Part shown: in pieces, positions 1 through 64,000 of the stretch
Layout of the letters: every line of letters begins with the position of its first letter
How positions within the stretch are numbered: the stretch's first letter is position 1
Assembly: GCA_018384735.1 (NCBI GenBank)
Contig: JAHAXB010000022.1
Coordinates: forward strand, 68,087-132,086
Length of the DNA stretch: 64,000 nucleotides
Direction: 5' to 3'
From: Eubacteriales bacterium
GTDB lineage: Bacteria > Bacillota > Clostridia > Christensenellales > UBA1242
Program-made: the position numbers and the translations under genes
The notes under the pieces: model-generated
The model's database searches: none
Seen by the model: the letters and a program-made list of their open reading frames with translations, nothing else
Told to the model about the DNA's origin: nothing

Positions 1-423
1 TTAGAAGTTTTAAGAGCCAAACGCGAAGACATCGCAACACAAATTCGTGAAGCTCGTGAATTCGGCGATTTGAAAGAAAACGCTGAATATGCTGCTGCGC
101 GTGAAGCCCAAAATAATTTGGAAATCCGTGTGAAAGAAGTTGAAGCTACTTTGCAAAACTTAACCGTCTTTTCTTATAAGACTGCAAAAACTGACGCGGT
201 CAATGTTGGTACTGCCGTTACGGTAGAAAATATGCGCACTAAAAAACAAGAAACTTATGTTGTTACTGGTTTTATGGAATTTGATATTGAAAAGAACTAT
301 GTCTCGAACGAAAGCCCGAAAGGTAAAGCGTTGTTAGGTAAAAAAGTTGGCGAAGTTGCCATCATCAAAACACCAGTCAACCAAATCGAATTAAAAATCT
401 TGAAAATTGCGCGTGCGGAGTAA
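1..423 (+). CDS. greA: Transcription elongation factor GreA, C-terminal ~140 aa (5' end lies left of window)
   Basis: Frame open from base 1 (LEVLRAKREDIATQIREAREFGDLKENAEYAAAREAQ...). GDLxENAEY motif and C-terminal domain typical of GreA. The M at 70 in the ORF track is an internal TTG. Confidence 0.9.
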   Translation, partial: LEVLRAKREDIATQIREAREFGDLKENAEYAAAREAQNNLEIRVKEVEATLQNLTVFSYKTAKTDAVNVGTAVTVENMRTKKQETYVVTGFMEFDIEKNYVSNESPKGKALLGKKVGEVAIIKTPVNQIELKILKIARAE

Positions 424-425
424 TC

Positions 426-1202
426 GTGTTTGATTCACATTTTCACACAACTGATCCACGCTTAATCAGTCTTCCGGAAGTTGTGGCGGGTTCCAATCAT
501 GGTGTCGAAATCGGGGCGGACTTTGAAAGTCTGCCCGCTGTTTTTGAATACGCCCGCGAACACGAACATATTTATTGTACCGCTGGCGTGCATCCTGAAT
601 ATGCTGACACGTATTCCGCGAACGACTTTGAACACTATGTTGTAGAAAATTTACACGAACCAAAGTTTGTGGCGATTGGTGAATGTGGGTTGGATTATCA
701 CCGTGACGATTTACCATCACGTGAGCAACAAATCCGAGCATTTGAACACCAAATTTACATGGCGGACCGTTATAAAAAACCTTTGGTGGTGCACAGTCGT
801 GATGCCTGGGACGATACCGCCAAAGTTTTAATCGCGAATCGCAGTAAATTAAAGCATGGGGTCTTAATTCATTGTATGAGTTATACCGCGGAGCAAGCGC
901 AATATTTAATGGCACGATTAGCCGGTATTGATGTTTATTTCGCTTTTGGTGGACACATTACTTATCCCAGTAAATCTTATTTGCATGATACGATGCGAGC
1001 AATCCCACTGAACCGTATTCTGATTGAAACTGATGCGCCGTATTTGGCACCAGTTCCTAAACGTGGCGAAATCAATAAACCGCAGTATATTCAATACACG
1101 GCGGAAACTATGGCGCGTGTGTTAGGAAAAACTCCGGCCGAAATTGAAACATTAACCGCCAATAACGCCTATCAATTTTACAAAATAAAAGCAGCCCGAT
1201 AA
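426..1202 (+). CDS. tatD: TatD-family metal-dependent hydrolase/DNase
   Basis: GTG start just after greA stop. TatD ligand motifs DSHFH, GECGLDY, VVHSRDA, IHCMSY, ETDAPYL all present. Confidence 0.9.
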   Translation: MFDSHFHTTDPRLISLPEVVAGSNHGVEIGADFESLPAVFEYAREHEHIYCTAGVHPEYADTYSANDFEHYVVENLHEPKFVAIGECGLDYHRDDLPSREQQIRAFEHQIYMADRYKKPLVVHSRDAWDDTAKVLIANRSKLKHGVLIHCMSYTAEQAQYLMARLAGIDVYFAFGGHITYPSKSYLHDTMRAIPLNRILIETDAPYLAPVPKRGEINKPQYIQYTAETMARVLGKTPAEIETLTANNAYQFYKIKAAR

Positions 1203-1220
1203 TCGTGCTGCTTCGTTTTT
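1189..1220 (+). terminator. Putative intrinsic terminator after tatD
   Basis: 7-bp stem AAGCAGC/GCTGCTT (1189-1195 / 1207-1213), 11-nt loop, then CGTTTTT. Overlaps the tatD stop codon. Confidence 0.45.
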
Positions 1221-1306
1221 CTTTGGTAAAAAGTGTTTCTTTGGTATGAGTTTATCTTCTGCAAAATAAACTATCTTATACTAACATAATGTGTTAAACT
1301 GTTCAA

Positions 1307-2080
1307 GTGGAATTCGAGTACAAAAAATCGTTAGGACAAAATTTTATTTATGACCTTGGTTTTTTGCGCACCTTGGTAAAAAAGTTGGCGGTACAACCGA
1401 CCGATACTGTGGTGGAGGTCGGCGCGGGTGCGGGAACTTTAACGCAAGCGCTGGCGGAAACCGGCTGTCAGGTTTTCAGCGTGGAAATTGATAAACGATT
1501 GGAACCAGTTTTGCAAAAACGCTTGGCACCTTATTCTAATGTAACTCTGACTTTTGCCGATGCGACCAAACATAATTTCAGTAACTTGCCACCGTTTCGT
1601 TTGATTGCGAATGTCCCTTATTACATTACCACCCCTTTGATTATGCAGTTTTTGGCTTTGCCAAATTGCCGTGAATTAAATGTTTTAGTTGCCAGCGAAG
1701 TAGCGGAGCGTATTGTTGCACCACATGGCAATGCGCTTTATGGCGCGTTATCGGTTAGTTGTCAAAATCAAGCTGAGTGCAAAATTTTAGCTTCGGTGCC
1801 ACGCACAATGTTCACGCCACAGCCCAAAGTTGACAGCGCGTTTGTGTCATTGAAAAAGAATGGTCAACCCAGTGATAAGTTCATGGAAAAATTGTTGAAA
1901 GGTGTTTTCGCTGCGCGTCGGAAAACGATGCTGAACGCTTTGTCCAGTGCGTTGAATTTGGATAAAAACACGGTAACACAAATTTTGACCACCGCGGAAA
2001 TTGATTTAAATTTACGTCCCGAACAAATTACGCCGACACAATATGTCAAAATCTGCGCTCTTTCGCGTAAATATTGTTAA
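1307..2080 (+). CDS. rsmA: 16S rRNA adenine dimethyltransferase RsmA/KsgA
   Basis: SLGQNF, VVEVGAGAGTLT (SAM motif), NVPYYITTP. GTG start 6 nt after TGtTAAACT box (1292-1300). Confidence 0.9.
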   Translation: MEFEYKKSLGQNFIYDLGFLRTLVKKLAVQPTDTVVEVGAGAGTLTQALAETGCQVFSVEIDKRLEPVLQKRLAPYSNVTLTFADATKHNFSNLPPFRLIANVPYYITTPLIMQFLALPNCRELNVLVASEVAERIVAPHGNALYGALSVSCQNQAECKILASVPRTMFTPQPKVDSAFVSLKKNGQPSDKFMEKLLKGVFAARRKTMLNALSSALNLDKNTVTQILTTAEIDLNLRPEQITPTQYVKICALSRKYC

Positions 2081-2102
2081 TTGAATTTGTTATGCTATCG
2101 CA

Positions 2103-2534
2103 ATGGCAGTTTACATTAAAAACATTATTTTGTACGACCGCGCCGGTGCCGTGGCGGGGTACATCGAAATCCACCAAGTAGCAAACGGTACGCATTTGCG
2201 TTTGAAGCATTCTTTGACCGCCAAAGGGTTAATGTTGTCCTTGGTAATTGATGGTGTAAATAAGGTATTGAAAATCACTGGCAATTTGGTCGAATATACT
2301 TTACCCAATCAGGTCGATTTAGATTATGAAATTTTCGCTTGCATTGTTCAGCAAACCGACCAAACCATGGTTTCATTGGCTAGCGGTGCGATTAACTTAA
2401 ATCGCTTAAAAGGGGAACAGGCGGTCGTCGAAATTGATCATGCGATGAAAAAAATTTGCAGCGTGGATGTTAACGGACATGGTGAATGTGAAAAGTGTCC
2501 TTACCGTGAATATTTTTTTAAACAAGCAGAGTAG
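2103..2534 (+). CDS. Hypothetical protein (143 aa), no family recognised
   Basis: Clean ORF in the coding-dense region. C-terminal GHGECEKCPY motif. ATG 6 nt after TGtTATGCT (2088-2096). 3' end overlaps the convergent methyltransferase gene by 17 nt. Confidence 0.55.
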   Translation: MAVYIKNIILYDRAGAVAGYIEIHQVANGTHLRLKHSLTAKGLMLSLVIDGVNKVLKITGNLVEYTLPNQVDLDYEIFACIVQQTDQTMVSLASGAINLNRLKGEQAVVEIDHAMKKICSVDVNGHGECEKCPYREYFFKQAE

Positions 2535-3159
2535 TATTATGCCCGCCACCTTTTTTAGCACAGAAAATTGCCAGATAAATACCTTTGTTGTTAGCAACTA
2601 ACTTAATGGTCTTAATGCGGAAATTGTTGTTTTCAAAAATGGTCACGGCTTTGGCTAACTGGTTTGCGGGGTAGCAAAAATAAACCGTACCGCCGTATTT
2701 TAAATTACGGGTACAAAGTAACGCTAAATCTTCTAACGAAAGCGTGTCGTCGTGGCGTGCTTGGCTGACATTGCTATTTTGCGCTTTTTTACCTGTAGTA
2801 AAGTACGGCGGATTACAAACGATAACATCGGCTGAGTTGGCGTTGATGATGGTGTGTAATTGTCGTGCATCTGCATGTAAAGGCGTAAATTTGGTCATGG
2901 TAAGTTTATCTTGGTTGATGGTTAAATTCTTTTCCAGTTGTTTGACCGCAGCCGAGTTAATGTCGACACTAATCATTTCACGGGGTTGATGGTTAAAAGC
3001 GATTAACAAAGTTAGCACGCCCGTGCCACAACCAACATCAATTACGCGGTCAGTTTTTTTACAGGTAACGAAATTAGCAAGCGCTACCGCATCGCTGGAA
3101 AGTTTATACAAATCGTCCGGTTGTTCGATTAAAAGTCCGGCCTCGTTCAAATATTCCAT
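2518..3159 (-). CDS. SAM-dependent N6-adenine methyltransferase, YabB/TrmN6-like
   Basis: DVGCGTGVLTL SAM-binding motif and VIVCNPPYF (NPPY/F motif IV). Size (213 aa) and location near rsmA as for B. subtilis yabB. Confidence 0.8.
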   Translation of the reverse strand: MEYLNEAGLLIEQPDDLYKLSSDAVALANFVTCKKTDRVIDVGCGTGVLTLLIAFNHQPREMISVDINSAAVKQLEKNLTINQDKLTMTKFTPLHADARQLHTIINANSADVIVCNPPYFTTGKKAQNSNVSQARHDDTLSLEDLALLCTRNLKYGGTVYFCYPANQLAKAVTIFENNNFRIKTIKLVANNKGIYLAIFCAKKGGGHNTTLLV

Positions 3160-3162
3160 CGC

Positions 3163-5427
3163 TTAAAAATACCACGGAACCCGTTTGTTTTCAACCGCTT
3201 TACGCGGGGTAATCGGTTTAGTGTTATGTGGTAAGCGCAATTCGATTAAATTACTGGGGCGTGGATTATCGCCGTTAATGCTGGCGGTTACATGGTAATG
3301 GTTAATTGTTTGTGGGTTTTTATCGGTGTAAGTATAAACACCATGCTTGTTACGAATCACGGACTGTAAAGTGTCGTCGCGGTAAATTTCGTAGGTCTGG
3401 TGTGGTAAAACATTGAACCAAAGTAAAGTGTCGTTTTGGTCGGTAACGCGTCCGTCAATCGTGGTCGGCGTGGTCATTAAATAATTTTCCGAAACTGTCG
3501 TTGGTTGGTAACGCGTAGAAAATAAAGCCGGCGTGGTTTCGTATTCTGGCGTGGCGAGATTGGCTAATTTGATTTTACCGTTCTTGTAATCTAAACTGTC
3601 TAGATTGATGTTTTTTACACTGACGGGTTGTGAAAAATGTAAATCGGGGTCGCTGATAACACCATGAATTTGTGTAGCAGCCTTGGCCAAGCGTCCGCCG
3701 CCATTAGCACCATGGGGCAAGTCATTTTCGGGTTTCATACTGGCGTTACCATGCCAAACAATCAAAACATTTTGCGGAGTGTACGAAACCAAGGTTGCAT
3801 CCGTGTTAGTGTCGGTGTTTTCGCGTTCTGTGGTGCCGGTCTTGGCGGCGATTTCCGTATTTAACATAGCCAGTTTACGCGCGGTGCCTTTCTTAGCGGT
3901 ATCAACCAACATATCGGTTAAAAGGTATGCCGCGTCGGGTGCAATCGCTTGGGGTGAGTAATTATACTTGTTAGTTAAATCAAAATAAACGGTTTGACCC
4001 TTGCGGTCGCGAATGGCGCGAACAAAACGGGCAGGTGCGTATTTGCCTTGGTTAGCTAGTGTTTGATAGCCACCCGCCAGTTCCAAAAAGGTTGTGCCAG
4101 CGTTAGTATTACCAAGTGCCATTGATAAATTTTCATCATGTAAATTTAAGCCCATTTTATTGGCAATGTTAGTTGCGCTGTTGATGGTGGTGGCTTCCAA
4201 AATTTTCACGGCGGGGATATTGTAACTATGCATTATCGCATCACGCACGGAAACCAGACCATGGTATTTACCATCCGAATTTTTCGGGTTAAAGTCGGTA
4301 TCAATTAACTGGGCGTCGTCAATTAAACTGGCGGGTTGTACTACGCCTAATTCCAAAGCCGGTGCGTAAACCAATAAGGGTTTCATTGTGCTACCAAAAT
4401 TACGTCGTGCCGTCAGTAAGGTTGGCGTCGAAGACCAAAGCGCTTTTACTTGTCCGTTGGGTGCGGATAGCATGGCGAATTTTTCACCTTCTAAGTTGTA
4501 CTCCGGATTATTCATGGCATCATACAGTAATTGTTGTTTGTCCGGCTCATAATATGTGTCGATTTGATAACCGTAGTTGATGATGTCATTTTCGCTTAAA
4601 TTTAAAAGTTGTGCGGCCTCTTTCAGCGCCATGTTTTGGTAATTAGTGCCAAGCCAAAGGTTTTCCTGCGTATTAATTGTCAATGGTTCGTCCATTGCCG
4701 ATTTGAAAACTTCGTCCGTAATTAAACCTTGGTTATGCATTAAATGTAAGATTAAATGAGCGCGTTGGCGGAAGTTGTCGTGGTGCGCAATGGGGTCATA
4801 ACGACTGGGATTTTTAATAATTCCTGCTAATCCAGCACTTTCCGCCACGGACAGTTCGGCGGGCGTTTTTTGAAAGTAAAATTCGCTGGCATTCGCAATC
4901 CCGTAAACATTATTTCCGAAATAAATGGCGTTCAGGTATAACTCGATGATTTGGTCTTTGGAAAAGTTTTGTTCCACTTTTAATGCTAAGATGGCTTCCC
5001 GTAATTTTCGTTTCAATGTTTTTTCATTGGTCAAGTATGTGTTTTTGACTAACTGTTGGGTAATGGTGCTGGCACCTTCTTTGGAATAGCCGGCCACCAA
5101 ATTGTTGGAAACTGCTTTGGCAATTCTCGGAAATGATAACCCGTGGTGGCGATAAAAAGTGCGGTCTTCAACGGCAATGAAAGCGTTGATGCAGTTGGGG
5201 TTGATTTGGTCGATGGGACAATATTGGATTGCATTGTGGGCATCAATCGTTTGTTGCTCGCTGTCATAAAAGGTCGCTGTTTGTGCCATTGTAGTCAAAC
5301 GCGTAGTGTCCAAAGTTTCACTGTGCCAAATTAACGCAAAAGCTACGCTACCGGTTACAAGCAAAAGTAATACGCCGACCAGCAAGCCGGTAAAAATTTT
5401 ACGAACGATTTTTATTTGTTTGGACAC
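3163..5427 (-). CDS. Class A penicillin-binding protein (glycosyltransferase + transpeptidase)
   Basis: N-terminal TM anchor. GT51 motifs EDRTFYRHHG, GASTITQQ, RKLREA. Transpeptidase motifs STMK, SYN, KTGT. GTG start. Confidence 0.92.
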   Translation of the reverse strand: MSKQIKIVRKIFTGLLVGVLLLLVTGSVAFALIWHSETLDTTRLTTMAQTATFYDSEQQTIDAHNAIQYCPIDQINPNCINAFIAVEDRTFYRHHGLSFPRIAKAVSNNLVAGYSKEGASTITQQLVKNTYLTNEKTLKRKLREAILALKVEQNFSKDQIIELYLNAIYFGNNVYGIANASEFYFQKTPAELSVAESAGLAGIIKNPSRYDPIAHHDNFRQRAHLILHLMHNQGLITDEVFKSAMDEPLTINTQENLWLGTNYQNMALKEAAQLLNLSENDIINYGYQIDTYYEPDKQQLLYDAMNNPEYNLEGEKFAMLSAPNGQVKALWSSTPTLLTARRNFGSTMKPLLVYAPALELGVVQPASLIDDAQLIDTDFNPKNSDGKYHGLVSVRDAIMHSYNIPAVKILEATTINSATNIANKMGLNLHDENLSMALGNTNAGTTFLELAGGYQTLANQGKYAPARFVRAIRDRKGQTVYFDLTNKYNYSPQAIAPDAAYLLTDMLVDTAKKGTARKLAMLNTEIAAKTGTTERENTDTNTDATLVSYTPQNVLIVWHGNASMKPENDLPHGANGGGRLAKAATQIHGVISDPDLHFSQPVSVKNINLDSLDYKNGKIKLANLATPEYETTPALFSTRYQPTTVSENYLMTTPTTIDGRVTDQNDTLLWFNVLPHQTYEIYRDDTLQSVIRNKHGVYTYTDKNPQTINHYHVTASINGDNPRPSNLIELRLPHNTKPITPRKAVENKRVPWYF

Positions 5428-5457
5428 AGATTATTTTGTGTTAAACTATCTCATTCT

Positions 5458-6465
5458 ATGAAATTTGTACTAAAGAATTATGGTTGCCAAATGAATGTGA
5501 ATACTGCGCACAAAATTACGCAGCAATTATTGGCAGCGGGACATACGCTTGCGGAAACTGACGAAGATGCGGATGTCATTATTTTTAATACCTGCTGTGT
5601 GCGTAATACCGCCGAACAAAAAATCTTATCCCATATAGCTTTGGCAAAACAGTTAAAACAACATAAGCCCGATTTGAAAATTGCGGTCATTGGTTGTTTG
5701 TCCGCCAAACGCAAAATTAACGGCGTCGATATTTTGTTAGGCACAGATAATGCCATGGATGTGGTCGAAAAGTTGGGGGTTGCCGTCCGTCAATTACCGG
5801 CAGAACAGGGAACTACCGCATATATCGACATTACCTATGGCTGTGAAAATTATTGTACATACTGTATTGTCCCGTTCGTACGCGGTAAATTGCGTATTCG
5901 TCCGCGTGCGGAAATTCTTACTGAATTTGACCAAGTAAAAGACACTGCCAAGGATATTTATTTACTGGGACAAAATGTCAATGCTTATCCCGACTTTCCC
6001 AAGTTATTGGAGGAACTGGCACAAAAAGACGGTGATTTTACCTTGCATTTCCTGTCGGCACACCCAAAAGATTTCGCCCTTGAAACAATTAAAGTAATGG
6101 CCAAGTACCCCAAAATTGCCCACGATGTTCACTTGCCAATGCAGTGCGGATGTGATAAAATTCTAAAGTTAATGAACCGCAAGTATACTGTCGCGGACTA
6201 TCTTGAAAAAATCAGATTGCTCCGTGAGTATATGCCAGATATCCATATCACGACCGACATTATTTGTGGCTTTCCTGGGGAGACCGATGAGGATTTTGCA
6301 GAAACCGTGCGGATTGTTCAGCAAATCAAATTTAGTGCTGCGTATATCTTCCCATACAGTAATCGTTCGGGTACTGCGGCAGATAAAATGCCCAATCAAG
6401 TTCCGTTCCGTGTGCGTAAAGCACGTGCCACAAAATTGGTTGAATTGATGCGGGAGTTAGCGTAA
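5458..6465 (+). CDS. MiaB/RimO-family radical-SAM methylthiotransferase, no TRAM domain (335 aa)
   Basis: N-terminal UPF0004 cysteines (NYGCQMN, FNTCCVR, IGCLS), radical-SAM YGCENYCTYCIVP. Sits upstream of mutS-mutL as ymcB(miaB) does in B. subtilis. ORF ends directly after the radical-SAM core. Start taken at ATG 5458 (MKFVLKNYGCQMN). Confidence 0.8.
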   Translation: MKFVLKNYGCQMNVNTAHKITQQLLAAGHTLAETDEDADVIIFNTCCVRNTAEQKILSHIALAKQLKQHKPDLKIAVIGCLSAKRKINGVDILLGTDNAMDVVEKLGVAVRQLPAEQGTTAYIDITYGCENYCTYCIVPFVRGKLRIRPRAEILTEFDQVKDTAKDIYLLGQNVNAYPDFPKLLEELAQKDGDFTLHFLSAHPKDFALETIKVMAKYPKIAHDVHLPMQCGCDKILKLMNRKYTVADYLEKIRLLREYMPDIHITTDIICGFPGETDEDFAETVRIVQQIKFSAAYIFPYSNRSGTAADKMPNQVPFRVRKARATKLVELMRELA

Positions 6466-6484
6466 GAAAAAAGGAGTGTGTAAT

Positions 6485-8836
6485 ATGGCTTTGTCGCCAG
6501 CAATGCAAAAGTATTTGGAATTAAAAGCACAGTATCAAGACTGTATCGTGTTTTACCGTTTAGGTGATTTTTACGAAGTTTTTTTTGATGATGCCAAAGC
6601 GGTTTCGGCGGCAATCGGTTTAACCTTGACCGGCCGCTCTTGTGGGCTGGAAGAAAAAGCGCCCATGTGCGGTGTTCCGTATCATGCGGCTAATTTGTAC
6701 ATTAAGAAACTGGTTGAACTGGGATATAAAATTGCGATTGCGGAACAACTGGAAGAAGCCAACGGCAAGACTTTAATTAACCGTGATGTCATTCGCGTGA
6801 TTACCAGTGGAACCGTCATCGACGATGCGATGTTAACCGCGGATAGTAACAACTTTATTGCTAGTGTTTACGAAGACGACAACGGTGGTGCAGTTTATAC
6901 GGCTTGGGCAGATATTATGACGGGCGAGTTTTATGTCGCTCAATTTGATAGTTATGACAATGCGGTTTCGCGTATTCGCCCCAAAGAGGTCATCACCAAA
7001 AAGCATTTTGGTTATGCTTTCGCGTTTAAACAAGCCAGTCAAACCGTTAAAAAATATTTCAATATTAACACAACACAAATATTTGACATTCCAGATAATT
7101 CGCCTTTGGTAAACGCCGCCGGTGCGTTGCTGGAATACCTTTTGATGACCGCGAAAAATAAATTATCCAATATTACCAAAATCACTTTAATGCGTGATGA
7201 CAATTATATGGTGTTGGATAAAATTGCCCGTGATACTTTGGAAATTGTTTTGTCTTACCGTAATAATACCAAGGCCGGCAGTTTACTTGCCGTTTTGGAT
7301 AAAACCAAAACCCCAATGGGCGCGCGTATGTTGGCGGAATGGGTAACAGCGCCGTTAAAAAAATCTGCACTCATCTTGGAACGTCAAGACGCCATTCAAG
7401 AGTTACTCGACAAATCTCAAGCGTGTCAAGACTTGCGCGAAATTTTGGCACAGTTCGGCGACTTGGGGCGTTTCTGTGGTAAGATTGCCAACGGTAACGT
7501 CAATCCCAAAGACATGTTGGCTTTTGCCGAAGGTTTGTCTTTGGTTGGATGCGTCAAAAGTTTCTTGGCGGAAAACTGTCAAACAAATTTATTGACCAAA
7601 TATGGTACGCAATTAAACGCTTTGGAAGATTTGCAAAATTTACTTTTGCGTGCAATTAAAAAAGAACCGAACACAATTTTAAGTGAAGGTAATTACATTA
7701 ACGAAGGTTACAACGAGGAACTTGACCAGTTGCGCAACGCCGGCACGTTAAGTAAACAGTGGCTCTTATCTTTGGAAACAAAGGAACGTCAAGAAACCGG
7801 TGTGGAAAAACTGCGAATCGGTTACAACCGCGTGGCGGGTTATTATTTTGAAATGCCGTTAAACGCGATGAAGCAAATTCCGTACCGTTTCATTCGTAAA
7901 GGTAGCACGCTGAATACTGAACGTTTTACGACCGATGAACTGCGTGAAATTGAAAGTAAAATCCTTAGCGCGGCCAGTGATGTTATCCGTTTGGAACAAA
8001 AAATCTTTGCCGAAATTGTCGCCACTGTGCAACAACAAATTCCGGCGATTCAACAAGATGCAACCGCGATTGCGAACATTGATGTATTGGCTAATTTATC
8101 GTATTTAGCATTAAAGAACCAATGGGTTCGTCCGGAGATTAACACAGACGGTATTTTGAAATTGGAAGGCGCGCGCCATCCGGTTTTGGAAAGCGTTTTA
8201 TCCATCAATGAGTTTATTGCCAATGACTGTAATTTGGATCGTGAAAATACTACCATGTTAATTACTGGTCCCAACATGGCGGGTAAATCAACCTATATGA
8301 AAACCGTGGCGTTGAATGTAATTATGGCACACTGTGGTTCGTTTATTCCGTGTGCAAGTGCGAAGGTTGCTTTAACTGACCGTGTCTTTACCCGTATCGG
8401 TGCCAGCGACGATATGATGACGGGTAAGTCAACTTTTATGGTTGAGATGAACGAAGTTTCTAACATTGTGCATAATGCGACCAAAGACAGTTTACTTTTG
8501 CTGGATGAAATTGGTCGCGGTACTGGCACGAACGATGGTTACGCTTTGGCGAAATCTATCTTGCAATATATTATTGAAAAAATTGGTAGCAAAACCTTGT
8601 GTGCAACACACTTCCACGAGTTAATTGAACTGGGGCGCACCTATCCGCAAGTTCAAAATTATAAAGTTTTAACCTCAAACTTGAACGGGCAAATTATTTT
8701 CTTGCACAAGGTAGTTAAGGGCGAAGAGCAAAACAGTTTCGGTGCCGAAGTTGCACAGTTGTCTGGCTTACCCGATGAAATTATCCAAAATGCGAAAAAG
8801 ATTATGAAGGAGAGAGCAGCACATGAAAGTAATTAA
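6485..8836 (+). CDS. mutS: DNA mismatch repair protein MutS
   Basis: GDFYE mismatch-binding motif, Walker A GPNMAGKST, DEIGRGT. ATG 6485 preceded by AAGGAG (6471-6476). Confidence 0.95.
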   Translation: MALSPAMQKYLELKAQYQDCIVFYRLGDFYEVFFDDAKAVSAAIGLTLTGRSCGLEEKAPMCGVPYHAANLYIKKLVELGYKIAIAEQLEEANGKTLINRDVIRVITSGTVIDDAMLTADSNNFIASVYEDDNGGAVYTAWADIMTGEFYVAQFDSYDNAVSRIRPKEVITKKHFGYAFAFKQASQTVKKYFNINTTQIFDIPDNSPLVNAAGALLEYLLMTAKNKLSNITKITLMRDDNYMVLDKIARDTLEIVLSYRNNTKAGSLLAVLDKTKTPMGARMLAEWVTAPLKKSALILERQDAIQELLDKSQACQDLREILAQFGDLGRFCGKIANGNVNPKDMLAFAEGLSLVGCVKSFLAENCQTNLLTKYGTQLNALEDLQNLLLRAIKKEPNTILSEGNYINEGYNEELDQLRNAGTLSKQWLLSLETKERQETGVEKLRIGYNRVAGYYFEMPLNAMKQIPYRFIRKGSTLNTERFTTDELREIESKILSAASDVIRLEQKIFAEIVATVQQQIPAIQQDATAIANIDVLANLSYLALKNQWVRPEINTDGILKLEGARHPVLESVLSINEFIANDCNLDRENTTMLITGPNMAGKSTYMKTVALNVIMAHCGSFIPCASAKVALTDRVFTRIGASDDMMTGKSTFMVEMNEVSNIVHNATKDSLLLLDEIGRGTGTNDGYALAKSILQYIIEKIGSKTLCATHFHELIELGRTYPQVQNYKVLTSNLNGQIIFLHKVVKGEEQNSFGAEVAQLSGLPDEIIQNAKKIMKERAAHESN

Positions 8837-10679
8837 CATTTTACCACCAGTAATTTACAACCGCTTGGCGGCGGGTGAAGTGGTCGAAAATCCGGCTTCC
8901 ATCGTTAAGGAATTATTGGAGAATTCCTTGGACGCAAACGCTAAACAAATTACCGTACAAATTGTCAATGGCGGTATTGATGAAATCGTTGTCGTCGATG
9001 ATGGCGATGGCGTAGCAGAAAGCGAATTACCCAAAGTTTTTATGCCGCATGCGACCAGTAAAATTGCCCGTGCCGAAGATATCGATAACATCACTTCACT
9101 TGGTTTCCGTGGGGAAGCGTTGGCATCAATTTCTTCGGTTGCCAAGGTGACGTTTACTTCTAAGCCGGACAACCAAGATTATGCAGTTTCCATTGACCAA
9201 GATAATGCACAACAATATACCAGTGGTAACCGTGGCACAACCGTGCGGGTCACCAACTTGTTTTACAATACGCCGGCGCGTAAAAAGTTTTTGCGCAGTG
9301 CGAATGTCGAAAAGAATCATGTCACACAAATTATTCACGAGATTATTTTCGCGCATCCCGATTTGCAATTACGCTATTATGTCGATAACCGCTTAGTTTT
9401 GGATTATCGTGCGCAAGGTTTGTCTGCGGCTATGCAAATGATTTTTAGTATTGATGCCAGTCACTTGGTAGCTATTGACGACAAAAAAGATGGAATTAGC
9501 GTGCAAGGTTACGTTTCGGATTTGAGTTTATCCAAAATCAACAAGGACCGTCAGGTTGTCATTGTCAACGGTCGTGTTGTCAACGGTGGGGTGATTGCTT
9601 CTGTGGTCAACGAAACCATGAGCCATTATTTGCCCATGCGTGAATATTCAGTTTTCGTTTTAGATTTTACGGTTGCTACTGACCGTGTTGATGTCAATGT
9701 TCATCCGCAAAAACGTGAAGTGCGTTTTGATGACCGTGACATGATTATCGGTTTTGTCCGTGGGATTATTGCTAGAACCATGGAAGAGTTTTTCTTGAAA
9801 CAAGTTTCCCAAATTACTCAAACATCAGCGCCGACACCAACACAGTCACAGCCGGTCGCGAACAATCAAGTATCAAATGCACCTTATATTGCATCAGTCA
9901 ATCCGTCAACTGCGGCTCCGGTAGCTCCGCAACCAACACCTGCGGTTGGTCACTCGTTTAATCCGGCGCAAACCGAAGCTGCTACCGTTATGATTAAATC
10001 CTTAGATGTGCTTGGCAAAAATAACCTTGTTGAATCTGCACCCAATATTCTGAATCATATGGAATTTAATCAGACATTGACTGCAACCCAAACTAATGTT
10101 TTACCCACTAACTTATTTACCATTTTGGGACAAGTTTTTGAAACCTACTTGTTGGTTCGTACGGCGGATTCCTTGTTGATAATTGACCAACACGCGATGG
10201 CGGAACGCATTAACTATGACAAATTTTGCGCCGAAGTTAACAACCATGCGGTACAATCGCAAATGTTATTAACCCCGTTAATTATTGCAGTGACCCCGAA
10301 AGAAATGACGCGCTTCATGGAACTTAAACCATTGTTAGCGAATTTCGGTTTTGAATGTGATGAGTTCGGCGCCGATGCGATCCGTCTATCGGCAGTTCCG
10401 GCTATGATGATTCACGCTTCGTTAAAAGATTTCATTACCGTGTTGTTGAATGATAAAGCCGTGGTCAATGATAATTTTAGTGAACTCATTCAACACCGTG
10501 TGGCGACCGCGGCTTGTAAAGCTAGTATTAAAGCGGGACAAATTTTGTCACAAGTTCAAATTGAATCATTCTTGAAAAATTATTTTACCACCAAAAATGT
10601 GCCACTGTGTCCGCATGGTCGTCCCATTATGTTGGTCTATTCACAAAGTAAATTGGAAAGTCTGTTTGCTAGAAAATAG
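8823..10679 (+). CDS. mutL: DNA mismatch repair endonuclease MutL
   Basis: GHKL ATPase motifs (ELLENSLDA, DDGDGV), C-terminal DQHAMAERINYD and CPHGRP endonuclease motifs. Overlaps mutS end, SD GAAGGAGAG upstream. Confidence 0.95.
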   Translation: MKVINILPPVIYNRLAAGEVVENPASIVKELLENSLDANAKQITVQIVNGGIDEIVVVDDGDGVAESELPKVFMPHATSKIARAEDIDNITSLGFRGEALASISSVAKVTFTSKPDNQDYAVSIDQDNAQQYTSGNRGTTVRVTNLFYNTPARKKFLRSANVEKNHVTQIIHEIIFAHPDLQLRYYVDNRLVLDYRAQGLSAAMQMIFSIDASHLVAIDDKKDGISVQGYVSDLSLSKINKDRQVVIVNGRVVNGGVIASVVNETMSHYLPMREYSVFVLDFTVATDRVDVNVHPQKREVRFDDRDMIIGFVRGIIARTMEEFFLKQVSQITQTSAPTPTQSQPVANNQVSNAPYIASVNPSTAAPVAPQPTPAVGHSFNPAQTEAATVMIKSLDVLGKNNLVESAPNILNHMEFNQTLTATQTNVLPTNLFTILGQVFETYLLVRTADSLLIIDQHAMAERINYDKFCAEVNNHAVQSQMLLTPLIIAVTPKEMTRFMELKPLLANFGFECDEFGADAIRLSAVPAMMIHASLKDFITVLLNDKAVVNDNFSELIQHRVATAACKASIKAGQILSQVQIESFLKNYFTTKNVPLCPHGRPIMLVYSQSKLESLFARK

Positions 10680-10701
10680 TAAACATGGTAAAATATAGGT
10701 T

Positions 10702-13275
10702 ATGGATACAGTTGAAGCGATTGCTCCGATTCCTGAAACCGTCTTTACTAATCAAAGTCGGGCAACGGTCAGTGCCTACAAACGCAAATTTAACAAAACA
10801 TGGAAAAAGACCCCGCCAACCAATCCGGAACGTTTCAAACCGAACCTGAAAATTGGTTTAACGGCGGTGCAGGTTAAGAGTCGTATTGATGATTGTCTGG
10901 TTAATTATGTCAAGCGCGGTACAACCAAATCTATTGGTGCAATTTTGTTTACCAATATCTGTACCTTTTATAACCTTCTGGCTTTAATCATTGGTGCGAT
11001 TTTGATTTATACCATGTTGGTATTACAGCCACAAATCCCGGCTGAATATTTTACTAAGGACGCTAACGGAGCCAGGTTGATTAACCCCATTCAACCAACT
11101 AGTTTACTATTTCTTGTCATCTTCGGTATTAATATGCTTATCGGCATTGTGCAGGAGTTGCGAGCTAAGTTTACGATTGAAAAATTGACTTTGGTCGCTT
11201 CCTCGCGCGTAACTGCTTTGCGTGAAGGTCAAAAGCAAGTGCTATATCCTGCCGATTTGGTTTTGGATGATATTGTGTTGTTATCCGCCGGTGGACAAAT
11301 CCAAGCCGATGGTGTCTTGTTAGATGGGGTTGTTGAAGTTAACGAAAGTTTATTGACTGGTGAATCCGTGCCAGTACAAAAGAAACCGGGCGACCGCTTA
11401 CTGGCGGGATCCTTTATTGTTAGCGGCAGTGGTAAGTATCACGTTGAGCGCATCGGTAAAGATAACTACATTCAAACAGTTGCGAATACTGCGGGACGTT
11501 ATGTTGCACCGCGTTCCGAATTGTTCAAATCGTTAAAATCAATCATCAAAGTGATTGGTGTTTTTATTGCCATCTTAACCATGGCGTTGATTACTATGCA
11601 AATTATTACCGTGGAAAATTTAGCGCCACATAATGTTTTGAAAATTATTACCCAAACCAGTGGTGCCATTTTGGGCATGATTCCGGCGGGAATGTTCCTG
11701 TTGTCTTCCATGGCGTTGATGGTTGGTGTCGTTAATTTAGGTAAGGAAAATACTTGGGTGCGTGAACTTTACTGTATCGAAATGTTGGCGCGAGTTAATA
11801 CTTTGTGCTTGGATAAAACAGGTACCATTACCGATGGCACGATGAAAGTTATCGATGTCGTTGCAATTAAAAATGAAGGCAAAAAAATGGATTTCAAACG
11901 CGTGATGTCATCCATGCTTTTTGCTTTGGAAGATAACAACCAAACCTCTTTGGCTTTGAAAGATTATTTTGGTCAAGAATGTACTTACAAGGTGCGTAAA
12001 ATTTTACCATTCTCCTCGGCACGTAAAATGTCCGCGGTAACTTTTGGCGCTGGGTTGGGAACTTTTGTGATGGGCGCACCTGAATTTATCTTTAACGACA
12101 TGAGTGCGAAATTAAATATCGTCATTAACAAATTAACCAGTCAAGGTTACCGCGTTTTGGGTGTCGGTCGTTGTGCTGGCGAAATTAAAGATGACGCTTT
12201 GACGGGAAATGTTTCGCCCGTGGCTTTAATTACCTTGCAAGATAATATTCGTCGCGAAGCACCACAGACCATTAAATGGTTTGCCGATAACGGGGTAGAT
12301 ATTCGAATCATTTCGGGTGATAATCCAATTACAGTCAGTGAGGTTGCGCGCCGTGCTGGTGTGGTCGGTTCGGAAAAATATATTTCATTGCATGGTTTGT
12401 CTAATAACGAAGTGCGGACTGCCGCGAAAGAATACACTATTTTTGGTCGCGTAACTCCCGAACAAAAACTTTTATTGATTAAGGAATTTAAGAATAACGG
12501 TCGTATGGTTGCCATGACCGGTGATGGTGTTAATGACATTTTGGCTTTGCGTGAAGCCGATTGTTCAATTGCGATGGCATCGGGCAGTGAGGCCGCGCGC
12601 AATGTTTCGCAACTGGTTTTGTTGGATAGTAACTTTTCCAGTATGCCTAAGGTGGTTTTGGAAGGTCGCCGCGTCGTTAATAATGTTCAAAAATCGTCTT
12701 CTTTGTTTTTGTTTAAAACCTTGTTGACCATTATGTTGACCATCGTCTGTGTTTTCTTTAATGAAGGTCTGTATTTCTTCGATACAACTAATTTGTTAAT
12801 TTTGGAAAGTATGGTGATTGGCATTCCGGGCTTTATGTTAGCACTTGAGCGGAACAGTCAGCAGATTAAAGGAAAGTTTATGTTTAACATTATCAAGACC
12901 TCGCTTTCCGCTGCCATTGTTGCCGTCTTGTTTGTGGTTGCTTTAATGATTTTCCGTTTCTTTGACATCTTTGATTTGAGTTCTGACGATATTTTCCGTA
13001 CTATGACTGTATATGCTGTTTTAACTACGGGCTTCGCAATGTTGTATCGCATGATTCGCCCAGTTAATGTTTTCCGCGGTATTATGTTTGTGGTCATGGT
13101 GGTCTTGTCGTTGTTCTTGATTGGTTATTTCCCCGACTTGTTCGGCATGATTAAATTGACTAACGAAGTTCATTATTTGATGGTCATGTTAATGGCTTTT
13201 ATGGGCTATGCGTTGACCGCTTTGTTCGATGGTTTGCTGTCGCAAATTAAATTATCAACCGGCAAAAATTCGTAA
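10702..13275 (+). CDS. P-type cation-transporting ATPase (substrate not assignable)
   Basis: LTGESVP, DKTGTITDG phosphorylation site, MTGDGVNDILAL hinge, multiple TM segments. TM4 motif reads IPAGM rather than PEGL. Confidence 0.9.
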   Translation: MDTVEAIAPIPETVFTNQSRATVSAYKRKFNKTWKKTPPTNPERFKPNLKIGLTAVQVKSRIDDCLVNYVKRGTTKSIGAILFTNICTFYNLLALIIGAILIYTMLVLQPQIPAEYFTKDANGARLINPIQPTSLLFLVIFGINMLIGIVQELRAKFTIEKLTLVASSRVTALREGQKQVLYPADLVLDDIVLLSAGGQIQADGVLLDGVVEVNESLLTGESVPVQKKPGDRLLAGSFIVSGSGKYHVERIGKDNYIQTVANTAGRYVAPRSELFKSLKSIIKVIGVFIAILTMALITMQIITVENLAPHNVLKIITQTSGAILGMIPAGMFLLSSMALMVGVVNLGKENTWVRELYCIEMLARVNTLCLDKTGTITDGTMKVIDVVAIKNEGKKMDFKRVMSSMLFALEDNNQTSLALKDYFGQECTYKVRKILPFSSARKMSAVTFGAGLGTFVMGAPEFIFNDMSAKLNIVINKLTSQGYRVLGVGRCAGEIKDDALTGNVSPVALITLQDNIRREAPQTIKWFADNGVDIRIISGDNPITVSEVARRAGVVGSEKYISLHGLSNNEVRTAAKEYTIFGRVTPEQKLLLIKEFKNNGRMVAMTGDGVNDILALREADCSIAMASGSEAARNVSQLVLLDSNFSSMPKVVLEGRRVVNNVQKSSSLFLFKTLLTIMLTIVCVFFNEGLYFFDTTNLLILESMVIGIPGFMLALERNSQQIKGKFMFNIIKTSLSAAIVAVLFVVALMIFRFFDIFDLSSDDIFRTMTVYAVLTTGFAMLYRMIRPVNVFRGIMFVVMVVLSLFLIGYFPDLFGMIKLTNEVHYLMVMLMAFMGYALTALFDGLLSQIKLSTGKNS

Positions 13276-13317
13276 AACTGTTTTACAAATCCGGAAAAAA
13301 TTATTACAATAATCTAT

Positions 13318-14463
13318 ATGAGTTATGAATTAGAAACAGCCGTTGAATTGAAAACAACTAAACAAGTGGAAGACGTTTTTGGTGACCCACCGGTAGTTAA
13401 TATTAAAGTCGTTGGTGTCGGCGGCGGTGGATGTAACAGCGTTAACCGTATGCTGGAAGATGGTGTTAATTTGCCCGGTGTTGAATTCATCGCAATTAAC
13501 ACTGATAAGAATGCTTTGTCGGCTAACCTTGCGCCACAAAAATTGTGTATTGGACAAAAAACCACACATGGTTTTGGTGCTGGTACGCGTCCCGAAGTTG
13601 GACAAAAGGCGGCCGAAGAAAGTGCTGACGAAATTCGTGCTGCGATTGAAGGCGCCGACCTGTTGTTTATTACCGCAGGTATGGGTGGTGGTACCGGCAC
13701 TGGTGCTGCACCTGTGGTGGCGATGATTGCCAAAGAAATGGGCATTTTAACCGTAGCAGTTGTTACTAAACCATTTAACTTTGAAGGTAACCACCGTATG
13801 TTGAATGCGGAAATTGGTATTGAAAACTTGTCAAAGTTTGTTGATGCTTATGTTGTAGTTCCAAATCAAAAATTGGTTGAACATTCTTCAATCAAAACCA
13901 GTTTCTTGGATGCGTTTAAAATGGCGGATGAAGCTTTGCGTCAAGCGGTCATCGGTTTGTCCGAAGGTATTGTTAATCCGATTTTGGTTAATGTCGATTT
14001 CGCTGATGTTAAAGTTGTTTTGGGTGATGCCGGCTTAGCTCATATGGGTGTTGGTCGTGCGCAAGGTCAAAACCGCGTCTTGGAAGCAATTAAGCAAGCA
14101 GTTGCCAGCCCGTTGATTGAAACCAGCATTAGCGGTGCAACACGTATGATTATGTGTATTAAAGGTGATAAGTCATTGCCTTTGGCGGAAGTTTCCAGTT
14201 ACGTTACGATGGCGCACAATTTGGTTCATGAAAATTGCAACATTAAATGGAGTGTTGATGTTAACGATAAATATGGCGATACGGTTGAGGTTTTGATTAT
14301 CGCTTCGGGTTTTGCACCAAATCAACAAAAGGCACGCGAAGAGATTAGCAATATGAAAGAAATGCCACAACCGCAAATGGGTACTAATCCAGAACCTGTC
14401 GCGGAAACTAAACCGAACGGTAAACCAAAGTTCTTTGAGTTCTTCAAAAACTTCAAAAAGTAA
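13318..14463 (+). CDS. ftsZ: Cell division protein FtsZ
   Basis: VIGVGGGGCN, GMGGGTGTGAAPVVA tubulin signature, C-terminal PKFFEFF peptide. No ftsA upstream. Confidence 0.97.
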   Translation: MSYELETAVELKTTKQVEDVFGDPPVVNIKVVGVGGGGCNSVNRMLEDGVNLPGVEFIAINTDKNALSANLAPQKLCIGQKTTHGFGAGTRPEVGQKAAEESADEIRAAIEGADLLFITAGMGGGTGTGAAPVVAMIAKEMGILTVAVVTKPFNFEGNHRMLNAEIGIENLSKFVDAYVVVPNQKLVEHSSIKTSFLDAFKMADEALRQAVIGLSEGIVNPILVNVDFADVKVVLGDAGLAHMGVGRAQGQNRVLEAIKQAVASPLIETSISGATRMIMCIKGDKSLPLAEVSSYVTMAHNLVHENCNIKWSVDVNDKYGDTVEVLIIASGFAPNQQKAREEISNMKEMPQPQMGTNPEPVAETKPNGKPKFFEFFKNFKK

Positions 14464-14466
14464 TCG

Positions 14467-14496
14467 TTGACTTTATTCATTTGGTTTTGCTATAAT
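14467..14496 (+). promoter_or_regulatory. Sigma-A-type promoter for rpsO
   Basis: TTGACT (14467-14472), 18-nt spacer, TGcTATAAT (14488-14496). Confidence 0.6.
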
Positions 14497-14570
14497 AATG
14501 GCATTATTGCTGTGTTTGGATTGAAATATTCTTACTCGGCTTTAATCATAAAAGGAGGTTGTCACAGAAA

Positions 14571-14831
14571 ATGACACAAAACGAAATCGCAGAAATCGTT
14601 AAAAAGTTTGGTAAAAAGGAAGGGGATACGGGCAGTCCGGCGGTTCAAATCGCTTTGTTATCAAAACGTGTTGAAGAATTAACCGAACACTTGAAAGTCC
14701 ACAAACAAGACAAGCACAGTCGTCGTGGTTTGACCTTAATGTTGGGGAAACGTAAACGCTTGTTGGACTACTTAGAAAAAACCGACCTTGAAGCATTCCG
14801 TGAATTGAAAAAACAATTAGGTTTGCGTTAA
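14571..14831 (+). CDS. rpsO: 30S ribosomal protein S15
   Basis: ...[51 protein letters not shown]... AGGAGG upstream. ATG 14571 preferred over the TTG at 14559. Confidence 0.95.
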
Positions 14832-14847
14832 TCAATTATTAAAAAAG

Positions 14848-14872
14848 AACTCGGTTACGGCCGAGTTTTTTA
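14848..14872 (+). terminator. Intrinsic terminator after rpsO
   Basis: Stem AACTCGG/CCGAGTT (14848-14854 / 14861-14867), 6-nt loop, followed by a T-run. Confidence 0.75.
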
Positions 14873-14916
14873 TTACAGAAAACCAAAAAAATCTACAACG
14901 AAATTTCATTTGACTA

Positions 14917-14944
14917 TTGACATTTGGTTATGATATGATATAAT
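14917..14944 (+). promoter_or_regulatory. Sigma-A-type promoter for the infC-rpmI-rplT operon
   Basis: TTGACA (14917-14922), 16-nt spacer, TGaTATAAT (14936-14944). Confidence 0.55.
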
Positions 14945-14957
14945 CATAATTGAAAAA

Positions 14958-15080
14958 AAGAAGAAATAACCATTTCTCACCTTACTTGCCAATTATCTGT
15001 GCGGGAAGGTCGAACAAAAAATTACCCCCAAAATTTTTTGTGGAATGTATTGAGAAGTGGTTATTACCCCTTCTTTTTTC
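14958..15080 (+). promoter_or_regulatory. L20-leader-like attenuator upstream of infC
   Basis: Long-range helix AAGAAG..TAACCA..TTCTC (14958-14978) pairs with GAGAA..TGGTTA..CTTCTT (15052-15075), followed by TTTTTC. The position and architecture resemble the Firmicute L20 ribosomal-protein leader. Confidence 0.5.
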
Positions 15081-15101
15081 ATTATAAGGAGGTAATTCAA
15101 C

Positions 15102-15641
15102 ATTTTTAAGGAATTAAAGATTAACAGCGAAATTTCTTGTCCGGAATTAAGAGTCATCGGGGTGAACAATGAAATGATTGGTATCATCACTTTGGCACAG
15201 GCATTGAAATTGGCCGATGAAGCAGGTATGGATTTGGTTTTAATTACCGAAACTTCAAAACCGCCGGTCGCAAAAATTATCGACTATTCGAAGTTCCGTT
15301 ACGAACAAATTAAAAAAGAAAAAACACAACGTAAGGAACAACGCAAGAACATGGTTGATATTAAAGAGGTTCAATTATCAATCGGTATCCAAGAAAACGA
15401 AATCGCATTCAAACTGAACAAAGCCCGTGAATGTATTATGGACGGCGACAAAGTGAAAGTTTGTATTAACCGACTTCGTGGTCGAAAAACACAATTAGCT
15501 GACAAGGGTGTTGCTGTGGTGTCACAATTCGCCGAAAGAATGTTGGACATTGCCGACATCGAAACACCGGTTGCAAAATCGGGGGTTCCGGGACGTAACA
15601 TTAACATTATGGTGATGTTAGCCCCCAAGAAAAAGAAATAA
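15102..15641 (+). CDS. infC: Translation initiation factor IF-3, ATT (AUU) start
   Basis: The IF-3 N-terminal domain (KELKINSEISCPELRVIGVNNEMIGII) lies upstream of the first ATG/GTG. In-frame stop at 15093. ATT at 15102 is 9 nt after AGGAGG (15087-15092). Confidence 0.9.
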   Translation: MFKELKINSEISCPELRVIGVNNEMIGIITLAQALKLADEAGMDLVLITETSKPPVAKIIDYSKFRYEQIKKEKTQRKEQRKNMVDIKEVQLSIGIQENEIAFKLNKARECIMDGDKVKVCINRLRGRKTQLADKGVAVVSQFAERMLDIADIETPVAKSGVPGRNINIMVMLAPKKKK

Positions 15642-15656
15642 AGGAGAGAACAAATT

Positions 15657-15848
15657 ATGCCCAAGATGAAAACGCATAGTGGTGCAAAAAAAAGATTTAA
15701 TGCTCGTAAGAATGACATTAAACGTACCATGAAAAACAAAAATCACATCTTAAACAGAAAAACTCGTGAACGCAAACGTAAATTACGCCATGGTGCTACC
15801 GTTGACAGCGCGAACGAAAAAACGATTAGGAGGTTAATTCAAAAATGA
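15657..15848 (+). CDS. rpmI: 50S ribosomal protein L35
   Basis: [14 protein letters not shown]... signature. AGGAG SD. Confidence 0.95.
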
Positions 15849-16198
15849 GAATTAAACGCAGTGTTAACGCTTTGAAGAAGCGTCGTAAAACCTTAAGACT
15901 TGCGAAAGGTTATCGCGGAACTAAATCGACTTTGTATCGTGTAGCCCGTGAACAAGTGATGAAATCTGGTCAATACGCTTATATCGGCCGCCGTTTGAAG
16001 AAACGTGATTTCCGTAAATTGTGGATTGCGCGTATCAACGCCGCCGCACGTCAAAATGACATTACTTACAGCCGTTTGATGGATGGTTTGAAAAAAGCCA
16101 ACATTAACATCAACCGTAAAATGTTATCCGAAATGGCAATCAATGACGCAGCTGCTTTTACTGCATTAGTTGATGTTGCTAAGAAAGCTTTGGCATAA
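15845..16198 (+). CDS. rplT: 50S ribosomal protein L20
   Basis: [25 protein letters not shown]... signature. AGGAGG SD. Overlaps rpmI stop. Confidence 0.95.
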
Positions 16199-16833
16199 TG
16201 ATGGAAATAACTCCAAAAATTTTGAGAAAACTTCTGACCAAGAAATATCGTCAGGAGTTTTCTTTGTGTATTTTAGAGGGCGAAAAAATTATTGAAGACC
16301 ATCAAGATTTGGTGGTTAAGGTTTTCTCCGAAGATAGCTTAAAAAATTTAGAAAACTACCATGGTCGCGTCGCGGTGGCACGCATTCCGCAACCAACCGC
16401 GCCGACAACGCCATTTTTAGTACTTGATCGTGTGCAAGACCCTGGTAACATGGGTACAATTTTAAGAACGGCTTTGGCGTTTGGTTTTAAAACGGTCTAT
16501 ACGATTGATTGCGTGGACCCGTATTCTCCCAAAGTTATCCGCGCCAGCAGTGGCATGGCTTTACGGGTAAATATTATTGATACCGATTACGACCATTTAC
16601 CGACAGATACAACCTATTTTTTGGCTGATTTACATGGCGACCGACCCAAACCAATTAAGGATAAAAACTTTGGCATCGTGCTTGGCAACGAAGGGCAGGG
16701 GGTCAATCCCATTTTCTACCAAAAACCACATCAGGTCATGACAATCCCAATGGAACCGGGCTGCGAATCTTTAAACGTAGCAGTTGCAGGCGCGATAATC
16801 ATGTGTTATACTCATTTCTATGAGTGGACATAA
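16198..16833 (+). CDS. TrmH/SpoU-family RNA 2'-O-methyltransferase
   Basis: SpoU motifs LDRVQDPGNMGTILRTA, IVLGNEGQGV, IPMEPGCESLNVAVAGAI. Confidence 0.85.
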   Translation: MMEITPKILRKLLTKKYRQEFSLCILEGEKIIEDHQDLVVKVFSEDSLKNLENYHGRVAVARIPQPTAPTTPFLVLDRVQDPGNMGTILRTALAFGFKTVYTIDCVDPYSPKVIRASSGMALRVNIIDTDYDHLPTDTTYFLADLHGDRPKPIKDKNFGIVLGNEGQGVNPIFYQKPHQVMTIPMEPGCESLNVAVAGAIIMCYTHFYEWT

Positions 16834-17533
16834 TAAATGGAGTAAGATTCATCGTAAGAAAGGAATTGCTGACGCAGAACGCAGTAACATTTACACCAAA
16901 TTGGGTAAAGAAATTATTGTTGCGGTCAAAATGGGCGGCAGCGGTGACCCTGAACATAACAGCAAATTAAAGGAAGTTATTGCCAAAGCGAAGAGTAATA
17001 ACATGCCGAATGATAACATCAAACGCGCGATTGCGAAAGGTCTTGGCGATGGTGACGCAAGCAACTACGATGCCATGGTTTACGAGGGCTATGGTCCGGC
17101 GGGAATTGCGGTTATCGTAGAAGCGTTAACCAATAACAAAAACCGTACCGCAGGCGATGTGCGTTCATACTTCGATAAGTCTGGTGGCGCCTTGGGTGTT
17201 TCTGGTTCGGTTTCTTTCTTGTTTAATCGTTTGGGTGTAATTACAGTTGCTAACCAAACCGAAGATAGTTTGTTGGAAGTTTTATTGGAAAGCCCGATTG
17301 AAGACATGACCACGGAAGAAGGAATTGTCACGATTACGGTTAAGCCGGAAAATTTCAACTCGGTTTTGGACATTTTGGAACAAAATCAAATTAAAACGGA
17401 AAGTGCGGAAGTTGCCTGGGTACCGCTTTCTACAGTTGCGGTTCCGGAAGATAAGGCCGCTGCTTTTGAAAGGTTGATTGACAACTTGGAAAGCAGTGAT
17501 GACGTACAAGCGGTCTATCACAATGCCGAATAA
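16820..17533 (+). CDS. yebC: YebC/PmpR-family transcriptional regulatory protein
   Basis: MSGHNKWSKIHRKKG... N-terminus and overall YebC pattern. Start overlaps the previous gene. TGtTATACT box (16804-16812) 7 nt upstream. Confidence 0.9.
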   Translation: MSGHNKWSKIHRKKGIADAERSNIYTKLGKEIIVAVKMGGSGDPEHNSKLKEVIAKAKSNNMPNDNIKRAIAKGLGDGDASNYDAMVYEGYGPAGIAVIVEALTNNKNRTAGDVRSYFDKSGGALGVSGSVSFLFNRLGVITVANQTEDSLLEVLLESPIEDMTTEEGIVTITVKPENFNSVLDILEQNQIKTESAEVAWVPLSTVAVPEDKAAAFERLIDNLESSDDVQAVYHNAE

Positions 17534-18017
17534 AGTTATTATGGGAATTGACCCCGGCTTCGGAATTATGGGCTGGGGCGTCATTAAATTAACTGGCGAA
17601 GAAATTACCTTGATTGATTACGGTGCGATTGAAACCGATAAAGAACAGGAGTTTGGTCGCCGTTTGTGTCAAATTAATGAGGATTTGGCGCGTCTTTTAG
17701 ATGAATACAAACCTGACGAAATTGCGATTGAGGAATTATTCTTTGCCGCTAACGTTACAACGGGGTTGAAAGTTGCCGCTGCACGCGGTATCGCTTTAAT
17801 GCGTGCGACGTATTACCACGGGCAAGTTTTCAACTATAAACCCAACCAAATTAAGATTGCAATTACCGGTGGTTGTAAAGCAAAGAAAAAAGATATGCAG
17901 GCCGCAGTGGGGCGCATTTTGAATCAAGAACAAAAAATTAAGCCCGACGATGCTGCGGATGCTTTGGCGGTAGCACTAACGCACGCGTTTACTCTATGCG
18001 AAGGTCTTTCCCATTAA
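17523..18017 (+). CDS. ruvC: Holliday junction resolvase RuvC
   Basis: IMGIDPGFG (catalytic Asp), IEELFF, PDDAADALAVA. ATG 17523 or ATG 17541 are more plausible starts than 17478. Confidence 0.9.
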   Translation: MPNKVIMGIDPGFGIMGWGVIKLTGEEITLIDYGAIETDKEQEFGRRLCQINEDLARLLDEYKPDEIAIEELFFAANVTTGLKVAAARGIALMRATYYHGQVFNYKPNQIKIAITGGCKAKKKDMQAAVGRILNQEQKIKPDDAADALAVALTHAFTLCEGLSH

Positions 18018-18708
18018 AAATTAAAATTGCTGAACGCGCCTTGTCGTAGATGCGACCCAAAATGCGGTCATCATAACGCGCCGAAACTTGGTCCTTGGAT
18101 AGGTTAGTCGTAATAATGAACGGCAAATTATTGCTGTAACGTTCGTTGATAACAGTGTGTAACATTTCATCACTATTTTTAATACTTGGTTCCGCGCCAA
18201 GGTCGTCGATGATTAACAAATCACTGTTGAAAAAATCCGATGGTACATTGGCGTCTTGACCGAATAAATAATCCGTCATGCGTTTAACCAAATTAAACGT
18301 ACTGGTCATTTGTACATTAAATCCCTTTCGGGTCAATTCGTGTTGAATTAACGAAGCGCAATAAGTTTTGCCAGTGCCGGTTGGTCCGGTAATAACTAAA
18401 TTTTTAAATTTGTTATTGGGAAATTTGCTTAAATACAGGTCAATTTTTTGGGTCGTTTTCGGGTCGATTTTTTGATAAACCGTACGGTCAAAAGGTTTAA
18501 CCGGAACCGTGGGCTCCATGCTGTTAACAAAATCTGTCAACTGTTGGTCGCGGAGCATCTTTAATTTTTGGTACTCGGCTTTGTTAATCGCAGGGTTCTT
18601 TTTTCCCAATTCAAACGCCATAACGCGAACTTTATCATCAAGTTCACGAAACTTTTTACTCTTGCGTGCTTGAATGATTAAATCATAACGGTCAAAATTC
18701 GCTAACAT
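17989..18708 (-). CDS. DnaI/DnaC-like helicase loader ATPase
   Basis: Walker A GPTGTGKTY, Walker B LLIIDDLG. AGGAGG SD. Follows a DnaD-domain gene, like the B. subtilis dnaB-dnaI pair. Confidence 0.75.
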   Translation of the reverse strand: MLANFDRYDLIIQARKSKKFRELDDKVRVMAFELGKKNPAINKAEYQKLKMLRDQQLTDFVNSMEPTVPVKPFDRTVYQKIDPKTTQKIDLYLSKFPNNKFKNLVITGPTGTGKTYCASLIQHELTRKGFNVQMTSTFNLVKRMTDYLFGQDANVPSDFFNSDLLIIDDLGAEPSIKNSDEMLHTVINERYSNNLPFIITTNLSKDQVSARYDDRILGRIYDKARSAILIFNGKDLRIE

Positions 18709-19408
18709 CGGTTTCCTCCTGTTTTAATGCCTCCGCAGAATAACTGTGACGGATGAATTCCTTGGTCGGTTTATTTTTGCGGATTTGTTTAATTAAATTG
18801 GTCAATGCCGTTTGGTCTTGTTGGTCAACCGCAAACTTTGCGGAAACGGCGGCGTGGGTCGTTAAACCTTCGTAAGCCAAGTTCTTGGCTACAGTCAAAA
18901 TATAAGCATAACCCACGGTAAAGCCCTTGACCAAGACACAGTTCTTAATTACCAACAATAATGCTTCCGGTTCAAAGTGCATACTTTCCATGAAAGCGTA
19001 ATACTCATGGAACTCGGTAGTAGTAATCATGCGCCCATCCAAAATGGCTTGTGCTTTGGTATTGAAGTCGTCATATTTGCCTTTGGGTAATTCTTTAACC
19101 TTGGCGGAATTACGCTTGATTGGTAAGTACTTTACTTCCATTGGTACAGTATCCAAAATTTGTACGAGGTTTTGTTTTTCCCAATAAATAAAAGCGTCCT
19201 TAATGTTGGCAACGCTGATACCCAACTTGGTACTCATCATTTCAATCGTGTTATCCGCGCTGGTTGAATTTTGGCACAAGTAAAGTCCGTACAAATAAAC
19301 ACGGACACAGTCACCATTCGCATACGGCAAATGTTCTTCCATAAAAATATTGGATATGTTGGTGTATCCTGCCGTCATATAGCCACGTGAAAACGAAACT
19401 AAACCCAT
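18692..19408 (-). CDS. DnaD-domain replication initiation protein (DnaB/DnaD-like)
   Basis: 238-aa protein directly upstream of and overlapping the dnaI-like gene. The general DnaD-domain pattern is recalled from memory, not searched. Confidence 0.6.
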   Translation of the reverse strand: MGLVSFSRGYMTAGYTNISNIFMEEHLPYANGDCVRVYLYGLYLCQNSTSADNTIEMMSTKLGISVANIKDAFIYWEKQNLVQILDTVPMEVKYLPIKRNSAKVKELPKGKYDDFNTKAQAILDGRMITTTEFHEYYAFMESMHFEPEALLLVIKNCVLVKGFTVGYAYILTVAKNLAYEGLTTHAAVSAKFAVDQQDQTALTNLIKQIRKNKPTKEFIRHSYSAEALKQEETDVSEF

Positions 19409-19420
19409 GTGGGCAGTATA

Positions 19421-20320
19421 TCATTGAATGGGGAGTAGTGGCAAGCGTAATACATTTTTTATCAATCCTAATTGGGCTAATTCTGCTTTAATCGGAATGG
19501 GATTAACTACACGAAATAACGATTGATAAAACGGGATGGCTTTTTGAAATGCTTGTAACGCAATGAAAGGTTTACCGGCGCAGTATAACTGCCATATTTG
19601 TTGTACAGGCACAACATCAATGTTGGATGCAACCGAGATAATCCCGCGACAGCCGACCGCATAACAAGGTAACGCTAATGTGTCATCTCCGCTGTAAACT
19701 GCTGTATGCGGACATAGACGCACGACCTCACCAATTTGCGCCAGATTACCACTGGCTTCTTTAACCCCTGCAACATAAGGCAAGTGCGCGATGCGTGCCA
19801 TGTTTTCGGGCGTAATATTAACGCCAGTGCGTGATGGAATGTTGTATACAATGGTTGGCAATTTTACTGCATTGGTAATGGTTTGATAGTAGGCATAAAT
19901 TCCGTCCGGTGTACCTTTATTGTAATACGGCGCCGTAACCATGATGCCAATTTTACCAACATAATTCCGACTTGCTTTCACAACATATTGACCGAGCGCA
20001 ATGATACTGGCGGGGTCATTGCCACCAATGCCAAAAATCAATGGAATTTGACCTTGTGTGGTTTGTAAAGCGCAGTCAATGATGGCGTGGCGTTCTTTTG
20101 TAGTTAAGGTGGAAATTTCACCGGTCGTTCCTAAAACCACCAATGCATCGACATGCATTTTGACTTGCCTTTTGATTAAACGACGTAAAGCGGGGAAGTC
20201 GACCTGCTGTTTCGTATTGAATGGTGTTACTAGCGCGGTCGCTACTCCAGTAAAAATTGGTTCCATGTTTTTGTATATGTTTTTCGTGAAATTTTTGGCA
20301 ATAAAATACTTTGTAGCCAT
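19421..20320 (-). CDS. dapA: 4-hydroxy-tetrahydrodipicolinate synthase
   Basis: GVATALVTPF, GTTGE, APYYNK, Schiff-base Lys in VAGVKEASG. Alternative start at ATG 20266 (MEPIFTG...). Confidence 0.9.
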   Translation of the reverse strand: MATKYFIAKNFTKNIYKNMEPIFTGVATALVTPFNTKQQVDFPALRRLIKRQVKMHVDALVVLGTTGEISTLTTKERHAIIDCALQTTQGQIPLIFGIGGNDPASIIALGQYVVKASRNYVGKIGIMVTAPYYNKGTPDGIYAYYQTITNAVKLPTIVYNIPSRTGVNITPENMARIAHLPYVAGVKEASGNLAQIGEVVRLCPHTAVYSGDDTLALPCYAVGCRGIISVASNIDVVPVQQIWQLYCAGKPFIALQAFQKAIPFYQSLFRVVNPIPIKAELAQLGLIKNVLRLPLLPIQ

Positions 20321-20348
20321 GCAAAATTTATGGTATAATAATTCCTAT

Positions 20349-21746
20349 ATGAATAAAACACGGGCAATTATTAAGTATTGTGTCATTTGTGTGATTGTTG
20401 CTATCGCCGTAGCACTGTGTTTTGTGGAGTTCACTTTCCCGTTTACCAATACCAAATATGTGGGGTGTTATCAAGCCATTAAGAATAAAATGGGTATTGA
20501 TTTGAACGGTGGTGTGTTGGCGGTCTATACCGTTACTCCGTCCGAAAACAGTACAGACCTTGACAACGAAGTTAACGCAACAATTAACCGTATTAAAAAT
20601 ACTTTATCCAAACAAGGTTATTTGGAGTCTACTGTTACGCGTCAGGGCACCAATCCTAATTACAAAATCCGTATTGAAGTTCCGGGTATGAGTAACACCG
20701 AAGATATTATGGATGCAATCGGTACGCCCGCCAATATTGAATTTATGGAACCAACTGCGGACCAATCCGCCGCACAAACTTATGATGCCAATAAAATCTT
20801 TTTAACTGGTGAAGATTTGTCCGGTGTAAAAGTTGTTTCTGATCCGGAAAATGCGGCTAACTACGCCATCCAGTTAAGTTTTACTAATGAAGGCAAAACT
20901 AAATTCCGTGAGAAAGTCAACGATGCCGGCGGACAATATTTGTCAATTTTCTCAAATAAAACTTTGGTTAGCGCGCCAACCATTTCGTCCGATAATGCCA
21001 GCACCCTGGGTTCGGATGGTAAAGTTTTGGTAACTGGTCAATACACTAAAGAGAGCGCTGATTCATTCGCATTACAAATTGAATCCGGTATGTACACGGT
21101 CGGTTTGGATATCAGCCAAATGAGTTACATTCCCGCAACTTTGGGCGAGGGCGCCATCAAAGCCGGTTTAATTGCTTTGGCGATTGGCATGTTAATCATC
21201 TTTGCTTTAATGATTATTATTTACCGCGACTTTGGTTTGCTTGCTAATTTATCTTTGATTATTTACACCGTGATTTTCGTTTTCTTCTTGGCGATTATCG
21301 ATTCGATTCAATTAACTTTGCCTGGTATTGCGGGTATCATCCTGTCAATTGGTATGGCGGTCGATGCTTACATTTTGATTTTTGAACAAATTAAAGAAGA
21401 ATATCGTTCGGGTAAAAATTTTGCCGCTGCGACGCATGCTGGCTTTAATAAATCCATTGTCACAATTTTGGATGCGAACGTCACAACCATTATTGTCAGC
21501 TTGATTTTGTACTTGTTGAGTTCGGGTTCCATTAAAGGTTTCGCGATTACTTTGGCGTTGGGTGTCGGTATTTCGATGTTTGTCGGCTTGGTGATTACTC
21601 GTGCTTTGGCAAAATTGTATTTGTACATCAATCCAGAAAATGCTCATCGCGCCAACATTAAATCCAAACCAAGTGACGAGGCAGTGATTGAAGTTAAACC
21701 GGCTGTTCTGCAAAAACGTAAATTAAACATGGGTGGTGCTAAATGA
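20349..21746 (+). CDS. secD: Protein translocase subunit SecD
   Basis: N-terminal TM, large periplasmic domain and a C-terminal 6-TM block. The ORF-track extension to 20058 is antisense to dapA. ATG 20349 follows TTGTAG-17-TGgTATAAT. Confidence 0.9.
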   Translation: MNKTRAIIKYCVICVIVAIAVALCFVEFTFPFTNTKYVGCYQAIKNKMGIDLNGGVLAVYTVTPSENSTDLDNEVNATINRIKNTLSKQGYLESTVTRQGTNPNYKIRIEVPGMSNTEDIMDAIGTPANIEFMEPTADQSAAQTYDANKIFLTGEDLSGVKVVSDPENAANYAIQLSFTNEGKTKFREKVNDAGGQYLSIFSNKTLVSAPTISSDNASTLGSDGKVLVTGQYTKESADSFALQIESGMYTVGLDISQMSYIPATLGEGAIKAGLIALAIGMLIIFALMIIIYRDFGLLANLSLIIYTVIFVFFLAIIDSIQLTLPGIAGIILSIGMAVDAYILIFEQIKEEYRSGKNFAAATHAGFNKSIVTILDANVTTIIVSLILYLLSSGSIKGFAITLALGVGISMFVGLVITRALAKLYLYINPENAHRANIKSKPSDEAVIEVKPAVLQKRKLNMGGAK

Positions 21747-22672
21747 GATTAGAAGAAAAATTGAGAAACACAAAATTTAATTTCGTCCGCAATGGTCGCT
21801 GGTTCTTTATTGCCCCAGGCGTAATCTTGTTGATTGGAATTATTATGTTAGCAGTTTTAGGTTTCAATCTGGGGTTGGAGTTTACTGGTGGTACCATTGT
21901 TACGGTCAGCGCGGATGGTGCGCATACTAAAACCGAAATCACCGAAAAGATGAGTTCCTATGATGTTAAATACAGTATCAATGAAGAACAAAACACCAGT
22001 GGTGGTACCAATTATTCAATTAAATTCAACGCCACCGATGAGACCGAAGAGATTATTAAGGATTTGCAGACTTATTTCAATACTGAAGATTGGATTTCGA
22101 CTGATACCATCCAGGCCAGTACAACCAGCGAAACAATTCTCGGTGTGTTTTGGTCAATTTTGGCGGCTTTGGCTGGGTTGATTATTTATATGTTAATTCG
22201 CTTTAAGTTTACCGCGGGTATTGCTACCATCTTAGCGTTGGCACACGATGTCTTAATGATTTGTGCTTTAATGGCCATTTTCCAAATTGAAATTAACGCT
22301 TCGTTCATCGCTGCTATCTTGACGGTTATGGCGTACTCAATCAACAACAGTTTGGTTGTCTTTGACCGTGTCCGCAGTTACGAAAAGAACAACACCAATA
22401 ATGACACCGTCGAACAAATTATCAATAGATCAATTACACGTACTTTGGGACGTAGTATCTTGACGGTTGGTACTACTTTGGCCACCTTGATGGTTTTGAC
22501 CATTATCAGCCTTGTCATGAACCTGTCGTCCTTGATTGAATTTGCGTTGCCGATTATCTTTGGTTTGTTTGCGGGTACTTATTCATCCTTGTTCTTGATT
22601 GGACCATTGTATAAACAATTTGAAACTGCACGTCTTTACGCAAAACAACGCAAGATAGTTAAAGCCCAATAA
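21743..22672 (+). CDS. secF: Protein translocase subunit SecF
   Basis: SecF pattern (GLEFTGGT, RSI.TS.TT). ATGA overlap with secD. Confidence 0.9.
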   Translation: MRLEEKLRNTKFNFVRNGRWFFIAPGVILLIGIIMLAVLGFNLGLEFTGGTIVTVSADGAHTKTEITEKMSSYDVKYSINEEQNTSGGTNYSIKFNATDETEEIIKDLQTYFNTEDWISTDTIQASTTSETILGVFWSILAALAGLIIYMLIRFKFTAGIATILALAHDVLMICALMAIFQIEINASFIAAILTVMAYSINNSLVVFDRVRSYEKNNTNNDTVEQIINRSITRTLGRSILTVGTTLATLMVLTIISLVMNLSSLIEFALPIIFGLFAGTYSSLFLIGPLYKQFETARLYAKQRKIVKAQ

Positions 22673-22683
22673 TATATATTGGT

Positions 22684-23592
22684 GTGCCATCTTTAGGGGA
22701 AATTTTAAGCGTTTTAATTGAATTTATCCCGCAAGTATTTTTGCTTTATTTGATTTTGACCGTTCTGGAAAAGAGCGGTCTTTTCAGTCAAATTGCGCGT
22801 GTTTTGCAGATTCCAGTCGCCAATGTTTTGCCAGTATGTCTGAGTTTTAATTGCACAACCATGGCAGTTTGTGCTGCGCGCGACCATCCGCAACGAAAAA
22901 GATTAGTTCATTTTCTCGCTTTGATTCCGTGTACGGCGCAACTGCCGATGTTAACTTTCTTGCTAATTAGCGTTTTACGCTTTCCGTTTTGGTCGATTCT
23001 GGCGGTCTATCTTTTGTGCATCGTGGTTGGCATGATTATGTTGATGTTGGTTCCAAAAATTTCCGCTGAACCTACGCATGAACCGGTTATCCCATTAAAC
23101 TTTCCGCATTTAGGGCAGTGTTTGTGGGATACAATTTGCCAAACATTGGTTTTTATGAAAAAGATTTTGGTTGCCTTTGCGGTCAGCGCATTCGTGATTG
23201 TCTTCTTGGCGCGTTTTTCGTTTGAATTTAAGTTTGTACAAGATTCCCAACAATCCATATTGTTTGCGATATGTGGCGTTTTTGCGCCGTTATTTGCACC
23301 GATTGGATTAAACCATCCCGTTTTGATTTGTGCCTTGTTATTTGGCTTAATTGCCAAGGAATCCGCTGTTTCTGTGTTGTTATTTTTTCCGCAAGTAGTC
23401 AACACTTTGCCCGTACCTGTTATTTTATCTTTGGTAACATTTTTCGTTTTTTATCCCAAATGTTTGGCGGCACAGACTGCCATTCAGCAGCATTGTGGTC
23501 GCCGCACCGGTGTTAAAGTCTTCCTTGTCAATTTGTTGCTTGCTTATAGTTTAAGTTTTGTTGTATATACTGTATGTGGAATCTTTATCTGA
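22684..23592 (+). CDS. FeoB-like membrane (Gate/FeoB_C) domain protein without GTPase domain
   Basis: LEKSGLFSQIARV...LSFNCTTMAVCAARD...LIPCTAQLP resembles the FeoB permease core LEDSGYM...GFGCNVPAIMATR...MSCSARLP. No G domain in this ORF or upstream. GTG start. Confidence 0.6.
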   Translation: MPSLGEILSVLIEFIPQVFLLYLILTVLEKSGLFSQIARVLQIPVANVLPVCLSFNCTTMAVCAARDHPQRKRLVHFLALIPCTAQLPMLTFLLISVLRFPFWSILAVYLLCIVVGMIMLMLVPKISAEPTHEPVIPLNFPHLGQCLWDTICQTLVFMKKILVAFAVSAFVIVFLARFSFEFKFVQDSQQSILFAICGVFAPLFAPIGLNHPVLICALLFGLIAKESAVSVLLFFPQVVNTLPVPVILSLVTFFVFYPKCLAAQTAIQQHCGRRTGVKVFLVNLLLAYSLSFVVYTVCGIFI

Positions 23593-24610
23593 TTATGATT
23601 ATGACCTACCGGAAAGTATGATTGCTTCGGCACCAATGGAACCGCGCGATGCGTGCAAAATGCTGATTTACCATCATGACAGCGGTGCGACGCAAATTGC
23701 GCAATTCAAAGACATTTTGTCCGAATTAAAAAGTGGCGACGTGGTGGTTATCAATGAAACCCGTGTGATTCCGGCGCGCTTGATGGGGAAGAAAACTACT
23801 GGCGCCGTAATTGAAATTTTATTATTAAAGAAACTTGATTTGACCAATTATGAAGTTTTGGTCAAACCATTGCGTCGTTTGAAAACCGGCGATAAGGTTG
23901 ATATTGCGGGAAAAATCCAAGCGACTTTGGTTAGTAAAAACCCCGAAGACGGAACCGCCATCATGAGTTTGGCTTGTGTTGGTGGTGCGCAAAATTTAGA
24001 GGCGGTAATTGCCGAAGTCGGCGAAATTCCGTTACCACATTACATCCAAAATGGTCACGCTACTAAGGAAAACTACAACACGGTTTACGCAAAAATCGAT
24101 GGCAGTGCGGCTGCGCCAACCGCAGGGTTACATTGGACCAAAGAATTAATGGCGGCAGCTAAAGCCAAAGGCGTGATTTTTGCTCCGGTCGTGCTGGATG
24201 TTGGCTTGGGAACTTTCCGTCCGGTCAAGGTCGATGACATCACTAAACATGTCATGCACACGGAACGTTACCAAATTTCGGACGCAACTGCGCAAATTAT
24301 TAACGATGCGTTAAAGGACGGACGCCGAATTATTGCGACTGGTACGACCAGTTTACGTACTTTGGAGGGGTGTTACGCTAAATACGGTTGCATTAAAGCT
24401 GTTACCGACGCAACCGATATCTTCATTTATCCGCCGTATCAATTCAAAGTCATCTCGGCACTGATTACCAACTTTCATTTGCCAAAGTCGACTTTGTTAA
24501 TGTTGGTCTCCGCGTTGGTCGGTCGTGAAAAGATTTTGGAACTTTACGAAATGGCTAAACAAAACAATTTCCGTTTCTATTCGTTTGGTGATTGTATGTT
24601 TTTGCAGTAA
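23576..24610 (+). CDS. queA: S-adenosylmethionine:tRNA ribosyltransferase-isomerase QueA
   Basis: LSDYDYDLPESMIASAP N-terminus, TTSLRTLE, NFHLPKSTLLMLVSA. GTG 23576 preferred (TTG 23558 possible). Confidence 0.9.
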   Translation: MESLSDYDYDLPESMIASAPMEPRDACKMLIYHHDSGATQIAQFKDILSELKSGDVVVINETRVIPARLMGKKTTGAVIEILLLKKLDLTNYEVLVKPLRRLKTGDKVDIAGKIQATLVSKNPEDGTAIMSLACVGGAQNLEAVIAEVGEIPLPHYIQNGHATKENYNTVYAKIDGSAAAPTAGLHWTKELMAAAKAKGVIFAPVVLDVGLGTFRPVKVDDITKHVMHTERYQISDATAQIINDALKDGRRIIATGTTSLRTLEGCYAKYGCIKAVTDATDIFIYPPYQFKVISALITNFHLPKSTLLMLVSALVGREKILELYEMAKQNNFRFYSFGDCMFLQ

Positions 24611-24619
24611 ACTGTTGAT

Positions 24620-25189
24620 ATGAATGCAAAGGAAGAATTTATTTCAATTTATCAAAAGAATATTAAACGCGCTGGTGCCGACAAACTTTTGGCATGGTTG
24701 GAAACGACGGATTTTTTTACTTGTCCGGCGTCAACTAAGTTTCACAGTAATTTTGAGGGTGGACTAGTTGAACACTCGGTCAAGGTTTACCAACGTTTGA
24801 AAAAATTGGTCACGGCCGAACAAATGAAGGTCAGCGAAGAAACTATTGCCGTCACCGCTTTATTGCACGATATCTGTAAAGCCAACACCTATAAAGTTGA
24901 TTTCCGTAATGTTAAGCGCGATGATAAATGGGTCAAAGAACCATTTTACACGGTCGATGACCAGTTGCCGTACGGACATGGCGAAAAATCCGTCTATATT
25001 ATTTCCGGCTTTATGAAATTAACCCGTGAAGAAGCCATGGCAATTAACTGGCACATGGGACCTTACGATACCCGTGTGATGGGTGGCAGTTTCGCACTTT
25101 CCGAAGCATTCAAAAGATTTCCGTTTAGTTTGTTGACATTCATGGCCGATATCGGCAGTTCCTACTTGGACGAAACCATTAAAAAATAA
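24620..25189 (+). CDS. HD-domain hydrolase
   Basis: H...HD motif (LVEHS, ALLHDICKA). 189 aa. Confidence 0.8.
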   Translation: MNAKEEFISIYQKNIKRAGADKLLAWLETTDFFTCPASTKFHSNFEGGLVEHSVKVYQRLKKLVTAEQMKVSEETIAVTALLHDICKANTYKVDFRNVKRDDKWVKEPFYTVDDQLPYGHGEKSVYIISGFMKLTREEAMAINWHMGPYDTRVMGGSFALSEAFKRFPFSLLTFMADIGSSYLDETIKK

Positions 25190-26212
25190 TTACAATTTCA
25201 CCATGTCGGCGGCTTTGATGCGAATGTCATCGCTGATGGCAGCGTAGTGTTTCTTGGTCGTGTTAATGTCTTTATGACCCAAAACATCGGCTACCACATA
25301 AATATCGTTGGTCGCTTTGTAAAGATTGGTACCGTAAGTTGAACGCAACTTGTGCGGGCTAATCTTTTTTAATGGTGCCGCGACTTTGGCGTATTTTTTA
25401 ACAATGTTTTCGACCGAACGTACAGTTAAACGGTGTCCGCACTTAGTAAACAACGGAGTATTGGGTTTCCATTCTCCTTCGTTAAAGTAAATCGCAAAGC
25501 GGTCATGTAATTGTTGACCCATGTGTAAAATGGTTTGCTTGCCACCTTTGCGGGTGACTAAGAAAGTTTTGTTGACTAAATCAATATCTTGGTAATCCAA
25601 TCCGACCAGTTCGCTAACACGGATGCCGGACAGTAGAAACAAAGTAATTATCATTTCATCACGTGGATTTTCAGCGGCTGCGCTAATCATTTTTTCTACT
25701 TCTTCATCGGATAAACGAATAATACTTTTTTCGTAAACTTTGGGTAAATCAATTTTGGTCATAATGTTTTCTTGCAAATCGCCACGGCGGTAAAAGTATT
25801 TAAAGAACGAACGCAGGGCTGCCATCTTGCGCATTTTTCCGCGCTCGCCATTCAAATGGTCGGCACCATCTTTTTTGTAATGACTTAAAAACGACATGTA
25901 AAGTTCTAAATCGTCAATCGTGATTTTGTTTAAATCGGTTTTTTCAAAGTCCGCCATTTGGTAGTTATGGAACTGGTCAGTTTCGGTAATCAAAAAGTTA
26001 AAAAAGATTTCCAAATCGCGGGCGTATCCTAAACGCGTTAGCGGGGAAGTGACCTGCTCAATGCCCAAAAAGAAAGCGTTACAAAATGTGGGTAAATTTT
26101 CCAGCACGCGATTTAATTGTTCGGTGTTGTAAATATCGCGCTCGGTTACATATTTCATCAATACATTTTGACATAAAAATGAAAAATTTTCCATCACTTT
26201 TTGCTTCGTCAC
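25190..26212 (-). CDS. Tyrosine site-specific recombinase (XerC/XerD family)
   Basis: Catalytic R (GIRVSEL), HKLRSTY (HxxR), LGHKDINTTKKHY (H/Y). No flanking repeats or phage genes seen. Confidence 0.85.
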   Translation of the reverse strand: MTKQKVMENFSFLCQNVLMKYVTERDIYNTEQLNRVLENLPTFCNAFFLGIEQVTSPLTRLGYARDLEIFFNFLITETDQFHNYQMADFEKTDLNKITIDDLELYMSFLSHYKKDGADHLNGERGKMRKMAALRSFFKYFYRRGDLQENIMTKIDLPKVYEKSIIRLSDEEVEKMISAAAENPRDEMIITLFLLSGIRVSELVGLDYQDIDLVNKTFLVTRKGGKQTILHMGQQLHDRFAIYFNEGEWKPNTPLFTKCGHRLTVRSVENIVKKYAKVAAPLKKISPHKLRSTYGTNLYKATNDIYVVADVLGHKDINTTKKHYAAISDDIRIKAADMVKL

Positions 26213-26230
26213 GGTTTTACATAATTTGAT

Positions 26231-26785
26231 TTGATTAGCATAAATCCGCCACTGAAAACATATTTATCATATTGCATGGCAACAATTTTAACCTTTGCAT
26301 TCGCTTTTGGGTCGGCAATGTATGCTTTTTCCAATAAGTATTTATTAGTTTTGGTCGTTTTGTTGTTTTATATCATCTTGCAAAGGTTGTTGCATTGGCA
26401 CCGTCGCCAAAAATTTTTACACCAAACTATGATTAAGCAGGGTGGGAAAAGTTTCCGGCTAAATGGTTTGCTGGATTCAGGGAACGCTTTGATGGACCCA
26501 GTTTCCCAACAACCAGTATCAATTATATCGTTACCTGTATTTTTAAAAATGTTTCCGGAAATTTCGGCGGAACAAATTGTTTTTAATCAGTTAGATGCTT
26601 GTGTTACAGGTCATTACATTGATTGTCAAACTGTCAACGGTAAAGGTCAAGTATTCGTTTTTGCGCCGGATAAAATGCAAATTGACGGCACTACGGTTAA
26701 CGGCTTATTGGGTGTTAGTACACAAAATTTTGGTCATCAAAAATATGATGCCATCTTAAATATAAAATTAGGGGGATTATTATGA
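26231..26785 (+). CDS. spoIIGA: Sigma-E processing aspartic protease SpoIIGA, unusually short (169-184 aa)
   Basis: [12 protein letters not shown] active-site motif. Hydrophobic N-terminus with ~2 TM. Immediately upstream of and overlapping pro-sigE. Alternative start ATG 26276. Confidence 0.75.
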
Positions 26786-27504
26786 ATCTAATTGCTAAGG
26801 CGGTCGCACTGTTTAAACAAATTAACTTGATTGAAAATAATTGGGATGATAATGGCATCTTCTTTATTAACGGCACCGAAGCTTTGGAACGCCCTTTACC
26901 CAAAGAGGAAGAGGAACTCTTGTTGCAGGAATTGGACCAAGGTAAGCCCGAAACGCGTCAAAAACTAATTTCGCACAATTTGCGGTTGGTAGTTTATATC
27001 GCTAAAAAATTTGAAAATACTGGCATTGATATTGAAGACTTAATCAGTATCGGTTCGATTGGTCTAATTAAAGCGGTAAACAGTTTTAAATATGATAAAA
27101 ATATTAAACTGGCAACATACAGTAGCCGTTGTATCGAAAATGAAATCTTAATGTATTTGCGTAAAGTACAAAAAACGCGTAGCGATGTGTCCATGGATGA
27201 AGCCATAAACGCGGATAGCGATGGCAGCGAAATTCGACTCGGCGATGTAATTTGCACAACCGAAACCAATGTTGACGACGAATTGGATATGAAAGTTGAA
27301 AAAAATTTATTGTGGTTGGCGGTGGATAAATTATCAATTCGCGAGCAAGAAATCATGCAGTTGCGTTTTGGGCTAGGCGGTGGAAAAGAACGCACGCAAA
27401 AAGAGGTTGCCAATATGTTGGAAATTTCCCAATCATACATTTCCCGTTTGGAAAAAAAAATTCTTAACCGCCTGAAAAAAGAATTTAACAAAATTGACAA
27501 CTAA
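26782..27504 (+). CDS. sigE: Sporulation sigma factor pro-sigma-E
   Basis: ~27-aa pro-sequence then [52 protein letters not shown], region 4 HTH. Follows spoIIGA. Confidence 0.9.
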
Positions 27505-27541
27505 TCTAGACAATAGCAATTGTTTATGGTATCATAATGTG

Positions 27542-28561
27542 ATGAATTTTTTACCTTGGGTGATTGTGTTAGTGCTGATTATAGCATTTTTAACCTTTTG
27601 TTCGTTCTTTAACATGGTGTTATGGATTCGTGCTTTAATTTCCGGTGCTCACATTTCGGTCGGTGAATTGATTTCCATGACCGTTAAAAAATTGGACGCG
27701 CGTAGTATTGTTAATATTTACATTAAAGCTCGTAAGGCCGGAGTTAACATTACCATTGCACAAATTGAAAACCACTTACAAGCACACGGCAACATTGAGT
27801 CTGTGATTAACGCGTTGATTGCGGCACAAAGTGCGAATTTAGAAGAATTGGATTTGAAAACTGCGATTGCGGTCGACCTTTCCGGACGTGATATCAATGA
27901 TGCTGTTAAACACCGCATCATGCCACAAATTATCCAAATCAATAACATTACCGCGATGGCAAAGAACGGTATTGAGGTTTCGGTTAGTGTCAAAGTTACC
28001 GTGCGTGTGAATTTGAAACGCATTATTGGTGGCGCGTTGGAAGAAACCATCATTGCGCGTATCAGTGAAGGTATTATGACCATCATCGGTAATGCTGCTA
28101 CGCATAATGAAATTTTGGAAGCACCAAACATTATTACCAAAACCATTATGGCAAACAAAGATTTGGCTGCGGATACTGCGTTTGACGTTTTGTCTTTGGA
28201 CATCGTAGATATGAAAGTTGGTCGTAACATCGGTGCCGAATTAGAAATTGATAAAGCTGAAGCAGTTAAATACATTAGCCAAGCAGATGCCGAAAAACGT
28301 CGTGCGGAAGCTGTGGCAGCGGAACAGGAAATGCGTGCCTTAACCCAAGAAATGCGCGCACGTGTTGTCGCTGCCGAATCCGAAGTACCAAGAGCGTTGG
28401 CAGGTGCTTTGAAATATGGCAACATTGATGTGAAAGACTACATGAAAATGGAAAATATCCAAAGCGACACTTTAATGCGTAAAGCCTTAAGTGGTGCCGC
28501 TAACTCTGATATGTTAACTCCGGCATTGAATCCGCCGAAGAAAAAAACTAAATTACAATAA
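27542..28561 (+). CDS. floA: Flotillin-like protein FloA (YqfA/UPF0365)
   Basis: N-terminal TM, SGAHISVGELISM..., C-terminal Ala/Glu-rich coiled coil. Synteny with the B. subtilis yqfA region. Confidence 0.85.
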   Translation: MNFLPWVIVLVLIIAFLTFCSFFNMVLWIRALISGAHISVGELISMTVKKLDARSIVNIYIKARKAGVNITIAQIENHLQAHGNIESVINALIAAQSANLEELDLKTAIAVDLSGRDINDAVKHRIMPQIIQINNITAMAKNGIEVSVSVKVTVRVNLKRIIGGALEETIIARISEGIMTIIGNAATHNEILEAPNIITKTIMANKDLAADTAFDVLSLDIVDMKVGRNIGAELEIDKAEAVKYISQADAEKRRAEAVAAEQEMRALTQEMRARVVAAESEVPRALAGALKYGNIDVKDYMKMENIQSDTLMRKALSGAANSDMLTPALNPPKKKTKLQ

Positions 28562-28570
28562 GGAGCACAA

Positions 28571-29023
28571 ATGGCAGAGGGATATCTTGGTTATGTAATT
28601 GCAGCATTGGTCATCCTAGCCGTAGTTTTGGTTGTTTTTCTTTTGGCTGATAAATTTTTAAAACAAGATGGCAGCAAGGTTACCAAAGACAAAAAAACTG
28701 ATGAACCCGCCGTCGAAAAACCAGTGGGAAAAGTTCCGGAAGCCCCGAAATCACCGGTCTTGCAAATTTACAATAGTGAGTTGGCGGACGACTTAAACGA
28801 AATGTTGAAACATACTGACAGCAGTGAAAATTCTCGTTTGAACATTGAAAGCCACCTCGACCGTGAAAGTAACATAAGCCGATACATCCATGAAAAGAAA
28901 TACGAAGGTTTCAATTTTGCTGACGACAACGCGCCGGCAGAGGAAGAAGACCAACCGATGAAATTTACGCGCGAAGATTATAAAAAATTTATGGCACTCA
29001 GTAATATTGACGACCCGAAATAA
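28571..29023 (+). CDS. Hypothetical single-pass membrane protein with acidic tail
   Basis: AAGGAG SD, N-terminal TM (VIAALVILAVVLVVFLL). Occupies the position of yqfB. Confidence 0.6.
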   Translation: MAEGYLGYVIAALVILAVVLVVFLLADKFLKQDGSKVTKDKKTDEPAVEKPVGKVPEAPKSPVLQIYNSELADDLNEMLKHTDSSENSRLNIESHLDRESNISRYIHEKKYEGFNFADDNAPAEEEDQPMKFTREDYKKFMALSNIDDPK

Positions 29024-29035
29024 TTATAAATAGAT

Positions 29036-29251
29036 GTGAAAGATTTTTTTATTCATCAAGATTTGGATAACAAAGTTGTGGTCGGTGGGGTAATGTCGTT
29101 GATGGATTTTGCTGTGGAAAAAATCGTGCTTAGGGTTAAAGGTGGCTTAATTGATGTTTGCGGTAAGGATTTGGTCATTGAAAGATTTGACGAAAATGAA
29201 ATTACCGTCATTGGCAAAATCAGTGGAGTTTTAACCAATGTCACACATTAG
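29036..29251 (+). CDS. yqfC: YabP/YqfC-family sporulation protein
   Basis: 71-aa protein with a YabP-like pattern (KIVLRVKGGLIDVCGKDLVIERF..EITVIGKI). Precedes and overlaps yqfD. Confidence 0.7.
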   Translation: MKDFFIHQDLDNKVVVGGVMSLMDFAVEKIVLRVKGGLIDVCGKDLVIERFDENEITVIGKISGVLTNVTH

Positions 29252-29975
29252 CAATTTCCTTTGTGGCAAGGTCGAATTTCGCGTGCAGGGCTTGCCGCTG
29301 TCATGCTTAAACAAATTGCGACGCTATCATATTCGCAACATAACGGTTGTTGACGATACAACCATTTTCCAAACGGCTTTGGTGCATTGTGCTGCAATTA
29401 AAAAATTAGTTAGTAATTTTGAATATCAAGTTACCGAAAATTACAATTTATTTCGTGGGGTCAATTTTTTGCTGAACCACATGGTTTTGGTGGTTGCGGT
29501 ACTTTTAGCGTTGACCGCGTTCTTTTGGGCTGATATGAAAATTTATCAAGTGCGGGTGCAGTGCAACGACGCTAATTTGGTACCTGCAATTTATGAACAC
29601 CTTAACCAAATCGGTGTGAAAAAGTTTATGCCCAAAAGTCAATTACGCCATTTCGATTTGAGTGCGGATTTAGTGGCAACTTTTGACCATGTTGCGCACG
29701 CGCATGTCCGTGTTTCGGGAAATACTTTGGTTGTTGACTTGGTCACTGCAACCAACCAAACCAAAAAGGTTAAAACCAATATCTACGCACAATATGACGC
29801 CGTAATTAAAGAAATCACTGCGTATAGCGGCACTGCATTGGTCACAGTGGGGGATGTTGTGAAAAAAGGCGATTTATTGGTAACCGATGCTTATCCCGAC
29901 AGCGTGGTCGTGACGGGCGAAGTCGCGTTTACCAATGGCGAACAAATTAGTCGGTTGGTGATTTGGATAATTTAG
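29238..29975 (+). CDS. yqfD: Sporulation protein YqfD (short, 245 aa)
   Basis: GKVEFRVQG, central TM, GTALVTVGDVVKKGDLLV typical of the YqfD family. Confidence 0.7.
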   Translation: MSHISNFLCGKVEFRVQGLPLSCLNKLRRYHIRNITVVDDTTIFQTALVHCAAIKKLVSNFEYQVTENYNLFRGVNFLLNHMVLVVAVLLALTAFFWADMKIYQVRVQCNDANLVPAIYEHLNQIGVKKFMPKSQLRHFDLSADLVATFDHVAHAHVRVSGNTLVVDLVTATNQTKKVKTNIYAQYDAVIKEITAYSGTALVTVGDVVKKGDLLVTDAYPDSVVVTGEVAFTNGEQISRLVIWII

Positions 29976-29991
29976 CGTATACTGTAGCAAC

Positions 29992-30369
29992 ATGGAAGTT
30001 TTAGAAGCAGTGTGTCAAGTGTTAAAGGTTGACCCGAAAACGGTCGAAGTAAATTATGCTTTTGTCAGCCCGCGTGAAATTCATCGTTTGAATTTACAGT
30101 TCCGTCAAGTTGACCGACCCACCGATGTTTTATCGTTTCCCGACGGCGACATCAATCCTGAAACCAACCGCCGTTTCATGGGTGATGTTTTGATTTGTCG
30201 TGCGGTTGCTAAGCGTCAAGCCAAAGAACTTGGTCACAGCTTGGCGCGCGAAATTACTTTCTTACAAGTACATGGCACTTTGCACTTATTTGGCTATGAC
30301 CACATCGAACCCGAAGATGAAGTAAAAATGCTTGGACTACAACGCGAAATTATGGCATTATTATCTTGA
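29992..30369 (+). CDS. ybeY: rRNA maturation endoribonuclease YbeY
   Basis: HGTLHLFGYDH zinc motif. Confidence 0.93.
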   Translation: MEVLEAVCQVLKVDPKTVEVNYAFVSPREIHRLNLQFRQVDRPTDVLSFPDGDINPETNRRFMGDVLICRAVAKRQAKELGHSLAREITFLQVHGTLHLFGYDHIEPEDEVKMLGLQREIMALLS

Positions 30370-30791
30370 TGGATTTCATGTTAAGTAAAGAAATCATTGC
30401 ACGATTGATTGATACGGCGAAGAATTACGCTGATAATGCTTACTGTCCGTATTCGGGTGTGGCGGTGGGCGCTGCGCTTTTGTGCAGTGATAATATCATT
30501 TTGGGTGGTTGTAACATTGAAACCGGCGACTATGCAGCACCGTCTTTTGGTGCGGGGGACACCGCGATTGCTAAGGCAATTAGCGAGGGTTACAACCAAA
30601 TGTTGGCCATGTGTTTTTATTCCAAGGACCGTTTAGTTTATCCGAACGCTACCACGCGTCAATATTTGTGTGAGTTTAATGGCGACATTAAAATCATTGT
30701 TGCGAATGATCAAACTTACGAAGTAATCGACAGTTTGGGTGCAATCTATTTGTTCCCGCCGGTCGGTGATGGAGATCAAGCAGGCGCATGA
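30366..30791 (+). CDS. cdd: Cytidine deaminase homolog lacking the zinc ligands and catalytic Glu
   Basis: Aligns with B. subtilis Cdd (AYCPYSGVAVGAALL, GCNIE, TAIAKAISEG), but CAER reads GAGD and PCGACRQ reads PNATTRQ. ATGA overlaps with both ybeY and era. Confidence 0.85.
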   Translation: MMDFMLSKEIIARLIDTAKNYADNAYCPYSGVAVGAALLCSDNIILGGCNIETGDYAAPSFGAGDTAIAKAISEGYNQMLAMCFYSKDRLVYPNATTRQYLCEFNGDIKIIVANDQTYEVIDSLGAIYLFPPVGDGDQAGA

Positions 30792-31654
30792 GTACGATTA
30801 ACAAATGTGGCAGTGTTGCGCTGTTGGGCGAACCTAACGCCGGTAAAAGTTCTTTAATCAATGCCTTAGTTGGTTGCAAAGTGGCAATTACCGCACCAAT
30901 GGCGGGAACCACTCGTGACGCAATCCGTGGAATTTTGAATACGGCAAACTCCCAAATTATTTTTGTTGACACGCCGGGGATGCAACGCGCTACCAATTTA
31001 TTGGAACACAAAATGAACCGCGCAATTTCCGGTGCTGTCAAGTCCGCCGATGTGATTTGCTTTGTTTTGGATGTCAACCATGTGACCGATAAAGTGTTAT
31101 CCAAGTTGGCAAACTATCGCGATTTCGGGGTGCCGGTCATTGTTGTTGTTTCCAAAATTGACAGCGCGAAACCTGAAAAATTGTTCCGTGTTTTGGATCA
31201 AATTAAACAATATGATTTTGTGAAAGAATTTGTTCCTGTGTCGTCTGTGAAAAAAATCGGTTTGGAAGAGTTATTGCAATGCTTGGAAAAATATATACCG
31301 GCGGGAAAACCCATCTATGAAAACGAAATTTACACCGACACCAGCGAACGCACCATGGCGGCTGAAATTATCCGTGAAGCCATTATCAACCAACTACGCG
31401 ACGAAGTACCGACCGGCGTTAAGGTTGTGATTACTAAATTTGAAACGGTGGAACGCACAATCAATATTGATGCTGACATTGTTTGCGATAAACCTAACCA
31501 TAAAAAAATCATTATCGGCAACCAAGGCAAATTGATTCGCGCGGTTGGTATTACTGCACGCAAAAAACTGGAAGAACTTTTGGGACAGCACGTTATGTTG
31601 CATACCTTTGTGATTGTGCGCGAGGGTTGGCGCGACCAAACCCAATGGCTGTAA
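30788..31654 (+). CDS. era: GTPase Era
   Basis: G1 GEPNAGKSS, G3 DTPG, G4 reads SKID, C-terminal KH domain. Confidence 0.95.
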   Translation: MSTINKCGSVALLGEPNAGKSSLINALVGCKVAITAPMAGTTRDAIRGILNTANSQIIFVDTPGMQRATNLLEHKMNRAISGAVKSADVICFVLDVNHVTDKVLSKLANYRDFGVPVIVVVSKIDSAKPEKLFRVLDQIKQYDFVKEFVPVSSVKKIGLEELLQCLEKYIPAGKPIYENEIYTDTSERTMAAEIIREAIINQLRDEVPTGVKVVITKFETVERTINIDADIVCDKPNHKKIIIGNQGKLIRAVGITARKKLEELLGQHVMLHTFVIVREGWRDQTQWL

Positions 31655-31658
31655 GAAG

Positions 31659-32546
31659 TTAGTAATACTTTTTGCGGCTGTTGATGAGTTCCCAGTATTG
31701 ATAATCGAGGGAGCGGAAAACGCGTTGCGCACTGATAACGGTAACGTGGGCATTAACCAATGCATCGACCACATCTTGAACACGTTCAGGTTTCAAATTG
31801 ACAATCACTTGGTCGCCACAAAGACGGGCAGGAACTTGGAAAACGTCTTCAAGTACTTTGGCGGCGTAGTTTGGTTCGGCAACGGTTACGCCCAATTTTG
31901 CATTGTCAAGTTCGCGGGCAACCATGGCGTTGTAAGATTGAATGCTGATAATCATGCCGTCATCAATAAATGCAATGGTGTCGCAAAATTCCTCGACCGC
32001 GGAAATCTTGGAGGCCGTAACCATGATTGAGGTGCGGAGTTCCTTACCAATCTTCTTTAACAAAACGCGTAAGTCCTTGGCTTGTTGTTTATCTAAGTTA
32101 GCGAACGGATTATCCAAAATTAAAATGTCGGTGCGTAAAATTAATGGTAAAGACATTTTTAGTAAGTCACGTTCCGCCAAGGTCAATTCGGAAATTTTGT
32201 GGTTATAGTGTTTGCGCAAGTTAAATAACGCCAAAATATTTTTTGCATTGCGTCCGTGGTAAGCGTGGTCGCGTAATTTGCAATAATCCTTAATCGCGTT
32301 TTTCACGGTAATATGGGGCATTAACTGTTCGTGCGGAATAAAAGCGCCCATGTATTGGTTAGCGGAAACTTTAATTGAACCGCGTGTTTTGTGTGATAAA
32401 GTTAAAATCAATTTTGACAATAAACTTTTACCGCTGGCGTGTTCACCTACCAAAGCCAAAATTTCGCCTTCGTGCAAAGTTAAATTAACATCGGTCATTA
32501 ACATTTTTTTAGAATCGGCTTTTTCCAAATTAGTTACTGTTAACAT
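31659..32546 (-). CDS. ABC-type ATPase with degenerate catalytic motifs
   Basis: Walker A GEHASGKS is intact. Signature reads LTLAE, Walker B ILILDN (Glu to Asn), H-loop position TASK (His to Lys). Start ATG 32546 overlaps the upstream stop. The rest of ORF 31659..32822 is an upstream extension. Confidence 0.8.
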   Translation of the reverse strand: MLTVTNLEKADSKKMLMTDVNLTLHEGEILALVGEHASGKSLLSKLILTLSHKTRGSIKVSANQYMGAFIPHEQLMPHITVKNAIKDYCKLRDHAYHGRNAKNILALFNLRKHYNHKISELTLAERDLLKMSLPLILRTDILILDNPFANLDKQQAKDLRVLLKKIGKELRTSIMVTASKISAVEEFCDTIAFIDDGMIISIQSYNAMVARELDNAKLGVTVAEPNYAAKVLEDVFQVPARLCGDQVIVNLKPERVQDVVDALVNAHVTVISAQRVFRSLDYQYWELINSRKKYY

Positions 32547-33535
32547 ACAAACCAACTCCTTTTGTACAAAACAACCATGAAAATGAAACGCACTAACGGG
32601 AACGGTGCAAAAACCAATAACCACAACACTGACGGAGTAGTGGTAGCAAAACTGGAAGCGACCACCAAAACAATTAAAATGAAAGTGAAAATCAACTGGC
32701 GAATACCGGTCGTTTTTTTGTCGAACATCGTTTTGATACGTGGGTAAAAAATGTAGATTGCTAACCAAATTAAAGCGTACAAAACCAAAGTAATGTAAAC
32801 GATACTGTAACATTCTTGGCAAATATTATGGGTTAACGAAAAAATAAAATTGATTAGTACAAACAAAGCCGTGGTCAGCGTCATAGAGACTACGCGCAAA
32901 CGATTAATGAAGACGTAATCGTTGCCCACCGGAATACTGTTCAAATCTAATAATGGGCGCAGGTCGCTGCCACCCGTGGTACCGGACAAGCCGATTGTCG
33001 TTTGTTGGTATTGTGGTGCTGGAGTAGCCGTAATCTTTTCGTTGGGCGCAATGTACGGTGTATACGGCGAAAGTTTGGATTCTTTCTTGGTTGCTGGCGC
33101 CGGTTGCGTTGCCGTGGTCGGCGTTGGGTTAATTTGCAAAACGCGTTTTTCCTCGGGCAGTTCCGACACTAACGGTTTTTTGTTCAACGGCAAAGAAAAA
33201 GCCTCTTCCAAAGAAGCAAAGGTTTTTTGTGCCTTAACCGAATTGTCGGCAATTTGTTGATAATCAATTTTAATCGGATTTTTCGCTAAATATTCGCGTC
33301 CGGTATTGGTAATGTTATAAACGCGGCAACGACCACCAATCGAGGATTCTTTTTGATAACTGTTGACATATTTTTTGTCCGCCATGCGGTGCAAAGAAGA
33401 ATACAAGGTCGGCAAAGACATAATCACCGTATTACCCGATAATCGTTTAATTTCGTCAATCATCTCAGCACCGTACATTGGACGATTGCTGAGCAAATTG
33501 AGAATGGTAATTTCTGTCATTCTACCGCGTGCCAC
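32540..33535 (-). CDS. PadR-family winged-helix regulator fused to a 4-TM membrane domain
   Basis: N-terminal PadR pattern (ILNLLSNRPMYGAEMIDEI...LPTLYSSLHRM...YNITNTGREYL), P/T-rich linker, then four hydrophobic helices. GTG 33535 or ATG 33520. Confidence 0.8.
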   Translation of the reverse strand: MARGRMTEITILNLLSNRPMYGAEMIDEIKRLSGNTVIMSLPTLYSSLHRMADKKYVNSYQKESSIGGRCRVYNITNTGREYLAKNPIKIDYQQIADNSVKAQKTFASLEEAFSLPLNKKPLVSELPEEKRVLQINPTPTTATQPAPATKKESKLSPYTPYIAPNEKITATPAPQYQQTTIGLSGTTGGSDLRPLLDLNSIPVGNDYVFINRLRVVSMTLTTALFVLINFIFSLTHNICQECYSIVYITLVLYALIWLAIYIFYPRIKTMFDKKTTGIRQLIFTFILIVLVVASSFATTTPSVLWLLVFAPFPLVRFIFMVVLYKRSWFVC

Positions 33536-33601
33536 AATACAATTTTAATGTCGAAACAATCCCCTTGTCAAGTCAAACTGGGTTGCGGTATCATCTTTTT
33601 A

Positions 33602-34279
33602 ATGTTAGATCCACGCAATATTATTCGTACTAACAAGCGCACTTTGTCGCTTATGGTTAACGCTAAGGGAGAACTGATTGTGCGTGCGCCTTATAACTAT
33701 CCGGAAAGTAAAATTTTTGCTTTCATCAAGGAAAAAGAAGACTGGATTTTAAAGAAACAACGCGCTATTCGCAGTAACTCCTACATTAACCCCAACGTAG
33801 TCGATTATACGACCTTTTTGTTTCTTGGCAAGGAACTGACCCCGCTGATTACCAAAGATGTGAAAGAGATTATGATTAGCGAAAATAAATTGCTAATTCC
33901 GGCCAGGTTTCCCAGCGAAAAAATTCTTGGCAAGGTCGAAAAATGGTACCGCAAAGTTGCCGCCGAAGTCTTGGTGGAGCGGGTGCGTTACATGGCGGAA
34001 CGCTTGAAGTTACGTCCGAATGAAATTACCACTAACAACAATAAAACCCGCTGGGGCGTATGTGACAGTCATGGTAACATTGCGATCAACTGGCGTGCCA
34101 TCTTTTTACCGCCAAATTTACTGGATTACATTGTGGTACATGAATTGTGTCATTTGTTAGAATTTAACCATACGCCCGCTTTTTGGAATGTTGTGGGCAA
34201 TTGTATTCCAGATTATCAAATGCTAAGAAAACACTTAAAATGCCTAAATTACTTGATTTTGTTGTTCAGAAAGGAGTAA
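33602..34279 (+). CDS. YgjP/DUF45-like zinc metallopeptidase (M48 superfamily)
   Basis: HELCHLLEFNH (HExxH). ATG 33602 follows TTGTCA-18-TATCAT-7 nt. Confidence 0.8.
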   Translation: MLDPRNIIRTNKRTLSLMVNAKGELIVRAPYNYPESKIFAFIKEKEDWILKKQRAIRSNSYINPNVVDYTTFLFLGKELTPLITKDVKEIMISENKLLIPARFPSEKILGKVEKWYRKVAAEVLVERVRYMAERLKLRPNEITTNNNKTRWGVCDSHGNIAINWRAIFLPPNLLDYIVVHELCHLLEFNHTPAFWNVVGNCIPDYQMLRKHLKCLNYLILLFRKE

Positions 34280-34288
34280 AATAACTAT

Positions 34289-35470
34289 ATGGCACAAGAT
34301 CGTGATATTTATTTGGATAACGCTGCAACGACCTATTGTAATGGTGAAGTTTTCTATGCCATGCAACCGTATTTTATTTCTAACTATGGTAACCCGAATT
34401 CTGTTCACCAATCTGGTTATGCTGCTCGTGACGCCGTCGAAAAAGCGCGTGCAGCGGTAGCAAAAATTATTAACGCTGATCCTGATGAAATTTATTTTAC
34501 CTCGGGTGCAACCGAAGCCAACAACTGGGCAATTAAAGGTATTGTATGGGCTTCGCCAATTAAACGTGTTTTGGTAAGTGCGATTGAACACCCGAGTATT
34601 ATCAAAGCGGCACGCTGGTTGGAAAAGCAGGGCGTCGAAGTTGAATACATTAAAGTTGACGAGAATGGAATTATTTCTATTCCGGACTTATTGGCTAAGT
34701 TGGCTAAACCAGCTTGCTTGGTTTCGGTCATGACCGCTAACCACGAAGTTGGTACGGTTCAATACATTAACACCATCGCTAATATTTGCAGTAAGAATAA
34801 TGTTTATTTCCATACTGATGCTACCCAAGCGTTAGAGAGCGTTAGCATTAACGTTAAGGAAATGGATATCACCGCCTTGTCATTATCGGGACATAAAATT
34901 TATGGTCCCAAAGGTGTTGGCGCACTTTACATTAAACGTGGTACCAATATTGATGTTTTCATGCATGGCGGACACCAAGAAAAAGGTATGCGGGGCGGCA
35001 CCTATAATTTGCCGGCCATTGTCGGTTTGGGTAAAGCCGTGGAAATTTGTATGCGTGACGGTAACTCTAACAATGTCCGCATGAAACAATTACGTGACTA
35101 TTTCATTAAAGAAGTTGAAACCAAAATTCCGGGCGTAAAATTAAATGGTCACCGTAACCAACGTTTAAGCAATAACATTAACTTTTCTTTCCTTGGGGTC
35201 ATTGGCGAAAGTATCACCGCTATGTTGGATACTATGGGCATTCGCGCTTCGACCGGTACCGCCAGCACCAGTGAAACCTTAAACCAAAGTTATGTTTTGA
35301 AAGCCATCGGTGTTGCTGATGATTATATCAATGGTTCGGTGCGTTTCACTTTGGGACGCGGAACCACCAAAGAAGATTTGGATTACACAGTTAATTGCCT
35401 GATGACTGTAGTTAAAAAATTACGTACTGTCAGTCCAATCAATTTGAAAGCAGGAGGAGAGAATGTATAA
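34289..35470 (+). CDS. NifS/IscS-like class V PLP enzyme with catalytic Cys replaced by Ser
   Basis: YLDNAATT, HTDATQA, PLP-Lys in SLSGHKIYGPKG, RFTLGR. The active-site loop reads STGTASTS where IscS/NifS have SSGSACTS (Ser326, AGC 35264-35266). Confidence 0.9.
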   Translation: MAQDRDIYLDNAATTYCNGEVFYAMQPYFISNYGNPNSVHQSGYAARDAVEKARAAVAKIINADPDEIYFTSGATEANNWAIKGIVWASPIKRVLVSAIEHPSIIKAARWLEKQGVEVEYIKVDENGIISIPDLLAKLAKPACLVSVMTANHEVGTVQYINTIANICSKNNVYFHTDATQALESVSINVKEMDITALSLSGHKIYGPKGVGALYIKRGTNIDVFMHGGHQEKGMRGGTYNLPAIVGLGKAVEICMRDGNSNNVRMKQLRDYFIKEVETKIPGVKLNGHRNQRLSNNINFSFLGVIGESITAMLDTMGIRASTGTASTSETLNQSYVLKAIGVADDYINGSVRFTLGRGTTKEDLDYTVNCLMTVVKKLRTVSPINLKAGGENV

Positions 35471-35864
35471 CGAAATTATTCAAGCCAGGTTTCAAGATTT
35501 AAAAAATGCCGGCATGATTACTGGTGCAGATGCCGTCGGTCAAGTCGGTAATGTTGGTTCCGGTGATATGGTGCGCATTTATTTGCGCATTGTTGATGGT
35601 GTCATTAAAGATGCCAAGTTCAAAACCTTTGGTAGTGTTTATGGCTTAGTGGCCAGCGATATTCTGTGCGATATGCTGAAAAACACCCGTGTCGAAGACG
35701 CTTTACTAATCAAAGGTGAAGATATCGTTAAAGCCTTAAATGGTTTACCTGATAATAAATTACATATTGCTGATTTAGCACAGTCCGTTGTTGCCGATGC
35801 CATTGCAGATTACCGTAAAAAATTAGAAAGATTGGCCGCTAAAGCCAATGTAAAAAAGAAGTGA
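35463..35864 (+). CDS. IscU/NifU-N-like protein lacking all three cluster-ligand cysteines
   Basis: Collinear with IscU. GNVGSGD (Cys37 to Ser33), KTFGSVYG (Cys63 to Ser58), KLHIAD (Cys106 to Ile102). Asp and His equivalents kept. AGGAGG SD. 8-nt overlap with the nifS-like gene. Confidence 0.85.
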   Translation: MYNEIIQARFQDLKNAGMITGADAVGQVGNVGSGDMVRIYLRIVDGVIKDAKFKTFGSVYGLVASDILCDMLKNTRVEDALLIKGEDIVKALNGLPDNKLHIADLAQSVVADAIADYRKKLERLAAKANVKKK

Positions 35865-35868
35865 GTCC

Positions 35869-36927
35869 ATGTTAGATTATAGTGTCATTCAAAAAGCCAA
35901 GTTAAAACTTGACGCAATTCACGAATTAGTCGCGTCAAAAAAGGATGAGTTAGCAACCTTATTAAAAAAACAAGAACAAGATTGGAACAATGTTGCCCAA
36001 AATAAGCGCATCAAATCTTTGCAAGAGTTCTGCGACGAGTTTGATACCGTGGAACATGATTTGACGGATTTTTTGGAATTAACCGCTGTATGTTCCGAAG
36101 CCGAATTAGCCGATGAATATGCACGCGTCAAAAAACAATTTGATGATTTTTATGTTAAGACTTTGTTGGTTGGTAAATACGACGGTTGTAACTGTGTTTT
36201 GAACATTACCGCCGGTGCCGGTGGAACCGAAGCGCAAGACTGGGCAGAAATGGTCATGCGTATGATGTGCCGTTTTGCTGAACAACAAAATTTCGATTAT
36301 GAAATTACTGATGTTGAAGAAGGCGACGGCGCGGGCGTTAAAGGTGCTTCAATTGCGGTCAACGGCGTCAATGCTTACGGTATTTTCAAAAGCGAAGCCG
36401 GTGTACATCGCTTGGTTCGTATTAGTCCTTTCGACGCAAATAAACGTCGTCATACCAGTTTCGTCGCGGTCGAAGTTATCCCACAAATTGAAAAAACCGA
36501 ATACAAAGTTGAAGAAAAAGATTTGCGCATCGATGTTTATCGTGCTTCGGGCGCAGGCGGACAACACATTAACAAAACCGAAAGCGCGGTGCGTATTACT
36601 CACATTCCGACCGGTATTGTTTGTACTTGTCAAAATGGTCGCAGTCAAATTCAAAACCGCCAAACATGTATGCAAAACCTGTTATCTAAATTGGAATATA
36701 TCCACTTTGAAAATGAACGCCGCAAGTTAAAAAACTTGCAACCGGTGCAAATGAAAATTGAATGGGGCAGTCAAATCCGCAGTTATGTTTTCTGCCCGTA
36801 TACCATGGTTAAAGACCATCGTACTGGTGCCGAAACTTCCAACGTGGAAAAAGTTATGGATGGTGATTTGAAGATGTTCTCCGACGCTTTCTTGTTACAA
36901 AATGCCGAGGAAAACCAATCATGCTAA
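35869..36927 (+). CDS. prfB: Peptide chain release factor 2, single uninterrupted ORF
   Basis: SPF tripeptide (RISPFD), GGQ (SGAGGQHINKTES). The ORF begins MLDY..., at the position that follows the frameshift site in canonical prfB. Confidence 0.93.
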   Translation: MLDYSVIQKAKLKLDAIHELVASKKDELATLLKKQEQDWNNVAQNKRIKSLQEFCDEFDTVEHDLTDFLELTAVCSEAELADEYARVKKQFDDFYVKTLLVGKYDGCNCVLNITAGAGGTEAQDWAEMVMRMMCRFAEQQNFDYEITDVEEGDGAGVKGASIAVNGVNAYGIFKSEAGVHRLVRISPFDANKRRHTSFVAVEVIPQIEKTEYKVEEKDLRIDVYRASGAGGQHINKTESAVRITHIPTGIVCTCQNGRSQIQNRQTCMQNLLSKLEYIHFENERRKLKNLQPVQMKIEWGSQIRSYVFCPYTMVKDHRTGAETSNVEKVMDGDLKMFSDAFLLQNAEENQSC

Positions 36928-37859
36928 CCTTAGGCATTGAAACATCGTGTGATGAAACCAGCGTGGCGGTTATTGATGATAAGTTTCAAATTCGCTCCAA
37001 TGTTATCATCTCACAGATTGACATTCATCAAGCGTTCGGCGGAGTAGTACCAGAAATTGCGGCGCGCAACCACATTGAAAATATTTTACCGGTTTTGGAC
37101 GAGGCCTTGAAAAAAGCTAATTTAACCTTATCCCAAATCGACCAAGTGGCGGCTACCACTCAACCAGGATTACCGGGCGCCGTGATGGTGGGACGTGTAT
37201 TCGGGCGCAGTTTGGCTAATGCGCTTGATGTGCCTTTTGTCGCGATTAACCATTTACATGGACACATGTCCAGTTTGCGTTTGTCAAATCCGGATTTACA
37301 ACCGCCAATGTTGTGCCTGTTGGTTTCGGGCGGACATACTATTTTGTACCGCGTCAACGAAAACTGGGAAACGCAAATGTTGTGTACTACTGCGGACGAT
37401 GCTGTCGGTGAGGCCTTTGATAAGGTCGCACGCGTGCTGGGTTTGGCTTATCCGGGTGGACCCAAAATTTCTGAACATGCTGACATGAATTTAAGTTTCA
37501 AACCAATCCTTAATCAATTTCCTAAAAACACTTTTTCTTATTCCGGTTTAAAAACCGCCGTTTTGAATTACATTAACCGTGAAAAACAAAAAGGCAACCC
37601 CATTAAATTACCGGAGATTTGCGCTAATTTTCAATACTGTGCTGTTCTGCAATTACTGATCCGCACGCGCGAATATCTACAAAACACTGGGATTAAAACC
37701 TTGGGAATTTGTGGGGGAGTTTCGGCTAACCGTTATCTGCGTGAACAATTCCAAAAACTGTGCGATGAATTGGGGGTAAAGTTGTATTTGCCCAAACCGG
37801 AATTGTGTGGCGATAACGCGGCAATGATTGCGTCCGCCGCCGTGCTCGGTATAAAATAA
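36921..37859 (+). CDS. tsaD: tRNA N6-threonylcarbamoyladenosine synthase TsaD
   Basis: LGIETSCDETSVAV, NHLHGHM, GGVSAN. Confidence 0.93.
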   Translation: MLTLGIETSCDETSVAVIDDKFQIRSNVIISQIDIHQAFGGVVPEIAARNHIENILPVLDEALKKANLTLSQIDQVAATTQPGLPGAVMVGRVFGRSLANALDVPFVAINHLHGHMSSLRLSNPDLQPPMLCLLVSGGHTILYRVNENWETQMLCTTADDAVGEAFDKVARVLGLAYPGGPKISEHADMNLSFKPILNQFPKNTFSYSGLKTAVLNYINREKQKGNPIKLPEICANFQYCAVLQLLIRTREYLQNTGIKTLGICGGVSANRYLREQFQKLCDELGVKLYLPKPELCGDNAAMIASAAVLGIK

Positions 37860-37887
37860 TTGTCAATTTGTAAATTATCATTTATAG

Positions 37888-46839: not shown

Positions 46840-48024
46840 TTATTTAAAAATTCTTGGAATGTATTTTAAGACCGGTTCGGGTTGATCCAAAACGACGGAA
46901 ACGATACAATCTTTGATTTCGTCCAAAACGCGGCGGTCAACTTTTTTCAAATTGGTAATGAACGGCAAACCAATCCGAACACCACTGGTTTCGATAGCGG
47001 TGCGGGGGTCACCTTGAATTTTGTTCTTGTTGGTGACAATGCCATATTTTTGTTCCAGTTCATCTTGCACTTGACGGCCAGATTTCTTGGTGTCGCGCAA
47101 GTCAATTAAGAACATATGAGTTTGTGTCTTACCGGAAATAATTTTGATGCCGGCTTTTTTCAATTCTTCACACAGGTAGTTAGCGTTTTGTACTACACGT
47201 TCAATGTAGTTGCGATAACTCTTGGTAAAGGCCTCTTCCAAGCAGACCGCTTTCGCTGCGATTACGTGCATCAACGGACCACCTTGGCAGCCAGGGAAAA
47301 CCGCTTTGTCAATAACTTTGGCAAATTCTTCTTTACACAAAATCATGCCACCACGCGGACCACGTAAGGTTTTGTGAGTTGTGGTAGTCACAATATCTGC
47401 CCATTTCATTGGGTTCGGGTATAAGCCCGCTGCAACCAAGCCCGCAAAGTGTGCCATGTCGACCATGAACATCGCGCCAACCGACTTCGCAACTTTGGCA
47501 ATGCGTTCAAAATCAATGATTAAACTGTAAGCACTGCAACCCGCTACAATCAGTTGAGGGTGGTGTTCCTTAGCCAATTTTTCCAAATTCTTATAATCTA
47601 AAATACCATTTTCGTCCAAGCCGTAGTTAATCACGTTATATAATTTACCCGAGAACGAAACTTTGGCGCCGTGTGACAAATGTCCGCCCGCATCCAAAGA
47701 CATGGACAAGATGGTATCGCCTGGTTTTAAAACCGCCATATAAACTGCCATGTTGGCTGCCGAACCGCAGTGTGGTTGTACGTTGGCGTGGTCGGCTTCA
47801 AACAATTTACAAGCCAATTCACGACAGTAGTTTTCGACTTGATCCACGACTTCACAGCCCGAATAGTAGCGCGCTCCGGGGTAACCTTCGGCGTATTTGT
47901 TGGTCAAACAACTGCCCATGGCTGCCATAACATTTTTGCTGGCGATATTTTCGCTGGCAATTAAGTTGATTTTGCTCCATTGTCGTTTGTTTTCTGCTTT
48001 TATCAGTTGTTGAATTTTGTTCAT
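46840..48024 (-). CDS. glyA: Serine hydroxymethyltransferase
   Basis: LIASEN, TTTTHKTLRGPRGG (PLP Lys). TTTGCA-18-TATAAT-6 nt-ATG upstream. Confidence 0.97.
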   Translation of the reverse strand: MNKIQQLIKAENKRQWSKINLIASENIASKNVMAAMGSCLTNKYAEGYPGARYYSGCEVVDQVENYCRELACKLFEADHANVQPHCGSAANMAVYMAVLKPGDTILSMSLDAGGHLSHGAKVSFSGKLYNVINYGLDENGILDYKNLEKLAKEHHPQLIVAGCSAYSLIIDFERIAKVAKSVGAMFMVDMAHFAGLVAAGLYPNPMKWADIVTTTTHKTLRGPRGGMILCKEEFAKVIDKAVFPGCQGGPLMHVIAAKAVCLEEAFTKSYRNYIERVVQNANYLCEELKKAGIKIISGKTQTHMFLIDLRDTKKSGRQVQDELEQKYGIVTNKNKIQGDPRTAIETSGVRIGLPFITNLKKVDRRVLDEIKDCIVSVVLDQPEPVLKYIPRIFK

Positions 48025-48062
48025 GCTTCAATTATATATTTAGCGCCAAAAATATGCAAACC

Positions 48063-48137
48063 AAAAAAAATAAATCGCAACCGCAATTACATTTACATTT
48101 TTGATTTTGAATGTAAGCGGTGGCCAATTGGGTTGCG
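48063..48137 (-). terminator. Long branched hairpin plus U8 tract (orphan terminator or 3' end of a candidate sRNA)
   Basis: On the minus strand, CGCAACC (48131-48137) pairs with GGTTGCG (48076-82). An inner hairpin CCGCTTACAT/ATGTAAttGCGG spans 48081-48120. This is followed by GATTTATTTTTTTT. It lies upstream of the glyA promoter. Confidence 0.5.
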
Positions 48138-48228
48138 GCTGGTGTTTCGTAAAAATCCGATTGATTTTCCATGAGTTCATTTATGCTTATGCGCGTATAT
48201 TTTGACACAGCCGACACATAATAAGGTC

Positions 48229-48435
48229 ATGGAAAAAACAACAAGCGTAAAACCAAAGCGAAAATCTAACCCGATGCAAAAGGTCGGACAAACAATTAAA
48301 GATACTTTTATGGAAATGAGTACCAGTCTGGCGGGCTGGATTGACGACACTAGCGACCAATTTAGCGCTAAGCCACCAAAGAAGACCAGCGTTTCCGGTG
48401 CAAAATTCGTTTCGACACCTAAAAAGACAAATTAA
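48229..48435 (+). CDS. Hypothetical small basic protein (68 aa)
   Basis: K/T/P-rich (KPKRKSNP, STPKKTN). ATG 48229 preferred over TTG 48202. No family recognised. Confidence 0.45.
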   Translation: MEKTTSVKPKRKSNPMQKVGQTIKDTFMEMSTSLAGWIDDTSDQFSAKPPKKTSVSGAKFVSTPKKTN

Positions 48436-48528
48436 CGATAAAAACTTTATAAAAGTTGTAAAAAATGGTAAATAAACCTAACGTTTGTTTAGAATTGGTA
48501 AGACACTAAGCAAACTAAGGAGAAAAAT

Positions 48529-48819
48529 ATGCAAAAGAAAGCGATTATCGCGACTTTATGCGCACTTGTCTTGACCATGTACGGTTACCTCAATTGGGAA
48601 AGATGCATTTAATTGTTACAACTTAAAAACTGTGAAAATTTTAGGCAATCCAAGTATTGCTGAGGATGTGTTACTGAACAAGAAAACAAGCAAGAACAAC
48701 AAGGAAGCAAGAACAACGGAGCAGTAGTTGCTGCCGTGGCCGGAACCACAACCTGTGTTGCTGGTTTGACCGCTGTTGGAACGATTGTTGCTGTAGTTTT
48801 GAAACGTCGTCGTAAATAA
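48529..48819 (+). pseudogene. Small membrane-protein reading frame interrupted by two in-frame stops
   Basis: AAGGAG SD. MQKKAIIATLCALVLTMYGYLNWERCI, then TAA (48610), 16 codons, TGA (48661), then ...GAVVAAVAGTTTCVAGLTAVGTIVAVVLKRRRK. All in one frame. The distal part has no start codon. Confidence 0.4.
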
Positions 48820-48846
48820 TCAATCTAACGACTAAATCAGTGAAAA

Positions 48847-48869
48847 CCCGTTTACACACGGGCTTTTTT
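48847..48869 (+). terminator. Intrinsic terminator
   Basis: Stem CCCGT/ACGGG (48847-48851 / 48858-48862), then CTTTTTT. Confidence 0.6.
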
Positions 48870-48914
48870 AATGATAAAGTTGCCCGTAATGCCAAAACAC
48901 GGTATAATTAAGTG

Positions 48915-49379
48915 ATGACATATTATTACACAAAAGCGAAAAAATCACGTTCATATGTCAAAACCAACGGTTTGAAAATTACCCACAAAGGTCTTCCGTC
49001 CAGTTTTGTAATTTTAATTTTAACCTTTTTAGTGATTGGTATTTTAGCGGGTGGTTTTGCGGTTAAGACCTTAACCAAAAATGATTGTTTTGTTATCAAT
49101 GCTGTTAATGAACCAATTGATTTGGAAATCGGTGGAGAAGGTAACCCCGACAGTTACACAGAAACCGGCGCAACATGTGTTTTCTTTGGTAAAGATTTAT
49201 CCGACACGGTCAATGTCGAATATTTCTACCGCGAAGATATGAGTCACGACGTAGCACCAGTTACCGAAATTGACCCGTCCGTACCTGGTTATTATTATGC
49301 GGTTTATACTTCGTCCCATTTTAAATACAAAAATGTTAAATTGGTACGCACCATAACCGTAATTCAGGAGGAGGAATAA
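48915..49379 (+). CDS. Membrane-anchored protein with Ig-like (DUF5011-like) ectodomain
   Basis: N-terminal TM, then a beta-rich domain ending ...GYYYAVYTSSHFKYKNVKLVRTITV. TATAAT (48903-48908) 6 nt before ATG 48915. The domain call is tentative. Confidence 0.65.
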   Translation: MTYYYTKAKKSRSYVKTNGLKITHKGLPSSFVILILTFLVIGILAGGFAVKTLTKNDCFVINAVNEPIDLEIGGEGNPDSYTETGATCVFFGKDLSDTVNVEYFYREDMSHDVAPVTEIDPSVPGYYYAVYTSSHFKYKNVKLVRTITVIQEEE

Positions 49380-49380
49380 C

Positions 49381-50544
49381 ATGAAGAAAAAACTTTCGCG
49401 TTTAACCTTAATTCTGGTTTCAATTTTAAGTTTGGTCTTTGGCTTTGTCGCCAGCGGAATTGCCGTAATTTATTATTCAATTCCGGTTAGCGATGTTATA
49501 CCAGCAACATTATCCAGTCACAAATTAGCGACAGCGGGGAAATTAGATGTCGACACTATTACCAGTCAAGATTTATCAATTCATTTTCTTGAACTTGGGA
49601 ATAAATACACTGGTGATTGCACCTTAATTAAAGTTGGGAGTACCGAAGTTTTAATTGATGCTGGTTCTAAAGCCAGTTCCATTCCTACCATTAAAGCATA
49701 TCTTGATCATTTTGTTACTGATGGCACTTTGGAATATGTGATTGTTACCCACGCACACCAAGACCACATTGCGGGATTCGGTACCGGCGAAAATACGGAG
49801 AGTTTACTGGATATGTATGAAGTCGGCACCATCATTAAATTTGTGCATACTAAAAGCACCGCCAAAGTCTATAAAAATTTTTGTCGCGAGGTTGACGAAG
49901 CCGTATCACGCGGTACCAAAGTTTATAACGCCTTGCAGTGTATTAACCAAACCAATGGTGCGCAAAAAGTTTACTCATTAGGTGATGGTATCAATCTGGA
50001 AATTCTGGATCAAAAATATTATTACGAGAATACCGCCGGAAATGAAAACGATAACTCGGTTTGTTGCCAAATTGTGCAAAACAACGAAAAATATTATTTA
50101 TTTACGGGCGACCTGGAATCCGGCGGGGAAGCATCCTTGGTTTCGCGTAATCGTAATACTTTGCATCAGGTTGAACTTTACAAAGCCGGCCACCACGGTT
50201 CTAAAACCAGTTCGTCCAACGCGTTAATGTCAGTGATTAAGCCCAAGCGTGTTTGCGTTTGCTGTTGTGCTGGTAGTAGTGAATATACAAAAAATAATGT
50301 TAACCAATTCCCGACGCAGAATTTTGTCGACCGCGTGGCTCCGTATACCGACCAAGTTTTTGTCACGACATTGTGTGTTAATTGGGCTGCCGGCGATTTC
50401 ATCTCAATGAATGGTAACATTGTAGTTTACTGCAAAAAAGAAGATACCGAAGTAGTTATTCATTGTTCAAATGTCCCGACCATTCTAAAAGATACCGAAT
50501 GGTTCCGCGCCAACCGTAAAATGCCCGCAAATTGGGCGGCATGA
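49381..50544 (+). CDS. Membrane-anchored metallo-beta-lactamase-fold hydrolase (ComEC C-terminal-domain-like)
   Basis: Signal anchor, HAHQDH motif, ...GHHGS. Strong SD CAGGAGGAGG. Confidence 0.85.
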   Translation: MKKKLSRLTLILVSILSLVFGFVASGIAVIYYSIPVSDVIPATLSSHKLATAGKLDVDTITSQDLSIHFLELGNKYTGDCTLIKVGSTEVLIDAGSKASSIPTIKAYLDHFVTDGTLEYVIVTHAHQDHIAGFGTGENTESLLDMYEVGTIIKFVHTKSTAKVYKNFCREVDEAVSRGTKVYNALQCINQTNGAQKVYSLGDGINLEILDQKYYYENTAGNENDNSVCCQIVQNNEKYYLFTGDLESGGEASLVSRNRNTLHQVELYKAGHHGSKTSSSNALMSVIKPKRVCVCCCAGSSEYTKNNVNQFPTQNFVDRVAPYTDQVFVTTLCVNWAAGDFISMNGNIVVYCKKEDTEVVIHCSNVPTILKDTEWFRANRKMPANWAA

Positions 50545-50582
50545 ATAACCGCTAAATGACACATACTAAGTACAACAAAAAA

Positions 50583-50606
50583 GGGAGTACGAATACTCCC
50601 ATTTTT
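50583..50606. terminator. Bidirectional terminator between the MBL gene and tRNA-Asp
   Basis: AAAAAA-GGGAGTA-cgaa-TACTCCC-ATTTTT. Confidence 0.75.
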
Positions 50607-50682
50607 GGCGACCCGCAACAGACTTGAACTGTCGACCTCATGCGTGACAGGCATGCGCTCTAACCAACTGAGCTAGCGGGCC
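50606..50682 (-). tRNA. tRNA-Asp (anticodon GUC), CCA encoded
   Basis: The reverse complement GGCCCGCTAGCTCAGTTGGTTAGAGCGCATGCCTGTCACGCATGAGGTCGACAGTTCAAGTCTGTTGCGGGTCGCCA folds as a cloverleaf. Anticodon loop CTGTCAC, discriminator G73. Confidence 0.95.
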
Positions 50683-50692
50683 AAACATTATG

Positions 50693-50721
50693 ATTATACA
50701 TAATGTACAACGCCTTGTCAA
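50693..50721 (-). promoter_or_regulatory. Consensus sigma-A promoter for tRNA-Asp
   Basis: Minus strand TTGACA (50716-50721), 17-nt spacer, TATAAT (50693-50698), ~10 nt upstream of the tRNA 5' end. Confidence 0.75.
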
Positions 50722-50774
50722 TCTAAATTCATTGACAAAATTCGGCGAAACAATTATTTGTATTGTGACGAAAC

Positions 50775-53483
50775 ATGAAAAATTGGGGGACAAAAGTAAA
50801 AATCTTGATTTGCTTAGCGCTGTGTATCTTCGGCGCGTTTTTTGCTACGGTTAATTTTACTTATGGTCCGCTGAAAACCTCAGCCACAACCGCAAACGCG
50901 GAAGAAGTTTCTTTTGATGATTTTATTGACGCGTTTGAACGCATGAATACTGAATACGAACCCAGTAAAAACACCTTAGTATTTTTAGACAAAGCATACG
51001 AACTAACCACCGATGATGACGGCGAATATTTAATCTCGGAACAGGTTTTCCGCCACGTTACAGGGACACCAACACGCCTCACACTTAGCACTCAATCTAC
51101 CGCACAAACACGCACTTGTTTTGTTCGTCGTTTAACTGATTTGGCCACGGAAACTGGCTATGAAATTACCACTGGCAACCAAAGCGTGGCGCTAACGCGT
51201 CCGTACGGCTTAAAACGCATTGTTATTTACGCTACAAGCGATGATTTAGATTTATGCGGGGCAGTGGCGAGCGTGAGTTACCACCATGTTCACATTCATC
51301 AATATGCCACGGAGGAAGACACACGCGCGGCCTATGAATATTATCAAACATGTCCCTCGGTAAGGTCGGTTTTCGTCGACCAATATTGTTGGGCTGAAAA
51401 CGAAGATCTTACTCTGCAAAATACAAACACCAACCAAAATGAATATTTATCTTGGGGTGCGGAAAAAATGGGCGTGCCGGACTATCAGCAATATTTATTG
51501 GATACTGTCAAAGCTAACAACAATGACATTAACGCTTTACCAGAAGTTGTCGTTGCTGTCTTGGATACTGGTATCGACACGGACCATCCGCTGTTTGCTG
51601 ATCGTTTTTTGCGTGACAGTCGTAACCGTATTATCGGCAAAGACTTTACGCATATTAGCGGTTCGGGCTATGCATTTGAAGACGACCAAGGTCACGGTAC
51701 CCATTGTGCCGGAATTATTTGCGACTTGACTTTACCGAATGTGAAAATTTTACCCATTAAATTCATGAGCGTTGACCCTACCGATAATCAAAAGACTACG
51801 GGTACCATGTCAGACGCAATGTTGGGTATTATGTACGCAATCGATAAAAAATCTGATTACAACATCGCCGCGATTAACATGAGTTTTGGTGTTAATGTTA
51901 AAGATAAATCAGAACGCGACAAACAAGAATTGCTAACCGGCTTTTCAGCCTACATCGATGACGCATATGACGCAGGAATTTTCTCGGTTGTTGCTGCAGG
52001 AAATGATCATATCAATGTAAGCAATTTTTCACCCGCTAATGTCGACAAAGCCATTACAGTAAGCGCGCTAACACTTTATAACCAGCAATTGTTTTTTGAT
52101 AACAGCTATTCCAATTATGGTTCCGGTATTGACGTTTGTGCCCCTGGTACGCAAATTTTCAGCGCTTATCCGAACGGAACTTATACTAAATTGGACGGCA
52201 CCTCGATGGCGGCTCCGCATGTTGCGGCTTACATTGCTTTGTTACAATCCGACCAATTACATTCTCATTTACAAGACGAAATTTATCAAATCTTAACCGA
52301 CAGTAATTCCGCCTATTTACAAGATTTGGGTCCACTTGGTAAAGATACGCAATATGGCAATGGTTTGCCAATTTTAACTACGGCAGTGCCGAACTATGTC
52401 ATGGTTAATGTTTCAGCGGGGGAACTTGGTTCAGTGTCTCCCGCGGGATATGGTCTTTATACCAAAGGTGCGGATTTAACTTTAACCTTTACTCCTGATG
52501 AAAACAGTTATGTCAGCAAAATTATTGTCGATGGTAACGAAGTTGCCGACGGTCGGGGCCGTACTCAGTACCATTTTACCAACTTGTCGCAGTCACACAC
52601 TGTCGTGGTTGAATTTGAATCCAATGGCTATACAGTGGAGTATTACTTAGAAAATCTATATGATACAAATTCCACAGCACCGCATCAATATACCATTGAG
52701 CGCGCCAAGTTTACCGGTGAAATTGGACAATTAACTACGGCCGTCCCGCAAACCTATTCGGGTTTTACCGCACAACCATATCAGCAAGAAACCATTACAT
52801 CTGACGGGAAAACTGTTGTAAAAATTTATTACACGCGTAATAAATATCAAGTAACCACGCAGAAACTCGCTGACGATAAAGGTATTATCCGGATTGATGG
52901 CGGGGGCGAATACCTTTACGGTGCAGAAGTCGTTATCAAGCCAACCTTTCGGAGTGGATACGGGCTAAGTAAATGGGAATTAACCACCTGCAATGATTTG
53001 TCATTTAACTCGCAAATTAACCCTAACATCATGGTGCAAAAATTTGCTATGCCGGCCTCTGATTTAACATTGATGTTGTATTCCGAAGAAGGCGTTTATC
53101 AGATTACAGTAAAAATTACTGGTAACGGTTCAGCCAGTCCCGAAGAAGTTTGGGTACATGCTGGCGAAGCGATGATTTTTGAACTAAAACCCGAGCCGGG
53201 CTACACAATTAAATCAGTTTCGTATGATGGCGTGGACATTGAACCGAACGAGGTTGCCGACGGCGTTTACGCGGTTAATTTGTATAATATCAATGACAAC
53301 ACAGAATTGGCGGTAACCTTTACCCAAAAACAAAATTCGCAGCAAAAGTGGTTAGATTATTTAATTTGGGGTGGCGGCGGTGTCTTCGCGGTCATCCTGT
53401 TTACCGGCTCAACCATTTTAACCATCATGACCATTAGGATAAAAAGGCAATGTAATAAACAGAATGATATGCGTAAAAGTTAA
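50775..53483 (+). CDS. Cell-surface subtilisin-like (S8) serine protease with repeat domains and C-terminal TM anchor
   Basis: Signal anchor. Catalytic VAVLDTGID, HGTHCAG, AAGND, GTSMAAPH. Two ~80-aa repeats plus InlB-B-repeat-like modules. C-terminal TM followed by RIKRQ. Confidence 0.92.
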   Translation: MKNWGTKVKILICLALCIFGAFFATVNFTYGPLKTSATTANAEEVSFDDFIDAFERMNTEYEPSKNTLVFLDKAYELTTDDDGEYLISEQVFRHVTGTPTRLTLSTQSTAQTRTCFVRRLTDLATETGYEITTGNQSVALTRPYGLKRIVIYATSDDLDLCGAVASVSYHHVHIHQYATEEDTRAAYEYYQTCPSVRSVFVDQYCWAENEDLTLQNTNTNQNEYLSWGAEKMGVPDYQQYLLDTVKANNNDINALPEVVVAVLDTGIDTDHPLFADRFLRDSRNRIIGKDFTHISGSGYAFEDDQGHGTHCAGIICDLTLPNVKILPIKFMSVDPTDNQKTTGTMSDAMLGIMYAIDKKSDYNIAAINMSFGVNVKDKSERDKQELLTGFSAYIDDAYDAGIFSVVAAGNDHINVSNFSPANVDKAITVSALTLYNQQLFFDNSYSNYGSGIDVCAPGTQIFSAYPNGTYTKLDGTSMAAPHVAAYIALLQSDQLHSHLQDEIYQILTDSNSAYLQDLGPLGKDTQYGNGLPILTTAVPNYVMVNVSAGELGSVSPAGYGLYTKGADLTLTFTPDENSYVSKIIVDGNEVADGRGRTQYHFTNLSQSHTVVVEFESNGYTVEYYLENLYDTNSTAPHQYTIERAKFTGEIGQLTTAVPQTYSGFTAQPYQQETITSDGKTVVKIYYTRNKYQVTTQKLADDKGIIRIDGGGEYLYGAEVVIKPTFRSGYGLSKWELTTCNDLSFNSQINPNIMVQKFAMPASDLTLMLYSEEGVYQITVKITGNGSASPEEVWVHAGEAMIFELKPEPGYTIKSVSYDGVDIEPNEVADGVYAVNLYNINDNTELAVTFTQKQNSQQKWLDYLIWGGGGVFAVILFTGSTILTIMTIRIKRQCNKQNDMRKS

Positions 53484-53980
53484 ATATTTAGCACCATGAC
53501 GCCACAGTTGAGGTAGAACGCGTAAAATAACCACATGATATAGACAATCATGATAATTCCGGCGGCGGCAAAAGATTTATAGAACCGACAAGCCACAATT
53601 ACTGCCGAAATAATGTTGAAGACTAACCAGAAGATTGAGAACGCTAACAAATTTAAACGGAAGAAAAACAACGGCCATAACATATTAAAAAACAAATGAA
53701 TTCCGTACCAAATTAAATCGTTGCGCCGACGTGCGCGGTCTTGGTTGGCTTGGAAGGTTAAAAATGCTGCAAAACCAATTCCAATATAGTTAATTGTCCA
53801 AACGACGGGGAAAACCCAATCTGCGGGGTGGAGTGGTGGTTGCTTGTAACTGCCGTCCATTTTACCACCAATTAAGGAGCCCGCGAATCCGACTAATAAT
53901 GTCACGCCAATAATAATTAGCGCTACCGCCCACGGCTTTAATTTGCGGTTTTGAATTTGTGATTGCATAATATTGCTCAT
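53480..53980 (-). CDS. tspO: Tryptophan-rich sensory protein TspO/MBR family
   Basis: Five-TM, Trp-rich (PADWVFPVVWTINY, WYGIHLFFNMLWP). Confidence 0.85.
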   Translation of the reverse strand: MSNIMQSQIQNRKLKPWAVALIIIGVTLLVGFAGSLIGGKMDGSYKQPPLHPADWVFPVVWTINYIGIGFAAFLTFQANQDRARRRNDLIWYGIHLFFNMLWPLFFFRLNLLAFSIFWLVFNIISAVIVACRFYKSFAAAGIIMIVYIMWLFYAFYLNCGVMVLNI

Positions 53981-54096
53981 GATTTATAGTTATCAACAAA
54001 TAACTGCGACTTTATACTACTAACACATTTTTTTCGCAGTATTAAATATATCTTGCTTTTCTGGTGTAAAAAGTGTATTCTATTCATGGAGGAAAA

Positions 54097-54375
54097 ATGT
54101 CAGAAGGACGAAAAAGTAACTTAATTCCATCAGTTAAATCAGGGAAGGGAATTAAAATTCTAGCTGAACTCGAAGCACGGGTGAAGTGGAATGGGGATTA
54201 TTATAGCAGTCGCTTTGATATTGACTATCAAAACCAAGTACAAGCAGATTATATCTCGCAAAAATATGCTCATAAATACGCGTGTGAATCTTATGTTGAA
54301 ACCAAAACGGATAACACGCTATCAGGAAAGATTGTTGTCACGGATGATCTGACTTTTAACCATTTAATCAGTTAA
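54097..54375 (+). CDS. Hypothetical protein (92 aa), possibly the 5' part of a disrupted gene
   Basis: GGAGG 4 nt before ATG 54097. A TAA at 54373 is followed in the same frame by a further 45 codons (to 54513). Confidence 0.4.
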   Translation: MSEGRKSNLIPSVKSGKGIKILAELEARVKWNGDYYSSRFDIDYQNQVQADYISQKYAHKYACESYVETKTDNTLSGKIVVTDDLTFNHLIS

Positions 54376-54634
54376 TTTATCAATGATGAAAAAATGACCG
54401 TGTTTGCTGGCAAAGAAAAATTTACTAAAAAGTATTATCAAGATGATTGGGAACGTCTCAGGTCATATTTTTGGACGACAAAAAACATTGAAGATACCAG
54501 AGTAGAAAAGTAATTAAATCAAATTTTTAATTTTGAGGAAATAGCTTTATTTGTTTTTGTGATGCTGCCGTGTTCTCGGGGGCGGGTTTTTCGCTTTTTC
54601 TCTTTTTATAACTTTAAATTTCTCCCTCCATAAA

Positions 54635-54664
54635 ACTTCGCAAAAGAAAACTTTTGCGAAGTTA
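54635..54664. repeat. Perfect 13-bp inverted repeat with 4-nt loop
   Basis: AACTTCGCAAAAG-aaaa-CTTTTGCGAAGTT, inside a 384-bp noncoding stretch upstream of proS. Confidence 0.9.
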
Positions 54665-54897
54665 TGCGTGTATAATTTAAACGTGGTTCAAGCGTTGCGA
54701 AACGGCACAAATCAAATAAAAACAGTTTATCGGAATTATTAACATGGTAAAAATTGCCACAAAAATATTACTGTATGTTTATTGCAAAATACCACAAAAA
54801 ACTGCAACACAATAACTATATTCTGATACCGCGTACTTTCCGTGGCAAAAATTTACAACTTGTAACAAAACACAATTTATTGTATACTGATATTTAT

Positions 54898-56463
54898 ATG
54901 AAAACTATGATCATTGTGGATAAGAAAAACACTGCAAAAACTGAAAAAAAAACGACCACAGCGGCAAACACTGCGAAAAACACTGTTAAAACTACCACTA
55001 AAACGACTGGTAAAACTGCCGCAGCGTCTGACAAAAAATTTGTCACAGATATTACTGCCCTGTTGAAAAATTTTCCACAATGGTATACTGATATTGTTTT
55101 AAAGACTGAATTGTGCGATTATGGTCCGGTTAAAGGTACCATGGTTATTCGTCCGTACGGTTTCGCGTTGTGGGAAAACATCCGCAATGCTTTGGACGTA
55201 CAATTAAAAGAGCGCGAATACCAAAATTCGTATTTCCCCATGTTAATTCCGTCATCGTTCATTGAAAAAGAAAAAGAACACGTCGCCGGTTTCGCACCAG
55301 AGTTAGCTACCGTAACCCATGTCGGCGCGGAAGCTTTACCAGAAAAATTATACATCCGCCCTACTTCGGAAACAATTATTGGCAACATGTTGTCCAAGTG
55401 GTTACAAAGCTATAAAGAATTACCGATGAAATTAAACCAATGGTGTAACGTCGTCCGCTGGGAAAAAACGACCCGTCCATTCCTACGCACCAGCGAATTT
55501 TTGTGGCACGAAGCACACGCAGTATTTGCGGACGCGAAAACCGCCAAGAAAAATGCTTTGGATGATTTGTACATGTATGAAAATTTTATGCGTAATTATT
55601 TGGCTCTGCCAGTTTTAATCGGACAAAAGAGTGAAAAAGAAAAATTTGCCGGTGCTGAAACTACTTACGGTGTCGAAGCCATGATGAAAGACGGTAAAAG
55701 TTTGCAGGTCGGTACCAGTCATTACCTGGGACAAAATTTCAGCAAATCTTTCAATATTAAATTTACCGACGCCCAGAAAACCGCGCGCCATGCTTATACC
55801 ACCAGCGTGGGAACCTCTACCCGCTTAATTGGCGCGTTAGTGATGACTCATGGCGATGACCGCGGTTTGGTTTTGCCGCCACGCGTGGCACCAATTCAAG
55901 TGATCATTGTTCCAGTTGCACAACACAAACCCGGTGTCTTAAACGTGGCTGAAAACATTAAACGCACTTTAAGCAACTTGCATTACCGTGTCGCCATCGA
56001 TGACAGCGATAATACTCCGGGTTGGAAATTTAACCAATGGGAAATGAAAGGCGTACCAGTCCGCATTGAAGTTGGACCGCGTGATATCGAAAACAACGAA
56101 TGTCAAATTTCACGTCGCGACACATTGATAAAAACTACGGTTAAATTAAACCGCATTGAACGTTATGTCGCAGATTTACTGGAAAACATTCAACAAACCA
56201 TGTTAGAAAATGCGACACAAAATCGCGATAAACACATTAAGCGCGCCAAAACTTTCGGCGAATTGAAAAAAGCAATTAACGCCGGCAACTTTGTTTTGGC
56301 ACCGTGGTGTAACTGCACCGAATGCGAAGAAGCAATCAAAACCGAAACTAACGGCGTTTCCACTCGTGTTATACCTTTTGATACCGCCTTAGAAAAGAAC
56401 AGCGTATGTGTCCATTGTGGCAAACCGGCCAAAGTTGAAATTTTATTTGCTAAGGCATATTAA
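54898..56463 (+). CDS. proS: Proline--tRNA ligase (archaeal/eukaryote-like type) with K/T-rich N-terminal extension
   Basis: FPQWYTDIV, class II motifs, C-terminal zinc-binding CNCTEC...CVHCG. First ATG is 54898. The ORF-track start 54754 lies in AT-rich noncoding sequence. Confidence 0.9.
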   Translation: MKTMIIVDKKNTAKTEKKTTTAANTAKNTVKTTTKTTGKTAAASDKKFVTDITALLKNFPQWYTDIVLKTELCDYGPVKGTMVIRPYGFALWENIRNALDVQLKEREYQNSYFPMLIPSSFIEKEKEHVAGFAPELATVTHVGAEALPEKLYIRPTSETIIGNMLSKWLQSYKELPMKLNQWCNVVRWEKTTRPFLRTSEFLWHEAHAVFADAKTAKKNALDDLYMYENFMRNYLALPVLIGQKSEKEKFAGAETTYGVEAMMKDGKSLQVGTSHYLGQNFSKSFNIKFTDAQKTARHAYTTSVGTSTRLIGALVMTHGDDRGLVLPPRVAPIQVIIVPVAQHKPGVLNVAENIKRTLSNLHYRVAIDDSDNTPGWKFNQWEMKGVPVRIEVGPRDIENNECQISRRDTLIKTTVKLNRIERYVADLLENIQQTMLENATQNRDKHIKRAKTFGELKKAINAGNFVLAPWCNCTECEEAIKTETNGVSTRVIPFDTALEKNSVCVHCGKPAKVEILFAKAY

Positions 56464-56473
56464 GGAGAAAATC

Positions 56474-57697
56474 ATGCAAAGATATGATGAATTATTATTT
56501 AATCGTTTTAACGAAGATTGGAGTAAATTAACTCCGGCACAACTGTTATCTTTATTAAGCGTTAAAACACAAATTACCCTGCCCGCCAAAATCGAGCCGG
56601 ATATGCTGAAAGATAAATTGAACATTAAATTGGGAATTGATCCGACGGGCGCCGACATTCATATTGGTCATTTGTGTCCAATTTTTGTGTTGAATATCTT
56701 TTTGAAATGTGGTCACCACGTAGATTTTATCATCGGCGATTTTACCGCAAAAATTGGCGACCCCAGCGGCCGTAACACTGAACGTGCCATGATTACTGAC
56801 GAACAAATCGCCAAGAACTTTGCAACCTATGTGCAACAAATCGCACCATATATTGATACAAAAAAACTTAACATTCATAAAAACAGTCAATGGTTGTCAA
56901 AAATGTCGTTGGCTGAATTCTTGGGTGTTTTGCAACGCATTAAATTGTCGGTCGCCACACAACGTGAGGATTTCCGCAAACGAATTGAAAACGTATCTTT
57001 GGCCGAAGTCAACTATGCTGTCCTGATGGGCATGGATTCAGTCAATTTACACACCAATATTGAACTTGGTGGCTTAGACCAAATTTTAAATTTCTCACAA
57101 TGCCGCATGGTACAAGAAATTTATCATCAAAAACCCGAAATGGCATTTGGTACGCCAATTTTGGAAGGTTTAAGTGGTGATGGTCGCAAAATGAGCAAAA
57201 GTTACAACAACTATATTGCGGTAACTGCTCCGGCCGACGATAAGTTTGGCAAGTTTATGTCTTTGCCAGACAATCTGTTGTTAAAATATTACCAAGCATT
57301 TGGCTACTTGTACGCGGAAGAAATCCCTGCTTTGAAAAAATTCATCGCGGAAAATCCTTTGGAAGCAAAAAAGCAATTAGCAACCTACTTTGTTTCGCTT
57401 GATGGTAACGACCTGAACATTGGACGCACCGAACGTGAAAATTTTGAACGTAAATTCTCCAAGCGTGAATTAACTGATAATGATTTCATCACAGTTAAGG
57501 TTGCGCCAAACACTCCGCTTTTGAACGCTATTGCAGCAACCGGAAAATTTGCTTCTAACGCGGAAATTAAGCGTTTGATTTTAGCGGGCGCGGTTTCTAA
57601 TATTGATACCAAAGAAAAATTGAGTTTGGACTATAAAGTGACAAAAACAGTCAAAATTAAAGTTGGTAAATTGAATATATTCAAAATGGAGGTGTAA
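56474..57697 (+). CDS. tyrS: Tyrosine--tRNA ligase
   Basis: HIGH (DIHIGHL), KMSKS (RKMSKS), C-terminal S4-like domain. AAGGAG SD before ATG 56474. Confidence 0.93.
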   Translation: MQRYDELLFNRFNEDWSKLTPAQLLSLLSVKTQITLPAKIEPDMLKDKLNIKLGIDPTGADIHIGHLCPIFVLNIFLKCGHHVDFIIGDFTAKIGDPSGRNTERAMITDEQIAKNFATYVQQIAPYIDTKKLNIHKNSQWLSKMSLAEFLGVLQRIKLSVATQREDFRKRIENVSLAEVNYAVLMGMDSVNLHTNIELGGLDQILNFSQCRMVQEIYHQKPEMAFGTPILEGLSGDGRKMSKSYNNYIAVTAPADDKFGKFMSLPDNLLLKYYQAFGYLYAEEIPALKKFIAENPLEAKKQLATYFVSLDGNDLNIGRTERENFERKFSKRELTDNDFITVKVAPNTPLLNAIAATGKFASNAEIKRLILAGAVSNIDTKEKLSLDYKVTKTVKIKVGKLNIFKMEV

Positions 57698-57700
57698 AAT

Positions 57701-58816
57701 ATGAAAGACGAACGCATCGTCAAATTAGCCAGCAACTTGTTAAATTACAGTTGCAAATTAAAAAAAGGACAATCCATTATTATTGAAGCCAGCACGGACG
57801 CCAAAGACTTGGTCAAAGAATTGGTACGCCAAACCTACCAAATTGGTGGTTATCCATTCGTACGTTTAAGCGATGGCGAAATCAGCCGTGAAGTTATGCT
57901 CGGCATGACCGAAACGCAAGCCAAAAAAGCCTGTGAATATACCTTACCCTTGTTTGAAGGCGCATCTGCATATATCGGTATCAGTTCTCCGATGAACAAA
58001 TTTGAAAGTAGCGATGTGCCCGACGAAAAGAAAAAAATTTACAGCAAATTCTACGGTAAGCCAGTTCACATGGACACCCGCGTTTGCAAAACTAACTGGG
58101 TGATTTTGAACTATCCGAATCCGGCTTTGGCGCAACTTGCTCAAATGCCCAGCGAAAAATTCGAAGATTTCTTCTTCGATGTTTGTACTTTGGACTACTC
58201 CAAAATGGATAAAGCAATGCAAAACCTGAAAAAATTGATGGAAAAAACCGACAAAGTACGTTTGGTTGCCAAAGATACTGACATTACTTTCTCCATTAAA
58301 GGTCAACCGGCGGTGATTTGCTCAGGTGCTTGCAATATTCCGGACGGCGAAGTTTACACTTCCCCGTTAAAAAACTCTATCAACGGTAAAATTCACTTTA
58401 ACATTCCGTCTTTACACAAAGGTATCATTCATGATGATATTACGTTAGAGTTCAAAGACGGTAAAGTTGTGAAAGAATCATCTTCGCATACGGCTGAATT
58501 AACCGCCGAATTAAATGTTGACGAAGGTGCCCGCTATGTTGGCGAATTTTCTTTCGGTGTCAACCCGTATGTCACTAAACCAATGTATGACACTTTATTC
58601 GATGAAAAAATTTCCGGTTCCATTCATATGGCCCTGGGTAACGCTTACGACGATGCGCCAAATGGCAACCACAGTCAAAACCACTGGGATATTGTCTTGT
58701 CCATGCGCCCTGAATATAACGGCGGTCAAATCTATTTTGATGATGTTTTAATTCGCGACAACGGTTTATTCGTCTTGCCGGAATTAAAATGTTTGAACCC
58801 GGAAAATTTAAAATAA
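57701..58816 (+). CDS. M29-family aminopeptidase (AmpS/PepS-like)
   Basis: 371 aa. N-terminal MKDERIVKLASNLLNYSCKLKKGQ pattern and overall length typical of the family. GGAGGTG SD. Confidence 0.8.
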   Translation: MKDERIVKLASNLLNYSCKLKKGQSIIIEASTDAKDLVKELVRQTYQIGGYPFVRLSDGEISREVMLGMTETQAKKACEYTLPLFEGASAYIGISSPMNKFESSDVPDEKKKIYSKFYGKPVHMDTRVCKTNWVILNYPNPALAQLAQMPSEKFEDFFFDVCTLDYSKMDKAMQNLKKLMEKTDKVRLVAKDTDITFSIKGQPAVICSGACNIPDGEVYTSPLKNSINGKIHFNIPSLHKGIIHDDITLEFKDGKVVKESSSHTAELTAELNVDEGARYVGEFSFGVNPYVTKPMYDTLFDEKISGSIHMALGNAYDDAPNGNHSQNHWDIVLSMRPEYNGGQIYFDDVLIRDNGLFVLPELKCLNPENLK

Positions 58817-59446
58817 TTAAATCCGTTCGCTGAATTTGACCCAATCAACTACATTCCAAAACGCGTCAAGATATGCTTGGCGTTCGTTTAGGTGTTGCAA
58901 ATAGTATGCGTGCTCCCAAACATCCAAACATAAAATCGGCGTTCCGTCCTGCGGAACATTTTGGTTGGCCGTAGTGGTAATTTTCAATTCGCCTTTTGCA
59001 TTTTTAATTAACCAAGCATACCCCGAGCCAAAAATGCTGAGTGCGGCGCTGGCAAATTGTTCCTTGAAGGTTTTCCAACCACCAAAAGCCGCAGTAATTT
59101 TTTGTGTCGCTTGTGGCGTAATACCAATAACAATTTGTCCGGTGGCAGGTCGCAATTCTGTAAAGAAGAAAAAGTGGTTGTAAACTCCCCCTGCTTGACG
59201 GCGCAATTCAAGATCATGATTAGTTTCCGCATAATTCAATAATTCGGACAAAGTTAAACCTTGTAATTCTAAACGGTTTTCCAAGATTTGATTCAGGTTT
59301 TTAATGTAATTAGCTAATAAGCGGTCATAGTGCGCGCGCATAGTTTTGGCATCGATATACGGTTCCAACGCGTGTAAATTGTAACTCAAATTGATGTTAT
59401 AAAATGGGTATGTCATTTGTTCCCAGTTTTGTGTTGCATTTTCCAT
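58817..59446 (-). CDS. sodA: Fe/Mn superoxide dismutase
   Basis: HYDRLLANY..., DVWEHAYYL metal-ligand motif. Confidence 0.95.
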   Translation of the reverse strand: MENATQNWEQMTYPFYNINLSYNLHALEPYIDAKTMRAHYDRLLANYIKNLNQILENRLELQGLTLSELLNYAETNHDLELRRQAGGVYNHFFFFTELRPATGQIVIGITPQATQKITAAFGGWKTFKEQFASAALSIFGSGYAWLIKNAKGELKITTTANQNVPQDGTPILCLDVWEHAYYLQHLNERQAYLDAFWNVVDWVKFSERI

Positions 59447-59481
59447 ATCCTATCATTATGACAAACTCGACCAAAAGTTGA

Positions 59482-59985
59482 CTAAATTCGACCACGGTAA
59501 TATTTCATGGTCTTTTTAATCTTATTGACATAGGCATTGGTTTCTTTAAATGGACACGAAGTTAAACTAGTTGTGCCTTGTTCGTTAAGCCACCGTGCGA
59601 CATTGCCTTCCCCAGCATTATAAGCAAACAAGGCGGTGTCCACATCGTTAAAACGGTTAATTAAATAAGCCAAATATTTGACACCCAAGTTAATGTTTGT
59701 TGCTGGGTCGTATAAATCAATGTTAGTTTCCTTGGTTAAACTATCCGCAGTCGAAGGCAATAATTGCATTAAACCAATCGCCTGCTTGTTTGATACCTTA
59801 GTGTGGTCAAAACTGCTTTCCGCGTTAATGAGTGCGGCCACCAAAACTGGGTTAACCTGATAAGTTTGACTGGCTGCTAAAATTTCCTCACGATAGCGTA
59901 ACGGAAAACAAACATTAAAAAGCAGAAACCAAATGCCGACCAAAATAACTAGCGCGACCGCTGCCACGACCACAAATCTTCTCAC
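59482..59985 (-). CDS. Membrane-anchored lytic transglycosylase (SLT domain)
   Basis: NAESSFDH (catalytic Glu-Ser), GLMQLLP, AYNAGEGN. GTG start. Confidence 0.85.
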   Translation of the reverse strand: MRRFVVVAAVALVILVGIWFLLFNVCFPLRYREEILAASQTYQVNPVLVAALINAESSFDHTKVSNKQAIGLMQLLPSTADSLTKETNIDLYDPATNINLGVKYLAYLINRFNDVDTALFAYNAGEGNVARWLNEQGTTSLTSCPFKETNAYVNKIKKTMKYYRGRI

Positions 59986-60001
59986 TATTATATATTATTG
60001 G

Positions 60002-61528
60002 TTATAAGCGGTTAAACATGCGTTGACCAATCGTATAAGTTAAAGTAATCACAATTGCATCCGCCAATGCTAAAGCACTAGCAATAATTGCAAATAGGGC
60101 CATCGCCGGCAAACTGTCAGCCAATGAAATTACTAAAGCCATCATACCGGCAACAATTACCACTCCCCCCAACATCATCAAATAAGAACTCATACTGTGT
60201 TTAATTACTGCGGCTTCGCTTTCAAATTCTAATTTTGGGAAATACAAGTTGACCATTACGCCGATGTATGAAACCAATACATGAGCCAATGTCGGGATAA
60301 TCAACAAAGCCACCAGGCATAATGGCGACAAATGCAAAATCGTTCCCAACAAAACGCCACAGACTAACGAAATTGGTGTTAATAGAATCACGTTAAATAA
60401 TACTTTCGTGCTTAACACTGTTGCAGCTGAAATGGGCATACTACGTAAAATCCATAATTGTTTTCCTTCCAGCGAAATTGAGAAAGCAGCTGGATAAGTT
60501 AATACACCAGCTGCAGCATAAATAATGGCAATAATCAAATAAGCAACATCTTTTGATATAACAAAAGTACCGCACAGTAAACCAACCATAGTTGCACCTT
60601 GGTCAACAACCAACCAAATGGTCAAAGCAACCAAAGCCAATGGGCCTAAAATCGTATTCAGCATCATGGTCGGTGAGTTAAAATAGCGGTTACTTTCATT
60701 TTTCAAAATGGCTCGGAAAGGCGTAATTGATCTATGACTAATTTGTGTTGCTTTCGCATGCGTTGAGCGAGCTTCACGGTTTAATAATAATGCATTCAAC
60801 CAATTTCCCAAAATAAACATGGCCAAAACTATCACAATCAACGGGACCATTACCAATGGATTAAACTTTACCATCCAAATAATCAAACCCGCGATAAATG
60901 GCGTATTCATATTCAACATGAAAAATTCATAAATGGCTAGAACCCCAATTAAAACTAATAAAGTAAATAACGCCTTTGTAATATTACCCAATTTTGAATT
61001 CGAGAAACAAACTGTAACTAAATAATCAACGATGTAAGATAAACCTACGCCTAACAAAGGAATTAACAGCATGGTTGTGGTGCAACCGAAAAATGCCGGA
61101 AGGCTAAATTGCGTGGTTCCCAAATATGCAATGATACACGGTAAAAAGAACAGTACCACAACCAACGAGTTTACTGCAAAACGTGATAAGGCTTTGGCAA
61201 CCATAATCTCAATTTTCCTAAACGGCATACTCAACAGTAATTCGTTATCGTTAGCTTTCTGTCCACCTGTAACCTTTTGTAAGGCAAAAATTACCGAAAG
61301 GAAAAGTGAAATAACCAAACCGTACATCAGAACACAGGCTTGCATATTCATTTCGGCGTAAACATCTGCAATCATAAACATGCACCATGTATAGAAAGCA
61401 AACCACCCCAATGACAAAACGGTCAAAATCGAAACACCAACAACAGCTTTGGTACGGGTGTTTTTACGGCGTAAGTTACCGATGCTACAAAGTAGATAAT
61501 TTTTTAACAGCAACCAAATGTTACGCAT
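60002..61528 (-). CDS. Multi-pass ABC exporter permease (about 12 TM)
   Basis: 508-aa polytopic membrane protein. Start overlaps the stop of the ABC ATPase gene upstream. Confidence 0.75.
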   Translation of the reverse strand: MRNIWLLLKNYLLCSIGNLRRKNTRTKAVVGVSILTVLSLGWFAFYTWCMFMIADVYAEMNMQACVLMYGLVISLFLSVIFALQKVTGGQKANDNELLLSMPFRKIEIMVAKALSRFAVNSLVVVLFFLPCIIAYLGTTQFSLPAFFGCTTTMLLIPLLGVGLSYIVDYLVTVCFSNSKLGNITKALFTLLVLIGVLAIYEFFMLNMNTPFIAGLIIWMVKFNPLVMVPLIVIVLAMFILGNWLNALLLNREARSTHAKATQISHRSITPFRAILKNESNRYFNSPTMMLNTILGPLALVALTIWLVVDQGATMVGLLCGTFVISKDVAYLIIAIIYAAAGVLTYPAAFSISLEGKQLWILRSMPISAATVLSTKVLFNVILLTPISLVCGVLLGTILHLSPLCLVALLIIPTLAHVLVSYIGVMVNLYFPKLEFESEAAVIKHSMSSYLMMLGGVVIVAGMMALVISLADSLPAMALFAIIASALALADAIVITLTYTIGQRMFNRL

Positions 61529-62222
61529 TCAAGAATACCTCTTCCAAACTCTTGTCGGCTTTAATTTCCTTCATCGTACCTTGCTTGATTACAGTACCAT
61601 TCTTAATCATAATTACTTTGTTACATAACTTTTCGGCAACTTCCAATACATGGGTTGAATAAAAAATCGCGCCGCCATTTTTGACAAATTCTTGCATCAA
61701 TTTTTTCAAAGTAAATGACGCTTGAGGATCCAAACCGACGAATGGTTCATCCAAAACTAATAATTTCGGATTACGCATGAACGCCGCAATTAAAACTAAC
61801 TTTTGACGCATACCATGTGAATATGATTTAATTGGTAGTCCCAAACTTTCGGTCATACCCCATTCATCCGCATAGCGCGCAATCGCTTGATCACGGTCTG
61901 CAATGGAAACACGATAAACCGAAGCGACAAAGCTTAAATACTCGTTACCGGTTAAGTTGGTATAAACATCTGGATTGTCAGGAATGTAAGCAATCACACG
62001 CTTACACGCCAATGGGTCATTTTTAATCGAATGGTTATCAATTAAGATTTCCCCGGCTTCAAAATCCAAGGTTCCCACTATGCAACGAATGGTTGTAGTT
62101 TTACCGGAACCATTTGGTCCAATAAAAGCGCAGATGTCCCCTGCTTCGACCGACAAATTTAGATTTTGCACGCCAACTTTCCCGTCAGCGTAGGTTTTGG
62201 TTAAATTACTAATTTTTAACAT
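61521..62222 (-). CDS. ABC transporter ATP-binding protein (catalytic motifs intact)
   Basis: GPNGSGKTT, YSHGMRQKL, LLVLDEPFVGLD, STHVL. Confidence 0.92.
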   Translation of the reverse strand: MLKISNLTKTYADGKVGVQNLNLSVEAGDICAFIGPNGSGKTTTIRCIVGTLDFEAGEILIDNHSIKNDPLACKRVIAYIPDNPDVYTNLTGNEYLSFVASVYRVSIADRDQAIARYADEWGMTESLGLPIKSYSHGMRQKLVLIAAFMRNPKLLVLDEPFVGLDPQASFTLKKLMQEFVKNGGAIFYSTHVLEVAEKLCNKVIMIKNGTVIKQGTMKEIKADKSLEEVFLNA

Positions 62223-62257
62223 TAAGATATTATAAAACGAAATGATAGATTACACAA

Positions 62258-63178
62258 TTAAATTAATTTATCGCCAATATTTTGGTCAATTTGAATTTGG
62301 AATTGTGCTTTGGCTTCCAAATATTGCGTAATAGCATCAATCACATCGTGAATGGTGCCTAAACTATCAGCCCCCACTAAATTGATGATTTCTTGGTTAA
62401 TTACATTAAAATGTTTCTTGTAAAATTCCAAATTAAGCTCCCTAATTTTGAATTTCTTTTCCATGTGGCGAATTAAGGTTTCAATGGCTTTGGTTTTTTG
62501 ATTGGTCGCACGCGCGGTTGGAAACATCTTGGAATCATATAACACACTTGGATTGCGTGTTAATTCGTATTTGCGCAAGTTATTCAGGTAATTATCCAAA
62601 CGCACTTCATCAAGGAATTCAAAATTACGCAACACAGGGTCATAAGGTTGTTGATAATCTGTGGAAAAGCATTCGCTACGTACCATACTATCATTAATTC
62701 CCAAAATCTTACTTTTGGAACGTGCTTGCTGTAATTTAGTTTTCAAGACGGGTTTAAAATTGTTTTGTTCGTGATTTGGTAATTTCCAACCATCAAGGTT
62801 CATAATCAAATGTTGCAAACTATACAAGTATAACGAAGTTTTCTTGGCCGTCATATATGGGGAATTTTGTTCATGATAACTCTTTACTTCGTTGATAGTA
62901 GTTTGAAATCCAGCTTCAACACTTTGTAAGGTGTGGTCATTTTTAGCACTAATCAGCGTGACAAAGGCGCGTTCAAAAGACCTTAAAATAATGCGCTCAC
63001 TCATCAACGATTCAATTCCCAAAGCAACCGTCGGATTATCGCCGGCAACTTTGTTAATAATTTTACGCAAAGCAACGTTTGAAGCTTTATTTTCTTCCAA
63101 GAAGTCCTGAATGTCAATATTCTCAAATTTCATTCCAGCTTTATCTTTACTTTCATTCATTTTCATATTATAGCACAA
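62258..63178 (-). CDS. Hypothetical soluble helical protein (~300 aa)
   Basis: Long clean ORF between two ABC systems. No motif recognised. The likely start is ATG 63160 (TGcTATAAT box at 63167-63175). Confidence 0.6.
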   Translation of the reverse strand: MCYNMKMNESKDKAGMKFENIDIQDFLEENKASNVALRKIINKVAGDNPTVALGIESLMSERIILRSFERAFVTLISAKNDHTLQSVEAGFQTTINEVKSYHEQNSPYMTAKKTSLYLYSLQHLIMNLDGWKLPNHEQNNFKPVLKTKLQQARSKSKILGINDSMVRSECFSTDYQQPYDPVLRNFEFLDEVRLDNYLNNLRKYELTRNPSVLYDSKMFPTARATNQKTKAIETLIRHMEKKFKIRELNLEFYKKHFNVINQEIINLVGADSLGTIHDVIDAITQYLEAKAQFQIQIDQNIGDKLI

Positions 63179-63196
63179 AAAAACTAAAATTGTAGA

Positions 63197-64000: not shown

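Follow-up and report, generated by a model that had tools for sequence, protein, structure and literature searches.

Candidate leaderless genes with promoter boxes directly before their start codons in a genome fragment of a Clostridia lineage

Leaderless gene starts in described bacteria and in the window

Group C of the GeneMarkS-2 classes comprises genomes at which a Pribnow box is located 6-8 nt from the starts of first genes, with Shine-Dalgarno (SD) sites elsewhere, and 25-50% of the transcripts are leaderless (PMC6028130). It is known mainly from Actinobacteria and Deinococcus and is rare in low-GC genomes with the standard code; among Firmicutes, it accounts for 36 of 1064 (3.4%). We analysed a 64-kb stretch of DNA, referred to here as the window, in addition to ~110 kb from its relatives, using our own index. 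The box-to-start architecture identified there matches the already described group C, as judged on the 64-kb window and relatives. This way of starting genes is already known, and is rare in the bacterial group to which this uncultured gut Clostridia bacterium belongs.

Mycobacterium tuberculosis and Deinococcus deserti, both of group C, are alike in carrying the Pribnow box 6-8 nt before first genes. A Pribnow-type motif was likewise found 6-8 nt upstream of a large share of the window genes, with 29 of 64 being box-to-start and 6 nt being the mode. However, group C genomes are almost all of high GC content and show a loose TAnnnT box (PMC3160421; bioRxiv 10.1101/2022.07.25.500264), whereas here the genome has 41% GC, the box is a full TAtAaT with frequent TGn and a recognisable -35, and the lineage is one of spore-forming Clostridia. 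Among low-GC Firmicutes, leaderless genes are detectable in the Lactococcus-Streptococcus and Oenococcus-Leuconostoc clades and in Mycoplasma, with TAtAAT and a strong TG peak directly before starts (Zheng et al. 2011, PMC3160421; for Mycoplasma group C, bioRxiv 10.1101/2022.07.25.500264). Yet the leaderless fractions reported for Firmicutes are 2.4-16.6% of genes, compared with ~45% here, and the Mycoplasma cases use genetic code 4, while TGA is a stop codon in this genome (e.g., 38974-38976). No Clostridia were reported among the low-GC leaderless Firmicutes in these two sources (PMC3160421; bioRxiv 10.1101/2022.07.25.500264).

Clostridioides difficile 630 shares with the window the class, the SigA promoter consensus and the L20 leader on infC. 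On the other hand, only 6 leaderless mRNAs were found among its 1646 mapped starts, and ~90% of the 5′ UTRs carry aGGAGg (bioRxiv 10.1101/2020.08.10.244764). C. difficile is resembled by the outgroup loci that we scanned. A previous sequence-only reading of this DNA had called its systematic dichotomy between box-led and SD-led genes unusual for Bacillota, in agreement with published surveys (PMC6028130, PMC3160421) and with the C. difficile start-site map (bioRxiv 10.1101/2020.08.10.244764).

Boxes before start codons and their promoter hallmarks

All 27 hexamers or TGn-hexamers listed in that reading, together with their start codons, were found in place. They are given below with the additional candidates, each line showing coordinates, strand, box, gap to the start codon, start codon and gene.

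1292-1309, plus: TGtTAAACT, 6 nt, GTG 1307 (5′-most possible start of its ORF); rRNA adenine dimethylase, ksgA-like
2088-2105, plus: TGtTATGCT, 6 nt, ATG 2103; 143-aa protein
3157-3174, minus: TGgTATTTT, 6 nt, ATG 3159; methyltransferase; -35 TTGAAA at 17 nt; promoter inside the 3′ end of the penicillin-binding protein (PBP) gene, whose TAA stop lies within the spacer
5425-5438, minus: additional candidate, weak -10 CAAAAT, 5 nt, GTG 5427; class A PBP with a plausible N-terminus (MSKQIKIVRK, then a membrane helix); promoter back to back with that of 5458, start codons 30 nt apart
5439-5460, plus: TGtTAAACT, 10 nt (longest gap in the set), ATG 5458; radical SAM protein, UPF0004; a candidate start, as the gene caller chose 5491
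10686-10704, plus: TGgTAAAAT, 7 nt, ATG 10702; P-type ATPase; -35 TTGCTA at 17 nt
13305-13320, plus: TACAAT, 7 nt, ATG 13318; ftsZ; -35 TTTACA at 17 nt
16804-16822, plus: TGtTATACT, 7 nt, ATG 16820; YebC/TACO1 family; promoter inside the SpoU methylase gene (gene end 16833)
19406-19423, minus: TGaTATACT, 6 nt, ATG 19408; DnaD-like; the upstream DHDPS gene ends on the TGA of the extended -10; -35 TTGCCA at 18 nt, kept in relatives L088 and L092
20331-20351, plus: TGgTATAAT, 9 nt, ATG 20349; secD; TTGTAG-17-TGgTATAAT kept in 5 relatives, with a variable spacer sequence
24608-24622, plus: TAAACT, 6 nt, ATG 24620; HD-domain protein; queA ends on the TAA of the box
26156-26173, minus: additional candidate TGtCAAAAT, 6 nt, ATG 26158; XerC/D-like recombinase
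26265-26278, plus: TATCAT, 5 nt, ATG 26276; spoIIGA; box conserved, with a 7-nt gap in L088
27527-27544, plus: TGgTATCAT, 6 nt, ATG 27542; floA; -35 TAGACA at 17 nt
29978-29994, plus: TATACT, 8 nt, ATG 29992; ybeY; TATAAT at 5 nt instead in L088
33533-33547, minus: TAAAAT, 6 nt, GTG 33535; PadR family; -35 TTGACA at 18 nt; the palindrome CTTGTCAAG is common to this promoter and that of 33602
33589-33604, plus: TATCAT, 7 nt, ATG 33602; YgjP-like; -35 TTGTCA at 18 nt; a candidate start (gene caller, 33548), as an SD-like motif also precedes a GTG further downstream
38974-38993, plus: TGaTATAAT, 8 nt, ATG 38991; 588-aa AlaRS-like protein; the upstream NYN gene ends on this TGA; box invariant in 4 relatives, spacer 62% identical
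41459-41498, plus: TTGTCA, 17 nt, TATAAT, 8 nt, ATG 41496; uvrD/pcrA; the upstream gene ends on the internal TAA of the box; spacer variable in sequence and length (6-8 nt)
43711-43726, minus: TAGAAT, 7 nt, ATG 43713; PemK-type toxin
43729-43746, plus: TGgTATAAT, 6 nt, ATG 43744; lgt, divergent from 43713 with start codons 30 nt apart; start codons ATG and GTG in 3 genomes each, box invariant
46028-46067, plus: TTGACA, 17 nt, TGtTATAAT, 8 nt, ATG 46065; inositol monophosphatase family; promoter inside thiI, 12/12 consensus matches
48022-48060, minus: TTTGCA, 18 nt, TATAAT, 6 nt, ATG 48024; glyA; promoter kept in 6 relatives, spacer free to vary
48217-48231, plus: additional candidate CATAAT, 6 nt, ATG 48229; uncalled conserved 68-aa ORF (48229-48435) with indels in multiples of 3, a variable spacer and CATAAT/CATACT in 7 genomes
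48880-48917, plus: TTGCCC, 17 nt, TATAAT, 6 nt, ATG 48915; 154-aa protein; promoter downstream of a terminator (48847-48862)
54860-54900, plus: TTGTAA, 17 nt, TATACT, 9 nt, ATG 54898; proS; promoter kept in 3 relatives; no T-box was found
59444-59463, minus: TGtCATAAT, 8 nt, ATG 59446; sodA; -35 TAGTCA at 18 nt
59983-59997, minus: TAATAT, 6 nt, GTG 59985; SLT-domain protein; weak, with no TG and a poor -35 (gene caller's start, 59973)
62220-62234, minus: TATAAT, 6 nt, ATG 62222; 233-aa protein
63158-63175, minus: TGcTATAAT, 6 nt, ATG 63160; 300-aa protein

With the starts of an independent gene caller, a -10 scoring at least 4 bits (PWM) was located 5-9 nt before 22 of the 64 genes. The comparison of -10 spacing with a shuffled background, which the sequence-only reading had proposed as a check, was run on the window and gave 7.2±2.4 genes, with a maximum of 17 in 1000 dinucleotide shuffles of the upstream regions; at a cut-off of at least 5 bits, 16 genes were observed against 3.6±1.8 in the shuffles. 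The positional profile peaked at gaps of 6, 7 and 8 nt (12, 4 and 5 genes), each other offset having 0-3 genes. Overall, the gap from hexamer to start ranged from 5 to 10 nt. The mode was sharp and fell at 6 nt, a gap shown by 13 listed sites out of 27 and by 14 of the final 29, and the same as the usual distance from -10 to +1. In the reverse direction, the two strands were searched for their best full promoter matches, and 12 of the top 28 fell 6-9 nt before an annotated start, compared with ~0.1 expected by position, and 4 further matches belonged to the leadered rpsO, infC and tRNA-Asp promoters (3 promoters, infC being counted with two overlapping hits). After correction of starts, 29 of the 64 window genes (~45%) were box-to-start.

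It is scarcely credible that chance matches in AT-rich DNA account for the boxes, or that starts were mis-assigned and cryptic SD sites precede the true ones. Single matches are indeed cheap, because ~1600 hexamers of the window reach at least 4 bits, and the signal of an annotation-free scan was diluted by intragenic hexamers, although it was still enriched at the strictest cut-off (37 observed, 20 expected). The shuffle test, the positional peak, the reverse test and the conservation across species are all contrary to chance, and this reading is refuted at the level of sequence statistics. As for mis-assignment, seven starts do differ between the sequence-only reading and the gene caller, but SD-preceded alternative starts are almost absent.

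The start codons of the 29 genes are 25 ATG and 4 GTG, with no TTG, and 20 are the 5′-most possible in their ORF. No SD motif was found before upstream alternative starts of the 29, and a downstream in-frame start preceded by one occurred in a single gene, in keeping with an AUG or GUG at the predicted 5′ ends. Two of the seven disputed starts were settled for the sequence-only reading: at 46065 the caller's ATG 46116 is ATA in 5 of 5 relatives, and at 54898 the DNA ahead of the start lacks conservation and contains indels. The start at 20349 (caller, 20319) fits as well, given the conserved -35 and -10, while 5458, 33535, 33602 and 59985 were placed by promoter geometry alone. We regard 59985, 5458, 2103 and the start at 33602 as weak items.

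TGn precedes 14 of the 29 boxes, whereas among -10-like hexamers as a whole its share is 8.3% (p=1.6e-8). Of the 29, 16 have a -35 at 16-18 nt that matches at 4 or more of its 6 positions, compared with a background of 15.9% (p=1.4e-6), in line with the earlier remark that several boxes had a -35 at 17-18 nt. Both enrichments hold separately in the co-directional and divergent subsets. The column profile of the -35 region shows T in 22 of 27 and G in 14 of 27, and 20 of the 29 genes have a pyrimidine (T or C) at -1. Hexamer positions 1, 2 and 6 are nearly invariant, as is typical of sigma-70 -10 boxes.

Footprinting of 9 genes, each in 2-6 relatives at 75-83% DNA identity, showed the -35 to be 94% identical to the window and the -10 and the start codon 97% each, compared with 63% in the box-to-start spacer and 73% at third codon positions. 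Neutral evolution of the spacer contrasts with conservation of the promoter elements. Part of this conservation is coding constraint, because the -35 and -10 overlap neighbouring coding sequence: that of the upstream gene in 18 of 29 cases, and that of the opposite gene in the 30-nt divergent pairs. The glyA, proS and secD promoters are clean intergenic cases.

The motif is AT-rich and stands near the start codon, at a place in which low structure helps initiation, and could be read as an AU-rich non-SD ribosome-binding or unstructured-region signal on leadered mRNAs (TAnnnT), as in the Bacteroidetes-type group B. We consider this highly improbable, since internal cistrons use AGGAGG and lack the motif, the -35 and TGn are in the correct register, the invariant positions are sigma-70-like, the 5-10 nt right before the start codon evolve neutrally, and the 30-nt divergent pairs would be left without any promoter. 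The boxes are best read as acting as promoters, not as ribosome sites. Group B as a class, with the same non-SD motif before all genes and SD lacking, was also rejected; the box is confined to a subset of genes.

Predicted leaderless mRNAs, Shine-Dalgarno genes and read-through

The boxes of the window very probably are promoters that start transcription at the start codon, and their mRNAs are predicted to be leaderless, in the sense of a 5′ UTR of 0 to ~5 nt; position, TGn and -35, conservation, exclusion of SD and clade restriction support this reading, as first proposed from sequence. They would be housekeeping (SigA-type) promoters, with a -35 TTGaca, a 17-18 nt spacer, an often extended TGn and TAtAaT, from which RNA polymerase would start on the first base (A or G) of the start codon. 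The predicted transcription start, at or within ~3 nt of the start codon, is supported by the box geometry; for the 9 genes with gaps of 8-10 nt, it may lie 1-3 nt upstream, giving leaders of 1-3 nt and not zero. The resulting mRNAs would have neither a 5′ untranslated region nor an SD sequence, and, by analogy with studied leaderless mRNAs, their 5′-terminal AUG or GUG may be recognised directly by the 70S ribosome or by a 30S subunit loaded with initiator tRNA. Both this mode of ribosome recruitment and the position of the transcription start are inferred.

The genome is compact, with 95% coding sequence and a median intergenic distance of 13 nt. Many promoters lie within the final 35-60 nt of the gene before them, whose stop codon is in several cases reused in the -10 or TGn. 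In the two divergent pairs the start codons are 30 nt apart, and there is therefore no room for leaders.

Downstream cistrons and genes needing a regulatory leader (rpsO, infC-rpmI-rplT) keep AGGAGG, and the anti-SD pathway is apparently still in use because those genes keep the normal site. SD sites were found on internal cistrons and on leadered first genes, with the following leadered promoters as contrast.

14467-14573, plus: TTGACT, 18 nt, TGcTATAAT, ~67 nt leader, AAAGGAGGT, ATG 14571; rpsO
14917-15104, plus: TTGACA, 16 nt, TGaTATAAT, L20 leader, SD AAGGAGGT upstream of the ATT start at 15102; infC-rpmI-rplT; L20_leader match at 14952-15085 (51.6 bits, E = 2.7e-7), first base 7 nt after the -10
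40990-41072, plus: TAGACA, 17 nt, TAATAT, ~45 nt leader, GGGGGA, ATG 41070; 138-aa protein

The contrast class named in the sequence-only reading, 12 genes from mutS to the aminopeptidase gene, was borne out, as an SD-type motif precedes each: AAGGAG or AGGAGG at mutS, mutL, rpsO, rpmI, rplT and the dnaI-like, nifU, MBL, tyrS and aminopeptidase genes, GGGGGA at sigE, and the infC site given above. Relatives keep the motif at tyrS, at the MBL gene and at the gene of the 138-aa protein. By signal, the box alone is carried by 28 of the 64 genes, SD alone (AAGGAG, AGGAGG or GGGGGA) by 18, both by 1 and neither by 17; the gene with both was counted in the 29 and left out of the 18. The claimed lack of SD at box-to-start genes thus held for 28 of 29. 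The two signals are mutually exclusive (Fisher p=2e-5), and to this extent the systematic dichotomy described earlier stands, but it is incomplete because 17 genes, such as DHDPS, TspO and many overlapping internal cistrons, have neither signal.

The label "operon-first" given to the box-to-start genes was not established, as in 18 of 29 cases the promoter sits within the preceding co-directional gene. These 18 genes sit -55 to +42 nt behind it with no space for a terminator, and read-through transcripts probably also exist for them. Such packing, together with the few intrinsic terminators between these genes, is what would be seen if the promoters were real but secondary, with packed genes expressed mainly from read-through polycistronic mRNAs and the SD-less starts reached by termination-reinitiation or 70S scanning over 3-42 nt. 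We find this unlikely. The co-directional subset is no poorer than the divergent one in TGn (9 of 18) or in -35 elements with 4 or more of 6 matches (11 of 18), and 11 divergent or isolated cases would be left unexplained. Moreover, SD-less reinitiation is not the general rule, because other internal cistrons of the same operons carry AGGAGG or overlap as ATGA. Read-through can nevertheless be compatible with leaderless initiation for a subset of genes.

Distribution in the clade and evolutionary reading

Box-to-start ORFs make up 40% in the window and 48% in close relatives, compared with 12-13% in the offset control. In outgroups (~72 loci, 978 ORFs), 9% are box-to-start and 51% have SD, and outgroups of equal GC content give 8% and 55%. 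The trait is restricted to one clade, and in the ruminant-gut clade about half of the genes are box-to-start.

The ribosome background of this group normally depends strongly on SD pairing. An independent and evolutionarily recent switch from SD to leaderless starts in low-GC, standard-code, spore-forming Clostridia, intermediates included, is a reading that we advance tentatively, giving it slightly less than an even chance. If true, the clade would be a natural series on what permits or drives the loss of 5′ UTRs. The switch could have been accompanied by extreme compaction, with promoters inside genes, dual-use stop codons and divergent starts 30 nt apart. The aminoacyl-tRNA synthetase genes of the clade lack T-box leaders.

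At glyA, AGGAGG is found in place of the box in all outgroups and in two termite-gut relatives, L011 and L012. The former, with a GlyA 67% identical, is SD-only, while L012 (GlyA 71% identical) is mixed: beside its AGGAGG-led glyA, its uvrD is box-to-start, with TGaTATACT, a gap of 6 nt and then ATG.

Promoter boxes adjoining start codons

The sequence-only reading had listed 27 TATAAT-like -10 hexamers ahead of start codons without a Shine-Dalgarno (SD) motif, and this observation is confirmed: every box and start codon was present where it had been placed, with a gap of 5–10 nt between hexamer and start that was most commonly 6 nt (13 of these 27 sites, and 14 of the 29 box-to-start genes counted after start correction). 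To avoid circularity, the starts of an independent metagenome gene caller were used for the shuffle test. At a gap of 5–9 nt, 22 of 64 genes reached 4 bits or more on the -10 PWM, an excess over the 7.2 ± 2.4 (maximum 17) obtained in 1000 dinucleotide-preserving shuffles of the upstream regions of the same genes, and the positional profile of -10 scores had a sharp peak at gaps of 6–8 nt. In the reverse test, the 28 strongest full promoter matches on both strands included 12 that lay 6–9 nt ahead of an annotated start codon and 4 more that corresponded to three promoters, those of leadered rpsO, the leadered infC operon (two overlapping hits) and tRNA-Asp. An annotation-free, window-wide count of distances from -10 hexamers to the following ATG showed enrichment at strict cut-offs only, since about 1600 intragenic hexamers dilute the signal at loose ones; it was superseded by the start-conditioned tests and the reverse test.

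After start correction, the 64 genes were divided into 29 box-to-start genes (one of which has an SD too), 18 with an SD only and 17 with neither (Fisher p = 2e-5), the last being mostly internal cistrons, overlapping or 4-nt-coupled.

When the 27 listed sites were aligned on the hexamer, TG occupied the extended -10 position in 17, and the matching -35 that had been proposed for several of them was seen as a TTGaca-like block 17–18 nt upstream of the hexamer (T in 22 and G in 14 of the 27). Against a background of the window's 1600 -10-like hexamers, the 29-gene set was enriched both in TGn (14 of 29 boxes vs 8.3%, p = 1.6e-8) and in -35 elements matching the consensus at 4 or more of 6 positions (16 of 29 vs 15.9%, p = 1.4e-6). 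The 5′-most possible start of the ORF was used in 20 of the 29; no SD motif was found before the upstream alternative starts of the set, and a downstream in-frame start with an SD motif ahead was found in one gene. Transcription starts usually prefer a pyrimidine at -1 and a purine at +1, a preference with which the pyrimidine directly before the start codon in 20 of 29 genes agrees.

Close relatives and distribution across lineages

The window is matched by a 75 kb contig of the public gut/rumen metagenome assembly SRR12960526, and its nearest genomes are uncultured 'Clostridia bacterium' MAGs of ruminant origin. Its gene content, including ftsZ, mutS/mutL, rpsO, infC-rpmI-rplT, secDF, spoIIGA-sigE, yabP-yqfD, glyA, proS and sodA, indicates a spore-former lineage of Bacillota. 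A GlyA scan with one genome per species gave three kinds of loci: 6 syntenic close relatives (protein identity 91–96%, DNA identity 75–83%), two termite-gut MAGs, L011 (WQZR01000022.1) and L012 (WRBH01000014.1), at 67–71% protein identity, and about 72 outgroup loci (identity at most 59%). Contigs from two 'Prevotella sp.' MAGs (L010, CAZXAV010000037.1; L027, JAMPCO010000001.1) are syntenic with the window's Clostridia lineage, with GlyA identity of 91–93%, and their label is probably due to mis-binning or mislabelling.

All 6 close relatives carry TTGCAT or TTGCTT, 17–18 nt, TATAAT, 6–7 nt and ATG at glyA, with a spacer whose sequence varies freely; in L011, L012 and every outgroup AGGAGG stands in place of the box. 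Alignments of 12 further genes (AlaRS-like, uvrD, lgt, pemK, inositol monophosphatase, proS, secD, dnaD-like, HD, spoIIGA, floA and ybeY) gave the same pattern of kept hexamers and variable spacer, the uvrD spacer varying from 6 to 8 nt in length among relatives and the lgt start codon being ATG in 3 genomes and GTG in 3. A metagenome scan with SecD gave 7 loci, one of them long (L088), which were used for footprinting 7 starts and were too few for statistics.

Identity to the window, quantified for 9 of the aligned genes
-35 hexamer: 94%
-10 hexamer: 97%
Start codon: 97%
Box-to-start spacer: 63%
Third codon positions: 73%

Identities of 94–97% vs 63% indicate that the hexamers are selected and that the nucleotides just before the start codon are without sequence signal, hexamer conservation being partly coding constraint where the promoter sits in a neighbouring gene; in the intergenic cases glyA, proS and secD, the hexamers were kept and the spacer was free, as elsewhere. 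As far as sequence and comparison reach, leaderless promoters are very probably the explanation for the box-to-start genes. We looked for glyA contigs assembled from transcripts, as their ends could mark start sites, and found a DNA contig alone.

Distribution index, uniform and annotation-light, run on every fetched locus
Window: box-to-start ORFs 40%; offset control 13%; SD 24%
Close relatives: box-to-start ORFs 48%; offset control 12%; SD 12%
72 outgroup loci (978 ORFs): box-to-start ORFs 9%; offset control 16%; SD 51%
Outgroups of GC 0.33–0.45: box-to-start ORFs 8%; offset control 16%; SD 55%

The box-to-start trait is thus confined to a narrow lineage. L011 had SD-type starts only (13.5 kb seen) and L012 was mixed (21 kb seen), with the box-to-start arrangement at uvrD and at several further genes, a pattern that may represent an intermediate state of the trait. 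Perhaps the trait was acquired gene by gene, a suggestion made from just these 13.5 and 21 kb and no proper phylogeny.

The architecture of the window is exactly that defined as group C by GeneMarkS-2, with a Pribnow box 6–8 nt from the starts of first genes, SD elsewhere and 25–50% leaderless transcripts; the group accounts for 90% of Actinobacteria, 97% of Deinococcus-Thermus and 36 of 1064 (3.4%) Firmicutes (PMC6028130). Leaderless genes make up at most 16.6% of any Firmicutes genome, mainly in Lactobacillales and Mycoplasma, where the box is TAtAAT with a peak of TG, as in the window (Zheng et al., PMC3160421). Standard-code group C genomes are almost all high-GC (bioRxiv 10.1101/2022.07.25.500264), and the start-site map of C. 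difficile holds 6 leaderless mRNAs among 1646 starts, with aGGAGg in about 90% of 5′ UTRs (bioRxiv 10.1101/2020.08.10.244764). Given the match to group C, the rarity of that group in Firmicutes and in low-GC standard-code genomes, and the few leaderless mRNAs of C. difficile, this is a known architecture in an unusual host. We searched the literature on leaderless expression in Bacillota and in uncultured lineages and found nothing relevant.

Strong dependence on SD pairing is the textbook view of Bacillota. That about 45% of the genes in a clostridial lineage are of leaderless type would mean that this dependence can be relaxed inside the class, with SD- and leader-based control retained where needed (L20 leader, AUU start of infC). 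Orthologous genes such as glyA occur in one state in the close relatives and in the other in the SD-using sister MAGs, and such pairs allow conversion between initiation modes to be studied.

Compact gene arrangement and possible read-through

The window has a GC content of 41%, a coding density of 95% and a median intergenic distance of 13 nt. For 18 of the 29 box-to-start genes, the distance from a preceding co-directional gene is -55 to +42 nt and the promoter falls within the upstream coding sequence, so the description of these genes as operon-first is not established. Five promoters contain the stop codon of the upstream gene or lie right next to it.

Stop codons of upstream genes at box-to-start promoters
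3163–3165: TAA of the PBP gene, in the spacer before ATG 3159
19421–19423: TGA of the DHDPS gene, forming the TG-n of TGaTATACT
24608–24610: TAA of queA, inside the -10 TAAACT
38974–38976: TGA of the NYN gene, forming the TG-n of TGaTATAAT
41484–41486: TAA of the 138-aa gene, inside the -10 TATAAT

The main rival explanation is drawn from this packing: read-through transcripts, with reinitiation, would dominate in the packed co-directional genes. The TGn and -35 enrichments each persist in both subsets, behind a co-directional gene and divergent, and read-through with reinitiation is compatible with leaderless promoters for a subset of genes. The promoters of the 18 co-directional genes may be internal promoters overlaid on read-through transcripts.

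The divergent pairs 5427/5458 and 43713/43744 have just 30 nt between their start codons; the two -10 hexamers of a pair sit side by side, one on either strand, and the -35 of each gene falls within the coding sequence of its partner. The palindrome CTTGTCAAG (33564–33572) is the shared -35 of a divergent PadR-family gene (33535, minus strand) and a YgjP-like gene (33602, plus strand). Another palindrome, TTGTCAATCTAAATTCATTGACAA (50715–50738), kept in 5 relatives, consists of two abutting -35 boxes, that of the S8 peptidase gene on the plus strand and that of tRNA-Asp on the minus strand; its reading as an operator upstream of the peptidase gene was rejected, since these boxes stand back to back. 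The tRNA-Asp promoter (50682–50721, minus strand) is a perfect TTGACA-17-TATAAT ending 10 nt before the mature 5′ end, and therefore just about 3–4 nt of 5′ leader would be left for removal by RNase P.

Disputed starts, SD genes and leaders

About 6 of the 62 starts called in the window differ from those preferred here, and a conserved 68-aa gene was missed; as the caller has no model of promoters abutting start codons, a gene finder that allows for leaderless genes is needed for MAGs of this lineage. The caller's ATG 46116 for the inositol monophosphatase gene is ATA in 5 of 5 relatives, and the sequence upstream of 54898 (proS) is unconserved and indel-rich; in both genes the start of the sequence-only reading was upheld. 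The starts of secD, the radical SAM gene and SLT are provisionally preferred over the caller's on promoter geometry only. Box-to-start candidates beyond the original list are the PBP gene (GTG 5427), the XerC-like gene (ATG 26158) and the 68-aa ORF (ATG 48229).

48229–48435, plus strand: uncalled 68-aa ORF, MEKTTSVKPKRKSNPMQKVGQTIKDTFMEMSTSLAGWIDD..., conserved across 6 relatives, whose indels are multiples of 3

The 890 nt of 'empty' sequence separating glyA from the next gene contain further small ORFs, among them a 27-aa ORF at 48529 with AAGGAG ahead, and a terminator at 48847–48862.

The contrasting class of genes with strong SD sites stood as originally described, with one difference at infC, where the SD precedes ATT 15102.

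14952–15085, plus strand: L20_leader (RF00558), full-length, 51.6 bits vs gathering 58.7, E = 2.7e-7
15102–15641: infC, with SD AAGGAGGT at 15086–15093, 8 nt before ATT 15102

From this start the N-terminus reads (M)FKELKINSEISCPELRVIG, and the caller's GTG 15162 was rejected by the SD-ATT context; the classic non-canonical infC start is thus retained in a genome rich in leaderless-type genes. The L20_leader match begins 7 nt past a TGaTATAAT box ending at 14944, and its start should coincide with the expected start of the infC transcript. From the AAGGAGG(T) consensus of the 18 SD genes alone, we infer an intact 16S anti-SD, whose own sequence lies outside the window.

At the Rfam gathering threshold, tRNA-Asp was the sole match over the window. 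Even at E ≤ 1, neither a T-box nor any other leader RNA was detected before proS (54376–54897), the tyrS/trpS class Ib synthetase gene (56464–56473) or the AlaRS-like gene (38977–38990). Leader-based regulation of such tRNA synthetase genes is common in Bacillota; for proS and the AlaRS-like gene it seems to be absent, because their promoters abut the start codons.

DHDPS and TspO are first genes outside both the box-to-start and SD classes. Upstream of DHDPS (20267–20330, minus strand), a conserved TATAC(A/C/G) lies 5 nt before the ATG, with the final T missing. TspO (region 53969–54030) was rejected as a box-to-start case; its conserved TATAAA stands some 30 nt ahead of ATG 53980, which would give the mRNA a short leader lacking an SD motif. 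In the interval from the XerC-like gene to spoIIGA, TGACGAA in minus-strand reading (about 26205–26215) is conserved and matches the Spo0A-box consensus TGNCGAA, approximately 65 nt upstream of the spoIIGA start.

What the first reader, a model, noticed from the sequence alone, without database searches (positions are those of the whole stretch)
30366..30791. Active-site-dead cytidine deaminase retained inside the ybeY-cdd-era operon
The 141-aa ORF aligns along its whole length with homotetrameric Cdd (AYCPYSGVAVGAALL, GCNIE, TAIAKAISEG). The catalytic motifs are replaced:
- The CAER motif reads G62-A-G-D, so zinc ligand Cys53 and catalytic Glu55 of B. subtilis Cdd are lost.
- PCGACRQ reads P93-N-A-T-T-R-Q, so Cys86 and Cys89 are lost.

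No zinc site or proton shuttle can be formed. Despite this, the gene is intact and joined by ATGA overlaps to both ybeY and era. That pattern argues for maintenance, either as a pseudoenzyme or as a coupling element for era translation, rather than recent inactivation.
Basis: partly seen in the sequence, partly recalled or inferred. Interest (0 to 1): 0.6.

Follow-up and report, generated by a model that had tools for sequence, protein, structure and literature searches.

The report
Dead cytidine deaminase kept beside YbeY
A tiny-genome gut Clostridia lineage keeps, under very strong selection, a cytidine deaminase that has lost every residue needed for catalysis. The gene is always wedged between the ribosome-maturation genes ybeY and era, so the fold probably has a second, non-enzymatic job there.

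Summary
ORF 30369-30791 (140 aa from the conserved ATG) is a homotetramer-type Cdd by HMM, PDB sequence search and AF2/Foldseek (mouse CDA, TM 0.8, rmsd 1.6 Å). CAER reads GAGD and PCGxCRQ reads PNATTRQ.

- **Not decay.** All 17 genus relatives with a match carry it intact.
- **Protein-level selection.** dN is 0.079 (ω≈0.05), lower than ybeY (0.142) and era (0.136).
- **Family-wide distribution.** In a 31-genus sample, the ybeY-adjacent copy is dead in all 8 genera that have one, with era directly downstream in 7. Active Cdd occurs only as a stand-alone gene elsewhere.
- **One lineage.** A Cdd tree separates all dead from all active copies (99%).
- **No coupling need.** 22 genera join ybeY directly to era, so era does not need a coupling ORF.
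- **No salvage route.** No second cdd, udk, upp, pdp or pyrE was found in this 93%-complete genome.
- **Link to YbeY.** YbeY-Cdd fusion proteins are common in related Clostridia (2459 clusters).

Best reading: a selected pseudoenzyme, most likely a stoichiometric partner of YbeY. The partner role is inferred, not shown.

The scan found the same thing earlier on other genomes (e1-2840318, e1-3202323, e1-4848903). No paper in the held library describes it.

The parts
29992..30369 (+). ybeY (rRNA maturation RNase, 125 aa). Its TGA stop shares one base with the ATG of the dead cdd.
   Evidence: PF02130 at 130 bits and TIGR00043 at 131.8 bits. The junction T(G/A)ATG is conserved in 14 species of the genus, with no Shine-Dalgarno sequence upstream.
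30369..30791 (+). Catalytically dead cytidine-deaminase-fold protein (Cdd*), 140 aa from the conserved ATG. The TTG at 30366 is an alternative start in this genome only.
   Evidence: HMM matches and PDB alignments. AF2 model pLDDT 88, pTM 0.82. Best Foldseek match is mouse CDA, TM 0.77-0.80, rmsd 1.6 Å. dN 0.079, ω 0.05.
30510..30521 (+). Retained C-N-I-E block. Its Asn and Glu correspond to B. subtilis Cdd N42 and E44, which bind the ribose 3'-OH.
   Evidence: Alignment to 1ux1/1jtk. Across 11 dead representatives the Glu is invariant and the Asn is present in 9. The residue roles come from established knowledge of B. subtilis Cdd structures.
30549..30560 (+). Former C-A-E-R motif, now G-A-G-D. 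The first zinc ligand and the catalytic Glu are lost, and the charge-balancing Arg is replaced by Asp.
   Evidence: Among dead genera the Cys position is D/G/S/N and the Glu position is G/A/I/V, never E.
30642..30662 (+). Former P-C-G-x-C-R-Q motif, now P-N-A-T-T-R-Q. The second and third zinc ligands are lost.
   Evidence: The motif is invariant within the genus apart from PNAGTRQ in G007. Among dead genera the positions are N/S/T and T/C/V/F/M/E/D.
30771..30775 (+). GGAGA inside the codons of the disordered C-terminal tail (D-G-D-Q). It is the likely Shine-Dalgarno sequence of era.
   Evidence: GGAG is conserved at this place in 11 of 14 species of the genus, and GGTGA lies closer to the ATG in the other three. 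Residues 130-140 have pLDDT below 50.
30788..30791 (+). ATGA overlap between the era start codon and the cdd* stop codon.
30788..31654 (+). era (GTPase Era, 288 aa).
   Evidence: NF000908 at 304 bits and TIGR00436 at 213 bits.

Best explanation
**Shown.**
- The gene encodes a protein with the full homotetramer-type cytidine deaminase fold.
- It has none of the three zinc ligands, no catalytic glutamate and no base-stacking phenylalanine, so it cannot carry out the known deaminase reaction.
- It is not decaying. It belongs to one old lineage of dead copies that sit beside ybeY in at least 8 genera of a family of about 1-Mb gut Clostridia, with era directly downstream in 7 of them.
- It evolves more slowly than both flanking ribosome-biogenesis genes.

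**Inferred (about 0.4-0.45 on its own).**
- Its retained function is non-catalytic and tied to YbeY. It is made in fixed ratio with YbeY by termination-reinitiation at the 1-nt stop/start overlap.
- It acts as a (probably tetrameric) partner or scaffold of YbeY, and through YbeY of Era, during late 30S / 16S rRNA 3'-end maturation.
- It may use the retained ribose-binding Asn/Glu pocket to hold a nucleoside or an RNA 3' end.
- Its unstructured tail additionally carries era's ribosome-binding site.
For: **Dead site and intact fold.**
- Motif loss and fold.
- The other zinc deaminases of the same genome (tadA, comEB-like) keep H/CAE and PCxxC, so this is not a lineage-wide oddity.

**Selection.**
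- dN 0.079 against 0.142 for ybeY and 0.136 for era. ω is 0.05 against 0.11 and 0.08, over 14 species.
- Identity is higher than Era in 119 of 120 genome pairs. The margin over Era is at least as large as for active operon copies in other families.

**Age.**
- The split between all dead and all active copies has 99% UFBoot.
- Dead-bearing genera are scattered over the family tree.

**Not salvage.**
- No second cdd.
- No udk, upp, pdp, pyrE or dNK found in the 92.8%-complete genome.
- Active stand-alone cdd in sister genera co-occurs with a udk-like gene in 7 of 8 genera. Among dead-only genera this holds for 1 of 7.

**Link to YbeY.**
- The gene is always directly after ybeY, including in G007, where era is not downstream.
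- YbeY-Cdd single-chain fusions form 2459 clusters in related Clostridia.
- YbeY-Era interaction and YbeY-Era fusions are documented (PMC10582724, PMC6738653).
Against: - No experiment or expression data exist.
- 22 of 31 sampled genera of the family have ybeY-era with no cdd between them. About half have no Cdd of any kind, so the role is dispensable in close relatives.
- In S. aureus, active Cdd did not interact with Era in two-hybrid or split-luciferase assays. YbeY-Cdd was not tested (PMC6738653).
- The AF2 model of a natural YbeY-Cdd fusion has pTM 0.67 despite pLDDT 92, so it predicts no confident fixed interface between the two domains.
- Former pocket residues vary between dead genera, which weakens the ligand-binding part of the inference.
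- dS is saturated, so ω values are approximate.
Confidence: 0.55

Rival explanations
1. A stand-alone nucleoside, nucleotide or RNA-end binding protein (sensor or sequestering protein). It would use the old substrate pocket without chemistry, and its place next to ybeY/era would be only inherited synteny.
For: - The ribose-binding Asn/Glu of the CNIE block are kept. The Glu is invariant and the Asn is present in 9 of 11 representatives.
- The fold is intact.
- Constraint is strong over the whole protein.
Against: - The base-stacking Phe (B. subtilis F24 and F125) is lost, and the residues at the former zinc site differ from genus to genus, which is not the pattern of a conserved ligand site.
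- The gene never leaves ybeY, even in G007.
- YbeY-Cdd fusions point to joint action.
Confidence: 0.2
2. It is still an enzyme. A zinc-independent or differently liganded active site performs deamination or another reaction.
For: - Conservation is very strong within the genus, including the replaced motifs GAGD and PNATTRQ.
- An acidic residue (D or E) often sits one position after the lost Glu.
Against: - No Cys, His or Glu is aligned with the ligands.
- The five former active-centre positions are variable across dead genera. D/E at +1 is replaced by K, S or G in g45, g34 and g26.
- No salvage route downstream was found.
Confidence: 0.07
3. It is the non-catalytic subunit of a mixed oligomer with an active deaminase. 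This would be a split version of the E. coli-type dimeric CDA, whose second domain has a broken active site.
For: - It matches PF08211 (the broken domain) about as well as PF00383.
- Tandem CDA proteins with one dead domain exist in the protein library.
- One genus (g45) has both a dead and an active copy.
Against: - This genome and six of the other seven dead-bearing genera have no active Cdd.
- The only other CDA-superfamily genes here are tadA and a comEB-like gene.
Confidence: 0.05
4. The ORF is kept only as a translated spacer that delivers ribosomes to era (translational coupling) and carries era's Shine-Dalgarno sequence. The protein itself would have no function.
For: - The stop/start overlaps on both sides and the GGAG inside the tail codons are conserved.
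Against: - ω is about 0.05 with saturated dS, and dN is below that of era itself. A spacer needs only an open frame.
- 22 genera have ybeY directly joined to era.
- G007 keeps the gene without era downstream.
Confidence: 0.03
5. It is a recently inactivated gene on its way to becoming a pseudogene.
For: - The genome is reduced (0.98 Mb) and pyrimidine salvage was not found.
Against: - The gene is intact in 17 of 18 species and in 8 genera. The one TGA flagged in G023 was not found inside the extracted frame.
- The dead lineage is monophyletic and old.
Confidence: 0.01

Closest known systems
Homotetrameric cytidine deaminase Cdd (B. subtilis 1JTK, human 1MQ0, mouse 1ZAB/2FR6; TIGR01354, EC 3.5.4.5)
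   Same: - Same fold (TM 0.77-0.80, rmsd 1.6 Å) and same single-domain length.
- 33-38% identity.
- Same position in the ybeY-(dgkA)-cdd-era operon.
- Ribose-binding Asn/Glu and the KAxSEG and RQ..EF blocks are retained.
   Different: - All three Zn-ligand cysteines, the catalytic Glu, the charge-balancing Arg and both base-stacking Phe are replaced.
- HMM scores fall below the equivalog cut-offs.
- New conserved residues appear in helix 1 and strand 3 (K18, C82).
C-terminal 'broken active site' domain of dimeric E. coli-type cytidine deaminase (PF08211)
   Same: A CDA-fold unit without zinc ligands that is kept for a structural, non-catalytic role.
   Different: That domain is covalently joined to an active domain and completes its active site. 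Here the dead unit is a separate protein, and the genome has no active Cdd.
YbeY-Cdd fusion proteins of Christensenellales and other Clostridia (about 295 aa; PF02130 + PF00383)
   Same: Same gene order, with Cdd directly attached to YbeY. They argue for joint action of the two proteins.
   Different: The Cdd domain of the 120 fusions inspected keeps C[A/G]E and PCGxC. Here the two are separate but translationally coupled, and Cdd is dead.
Non-catalytic deaminase-fold partners such as ADAT3/Tad3 of the tRNA A34 deaminase
   Same: A CDA-superfamily member that has lost the proton-shuttling Glu and works as a binding partner.
   Different: ADAT3 keeps its zinc site and pairs with an active paralogue. 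Cdd* has no zinc site and no active paralogue partner.

Membership tests
Homotetrameric cytidine deaminase (TIGR01354 / EC 3.5.4.5) | CDA alpha/beta fold in a single domain of about 130-140 aa | tested here: met
   AF2 pLDDT 88, pTM 0.82. Foldseek top 40 hits are all tetrameric CDAs.
Homotetrameric cytidine deaminase (TIGR01354 / EC 3.5.4.5) | Three cysteine zinc ligands (C53, C86, C89 in B. subtilis) | tested here: not met
   They read G62, N94 and T97 in the alignments. They are absent in all dead-lineage members, except that the third Cys survives in g34 and g45.
Homotetrameric cytidine deaminase (TIGR01354 / EC 3.5.4.5) | Catalytic glutamate of the CAE motif | tested here: not met
   It reads G64. 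It is never E in any dead-lineage sequence.
Homotetrameric cytidine deaminase (TIGR01354 / EC 3.5.4.5) | Score above the curated equivalog cut-off | tested here: not met
   TIGR01354 scores 69.6 against 113.65. NF004064 scores 73.9 against 74.
Homotetrameric cytidine deaminase (TIGR01354 / EC 3.5.4.5) | Zinc content and cytidine/deoxycytidine deaminase activity; homotetramer | not testable with these tools
   This needs recombinant protein.
Broken-domain of dimeric CDA (PF08211) | CDA-fold unit lacking zinc ligands | tested here: met
   PF08211 at 26 bits against a cut-off of 25. Motif loss is shown.
Broken-domain of dimeric CDA (PF08211) | Fused to, or accompanied by, an active CDA domain whose site it completes | tested here: not met
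   It is a single-domain protein. No other cdd is present in the genome, only tadA and a comEB-like gene.
Selected pseudoenzyme (operational definition) | Catalytic residues lost but the protein is under purifying selection across species | tested here: met
   ω is 0.05 and dN is below that of the flanking essential genes. It is retained in 8 genera as one lineage.
YbeY/Era 30S-maturation module | Physical or functional interaction with YbeY, Era or the 30S subunit | tested here: inconclusive
   Only genomic evidence is available: invariant adjacency and coupling and widespread YbeY-Cdd fusions. The AF2 model of a fusion gives pTM 0.67. No complex prediction or experiment was possible.

The most novel reading that the evidence does not exclude
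The Cdd fold has a deaminase-independent role in YbeY/Era-dependent small-subunit maturation, not only in this lineage but in Firmicutes generally. That role would explain the so far 'enigmatic' ybeY-cdd-era synteny and the YbeY-Cdd fusions. This family would then be a natural separation-of-function mutant in which only the second role survives.
Probability: 0.25. Interest if true: 0.8.

Novelty: new variant of a known kind. Interest (0 to 1): 0.62.

Why it matters
The Era review PMC10582724 lists as an open question what the persistent association of era (and ybeY) with cdd means. It calls the synteny with metabolic enzymes enigmatic.

A Cdd that cannot deaminate, in a genome where no pyrimidine salvage route was found, is nevertheless more conserved than YbeY and Era and never leaves ybeY. 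That is direct comparative evidence that the operon copy of Cdd can be selected for something other than its enzymatic reaction.

The question therefore becomes testable:
- dead-allele against deletion experiments in B. subtilis or S. aureus;
- interaction tests between YbeY and Cdd.

It also means that these proteins, labelled 'cytidine deaminase' in public records, are mis-annotated for metabolic reconstruction.

Tried and rejected
- **AF2 of a natural YbeY-Cdd fusion (A3).** This was meant to show whether the two domains pack. The result was pLDDT 92 but pTM 0.67, which is inconclusive.
- **PhoH/YbeZ as a variable that might correlate with Cdd*.** It was not found in any of the 31 genera, so it does not discriminate.
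- **RNA-level explanations.** There was no Rfam match at E≤0.1 in 28500-32500. Promoter-like sites are at chance level and terminator-like sites are below it. Saturated dS also rules out nucleotide-level constraint over the ORF.
- **Lineage-wide loss of zinc or cysteine sites** (prompted by e1-3615172). Rejected for deaminases, because tadA and the comEB-like gene keep their sites.
- **Hetero-oligomer with an active Cdd.** Rejected for this genome.
- **Literature.** Searches for a described dead bacterial Cdd or a YbeY-Cdd link found nothing beyond the synteny remarks.

Full report
**1. Observation**

Window 30366-30791 (+) holds an open frame of 141 codons from TTG 30366, or 140 from ATG 30369.

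- It lies between ybeY (29992-30369; PF02130, 130 bits) and era (30788-31654; NF000908, 304 bits).
- It matches cytidine deaminase models at or below their curated cut-offs. PF00383 scores 26.5 against 25, NF004064 scores 73.9 against 74, and TIGR01354 scores 69.6 against 113.65.
- A phmmer search of PDB sequences finds only tetrameric cytidine deaminases, with mouse 1zab best at E 1.5e-15.
- An AF2 model is confident (pLDDT 88.3, pTM 0.82) except for residues 130-140. Its best structural matches are mouse, human and Bacillus CDA (TM 0.73-0.80, rmsd 1.5-2.1 Å).

One correction is needed at the upstream junction.
- It is a 1-nt TGATG overlap, not ATGA.
- Several congeners have ATA or TTA in place of the TTG, so ATG 30369 is the conserved start.
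- The downstream ATGA overlap with era is real and conserved.

**2. Not decay, and not a lineage-wide quirk**

The assembly is 983 kb in 77 contigs and 92.8% complete. Public records of near relatives are uncultured Clostridia MAGs from rumen and ruminant gut.

- Intact orthologues (61-98% identity) were found in 17 of 18 species of the genus. All carry (G/A/S)AGD and PNA(T/G)TRQ.
- Nei-Gojobori estimates were made over 14 species:

| Gene | median dN | ω |
|---|---|---|
| cdd* | 0.079 | 0.051 |
| ybeY | 0.142 | 0.106 |
| era | 0.136 | 0.083 |

- dS is saturated (at least 1.5), so ω is approximate. The dN ranking is robust.
- The dead protein is more conserved than Era in 119 of 120 genome pairs. 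At comparable depth (Era identity below 60%) its lead over Era is 9.6 points. The lead is 2.7 points for active operon copies in eight other families of the order. Constraint therefore did not relax after catalysis was lost.
- The two other CDA-superfamily genes of the genome, tadA and a comEB-like gene, keep H/CAE and PCxxC.

**3. Distribution**

In a sample of 31 genera of the family (all about 0.8-1.3 Mb), ybeY lies immediately upstream of era in every genus for which both genes were recovered on one locus.

- In 22 genera the two genes are directly adjacent.
- In 8 genera (g1, g3, g6, g26, g33, g34, g35, g45) a cdd homologue follows ybeY, with era directly downstream in 7. Era was not found in the 83%-complete g33 genome.
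- In all eight that homologue lacks the catalytic Glu and at least two zinc ligands.
- Full-scoring, motif-complete Cdd occurs in 8 genera (g2, g7, g29, g31, g32, g36, g44, g45). It is always away from ybeY and era. One genus (g45) has both kinds.
- In other families of the same order the operon copy is canonical.

Tree evidence:
- An ML tree of Cdd sequences separates all active from all dead copies with 99% UFBoot.
- On a YbeY+Era tree the family is monophyletic (100%). The dead-bearing genera are scattered across it, although the backbone support is weak.
- The simplest history is one inactivation near the base of the family, long retention in several lineages, and repeated loss in others.
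- A profile of the dead clade, searched against 1.84 billion representatives, finds about 18 dead-type 50%-identity clusters among the best 150. The rest are active Cdds.

**4. What it is not doing**

No second cdd was found. Also not found in this genome were udk, upp, pyrimidine-nucleoside phosphorylase, pyrE and deoxynucleoside kinase. pyrG is present.

- A cytidine-to-uridine step would therefore feed nothing that was found.
- Across the family, upp was found in 1 of 31 genera.
- A udk-like gene accompanies the stand-alone active Cdd in 7 of 8 genera. It accompanies dead-only genera in 1 of 7. This is descriptive only, because related genomes are not independent.
- A pure 'coupling ORF' role is excluded by the substitution pattern and by the 22 genera without it.
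- It is also excluded by G007, where comEB-ybeY-cdd* is followed by a Polysacc_synt-type membrane protein and not by era.
- The only part that serves era is the disordered tail. Its codons D-G-D-Q spell GGAGA 13 nt before the era ATG.

**5. What it probably does**

Positions at the former active centre differ between dead genera:

| B. subtilis position | Residues in dead genera |
|---|---|
| C53 | D/G/S/N |
| E55 | G/A/I/V |
| R56 | D/E/K/S/G |
| C86 | N/S/T |
| C89 | T/C/V/F/M/E/D |
| F24 | variable |

This argues against a new chemistry at the same site. Retained or newly conserved features are:
- the ribose-binding Asn/Glu (CNIE);
- the KAxSEG helix;
- RQ..EF;
- new conserved residues in helix 1 (I10, I14, K18) and strand 3 (C82).

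The strongest contextual clue is YbeY.
- The gene never separates from ybeY.
- It has no Shine-Dalgarno sequence of its own in this genus and starts on the last base of the ybeY stop codon.
- In a same-order genome YbeY and Cdd are one 295-aa protein (L028). That architecture is widespread, with 2459 clusters at E≤1e-10. All 120 inspected fusions have an intact deaminase motif.
- YbeY and Era are known to interact and are themselves sometimes fused (PMC10582724).

I therefore favour a stoichiometric, non-catalytic partner of YbeY in late 30S maturation. This step is inferred.

Evidence against the inference:
- S. aureus Cdd did not bind Era (PMC6738653). YbeY-Cdd was not tested there.
- AF2 gives no confident inter-domain geometry for a fusion (pTM 0.67).
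- Many relatives do without the gene.

**6. Comparison with the known**

The closest family is tetrameric Cdd. The fold and context features are met, while the catalytic features were tested and not met, so it should not be filed as a cytidine deaminase.

- The nearest precedent for a dead CDA unit is the broken second domain of dimeric CDA (PF08211). Tandem examples appear. That domain always accompanies an active one, which is absent here.
- Literature searches found no description of a dead stand-alone bacterial Cdd or of YbeY-Cdd fusions.
- The Era review explicitly lists the cdd-era association as an open question.
- The scan itself had already noted the same protein on other genomes (e1-2840318 with a follow-up, e1-3202323, e1-4848903). 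My results agree with those notes. They add the family-wide distribution, the active-versus-dead tree, the comparison of rates with active lineages and the salvage-gene survey.

**7. Verdict**

The pseudoenzyme reading is supported, and the coupling-element reading is rejected. This is a new non-catalytic variant of a known enzyme family. The mechanism is plausible but untested.

Noticed in passing
L028:1000-1887 (G032, same order): YbeY and an active Cdd are one 295-aa protein. The protein database holds 2459 clusters of this architecture (PF02130 + PF00383) at E≤1e-10, named only 'cytidine deaminase'. All 120 inspected keep C[A/G]E and PCGxC. No paper in the held library mentions it.
   Followed up: partly
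whole genome G000 (window is C7:68087-132086): No pyrE, udk, upp, pyrimidine-nucleoside phosphorylase or deoxynucleoside kinase was found in a 92.8%-complete genome, although pyrG is present. No route from bases or nucleosides to UMP was found, which suggests uptake of nucleotides.
   Followed up: partly
window 29992-30369: YbeY of this genus is only 125 aa (Pfam model positions 14-127). In sister genera it is 150-185 aa. An N-terminal segment of about 25-35 residues appears to be missing.
   Followed up: no
L108 (G047, genus g30): The era match lies in a 458-aa open frame that also covers the ybeY match just upstream. This is probably a YbeY-Era fusion of the kind listed in PMC10582724.
   Followed up: no
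family f1, 31 genera: PhoH/YbeZ (PF02562), the usual operon partner of YbeY, was not found in any of the 31 sampled genera.
   Followed up: partly
L021 (G007, divergent species of the genus): The arrangement here is comEB-like dCMP deaminase, ybeY, dead cdd, then a Polysacc_synt-type membrane protein. Era was not found anywhere in this 85%-complete assembly.
   Followed up: partly
P0214, P0223: Two Cdd-like proteins of about 166 aa have an N-terminal signal-peptide-like segment, no Cys ligands (TAAE/GAEQ ... YPTGPDRQ) and an unknown source. They may be an independent, possibly secreted, dead Cdd lineage.
   Followed up: no
window 29238-29975: The YqfD homologue is 245 aa and covers only positions 1-225 of the 379-position Pfam model. 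It is preceded by a YabP-family gene (29036-29251) and a pro-sigma-like gene (26782-27504). These look like remnants of sporulation genes in a 1-Mb genome.
   Followed up: no
Together with the dead Cdd, this suggests the lineage keeps several enzyme folds after loss of their metal or cysteine chemistry.
   Followed up: no

Follow-up and report, generated by a model that had tools for sequence, protein, structure and literature searches.

The question raised by this locus is what a membrane-tethered transcription regulator of the PadR type does together with an ABC ATPase that appears to have lost its catalytic residues and has no permease gene beside it. Both genes lie in the window, which is the whole 64,000-nucleotide stretch of DNA analysed here (Eubacteriales bacterium, contig JAHAXB010000022.1), and positions below are those of the window unless a contig is named. 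A preliminary description, made from the letters, had placed the two open reading frames and had the stop of the regulator gene (PadR-TM) overlapping the ATG of the ATPase gene (ABCdeg); both points were borne out. The features at the level of the locus are the following.

32540..33535, minus strand: PadR-TM gene, 331 aa, membrane-tethered PadR-type regulator
31659..32546, minus strand: ABCdeg gene, 295 aa, degenerate ABC-2-type ATPase, nucleotide-binding domain (NBD) plus DrrA/PmtC/NosF-like C-terminal domain
33542..33571, minus strand: putative promoter of the PadR-TM/ATPase operon, TTGACA, 18 nt, TAAAAT
32556..32562, minus strand: Shine-Dalgarno sequence AAAGGAG of the ATPase gene, 9 nt 5' of the ATG at 32546 and within PadR-TM codons K-R-S
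33602..34279, plus strand: divergent neighbour, YgjP/DUF45-like zinc metallopeptidase (Pfam PF01863, E 5.9e-53) with a HELCH motif

The ATPase ATG (32546) and the PadR-TM stop share 7 nt, ATGTTAA. It had been asked whether the fusion and a degenerate NBD occur together elsewhere, and the same pair with the identical 7-nt overlap is present at L001, L002 and L003, and the gene context is preserved even where PadR-TM identity falls to 36%. PadR-TM is preceded by a single strong promoter, which is conserved. It matches the consensus at 11 of 12 positions, is the top-scoring site on its strand, and is kept as a block at orthologous loci despite protein identity of only ~50%. No promoter was found between the PadR-TM and ATPase genes, and this pattern suggests that the two form one transcription unit. 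The PadR-TM start is a GTG at 33535 that is kept in orthologues, and the downstream ATG is absent from one orthologue. Because this GTG is only 7 nt past the -10 element, the PadR-TM mRNA is probably leaderless or nearly so. Because of the ATGTTAA overlap and the Shine-Dalgarno sequence of the ATPase gene, the DNA for the conserved PadR-TM tail (KRSWFxC) is constrained by two functions at once. The invariant C-terminal Cys331 was considered as a functional residue and set aside, since the overlap with the ATPase start (TGT TAA / ATG TTA) is a simpler cause. Inverted repeats of at least 8 nt were absent from 33500-33630. A 16-mer and an 11-mer in common with C33:44337-44373 were considered as an operator candidate; they are not kept in a related genome, G199 (at ≤1 mismatch), and so were not adopted.

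The regulator itself can be divided into four parts.

33281..33505, minus strand: PadR winged-helix DNA-binding domain, residues 11-85 (Pfam PF03551 at 60.8 bits, the gathering cut-off being 27; E 1.3e-16)
33056..33184, minus strand: variable Pro/Thr-rich tether, approximately residues 118-160, following the invariant S114-L115-P116 motif
32894..33055, minus strand: conserved juxtamembrane segment, residues 161-214, consensus PYIAPxEKIT..QYQQTxIGLSGTxGGxDLRPLLxLN..VGNDYVxINRLR
32561..32893, minus strand: predicted four-helix transmembrane (TM) domain, residues 215-325, with short TM1-TM2 and TM3-TM4 loops and a basic cytoplasmic TM2-TM3 loop (YPRIKxxF)

This arrangement of winged helix, Pro/Thr-rich linker and four TM helices, already given in the preliminary description, agrees with Pfam, with hydropathy (hydrophobic segments at ~215-235, 243-264, 279-299 and 303-325) and with AlphaFold2, which predicts the four TM helices at pLDDT 85-93 and, in the monomer, models the PadR part at low confidence. 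A frameshift fusion had been named as an artefact that could explain the TM region. Searched by itself as a profile, the TM domain recovered just 30 proteins among 1.84 billion representatives, and all 10 of the 10 tested carry an N-terminal PadR domain, so that no TM domain of this kind was seen apart from PadR. Homologues of PadR-TM fall into 55 clusters of 36-98% identity with one common architecture and PF03551 in every one. The fusion is thus judged to be genuine and conserved as a unit across an order. Within it, the tether is the block that varies in length and sequence in alignments A1 and A2, and is 300-900 aa long in relatives across the order. The juxtamembrane segment contains nine invariant residues (Y161, Q178, G185, G188, L192, R193, N199, N211 and L213), and relatives without the degenerate ATPase share only its N-[RK]-L-[RK] part, directly before TM1. 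The TM domain gave no Pfam match, and Foldseek of the PadR-TM model against the PDB returned nothing significant and no informative match for the four-TM bundle. Pfam also detected no HAAS/DUF1700-type domain in PadR-TM or its neighbours.

The neighbours of this family are informative about its history. DUF45 is a conserved partner of PadR-TM genes, and throughout the order no other neighbour is as constant (adjoining PadR-TM at L001, L003, L017, L019, L021, L023, L025-L027, L033, L039, L041, L042, L044-L046, L048 and L050). ABC genes are far less so and were found near 0 of 20 sampled PadR-4TM relatives across the order. The PadR-4TM fusion is ancient, order-wide, usually without an ABC gene, and older than the link to one. 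Its four TM helices thus did not originate as the membrane part of an ABC system, and the candidate role of surrogate ABC membrane domain was downgraded on the same ground, that the domain family exists order-wide without ABC genes.

The ATPase is an ABC protein by several criteria. It matches ABC_tran (E 5.4e-15, 56.6 bits against a cut-off of 25), its AlphaFold2 model has a pLDDT of 89.9 and more than 1,200 ABC matches in the PDB, and the top full-length matches are PmtC (6xji_C), NosF (7o0y_B, TM-score 0.79) and TM_1403 (4yer), with Foldseek E values of 4e-20 to 1e-17 against structures of this type. It also aligns over its full length with PmtC, DrrA and GldA models. Its motifs are listed here, with conservation scored on 59 ungapped orthologues (~60 in all).

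32424..32447, minus strand: Walker A, G34-E-H-A-S-G-K-S41, invariant in the 59 orthologues except at position 37
32172..32186, minus strand: degenerate signature, L121-T-L-A-E125, against canonical LSGGQ (YSLGMKQ in ABC-2 relatives)
32109..32126, minus strand: Walker B, I141-L-I-L-D-N146, ILILD invariant, Asp kept and catalytic Glu replaced
32007..32018, minus strand: H-loop region, T177-A-S-K180, canonical His aligning with S179
31662..31919, minus strand: C-terminal regulatory-type domain, residues 210-295, among the best-conserved parts of the protein

The intact Walker A (GEHASGKS), the LTLAE signature and the ILILDN Walker B are all as first described. For the H-loop, where His had been said to be replaced by Lys, the loss holds for the whole family, but alignments to canonical ABC proteins place the His at Ser179 and not at Lys180. 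Position 179 is S, R, P or Q and never His (entropy 2.0). The family signature is L[ST]xxE, without Gly-Gly and without Gln, with entropies of 3.2 bits at position 123 and 2.3 bits at position 124. Position 146, where the catalytic Glu belongs, varies among N, S, A, Y, D and E (entropy 1.9). Overall, the catalytic-Glu, signature, D-loop and H-loop-His columns have entropies of 1.9-3.3 bits against a protein mean of 0.74, and the Q-loop Glu and Walker B Asp are invariant in the 59 orthologues. Motif degeneracy is thus a family trait and not a one-off, with the residues that bind Mg-ATP kept and those for hydrolysis free to vary, which suggests a protein that probably can bind but not hydrolyse ATP. 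Among the distant members, some no longer have the Walker A Lys (G207) or Gly (P0124), so even ATP binding is dispensable in places. ATPase orthologues number ~70 clusters, with intact ORFs of 295-300 aa and 37-99% identity, and the ATPase is better conserved than PadR-TM or the permease described below. Comparison of this genome with a relative (G240) gave dN/dS values of 0.07 (ATPase), 0.09 (permease) and 0.12 (PadR-TM), and all three genes are thus under purifying selection.

The next question is whether the ATPase has a permease. The preliminary description had noted that none adjoins it and that era converges on it (4 nt past its end, so that no permease is adjacent here), which is true locally only, as the cognate permease is on another contig. 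Pfam ABC-2 models (PF12679, PF12698 and PF01061) found no permease in this genome, and the permease of G066, from a sister genus, gave no match in it. However, tblastn with the permeases of G249 and G207 located one of 508 aa at C47:10822-12348, followed by rnhA. PF12679 matches the permeases of relatives and not this one, and the Pfam search is considered a false negative because the C47 permease is too diverged. Its sole strong match in G249 is the permease adjoining the degenerate ATPase (E 1.4e-44, full length). The C47 protein is thus the orthologue of the permease that is directly 3' of the degenerate ATPase in G249, G152 and G207. Profile-profile comparison (hhalign) of its family with canonical ABC-2 permeases gave a probability of 99.9% (E 4.9e-32). 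The predicted layout is an N-terminal docking-type helix, an outward-facing domain of ~260 aa and five more TM helices, and its N-terminal ELKK helix varies little or not at all, whether within the orphan family or among the canonical ABC-2 permeases of sister genera.

Gene order in the sister genera suggests how the present layout came about. The sister-genus locus runs from a divergent DUF45 through PadR-TM, the degenerate ATPase and the ABC-2 permease to rnhA. In G152, G207 and G249, PadR-TM is followed by an already-degenerate ATPase and a permease of 513-525 aa; rnhA is 3' of the permease in G152 and G249, and the G207 contig is too short to show the flanks. In G066, G262, G171 and G228, a canonical ABC-2 ATPase and permease follow PadR-TM. 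Orthologues of the C47 permease form 51 clusters of 33-96% identity (71% in G240 and 58% in G199) with a fixed context, asd divergent on one side and rnhA following on the other. One of the 51 is on the same contig (371 kb) as a PadR-TM/ATPase pair. In G199, the permease is on the contig of the pair at a distance of ~107 kb. In the genome studied here every ABC ATPase except ABCdeg has its own membrane partner next to it, and of the ABC-2-like permeases found, only that on C47 has no ATPase. The permease of this ATPase is thus not missing but relocated elsewhere in the genome, and it has been co-retained with the pair throughout the clade. The earlier argument, that no permease means no transporter, therefore does not hold, and a co-varying partner permease encoded elsewhere, which had been named as evidence against it, is what was found: strong orthologues of C47:10822-12348 are confined to genomes with the degenerate ATPase. 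Because synteny is inherited vertically within one clade, repeated co-occurrence does not count as independent evidence. The promoter of the pair and the upstream region of the permease have no common motif except a -10-like TTAAAAT, and no histidine kinase is encoded at either locus. A heterodimer of ABCdeg with a canonical NBD, such as that encoded at C41:46606-47520, was also considered and rejected, as each of the two composite sites would still be half degenerate, and the C41 ATPase gene already overlaps that of a permease of its own. With the assembly at 92.8% completeness and in 77 contigs, a further partner could have escaped assembly.

The reading that is favoured here, with moderate confidence, is that a rearrangement has split a three-part ABC-2 module, of which the pair supplies the regulator and the ATPase, and that the module signals or regulates and does not pump. 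Gene order, orthology and co-retention of the orphan permease, purifying selection and the pattern of kept and lost motifs are its observed foundation. The first part would be a membrane-tethered PadR regulator, whose family occurs throughout the order and joins PadR through a floppy tether to four TM helices. The second would be a homodimer-type ABC-2 nucleotide-binding protein that retains Walker A, the Walker B Asp, the Q-loop Glu and the C-terminal domain, and in which selective constraint is gone from every residue for hydrolysis and for the ATP-sandwich signature. The third would be the cognate ABC-2 permease, now on another contig beside rnhA. To judge from the motifs, ATP hydrolysis would be lost, and we infer that the ATPase contacts the permease or PadR-TM. 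The pseudo-ATPase would still dock on the permease, and the complex would no longer pump and would report its state, which could be set by a cue that reaches the permease (a ligand or the envelope), by ATP occupancy or by both. The co-translated PadR-TM, with minimal outside loops that may leave it unable to sense alone, would receive this report and respond by changing transcription at its own promoter, whose mRNA is probably leaderless, and at other targets. The notion of a sensor in place of an ATP-driven pump is thus plausible, for a three-part and not a two-part system. A more specific version, that the ABC-2 complex (permease plus NBD) is a non-hydrolysing receptor in which ATP occupancy sets the state, with the pseudo-ATPase relaying its output to PadR-TM made 1:1, is tentative and would amount to a kinase-free, turnover-free 'ABC-coupled one-component system'. 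The PadR-4TM relatives are mostly without nearby ABC genes, which suggests that the regulator works without an ABC partner elsewhere, so the link here could be plain operon co-regulation.

A permease-less two-protein device, in which the PadR-TM helices are the sole membrane partner and the NBD is an ATP/ADP sensor that gates the regulator, is closest to what was first proposed. The 7-nt gene overlap found in every member, the position of the ATPase Shine-Dalgarno sequence inside the PadR-TM tail, the invariance of the Mg-ATP-binding residues, and conservation on the cytoplasmic side of both the TM2-TM3 loop (P265, K268) and the juxtamembrane segment are all consistent with it, as is the restriction of the extended juxtamembrane motif (LRPLL..LN) to the clade whose permease gene moved away. 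However, a cognate orphan permease has been co-retained over the whole history of the clade and keeps its docking-type N-terminal helix, and the ATPase was already degenerate while the permease was still directly 3' of it (G152, G207 and G249). Additionally, the PadR-4TM domain predates any ABC association and is usually without one, and comparison of its TM helices with known ABC membrane domains gave no match. This device is considered unlikely.

PadR regulators beside ABC exporters are common, with LmrR-LmrCD and LftR-LieAB as examples. An ordinary autoregulated efflux operon is therefore the next explanation, with PadR-TM as repressor, a permease gene that merely moved, and an exporter that hydrolyses ATP through non-canonical residues. 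The canonical ABC-2 ATPase and permease at the same position in sister genera, the intact Walker A, Walker B Asp and Q-loop, and purifying selection on all three genes would fit such an operon. However, the catalytic-Glu position shows no preference among N, S, A, Y, D and E, the H-loop His is absent from every member, the Gly-Gly and Gln of the signature are missing and the D-loop is free to vary. A homodimer would have both sites crippled, and in G207 even the Walker A Lys is lost. This explanation ranks after the permease-less device and is quite doubtful.

It could also be that the ATPase is incidental, with PadR-TM controlled mainly by proteolytic release from the membrane by the DUF45/YgjP-like peptidase and with the ABC genes as cargo of the regulon. 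DUF45 is the most constant neighbour of PadR-TM across the order and retains an HExxH motif, and the invariant S-L-P motif is found right after the PadR domain and before the tether, but DUF45 is predicted to be cytoplasmic, without TM segments, and strong selection on a translationally coupled, non-catalytic ATPase would be left unexplained. Little weight is given to this option, which comes third among the alternatives. Proteolytic release is compatible with the three-part module. Finally, the idea that the ATPase is a pseudogene in the making after an operon break, suggested by the lost catalytic motifs and the non-adjacent permease, is hardly credible and effectively refuted by the selection data, given ~70 clusters with intact ORFs, dN/dS of ~0.07, conservation above that of PadR-TM or the permease, an invariant Mg-ATP site and C-terminal domain, and a high-confidence predicted fold.

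Much work has been done on degenerate nucleotide sites in heterodimeric ABC exporters, which keep one active site. The split three-part module would be a natural experiment of another kind, as a homodimer-type NBD without any of its hydrolysis residues is conserved above its partners and has kept its Mg-ATP site and permease. ABCdeg could thus show what an ABC system does by binding ATP without burning it. PadR, tether and four TM helices together make an uncharacterised regulator family that spans an order of gut Clostridia. Genomes within the family of this organism are 0.7-1.4 Mb, and each regulator probably matters because such very small genomes carry few. For genome scans in general, the lesson is that sister-genus comparison found a diverged orphan partner where the locus and the Pfam ABC-2 models showed none.

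Comparison with known systems places the module between several of them. PadR-regulated exporters (LmrR-LmrCD, LftR-LieAB and LadR-MdrL) also have a PadR-family regulator encoded beside ABC or efflux genes, and their layout is exactly matched, with a canonical ABC-2 pump, in the sister genera. However, LmrR, LftR and LadR are soluble drug-binding proteins of 110-190 aa, whereas here the regulator is membrane-tethered and the pump motor degenerate. HAAS-PadR-like wHTH dyads also put a PadR-type wHTH under membrane control as an alternative to two-component signalling; in them PadR is free-standing and the membrane partner carries a HAAS (DUF1700/DUF1129/DUF1048) domain (PMC11237479), whereas here no HAAS domain was detected and PadR itself is fused to the TM domain.

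On the ABC side, the closest systems are ABC-2/type V exporters such as PmtCD of S. aureus, NosDFY and TM_1403, which share the NBD fold with a C-terminal regulatory-type domain, a partner permease homologous to ABC-2 permeases, and the same stoichiometry, with a single ATPase and a single permease in each genome. Unlike in these, the ATPase here has lost its signature, catalytic Glu, D-loop and H-loop His, and those positions are unconstrained. Its gene is unlinked from that of the permease and is coupled in translation to the gene of a membrane-tethered regulator.

On the regulator side, BcrR of Enterococcus faecalis has four TM helices. Like BcrR, ToxR and CadC, PadR-TM combines an N-terminal DNA-binding domain and C-terminal TM helices in one polypeptide (for a survey of transmembrane transcription regulators, see PMC10269533), and like BcrR it is genetically linked to an ABC system without a kinase. 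It differs from all three in its long disordered tether and in a DNA-binding domain of the PadR and not the XRE or OmpR type. Additionally, BcrR itself senses bacitracin and controls an active transporter, whereas here the ABC ATPase appears to be non-catalytic and sensing by the TM domain is only a candidate. BceAB-BceRS is similar in the proposal that a membrane protein with minimal external loops, unable to sense alone, is informed by an ABC system whose permease has a large outward-facing domain. However, its permease is of the FtsX type with 10 TM helices, its ATPase is active (flux sensing) and it uses a histidine kinase, and all three are absent here. The proposed module would thus resemble a BceAB-type 'sensing transporter' wired to a BcrR-type one-component regulator, without a kinase and without ATP turnover.

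The tethered PadR regulator (PadR-TM) and the degenerate ABC-2-type ATPase of the window have a cognate permease, whose gene lies on a different contig (C47) of the same genome (G000). The features concerned are as follows.

31659-32546, minus strand: degenerate ATPase gene, 295 aa
32540-33535, minus strand: PadR-TM gene, 331 aa
33571-33542, minus strand: putative PadR-TM promoter, TTGACA-18-TAAAAT, the sole strong minus-strand match, conserved in orthologous loci
33602-34279, plus strand: YgjP/DUF45-like zinc metallopeptidase gene (DUF45) with a HELCH motif
G000:C47:10822-12348: orphan permease gene, 508 aa, from tblastn with the permeases of the related genomes G249 and G207

PadR-TM is a PadR-family protein. 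Its PadR domain (residues 11-85; Pfam, E 1.3e-16) is followed by a short invariant S-L-P motif, a variable Pro/Thr-rich tether (~residues 118-160), a strongly conserved juxtamembrane segment (residues 161-214) and four hydrophobic helices. AlphaFold2 modeled the four-helix domain at pLDDT 85-93, and the monomer model was poor over the PadR portion. Searching 1.84 billion representatives with the juxtamembrane and TM profile alone gave 30 proteins, and all 10 tested bear an N-terminal PadR domain, confirming that the fusion described previously is genuine. Proteins with PadR, a long acidic tether and a C-terminal 4-TM domain (~450-1,065 aa) are common across the order, and a mis-annotated frameshift fusion is excluded. 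An ABC ATPase followed the tethered-PadR gene in none of 20 genomes sampled across the order. On this distribution, the fusion is old and independent of ABC genes, and an ABC membrane domain was not the source of its TM domain. The most constant neighbor of tethered-PadR genes order-wide is DUF45 (window, L017, L019 and L021-L050), usually divergent and sometimes with one ~250-aa gene between. DUF45 is a candidate protease for releasing PadR-TM, and such release is compatible with the three-gene reading developed here.

The start codon of the ATPase gene and the stop codon of PadR-TM overlap (ATGTTAA), and a Shine-Dalgarno sequence (AAAGGAG) lies 9 nt upstream of this ATG within PadR-TM codons K-R-S. 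The segment 32540-32562 (minus strand) is dual-coding: the codons of the conserved tail K-R-S-W-F-x-C also supply the Shine-Dalgarno sequence and the initiation codon of the ATPase gene (TGT TAA / ATG TTA). Invariance of the C-terminal Cys therefore probably reflects a constraint on the nucleotides. Tails differ in relatives lacking the overlap (G152 and G249). The conserved GTG start of PadR-TM is only 7 nt past the -10 TAAAAT (33533-33571, minus strand), so its transcript would have little or no leader. This is unusual with GTG because leaderless mRNAs normally need AUG. The downstream ATG is absent from the L001 orthologue, where GTG is the sole start that retains helix 1 of the PadR domain. 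An operator of PadR-TM was searched for and none was identified. The PadR-TM/DUF45 intergenic region (33541-33587) and G000:C33:44337-44373, upstream of an operon with a 476-aa ABC ATPase, have in common the 16-mer AATTTTAATGTCGAAA, inverted between the loci, and the 11-mer AACTGGGTTGC, which lies in a promoter spacer. Their joint presence at both loci is unlikely to be due to chance. No C33-type site was found in G199, of the same genus, with up to 1 mismatch.

The preliminary description took the pair as a nucleotide-binding sensor and membrane-anchored regulator without a permease. None is indeed adjacent, as the stop codons of era (plus strand) and the ATPase gene (minus strand) converge 4 nt apart (31655-31658), with no terminator-like hairpin between them; the two genes overlap in L001. 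However, the orphan permease, immediately followed by rnhA on a contig without an ATPase gene, has as its reciprocal best match in G249 the permease adjoining the degenerate ATPase (full-length match, E 1.4e-44), which weakens that reading. Pfam ABC-2 permease models do not detect it, and the conclusion that no permease exists is therefore easily reached. Profile-profile comparison with canonical ABC-2 permeases of sister genera gave 99.9% (E 4.9e-32), and a nearly invariant N-terminal ELKK helix is common to both families; in type V ABC systems, an element of this kind contacts the NBD. The predicted layout is one N-terminal TM helix, a ~260-aa outward-facing domain and five further TM helices. 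The permease is conserved in the same genus (71% in G240; 58% in G199, where it lies ~107 kb from the PadR-TM/ATPase pair on one contig). Its family comprises 51 clusters of 33-96% identity, mirroring the ranges of PadR-TM and the ATPase, in all cases divergent from asd and followed by rnhA. One member shares a 371-kb contig with a PadR-TM/ATPase pair. Strong orthologues occurred solely in genomes bearing the degenerate ATPase (121-genome family sample), so that a partner encoded elsewhere does co-vary with it. Every other ABC ATPase of G000, a draft genome (92.8% complete), adjoins its own membrane partner.

Other ABC genes were observed as well. A fully canonical ABC-2 pair (G000:C41:45845-47520, minus strand), next to a restriction-modification-like gene cluster, has a 304-aa ATPase (FSLGMKQR, LILDEP and SSH), whose gene overlaps that of a 254-aa permease with 6-7 TM helices. 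The window itself contains a further ABC pair (60002-62222, minus strand), in which a 233-aa ATPase (61521-62222) overlaps a 508-aa polytopic permease, with two fused half-transporter genes downstream (~63197 onward).

The compared loci come from a family of small genomes (0.7-1.4 Mb). In G066, G262, G171 and G228, PadR-TM is divergent from DUF45 and followed, sometimes after a VTT/DedA-type gene, by a canonical ABC-2 ATPase (YSLGMKQR, LDEP and SSH) and a permease of ~590-700 aa. The VTT/DedA-type membrane protein gene (PF09335) is on the opposite strand in L044, L048 and L050 (G262, G171 and G228); the gene downstream in G032 and G144 instead encodes a "small multidrug export" protein (PF06695). 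In G152, G207 and G249, PadR-TM is directly followed by the degenerate-ATPase orthologue and a 513-525-aa permease, then by rnhA in G152 and G249 (no flanks are visible on the short G207 contig). In the window genus (G000, G199 and G240) and metagenomic members, PadR-TM and the degenerate ATPase are followed by convergent era. The ATPase is already degenerate in G152, G207 and G249 with the permease still adjacent, so loss of the catalytic motifs preceded separation. Synteny within this one vertically evolving clade shows, at the level of sequence, that the three genes are an ancestral module of tethered regulator, ATPase and permease, and that the ATPase turned non-catalytic, as judged by its motifs, before the permease gene separated.

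The degenerate ATPase matches ABC_tran (Pfam) and those ABC-2 ATPases that carry a C-terminal domain (PmtC, DrrA and GldA), and its AlphaFold2 model (pLDDT 89.9) superposes from end to end on PmtC, TM_1403 and NosF. Its NBD is of the ABC superfamily by fold, with three defining catalytic motifs failed. The ~70 homologue clusters (37-99% identity, 295-304 aa) are set apart by a sharp fall to ~26% identity with generic ABC-2 ATPases. Across 59 ungapped orthologues (mean column entropy 0.74 bits), Walker A G34, E35, S38, G39, K40 and S41, Walker B ILILD and the Q-loop Glu are invariant, and the C-terminal domain is among the best-conserved regions. Among the most variable columns (1.9-3.3 bits) are those of the catalytic Glu, the central two residues of the signature, the D-loop and the H-loop His; the last of these aligns with Ser179 and not with Lys180 as previously assigned. 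This variability of the hydrolysis motifs weakens the case for an ordinary active exporter. With dN/dS values in the closest genome pair of 0.07 (ATPase), 0.12 (PadR-TM) and 0.09 (permease), all three genes have evidently been kept under purifying selection since separation, and gene decay of the ATPase to a pseudogene is excluded. The degeneracy is, on these alignments, a selected family trait, read here as Mg-ATP binding and fold being kept and the hydrolysis machinery discarded. The G207 orthologue (L047, G207:C82:686-1717) lacks the Walker A lysine as well (GIEDSGND), its permease still being next downstream, so even nucleotide binding seems dispensable in that lineage.

In the proposed three-gene mechanism, the pseudo-ATPase would still sit on the permease in a complex that does not pump, and the complex would relay its state to PadR-TM, which is co-translated with the ATPase and has external loops that are probably too short for sensing of its own. 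Possible determinants of that state are ATP occupancy and a ligand or envelope signal acting on the permease's large outward-facing domain, singly or together. Candidate contact surfaces are the very conserved ATPase C-terminal domain and the PadR-TM juxtamembrane motif, which only the split clade has in extended form, a correlation within one lineage.

PadR goes unmentioned in the main text of a survey on transmembrane transcription regulators (PMC10269533). HAAS-PadR dyads (PMC11237479) are conceptually related and differ in architecture, being unfused. In its working, the module may most resemble a sensing transporter of the Bce type that feeds a membrane one-component regulator of the BcrR type. 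It is a member of neither family, as it differs in permease type, DNA-binding domain and (by motifs) ATPase activity, and unlike Bce-type systems it has no kinase.

Follow-up and report, generated by a model that had tools for sequence, protein, structure and literature searches.

A NifS/NifU-type pair without its catalytic and cluster-ligand cysteines, apparently held under purifying selection in uncultured gut Clostridia

Few known proteins are more conserved than NifS/IscS and IscU, and the catalytic cysteines of both are regarded as hallmarks. The stretch of DNA analysed here (the window; 64,000 nucleotides of contig JAHAXB010000022.1 of an Eubacteriales bacterium, forward-strand positions 68,087 to 132,086) contains an adjacent NifS-like and NifU-like gene pair in which, according to a first-pass annotation, the persulfide-forming cysteine and all three cluster-ligand cysteines are substituted. 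The locus raises the question of whether these cysteines are truly missing and, if so, for what purpose such a pair is kept. The positions of the relevant features are collected in Table 1.

Table 1. Coordinates, within the window, of the NifS-like/NifU-like pair, its substituted positions and two client genes
Feature	Position	Strand	Remarks
MiaB-like radical-SAM ORF	5416-6465		CENYCTYC motif
NifS-like ORF	34289..35470	+	393 aa; class I NifS/IscS-type PLP enzyme without persulfide-forming Cys
Lys203 codon AAA	34895..34897	+	PLP Schiff-base lysine in SLSGHKIYGPKG; aligned to SISGHKIYGPKG of NFS1
Former catalytic loop, residues 322-333 (TGTASTSETLNQ)	35252..35287	+	relaxed in the clade
Ser326 codon AGC	35264..35266	+	column of the persulfide Cys, E. 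coli IscS Cys328
AGGAGG Shine-Dalgarno for NifU-like	35452..35457	+	within the NifS-like 3' end, read from sequence
8-nt overlap (ATGTATAA)	35463..35470	+	NifS-like stop / NifU-like start
NifU-like ORF	35463..35864	+	133 aa; IscU/NifU_N fold, none of the three cluster-ligand cysteines
Ser33 codon TCC	35559..35561	+	ligand Cys 1, E. coli IscU Cys37; S/A/T/L in the clade
Ser58 codon AGT	35634..35636	+	ligand Cys 2, IscU Cys63; S/G/N in the clade
Ile102 codon ATT	35766..35768	+	ligand Cys 3, IscU Cys106; I/V/M in the clade
ThiI	44938-46119		EDCCTVF motif

The NifS-like ORF carries a full-length class V aminotransferase domain of fold-type I (PF00266, 1.3e-72, residues 7-366 in Pfam), and its HMMER alignment with human NFS1 scores 322 bits over residues 5-384. 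Its scores against the NCBIfam models TIGR03402 NifS (463.6 bits) and TIGR02006 (390.2) are below the respective equivalog cutoffs of 530.75 and 643.2. In the NFS1 alignment, 'SSGSACTS' of the human protein is matched by 'STGTASTS', with Ser326 in the catalytic Cys column, and no Cys is present at any position between residues 318 and 334 of the window protein. The same column is occupied by Cys in 61/61 canonical NifS outgroup sequences. The motifs YLDNAATT, HTDATQA, SLSGHKIYGPKG and RFTLGR are each placed on their NFS1 counterparts, as are all the PLP and substrate residues (His, Asn, Asp, Gln, Ser, His-Lys, Thr' and Arg). The first-pass description of a full-length NifS-like protein with its PLP markers and with Ser in place of Cys328 is thus borne out by the NFS1 alignment.

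The NifU-like ORF belongs to PF01592 (1.8e-28 in Pfam), and its scores of 103.3 bits against TIGR03419 and 70.9 against TIGR01999 are likewise under the equivalog cutoffs (187.9 and 192.4). In alignments with IscU structures, that of A. fulgidus among them, Ser33 (GSGD), Ser58 (FGSVY) and Ile102 (LHIA) fall in the three ligand columns, as had been claimed. The Pfam comparison that had been suggested as a check upheld both family assignments, and the NFS1 and IscU alignments put no Cys at a catalytic or ligand column. Cys fills all three ligand columns in 95/95 canonical NifU sequences, and with this invariance in both outgroup families the substitutions are not a matter of chance. The AlphaFold2 model of the NifU-like protein has a mean pLDDT of 94.4 and superimposes on IscU structures with a TM-score of ~0.83 and an rmsd of ~2 Å (Foldseek). 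Equivalents of the Asp39 and His105 residues of IscU, noted earlier as retained, are indeed present in the window protein as Asp35 and His101; however, across the clade these columns vary among D/N/E/T/S and H/Q/Y/K, so their presence in the window may carry no functional weight. The changes in the former pocket are A60 to Y/F, C102 to I, A68 to L, A63 to V and G59 to V. The pocket is thereby filled with hydrophobic residues, and no new conserved polar cluster is found in place of the ligands. The E. coli IscU residues that contact IscS are Tyr3, Tyr11, Gly38, Lys42, Lys59-Gly64 and Lys103 (PMC2854127), and equivalents of these docking residues are kept in the clade (Y2, F10, G34, K/R38, K54-G57 and K99). 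The NifU-like protein is predicted to fold well as an IscU-like subunit that has lost every conserved metal ligand.

The 8-nt overlap of the two ORFs and the AGGAGG element ahead of the second were both found in the sequence as first described, the overlap indicating translational coupling. An identical 8-nt overlap is annotated at nine orthologous loci, as well as at two others (L176 and L178). The gene order YgjP-like / NifS / NifU / prfB / tsaD / NYN / alaS is the same in nine clade loci and in L167, a canonical sister locus in which all four cysteines are present; this shared order supports orthology and vertical descent. It is noted that the neighbours of the pair are housekeeping genes, and that a PadR-like gene lies upstream of the pair and also adjoins the canonical sister pair. 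The window encodes clients that need persulfide sulfur or Fe-S clusters, as the first-pass annotation had pointed out, namely ThiI and the MiaB-like enzyme, both with their cysteine motifs. Neither suf nor isc genes nor a second nifS occur in the 64-kb window, which is likewise free of selenium and sulfinate genes.

The same substitutions recur in dozens (>40) of distinct homologues, drawn from assemblies of NCBI, ENA, JGI and Logan. The clade DNA was taken from the contigs that encode the homologous proteins. A pattern search of genome contigs for the clade was dominated by the generic HKIYGPKG and recovered one clade genome (L001, Clostridia bacterium RGIG7181), and a metagenome contig search with the N-terminal alignment was dominated by the generic YLDNAATT, with no clade members among the matches. 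In comparisons with clade orthologues, the NifS-like gene has dN of 0.045-0.2 with dS >1, giving a dN/dS of ~0.02-0.1, similar to tsaD and ygjP; the NifU-like gene has a dN/dS of ~0.05-0.2. These ratios are pairwise Nei-Gojobori estimates with saturated dS and are approximate. The NifU:NifS ratio of divergence is 0.95 for canonical pairs and 2.06 for those of the clade, and constraint on the NifU-like protein is apparently relaxed, not lost. On these substitution patterns, the pair as a whole appears to be held under strong purifying selection in a lineage of uncultured gut Clostridia.

The constraint is unevenly distributed along the NifS-like protein. At the PLP site, 9 of the 10 active-site residues (T75, H101, N151, D177, Q180, S200, H202, K203 and R352) are invariant across the 40 clade sequences examined (P = 0.009), and judged by its residues the site is intact. 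The catalytic loop diverges 2.3-2.4 times as fast as the protein mean in the clade, as against 0.70 times in canonical relatives, which is the biggest constraint shift anywhere along the protein. Within this relaxed loop, position 326 is Ser in 36/40 sequences and Cys in the other 4/40. The restriction to these two residues amid varying neighbours argues that the residue still matters. It should be mentioned that this restriction is unexplained by a simple model in which the loop is no longer used. Fixed differences between clade and outgroup NifS are found at nine positions only, with 324, 326 and 329 in the catalytic loop. A retuning of the active site was considered and rejected, because none of the nine is a PLP-site residue; by the same comparison, the active site has no substitutions outside the loop and shows no changes favouring β-elimination.

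The first-pass annotation regarded the loss as coordinated between the two partners, and this part of its account does not hold. All main-clade NifU proteins are Cys-less. In L081 (genome GCA_023666145.1), however, NifS keeps its catalytic Cys (loop GTACSS), and in L085 and L001 (the latter from genome JAFYKU01) NifS has a Cys at the next position, 327 (loop ASCS); the NifU partners of all three are fully Cys-less. The occurrence of Cys-bearing NifS with Cys-less NifU means that the losses were not simultaneous, and the distribution of residues indicates that the loss is sequential, the NifU ligands having gone first and the NifS Cys later and repeatedly. Orthologue codons at position 326 are AGY, TCA or TGT. 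One subclade uses AGY for the Ser and another uses TCA; L169, a separately derived lineage of the sister clade, has AGC. From these codons, the NifS Cys appears to have been lost at least three times, each time to Ser. Desulfurase activity may persist in the sublineages with a loop Cys (ACSS, ASCS), and the clade may be without one common function. Cys-less NifU proteins also occur in several further uncultured Clostridia lineages, and in the three unrelated lineages examined they stand beside a Cys-bearing NifS. A single origin of all Cys-less NifU proteins was rejected, since the nearest relatives of the window protein outside its own clade are canonical (~56% identity) and the other Cys-less lineages reach ≤45%.

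Several simpler accounts have to be weighed against a retained function. A sequencing or assembly error, or a recoding event, giving false Ser and Ile at true Cys positions carries a negligible probability: four separate codons would have to be affected, the same states recur in independent assemblies from four sources, the Ser codons are lineage-specific (AGC, AGT, TCA), and the remaining Cys codons of both ORFs read normally, with nothing found in its favour. Read error, raised at the outset as a concern, is thereby excluded by the homologues. The pair could alternatively be a dispensable remnant drifting toward pseudogenes after another Fe-S system took over, and the absence of every catalytic cysteine, the relaxed loop and a NifU-like protein whose rate relative to NifS is about double that of canonical NifU are what decay would produce. 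However, the ORFs are intact in >40 distinct sequences spanning up to ~25% protein divergence and saturated synonymous sites, dN/dS is ~0.02-0.2, and synteny is preserved together with the overlap and the Shine-Dalgarno sequence. The PLP site does not vary, and a confident fold is predicted for the NifU-like protein. Decay is thus highly improbable, in keeping with the original impression of genes that are not decaying; dS greatly exceeds dN, and the NifS-like gene is as constrained as tsaD. It is also improbable, if less extremely so, that the pair still works as a sulfur-mobilising and Fe-S system through substitute residues, for which C17, C143 and C254 of the NifS-like protein, C69 of the NifU-like protein, an acceptor Cys in trans (ThiI) and non-Cys cluster ligands are the candidates. 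These four cysteines are clade-invariant (C17 within TYCNGEVF), the window has consumers of sulfur and clusters in ThiI and the MiaB-like enzyme, and some sublineages have a loop Cys at 326 or 327. However, the canonical sister lineage shares the extra cysteines, which are thus older than the loss and not compensatory; C17 is moreover found in some more distant canonical relatives (~7% of the outgroup set), and compensation by C17, C143, C254 and C69 was rejected. The residues now found in the ligand columns vary and are chemically inert, neither the Asp nor the His is conserved, and the pocket is hydrophobic, with no replacement polar cluster. The behaviour of the corresponding E. coli mutant, described below, also speaks against this possibility. 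Considering the correct columns, the purifying selection, the retained PLP site and the Fe-S and persulfide clients in the window, the repurposed, non-persulfide role first suggested for the pair is the most reasonable reading.

The closest known systems are pairs of the 'MIS' type, which consist of a class I cysteine desulfurase and an IscU-type scaffold without a carrier, such as the clostridial NifS/NifU (TIGR03402, TIGR03419) and A. fulgidus IscS-IscU (PDB 4EB5). Their folds, gene order and overlapping layout are as in the window, and they provide the best family and structure matches. The window pair keeps the PLP site and the IscS-IscU contact residues; it differs from the MIS type in lacking the persulfide Cys and the three ligands, in its sub-cutoff NCBIfam equivalog scores and in its relaxed loop. 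Judged by the residues present, the chemistry that defines the MIS type cannot take place in the known way. Archaeoglobus fulgidus IscS is called an 'inactive cysteine desulfurase paralog' in a passage of PMC8918507 that cites Pagnier et al. 2015. It is a natural NifS/IscS homologue that lost desulfurase activity, was retained and still partners IscU; however, its catalytic Cys is kept as a cluster ligand and the cysteines of its IscU are kept, whereas the window pair is Cys-less in both partners. The residue lost in A. fulgidus IscS is the PLP lysine. The two are therefore reverse cases, the PLP lysine being kept in the window NifS-like protein. In SufS-SufU, with a class II desulfurase, the IscU-fold partner is an accessory and not a cluster scaffold. 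SufU has retained its Cys ligands and is a zinc-binding persulfide acceptor. The window NifU-like protein has no ligand-column cysteines and scores 34.4 bits against TIGR01994 (SufU), under the cutoff of 92.5. Another NifS-like PLP enzyme, the L-cyst(e)ine C-S lyase C-DES of Synechocystis, naturally has no active-site Cys and acts by β-elimination, not via an enzyme persulfide; it is described as monomeric and without an IscU-like partner (PMC8300815). C-DES does not appear among the 60 PDB entries that best match the window protein in sequence, the top matches being class I desulfurases. Nothing relevant on natural Cys-less NifS or IscU proteins emerged from the literature searched, and a Cys-less NifS/NifU pair is not described in any publication found.

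The substitution at Ser326 is identical, in residue and position, to that of the E. coli IscS C328S mutant. This mutant retains the absorbance of PLP, and with L-cysteine it gives a stable species at 350 nm; desulfurase activity is gone in most active-site variants of the same study, with R354K alone named as fully active (PMC9978102). C328S is a laboratory mutant, whereas the Ser326 state is natural, is found across a clade under purifying selection and is accompanied by a Cys-less partner. By analogy, the stalling of C328S on L-cysteine suggests that the window NifS-like protein may lack L-cysteine desulfurase activity.

We consider it fairly probable that the pair arose by vertical descent from an ordinary NifS-NifU system of two genes, and that its persulfide and cluster chemistry has all been lost with the pair still needed. 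The three Cys ligands of the IscU-type subunit were lost at the base of the clade, and the emptied pocket was refilled with bulkier hydrophobic residues, the IscS-contact residues being retained. The catalytic-loop Cys of NifS then became dispensable and was replaced by Ser at least three separate times, the remaining loop drifting. Outside the loop NifS has stayed under strong purifying selection, its entire PLP and substrate site included, as has the NifU-like protein, and the coupling overlap is kept. The conserved contact residues suggest that a NifS-like2/NifU-like2 complex is still formed; it would bind PLP and an amino-acid substrate, with no enzyme persulfide and no cluster held. Fe-S assembly, and sulfur for ThiI and MiaB, would presumably depend on a different system encoded outside the window.

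The activity of such a complex can be proposed only tentatively. Mihara et al. reportedly found in 2000 that the Cys is not needed by E. coli NifS homologues for cleavage of selenocysteine or cysteine sulfinate. The likeliest candidate, although itself less likely than not, is the Cys-independent PLP chemistry kept by Cys-to-Ala mutants of these homologues. The window enzyme would then act as a β-lyase on substrates with a good leaving group, e.g. selenocysteine or cysteine sulfinate, yielding alanine, and the NifU-like protein would be a structural or activating subunit of the lyase. A cysteine-binding regulatory role without turnover is nearly as likely. In its fuller form, the pair would be a regulatory, e.g. 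cysteine-sensing, pseudoenzyme, in which the Ser326 protein binds PLP and L-cysteine and stalls, and the occupancy of the complex is read by another protein. Bacillus offers the case of the PLP enzyme CysK, which acts with the CymR repressor. The stable C328S species with L-cysteine and the loss of desulfurase activity in most variants of that study (PMC9978102) are in line with such a sensor, as are the invariant PLP and substrate residues, the restriction of position 326 to Ser or Cys and the purifying selection on both proteins. However, no partner or DNA-binding protein is tied to the pair among its housekeeping neighbours, the PadR-like gene standing beside the canonical sister pair as well, and the sensor is computationally indistinguishable from a catalytic role. 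As a complete account we regard it as unlikely, although worth serious consideration.

Returning to the favoured reading of a pair still needed after the loss of its persulfide and cluster chemistry, a broader possibility, which we find attractive without quite calling it probable, is that the NifS-IscU heterocomplex has an unrecognised second function that is independent of persulfide and cluster, is alone sufficient for strong purifying selection on both genes and has been uncovered repeatedly in gut-associated anaerobic Clostridia. It would have been uncovered first, in several lineages, as NifS with a Cys-less IscU-like subunit, and in the clade of the window would then have been carried by a fully Cys-less pair with Ser conserved at the old nucleophile position. 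A pair that is Cys-less yet constrained like an essential tRNA-modification gene, and whose nucleophile was lost repeatedly, points to a selectable role beyond Fe-S assembly. The clade presents, among close relatives with identical synteny, a series of canonical pairs, Cys-less scaffolds with a Cys-bearing NifS, pairs with a shifted Cys and fully Cys-less pairs, which is a ready means to find that role. The finding also bears on the sulfur source that gut anaerobes use for clusters and for tRNA thiolation, e.g. direct use of sulfide via SUF- or SMS-type systems. The labels 'cysteine desulfurase' and 'iron-sulfur cluster assembly scaffold protein' given by annotation pipelines appear wrong for these proteins, which would form a new functional class if such a second function exists.

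Direct reading of the sequence places the two ORFs where the first-pass annotation had put them, with an 8-nt overlap (ATGTATAA) and an AGGAGG 5 nt upstream of the NifU-like start codon. In Pfam, the NifS-like protein matches Aminotran_5 (1.3e-72) and the NifU-like protein matches NifU_N (1.8e-28). The best NCBIfam models are NifS TIGR03402 (463.6 bits) and clostridial NifU TIGR03419 (103.3 bits), with both scores below the respective equivalog cutoffs of 530.75 and 187.9. Columns were assigned by residue-level HMMER alignment to the solved structures of human NFS1 and of IscU from A. fulgidus and other organisms. The NifS-like 'STGTASTS' lies opposite 'SSGSACTS' of NFS1, so the persulfide cysteine position corresponds to Ser326 (codon AGC, 35264-35266); no change is seen in the PLP lysine motif, in HTDA.QA and GMR.GT or in the substrate arginine. 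Ser33, Ser58 and Ile102 of the NifU-like protein occupy the columns of the three IscU ligand cysteines. These alignments agree with the earlier claim that the catalytic cysteine and all three scaffold ligands are substituted and the PLP markers kept.

Features of the window and of the relatives' loci
Feature	Sequence	Positions	Strand	Details
NifS-like ORF	window	34289-35470	+	393 aa
NifU-like ORF	window	35463-35864	+	133 aa
Gene annotated as prfB	window	35869-36927	+	PCRF and RF-1 domains, one uninterrupted ORF
PadR-type regulator	window	32540-33535	-	long C-terminal hydrophobic, membrane-like extension
ABC ATPase	window	31659-32822	-	after PadR-type gene
Tyrosine recombinase	window	25190-26212	-	Phage_integrase family; between HD-domain gene and spoIIGA
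PemK/MazF-like toxin	window	43357-43770	-	1.7e-28; between UvrD-type helicase and lgt
MiaB-like ORF	window	5416-6465	+	349 aa; UPF0004 and radical-SAM domains, all cysteine motifs
Fe/Mn superoxide dismutase	window	58817-59446	-	
ORF, no Pfam match at 1e-5	window	60002-61528	-	508 aa
ORF, no Pfam match at 1e-5	window	62258-63178	-	306 aa
ORF, no Pfam match at 1e-5	window	22684-23592	+	302 aa
ABC ATPase	window	61521-62222		
ABC ATPase	window	63197-63985		
'GTASCS'-loop locus	L085	10001-11185		
'GTASCS'-loop locus	L001	1277-2455		
NifS with Cys-less NifU_N (SSV)	L176	3424-4939		NifU_N overlaps 3' end of NifS
NifS with Cys-less NifU_N (GGS)	L177	3-754		NifU_N 2 nt after truncated NifS ORF
NifS with Cys-less NifU_N (GGT)	L178	3824-5387		NifU_N overlaps 3' end of NifS

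Searching 5.8 billion proteins revealed a tight NifS-like family (75-95% identical) in NCBI, ENA, JGI and Logan assemblies, and a parallel NifU-like family. Of the 40 sequences of the main clade, to which the window belongs, 36 have Ser and four have Cys at the catalytic column of the MAFFT alignment, compared to Cys in 61 of 61 outgroup sequences. The three NifU ligands are absent from all main-clade NifU-like proteins and present in 95/95 canonical homologues. Because the same substitutions occur clade-wide in assemblies from four sources, sequencing or assembly error, which the first-pass annotation had raised, is ruled out; the Cys-less state is a clade trait. Source names and samples of the relatives point to uncultured Clostridia of herbivore guts, and the canonical outgroup sequences carry the label Christensenellaceae. 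P0049, a NifS-like protein with 71% identity, has the loop 'GSVHHHEA', which lacks Cys and is shortened by 2 residues; this may be yet another independent loss, or else a local frameshift.

Pairwise Nei-Gojobori estimates, in which saturated dS makes the omega values rough, gave dN of 0.045-0.2, dS > 1 and omega of roughly 0.02-0.1 for the NifS-like gene, within the range of the adjacent tsaD and ygjP-like genes, and omega of about 0.05-0.2 for the NifU-like gene. Simple decay is rejected on the low omega of both genes, in line with the first-pass view that they are not decaying. The NifU:NifS divergence ratio is 0.95 in canonical lineages (equal rates) versus 2.06 in the main clade, where NifU evolves faster; its constraint is relaxed, yet far from neutral.

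Relative to the canonical outgroup, nine NifS-like positions are fixed differently (44, 47, 143, 171, 195, 247, 324, 326 and 329), none of them a PLP or substrate residue, and none of 40 sequences varies at T75, H101, N151, D177, Q180, S200, H202, K203 or R352 (hypergeometric P = 0.009). The greatest constraint shift across the protein falls in the catalytic loop, residues 322-333, with a relative divergence of 0.70x the protein mean in canonical relatives against 2.3-2.4x in the main clade. Within this loop S328 and E329 are mostly kept, 327 and 330-333 are variable, and residue 326 is limited to Ser or Cys in the 40 clade sequences, which hints that its side chain still matters despite the relaxed loop. 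Extra clade-specific cysteines (C17, C143 and C254 in the NifS-like protein, C69 in the NifU-like protein) are ruled out as compensatory because the canonical sister lineage also carries them.

In the NifU-like proteins, the former ligand positions are variable and inert across the clade (S/A/T/L, S/G/N and I/V/M), neither the Asp nor the His beside them is fixed, and the pocket is refilled with larger hydrophobics (A60 to Y/F, C102 to I, A68 to L, A63 to V and G59 to V). The equivalents of the E. coli IscU residues that contact IscS (Tyr3, Tyr11, Gly38, Lys42, Lys59-Gly64 and Lys103; Shi et al., PMC2854127) are conserved, from which it is predicted that docking on NifS can still take place. 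The AlphaFold2 model has a confident IscU fold (pLDDT 94.4; TM about 0.83 and rmsd about 2 Å against IscU structures), giving the picture of an IscU-like subunit that folds well but has no conserved metal ligands.

Nine syntenic loci, retrieved by looking up exact proteins, have in common the order YgjP-like / NifS / NifU / prfB / tsaD / NYN / alaS / ... / ThiI. One of them, L167, has a fully canonical pair (loop GSACSS; NifU with CGD, FGC and HCS), and the identical gene order indicates that the Cys-less genes descend vertically from an ordinary NifS-NifU operon. The window covers housekeeping genes of a sporulating Clostridia genome (41% GC), among them spoIIGA, sigE, yqfD, ftsZ, mutSL, secDF and alaS. 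The window prfB begins 5 nt past the stop of the NifU-like gene and shows no trace of the programmed +1 frameshift that occurs in prfB of many bacteria. The PadR-type/ABC ATPase pair lies on the opposite strand directly 5' of the ygjP-nifS-nifU-prfB-tsaD block in all syntenic loci, the canonical one included. The tyrosine recombinase occupies the same position in every syntenic locus and is therefore probably a housekeeping Xer-type enzyme, not a prophage integrase. The PemK/MazF-like gene is also kept in syntenic loci; no antitoxin was identified.

In a NifS neighbour-joining tree (loop columns excluded, 100 bootstrap replicates), the main clade has 100% bootstrap support. Its subclade A carries the loops T(S/T)SY(G/S) and ASCS, and subclade B ASSS, ASSV, ACSS and ASTS, the window being among the last. 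The sister clade (99%) comprises canonical ACSS sequences and a Cys-less branch with ASRN and ASSN; in this branch, locus L169 has its own Cys-less NifU (S/G/S), canonical-looking otherwise, and is an independent loss of all four cysteines. Codon 326 is AGY in subclade B, TCA in subclade A and still TGT in locus L081; AGY versus TCA, together with L169, implies that Cys gave way to Ser along at least two separate routes within the main clade and along one within the sister clade. The first-pass annotation had proposed a coordinated loss. However, the NifU partner is fully Cys-less in L081, where NifS keeps its Cys, and in L085 and L001, where the Cys sits at +1. A two-step pathway takes the place of that proposal, in which the NifU ligands were lost first and the NifS nucleophile later and repeatedly. 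L085 and L001 belong to a subclade with the loop 'GTASCS' (proteins P0025 and P0028-P0040), in which the catalytic column holds Ser, the next residue is a conserved Cys and the NifU partner is Cys-less. This Cys may be a shifted nucleophile, so those relatives may still be desulfurases.

The window NifU-like clade is narrow, with only one representative below 1e-30 when 1.84 billion cluster representatives were searched exhaustively with phmmer. Among the best 150 representatives (50%-identity), at least one ligand cysteine is missing from about 48 and all three from about 18; the ligand-deficient ones are 35-45% identical to the window protein and interspersed with canonical sequences. A profile search with them gave more members, under MAG 'Clostridia bacterium' names only. 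In three of three unrelated Cys-less NifU lineages examined from uncultured bacteria (L176-L178), NifS retains its catalytic cysteine; the three loops read GSACASGS, GAACTAGS and GSACSSGS. The first step is thus recurrent, and the second, a NifS that is Cys-less too, sets apart the window clade and L169. No publications were found on a Cys-less NifU with a Cys-bearing NifS or on a fully Cys-less pair.

Both sulfur and Fe-S clients announced for the window were found: a MiaB-like enzyme with intact CxxxCxxC and UPF0004 cysteines, and ThiI with EDCC and no rhodanese domain, which we take to be the Bacillus-like form. The MiaB-like ORF stops 10 nt short of mutS, and no TRAM domain was detected in it. 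We infer that the supply for both clients must come from elsewhere than the pair; SUF- or SMS-type systems using sulfide are known in anaerobes, clostridia included (PMC12192291). The superoxide dismutase gene lies amid an apparent sporulating gut Clostridia genome, and two of the three ORFs with no Pfam match alternate with ABC ATPase genes.

Judging from its residues, the known persulfide-relay and scaffold chemistry is impossible for the pair, which is retained by selection with its PLP site intact. We propose that a NifS-like2/NifU-like2 complex would persist and would bind PLP and an amino acid. In the engineered E. coli variant IscS C328S the PLP absorbance persists and L-cysteine gives rise to a stable species at 350 nm, and desulfurase activity was lost in most active-site variants of that study (PMC9978102). 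Two readings are considered: the NifS-like protein may perform cysteine-independent catalysis, or it may be a non-turnover, cysteine-binding regulator. Catalysis has a natural counterpart in Synechocystis C-DES, a NifS-like lyase without the cysteine (PMC8300815). We rank it slightly ahead because the whole catalytic apparatus is invariant, not PLP binding alone, and 326 is held to Ser, although the data do not separate the two. Cys-to-Ala mutants of three E. coli NifS homologues reportedly still cleave selenocysteine and cysteine sulfinate (Mihara et al. 2000).

The window pair is like NifS-NifU (MIS-type) pairs in fold, gene layout and descent, but it has neither the Cys nucleophile nor any of the three Cys ligands, and both proteins score below the equivalog cutoffs. 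As these features define the two families, neither 'cysteine desulfurase' nor 'Fe-S scaffold' is an appropriate label for the pair. In A. fulgidus IscS the residue lost is the opposite one, the PLP lysine instead of the Cys. That inactive cysteine desulfurase paralog (PMC8918507) is among the nearest precedents, as are the laboratory-made IscS C328S and the natural lyase C-DES. The Cys-less pair is real, conserved and recurrent. The surprise for specialists is the strong constraint on it despite loss of every catalytic cysteine. Thanks to the graded series of natural states, the hidden function lends itself to direct testing.
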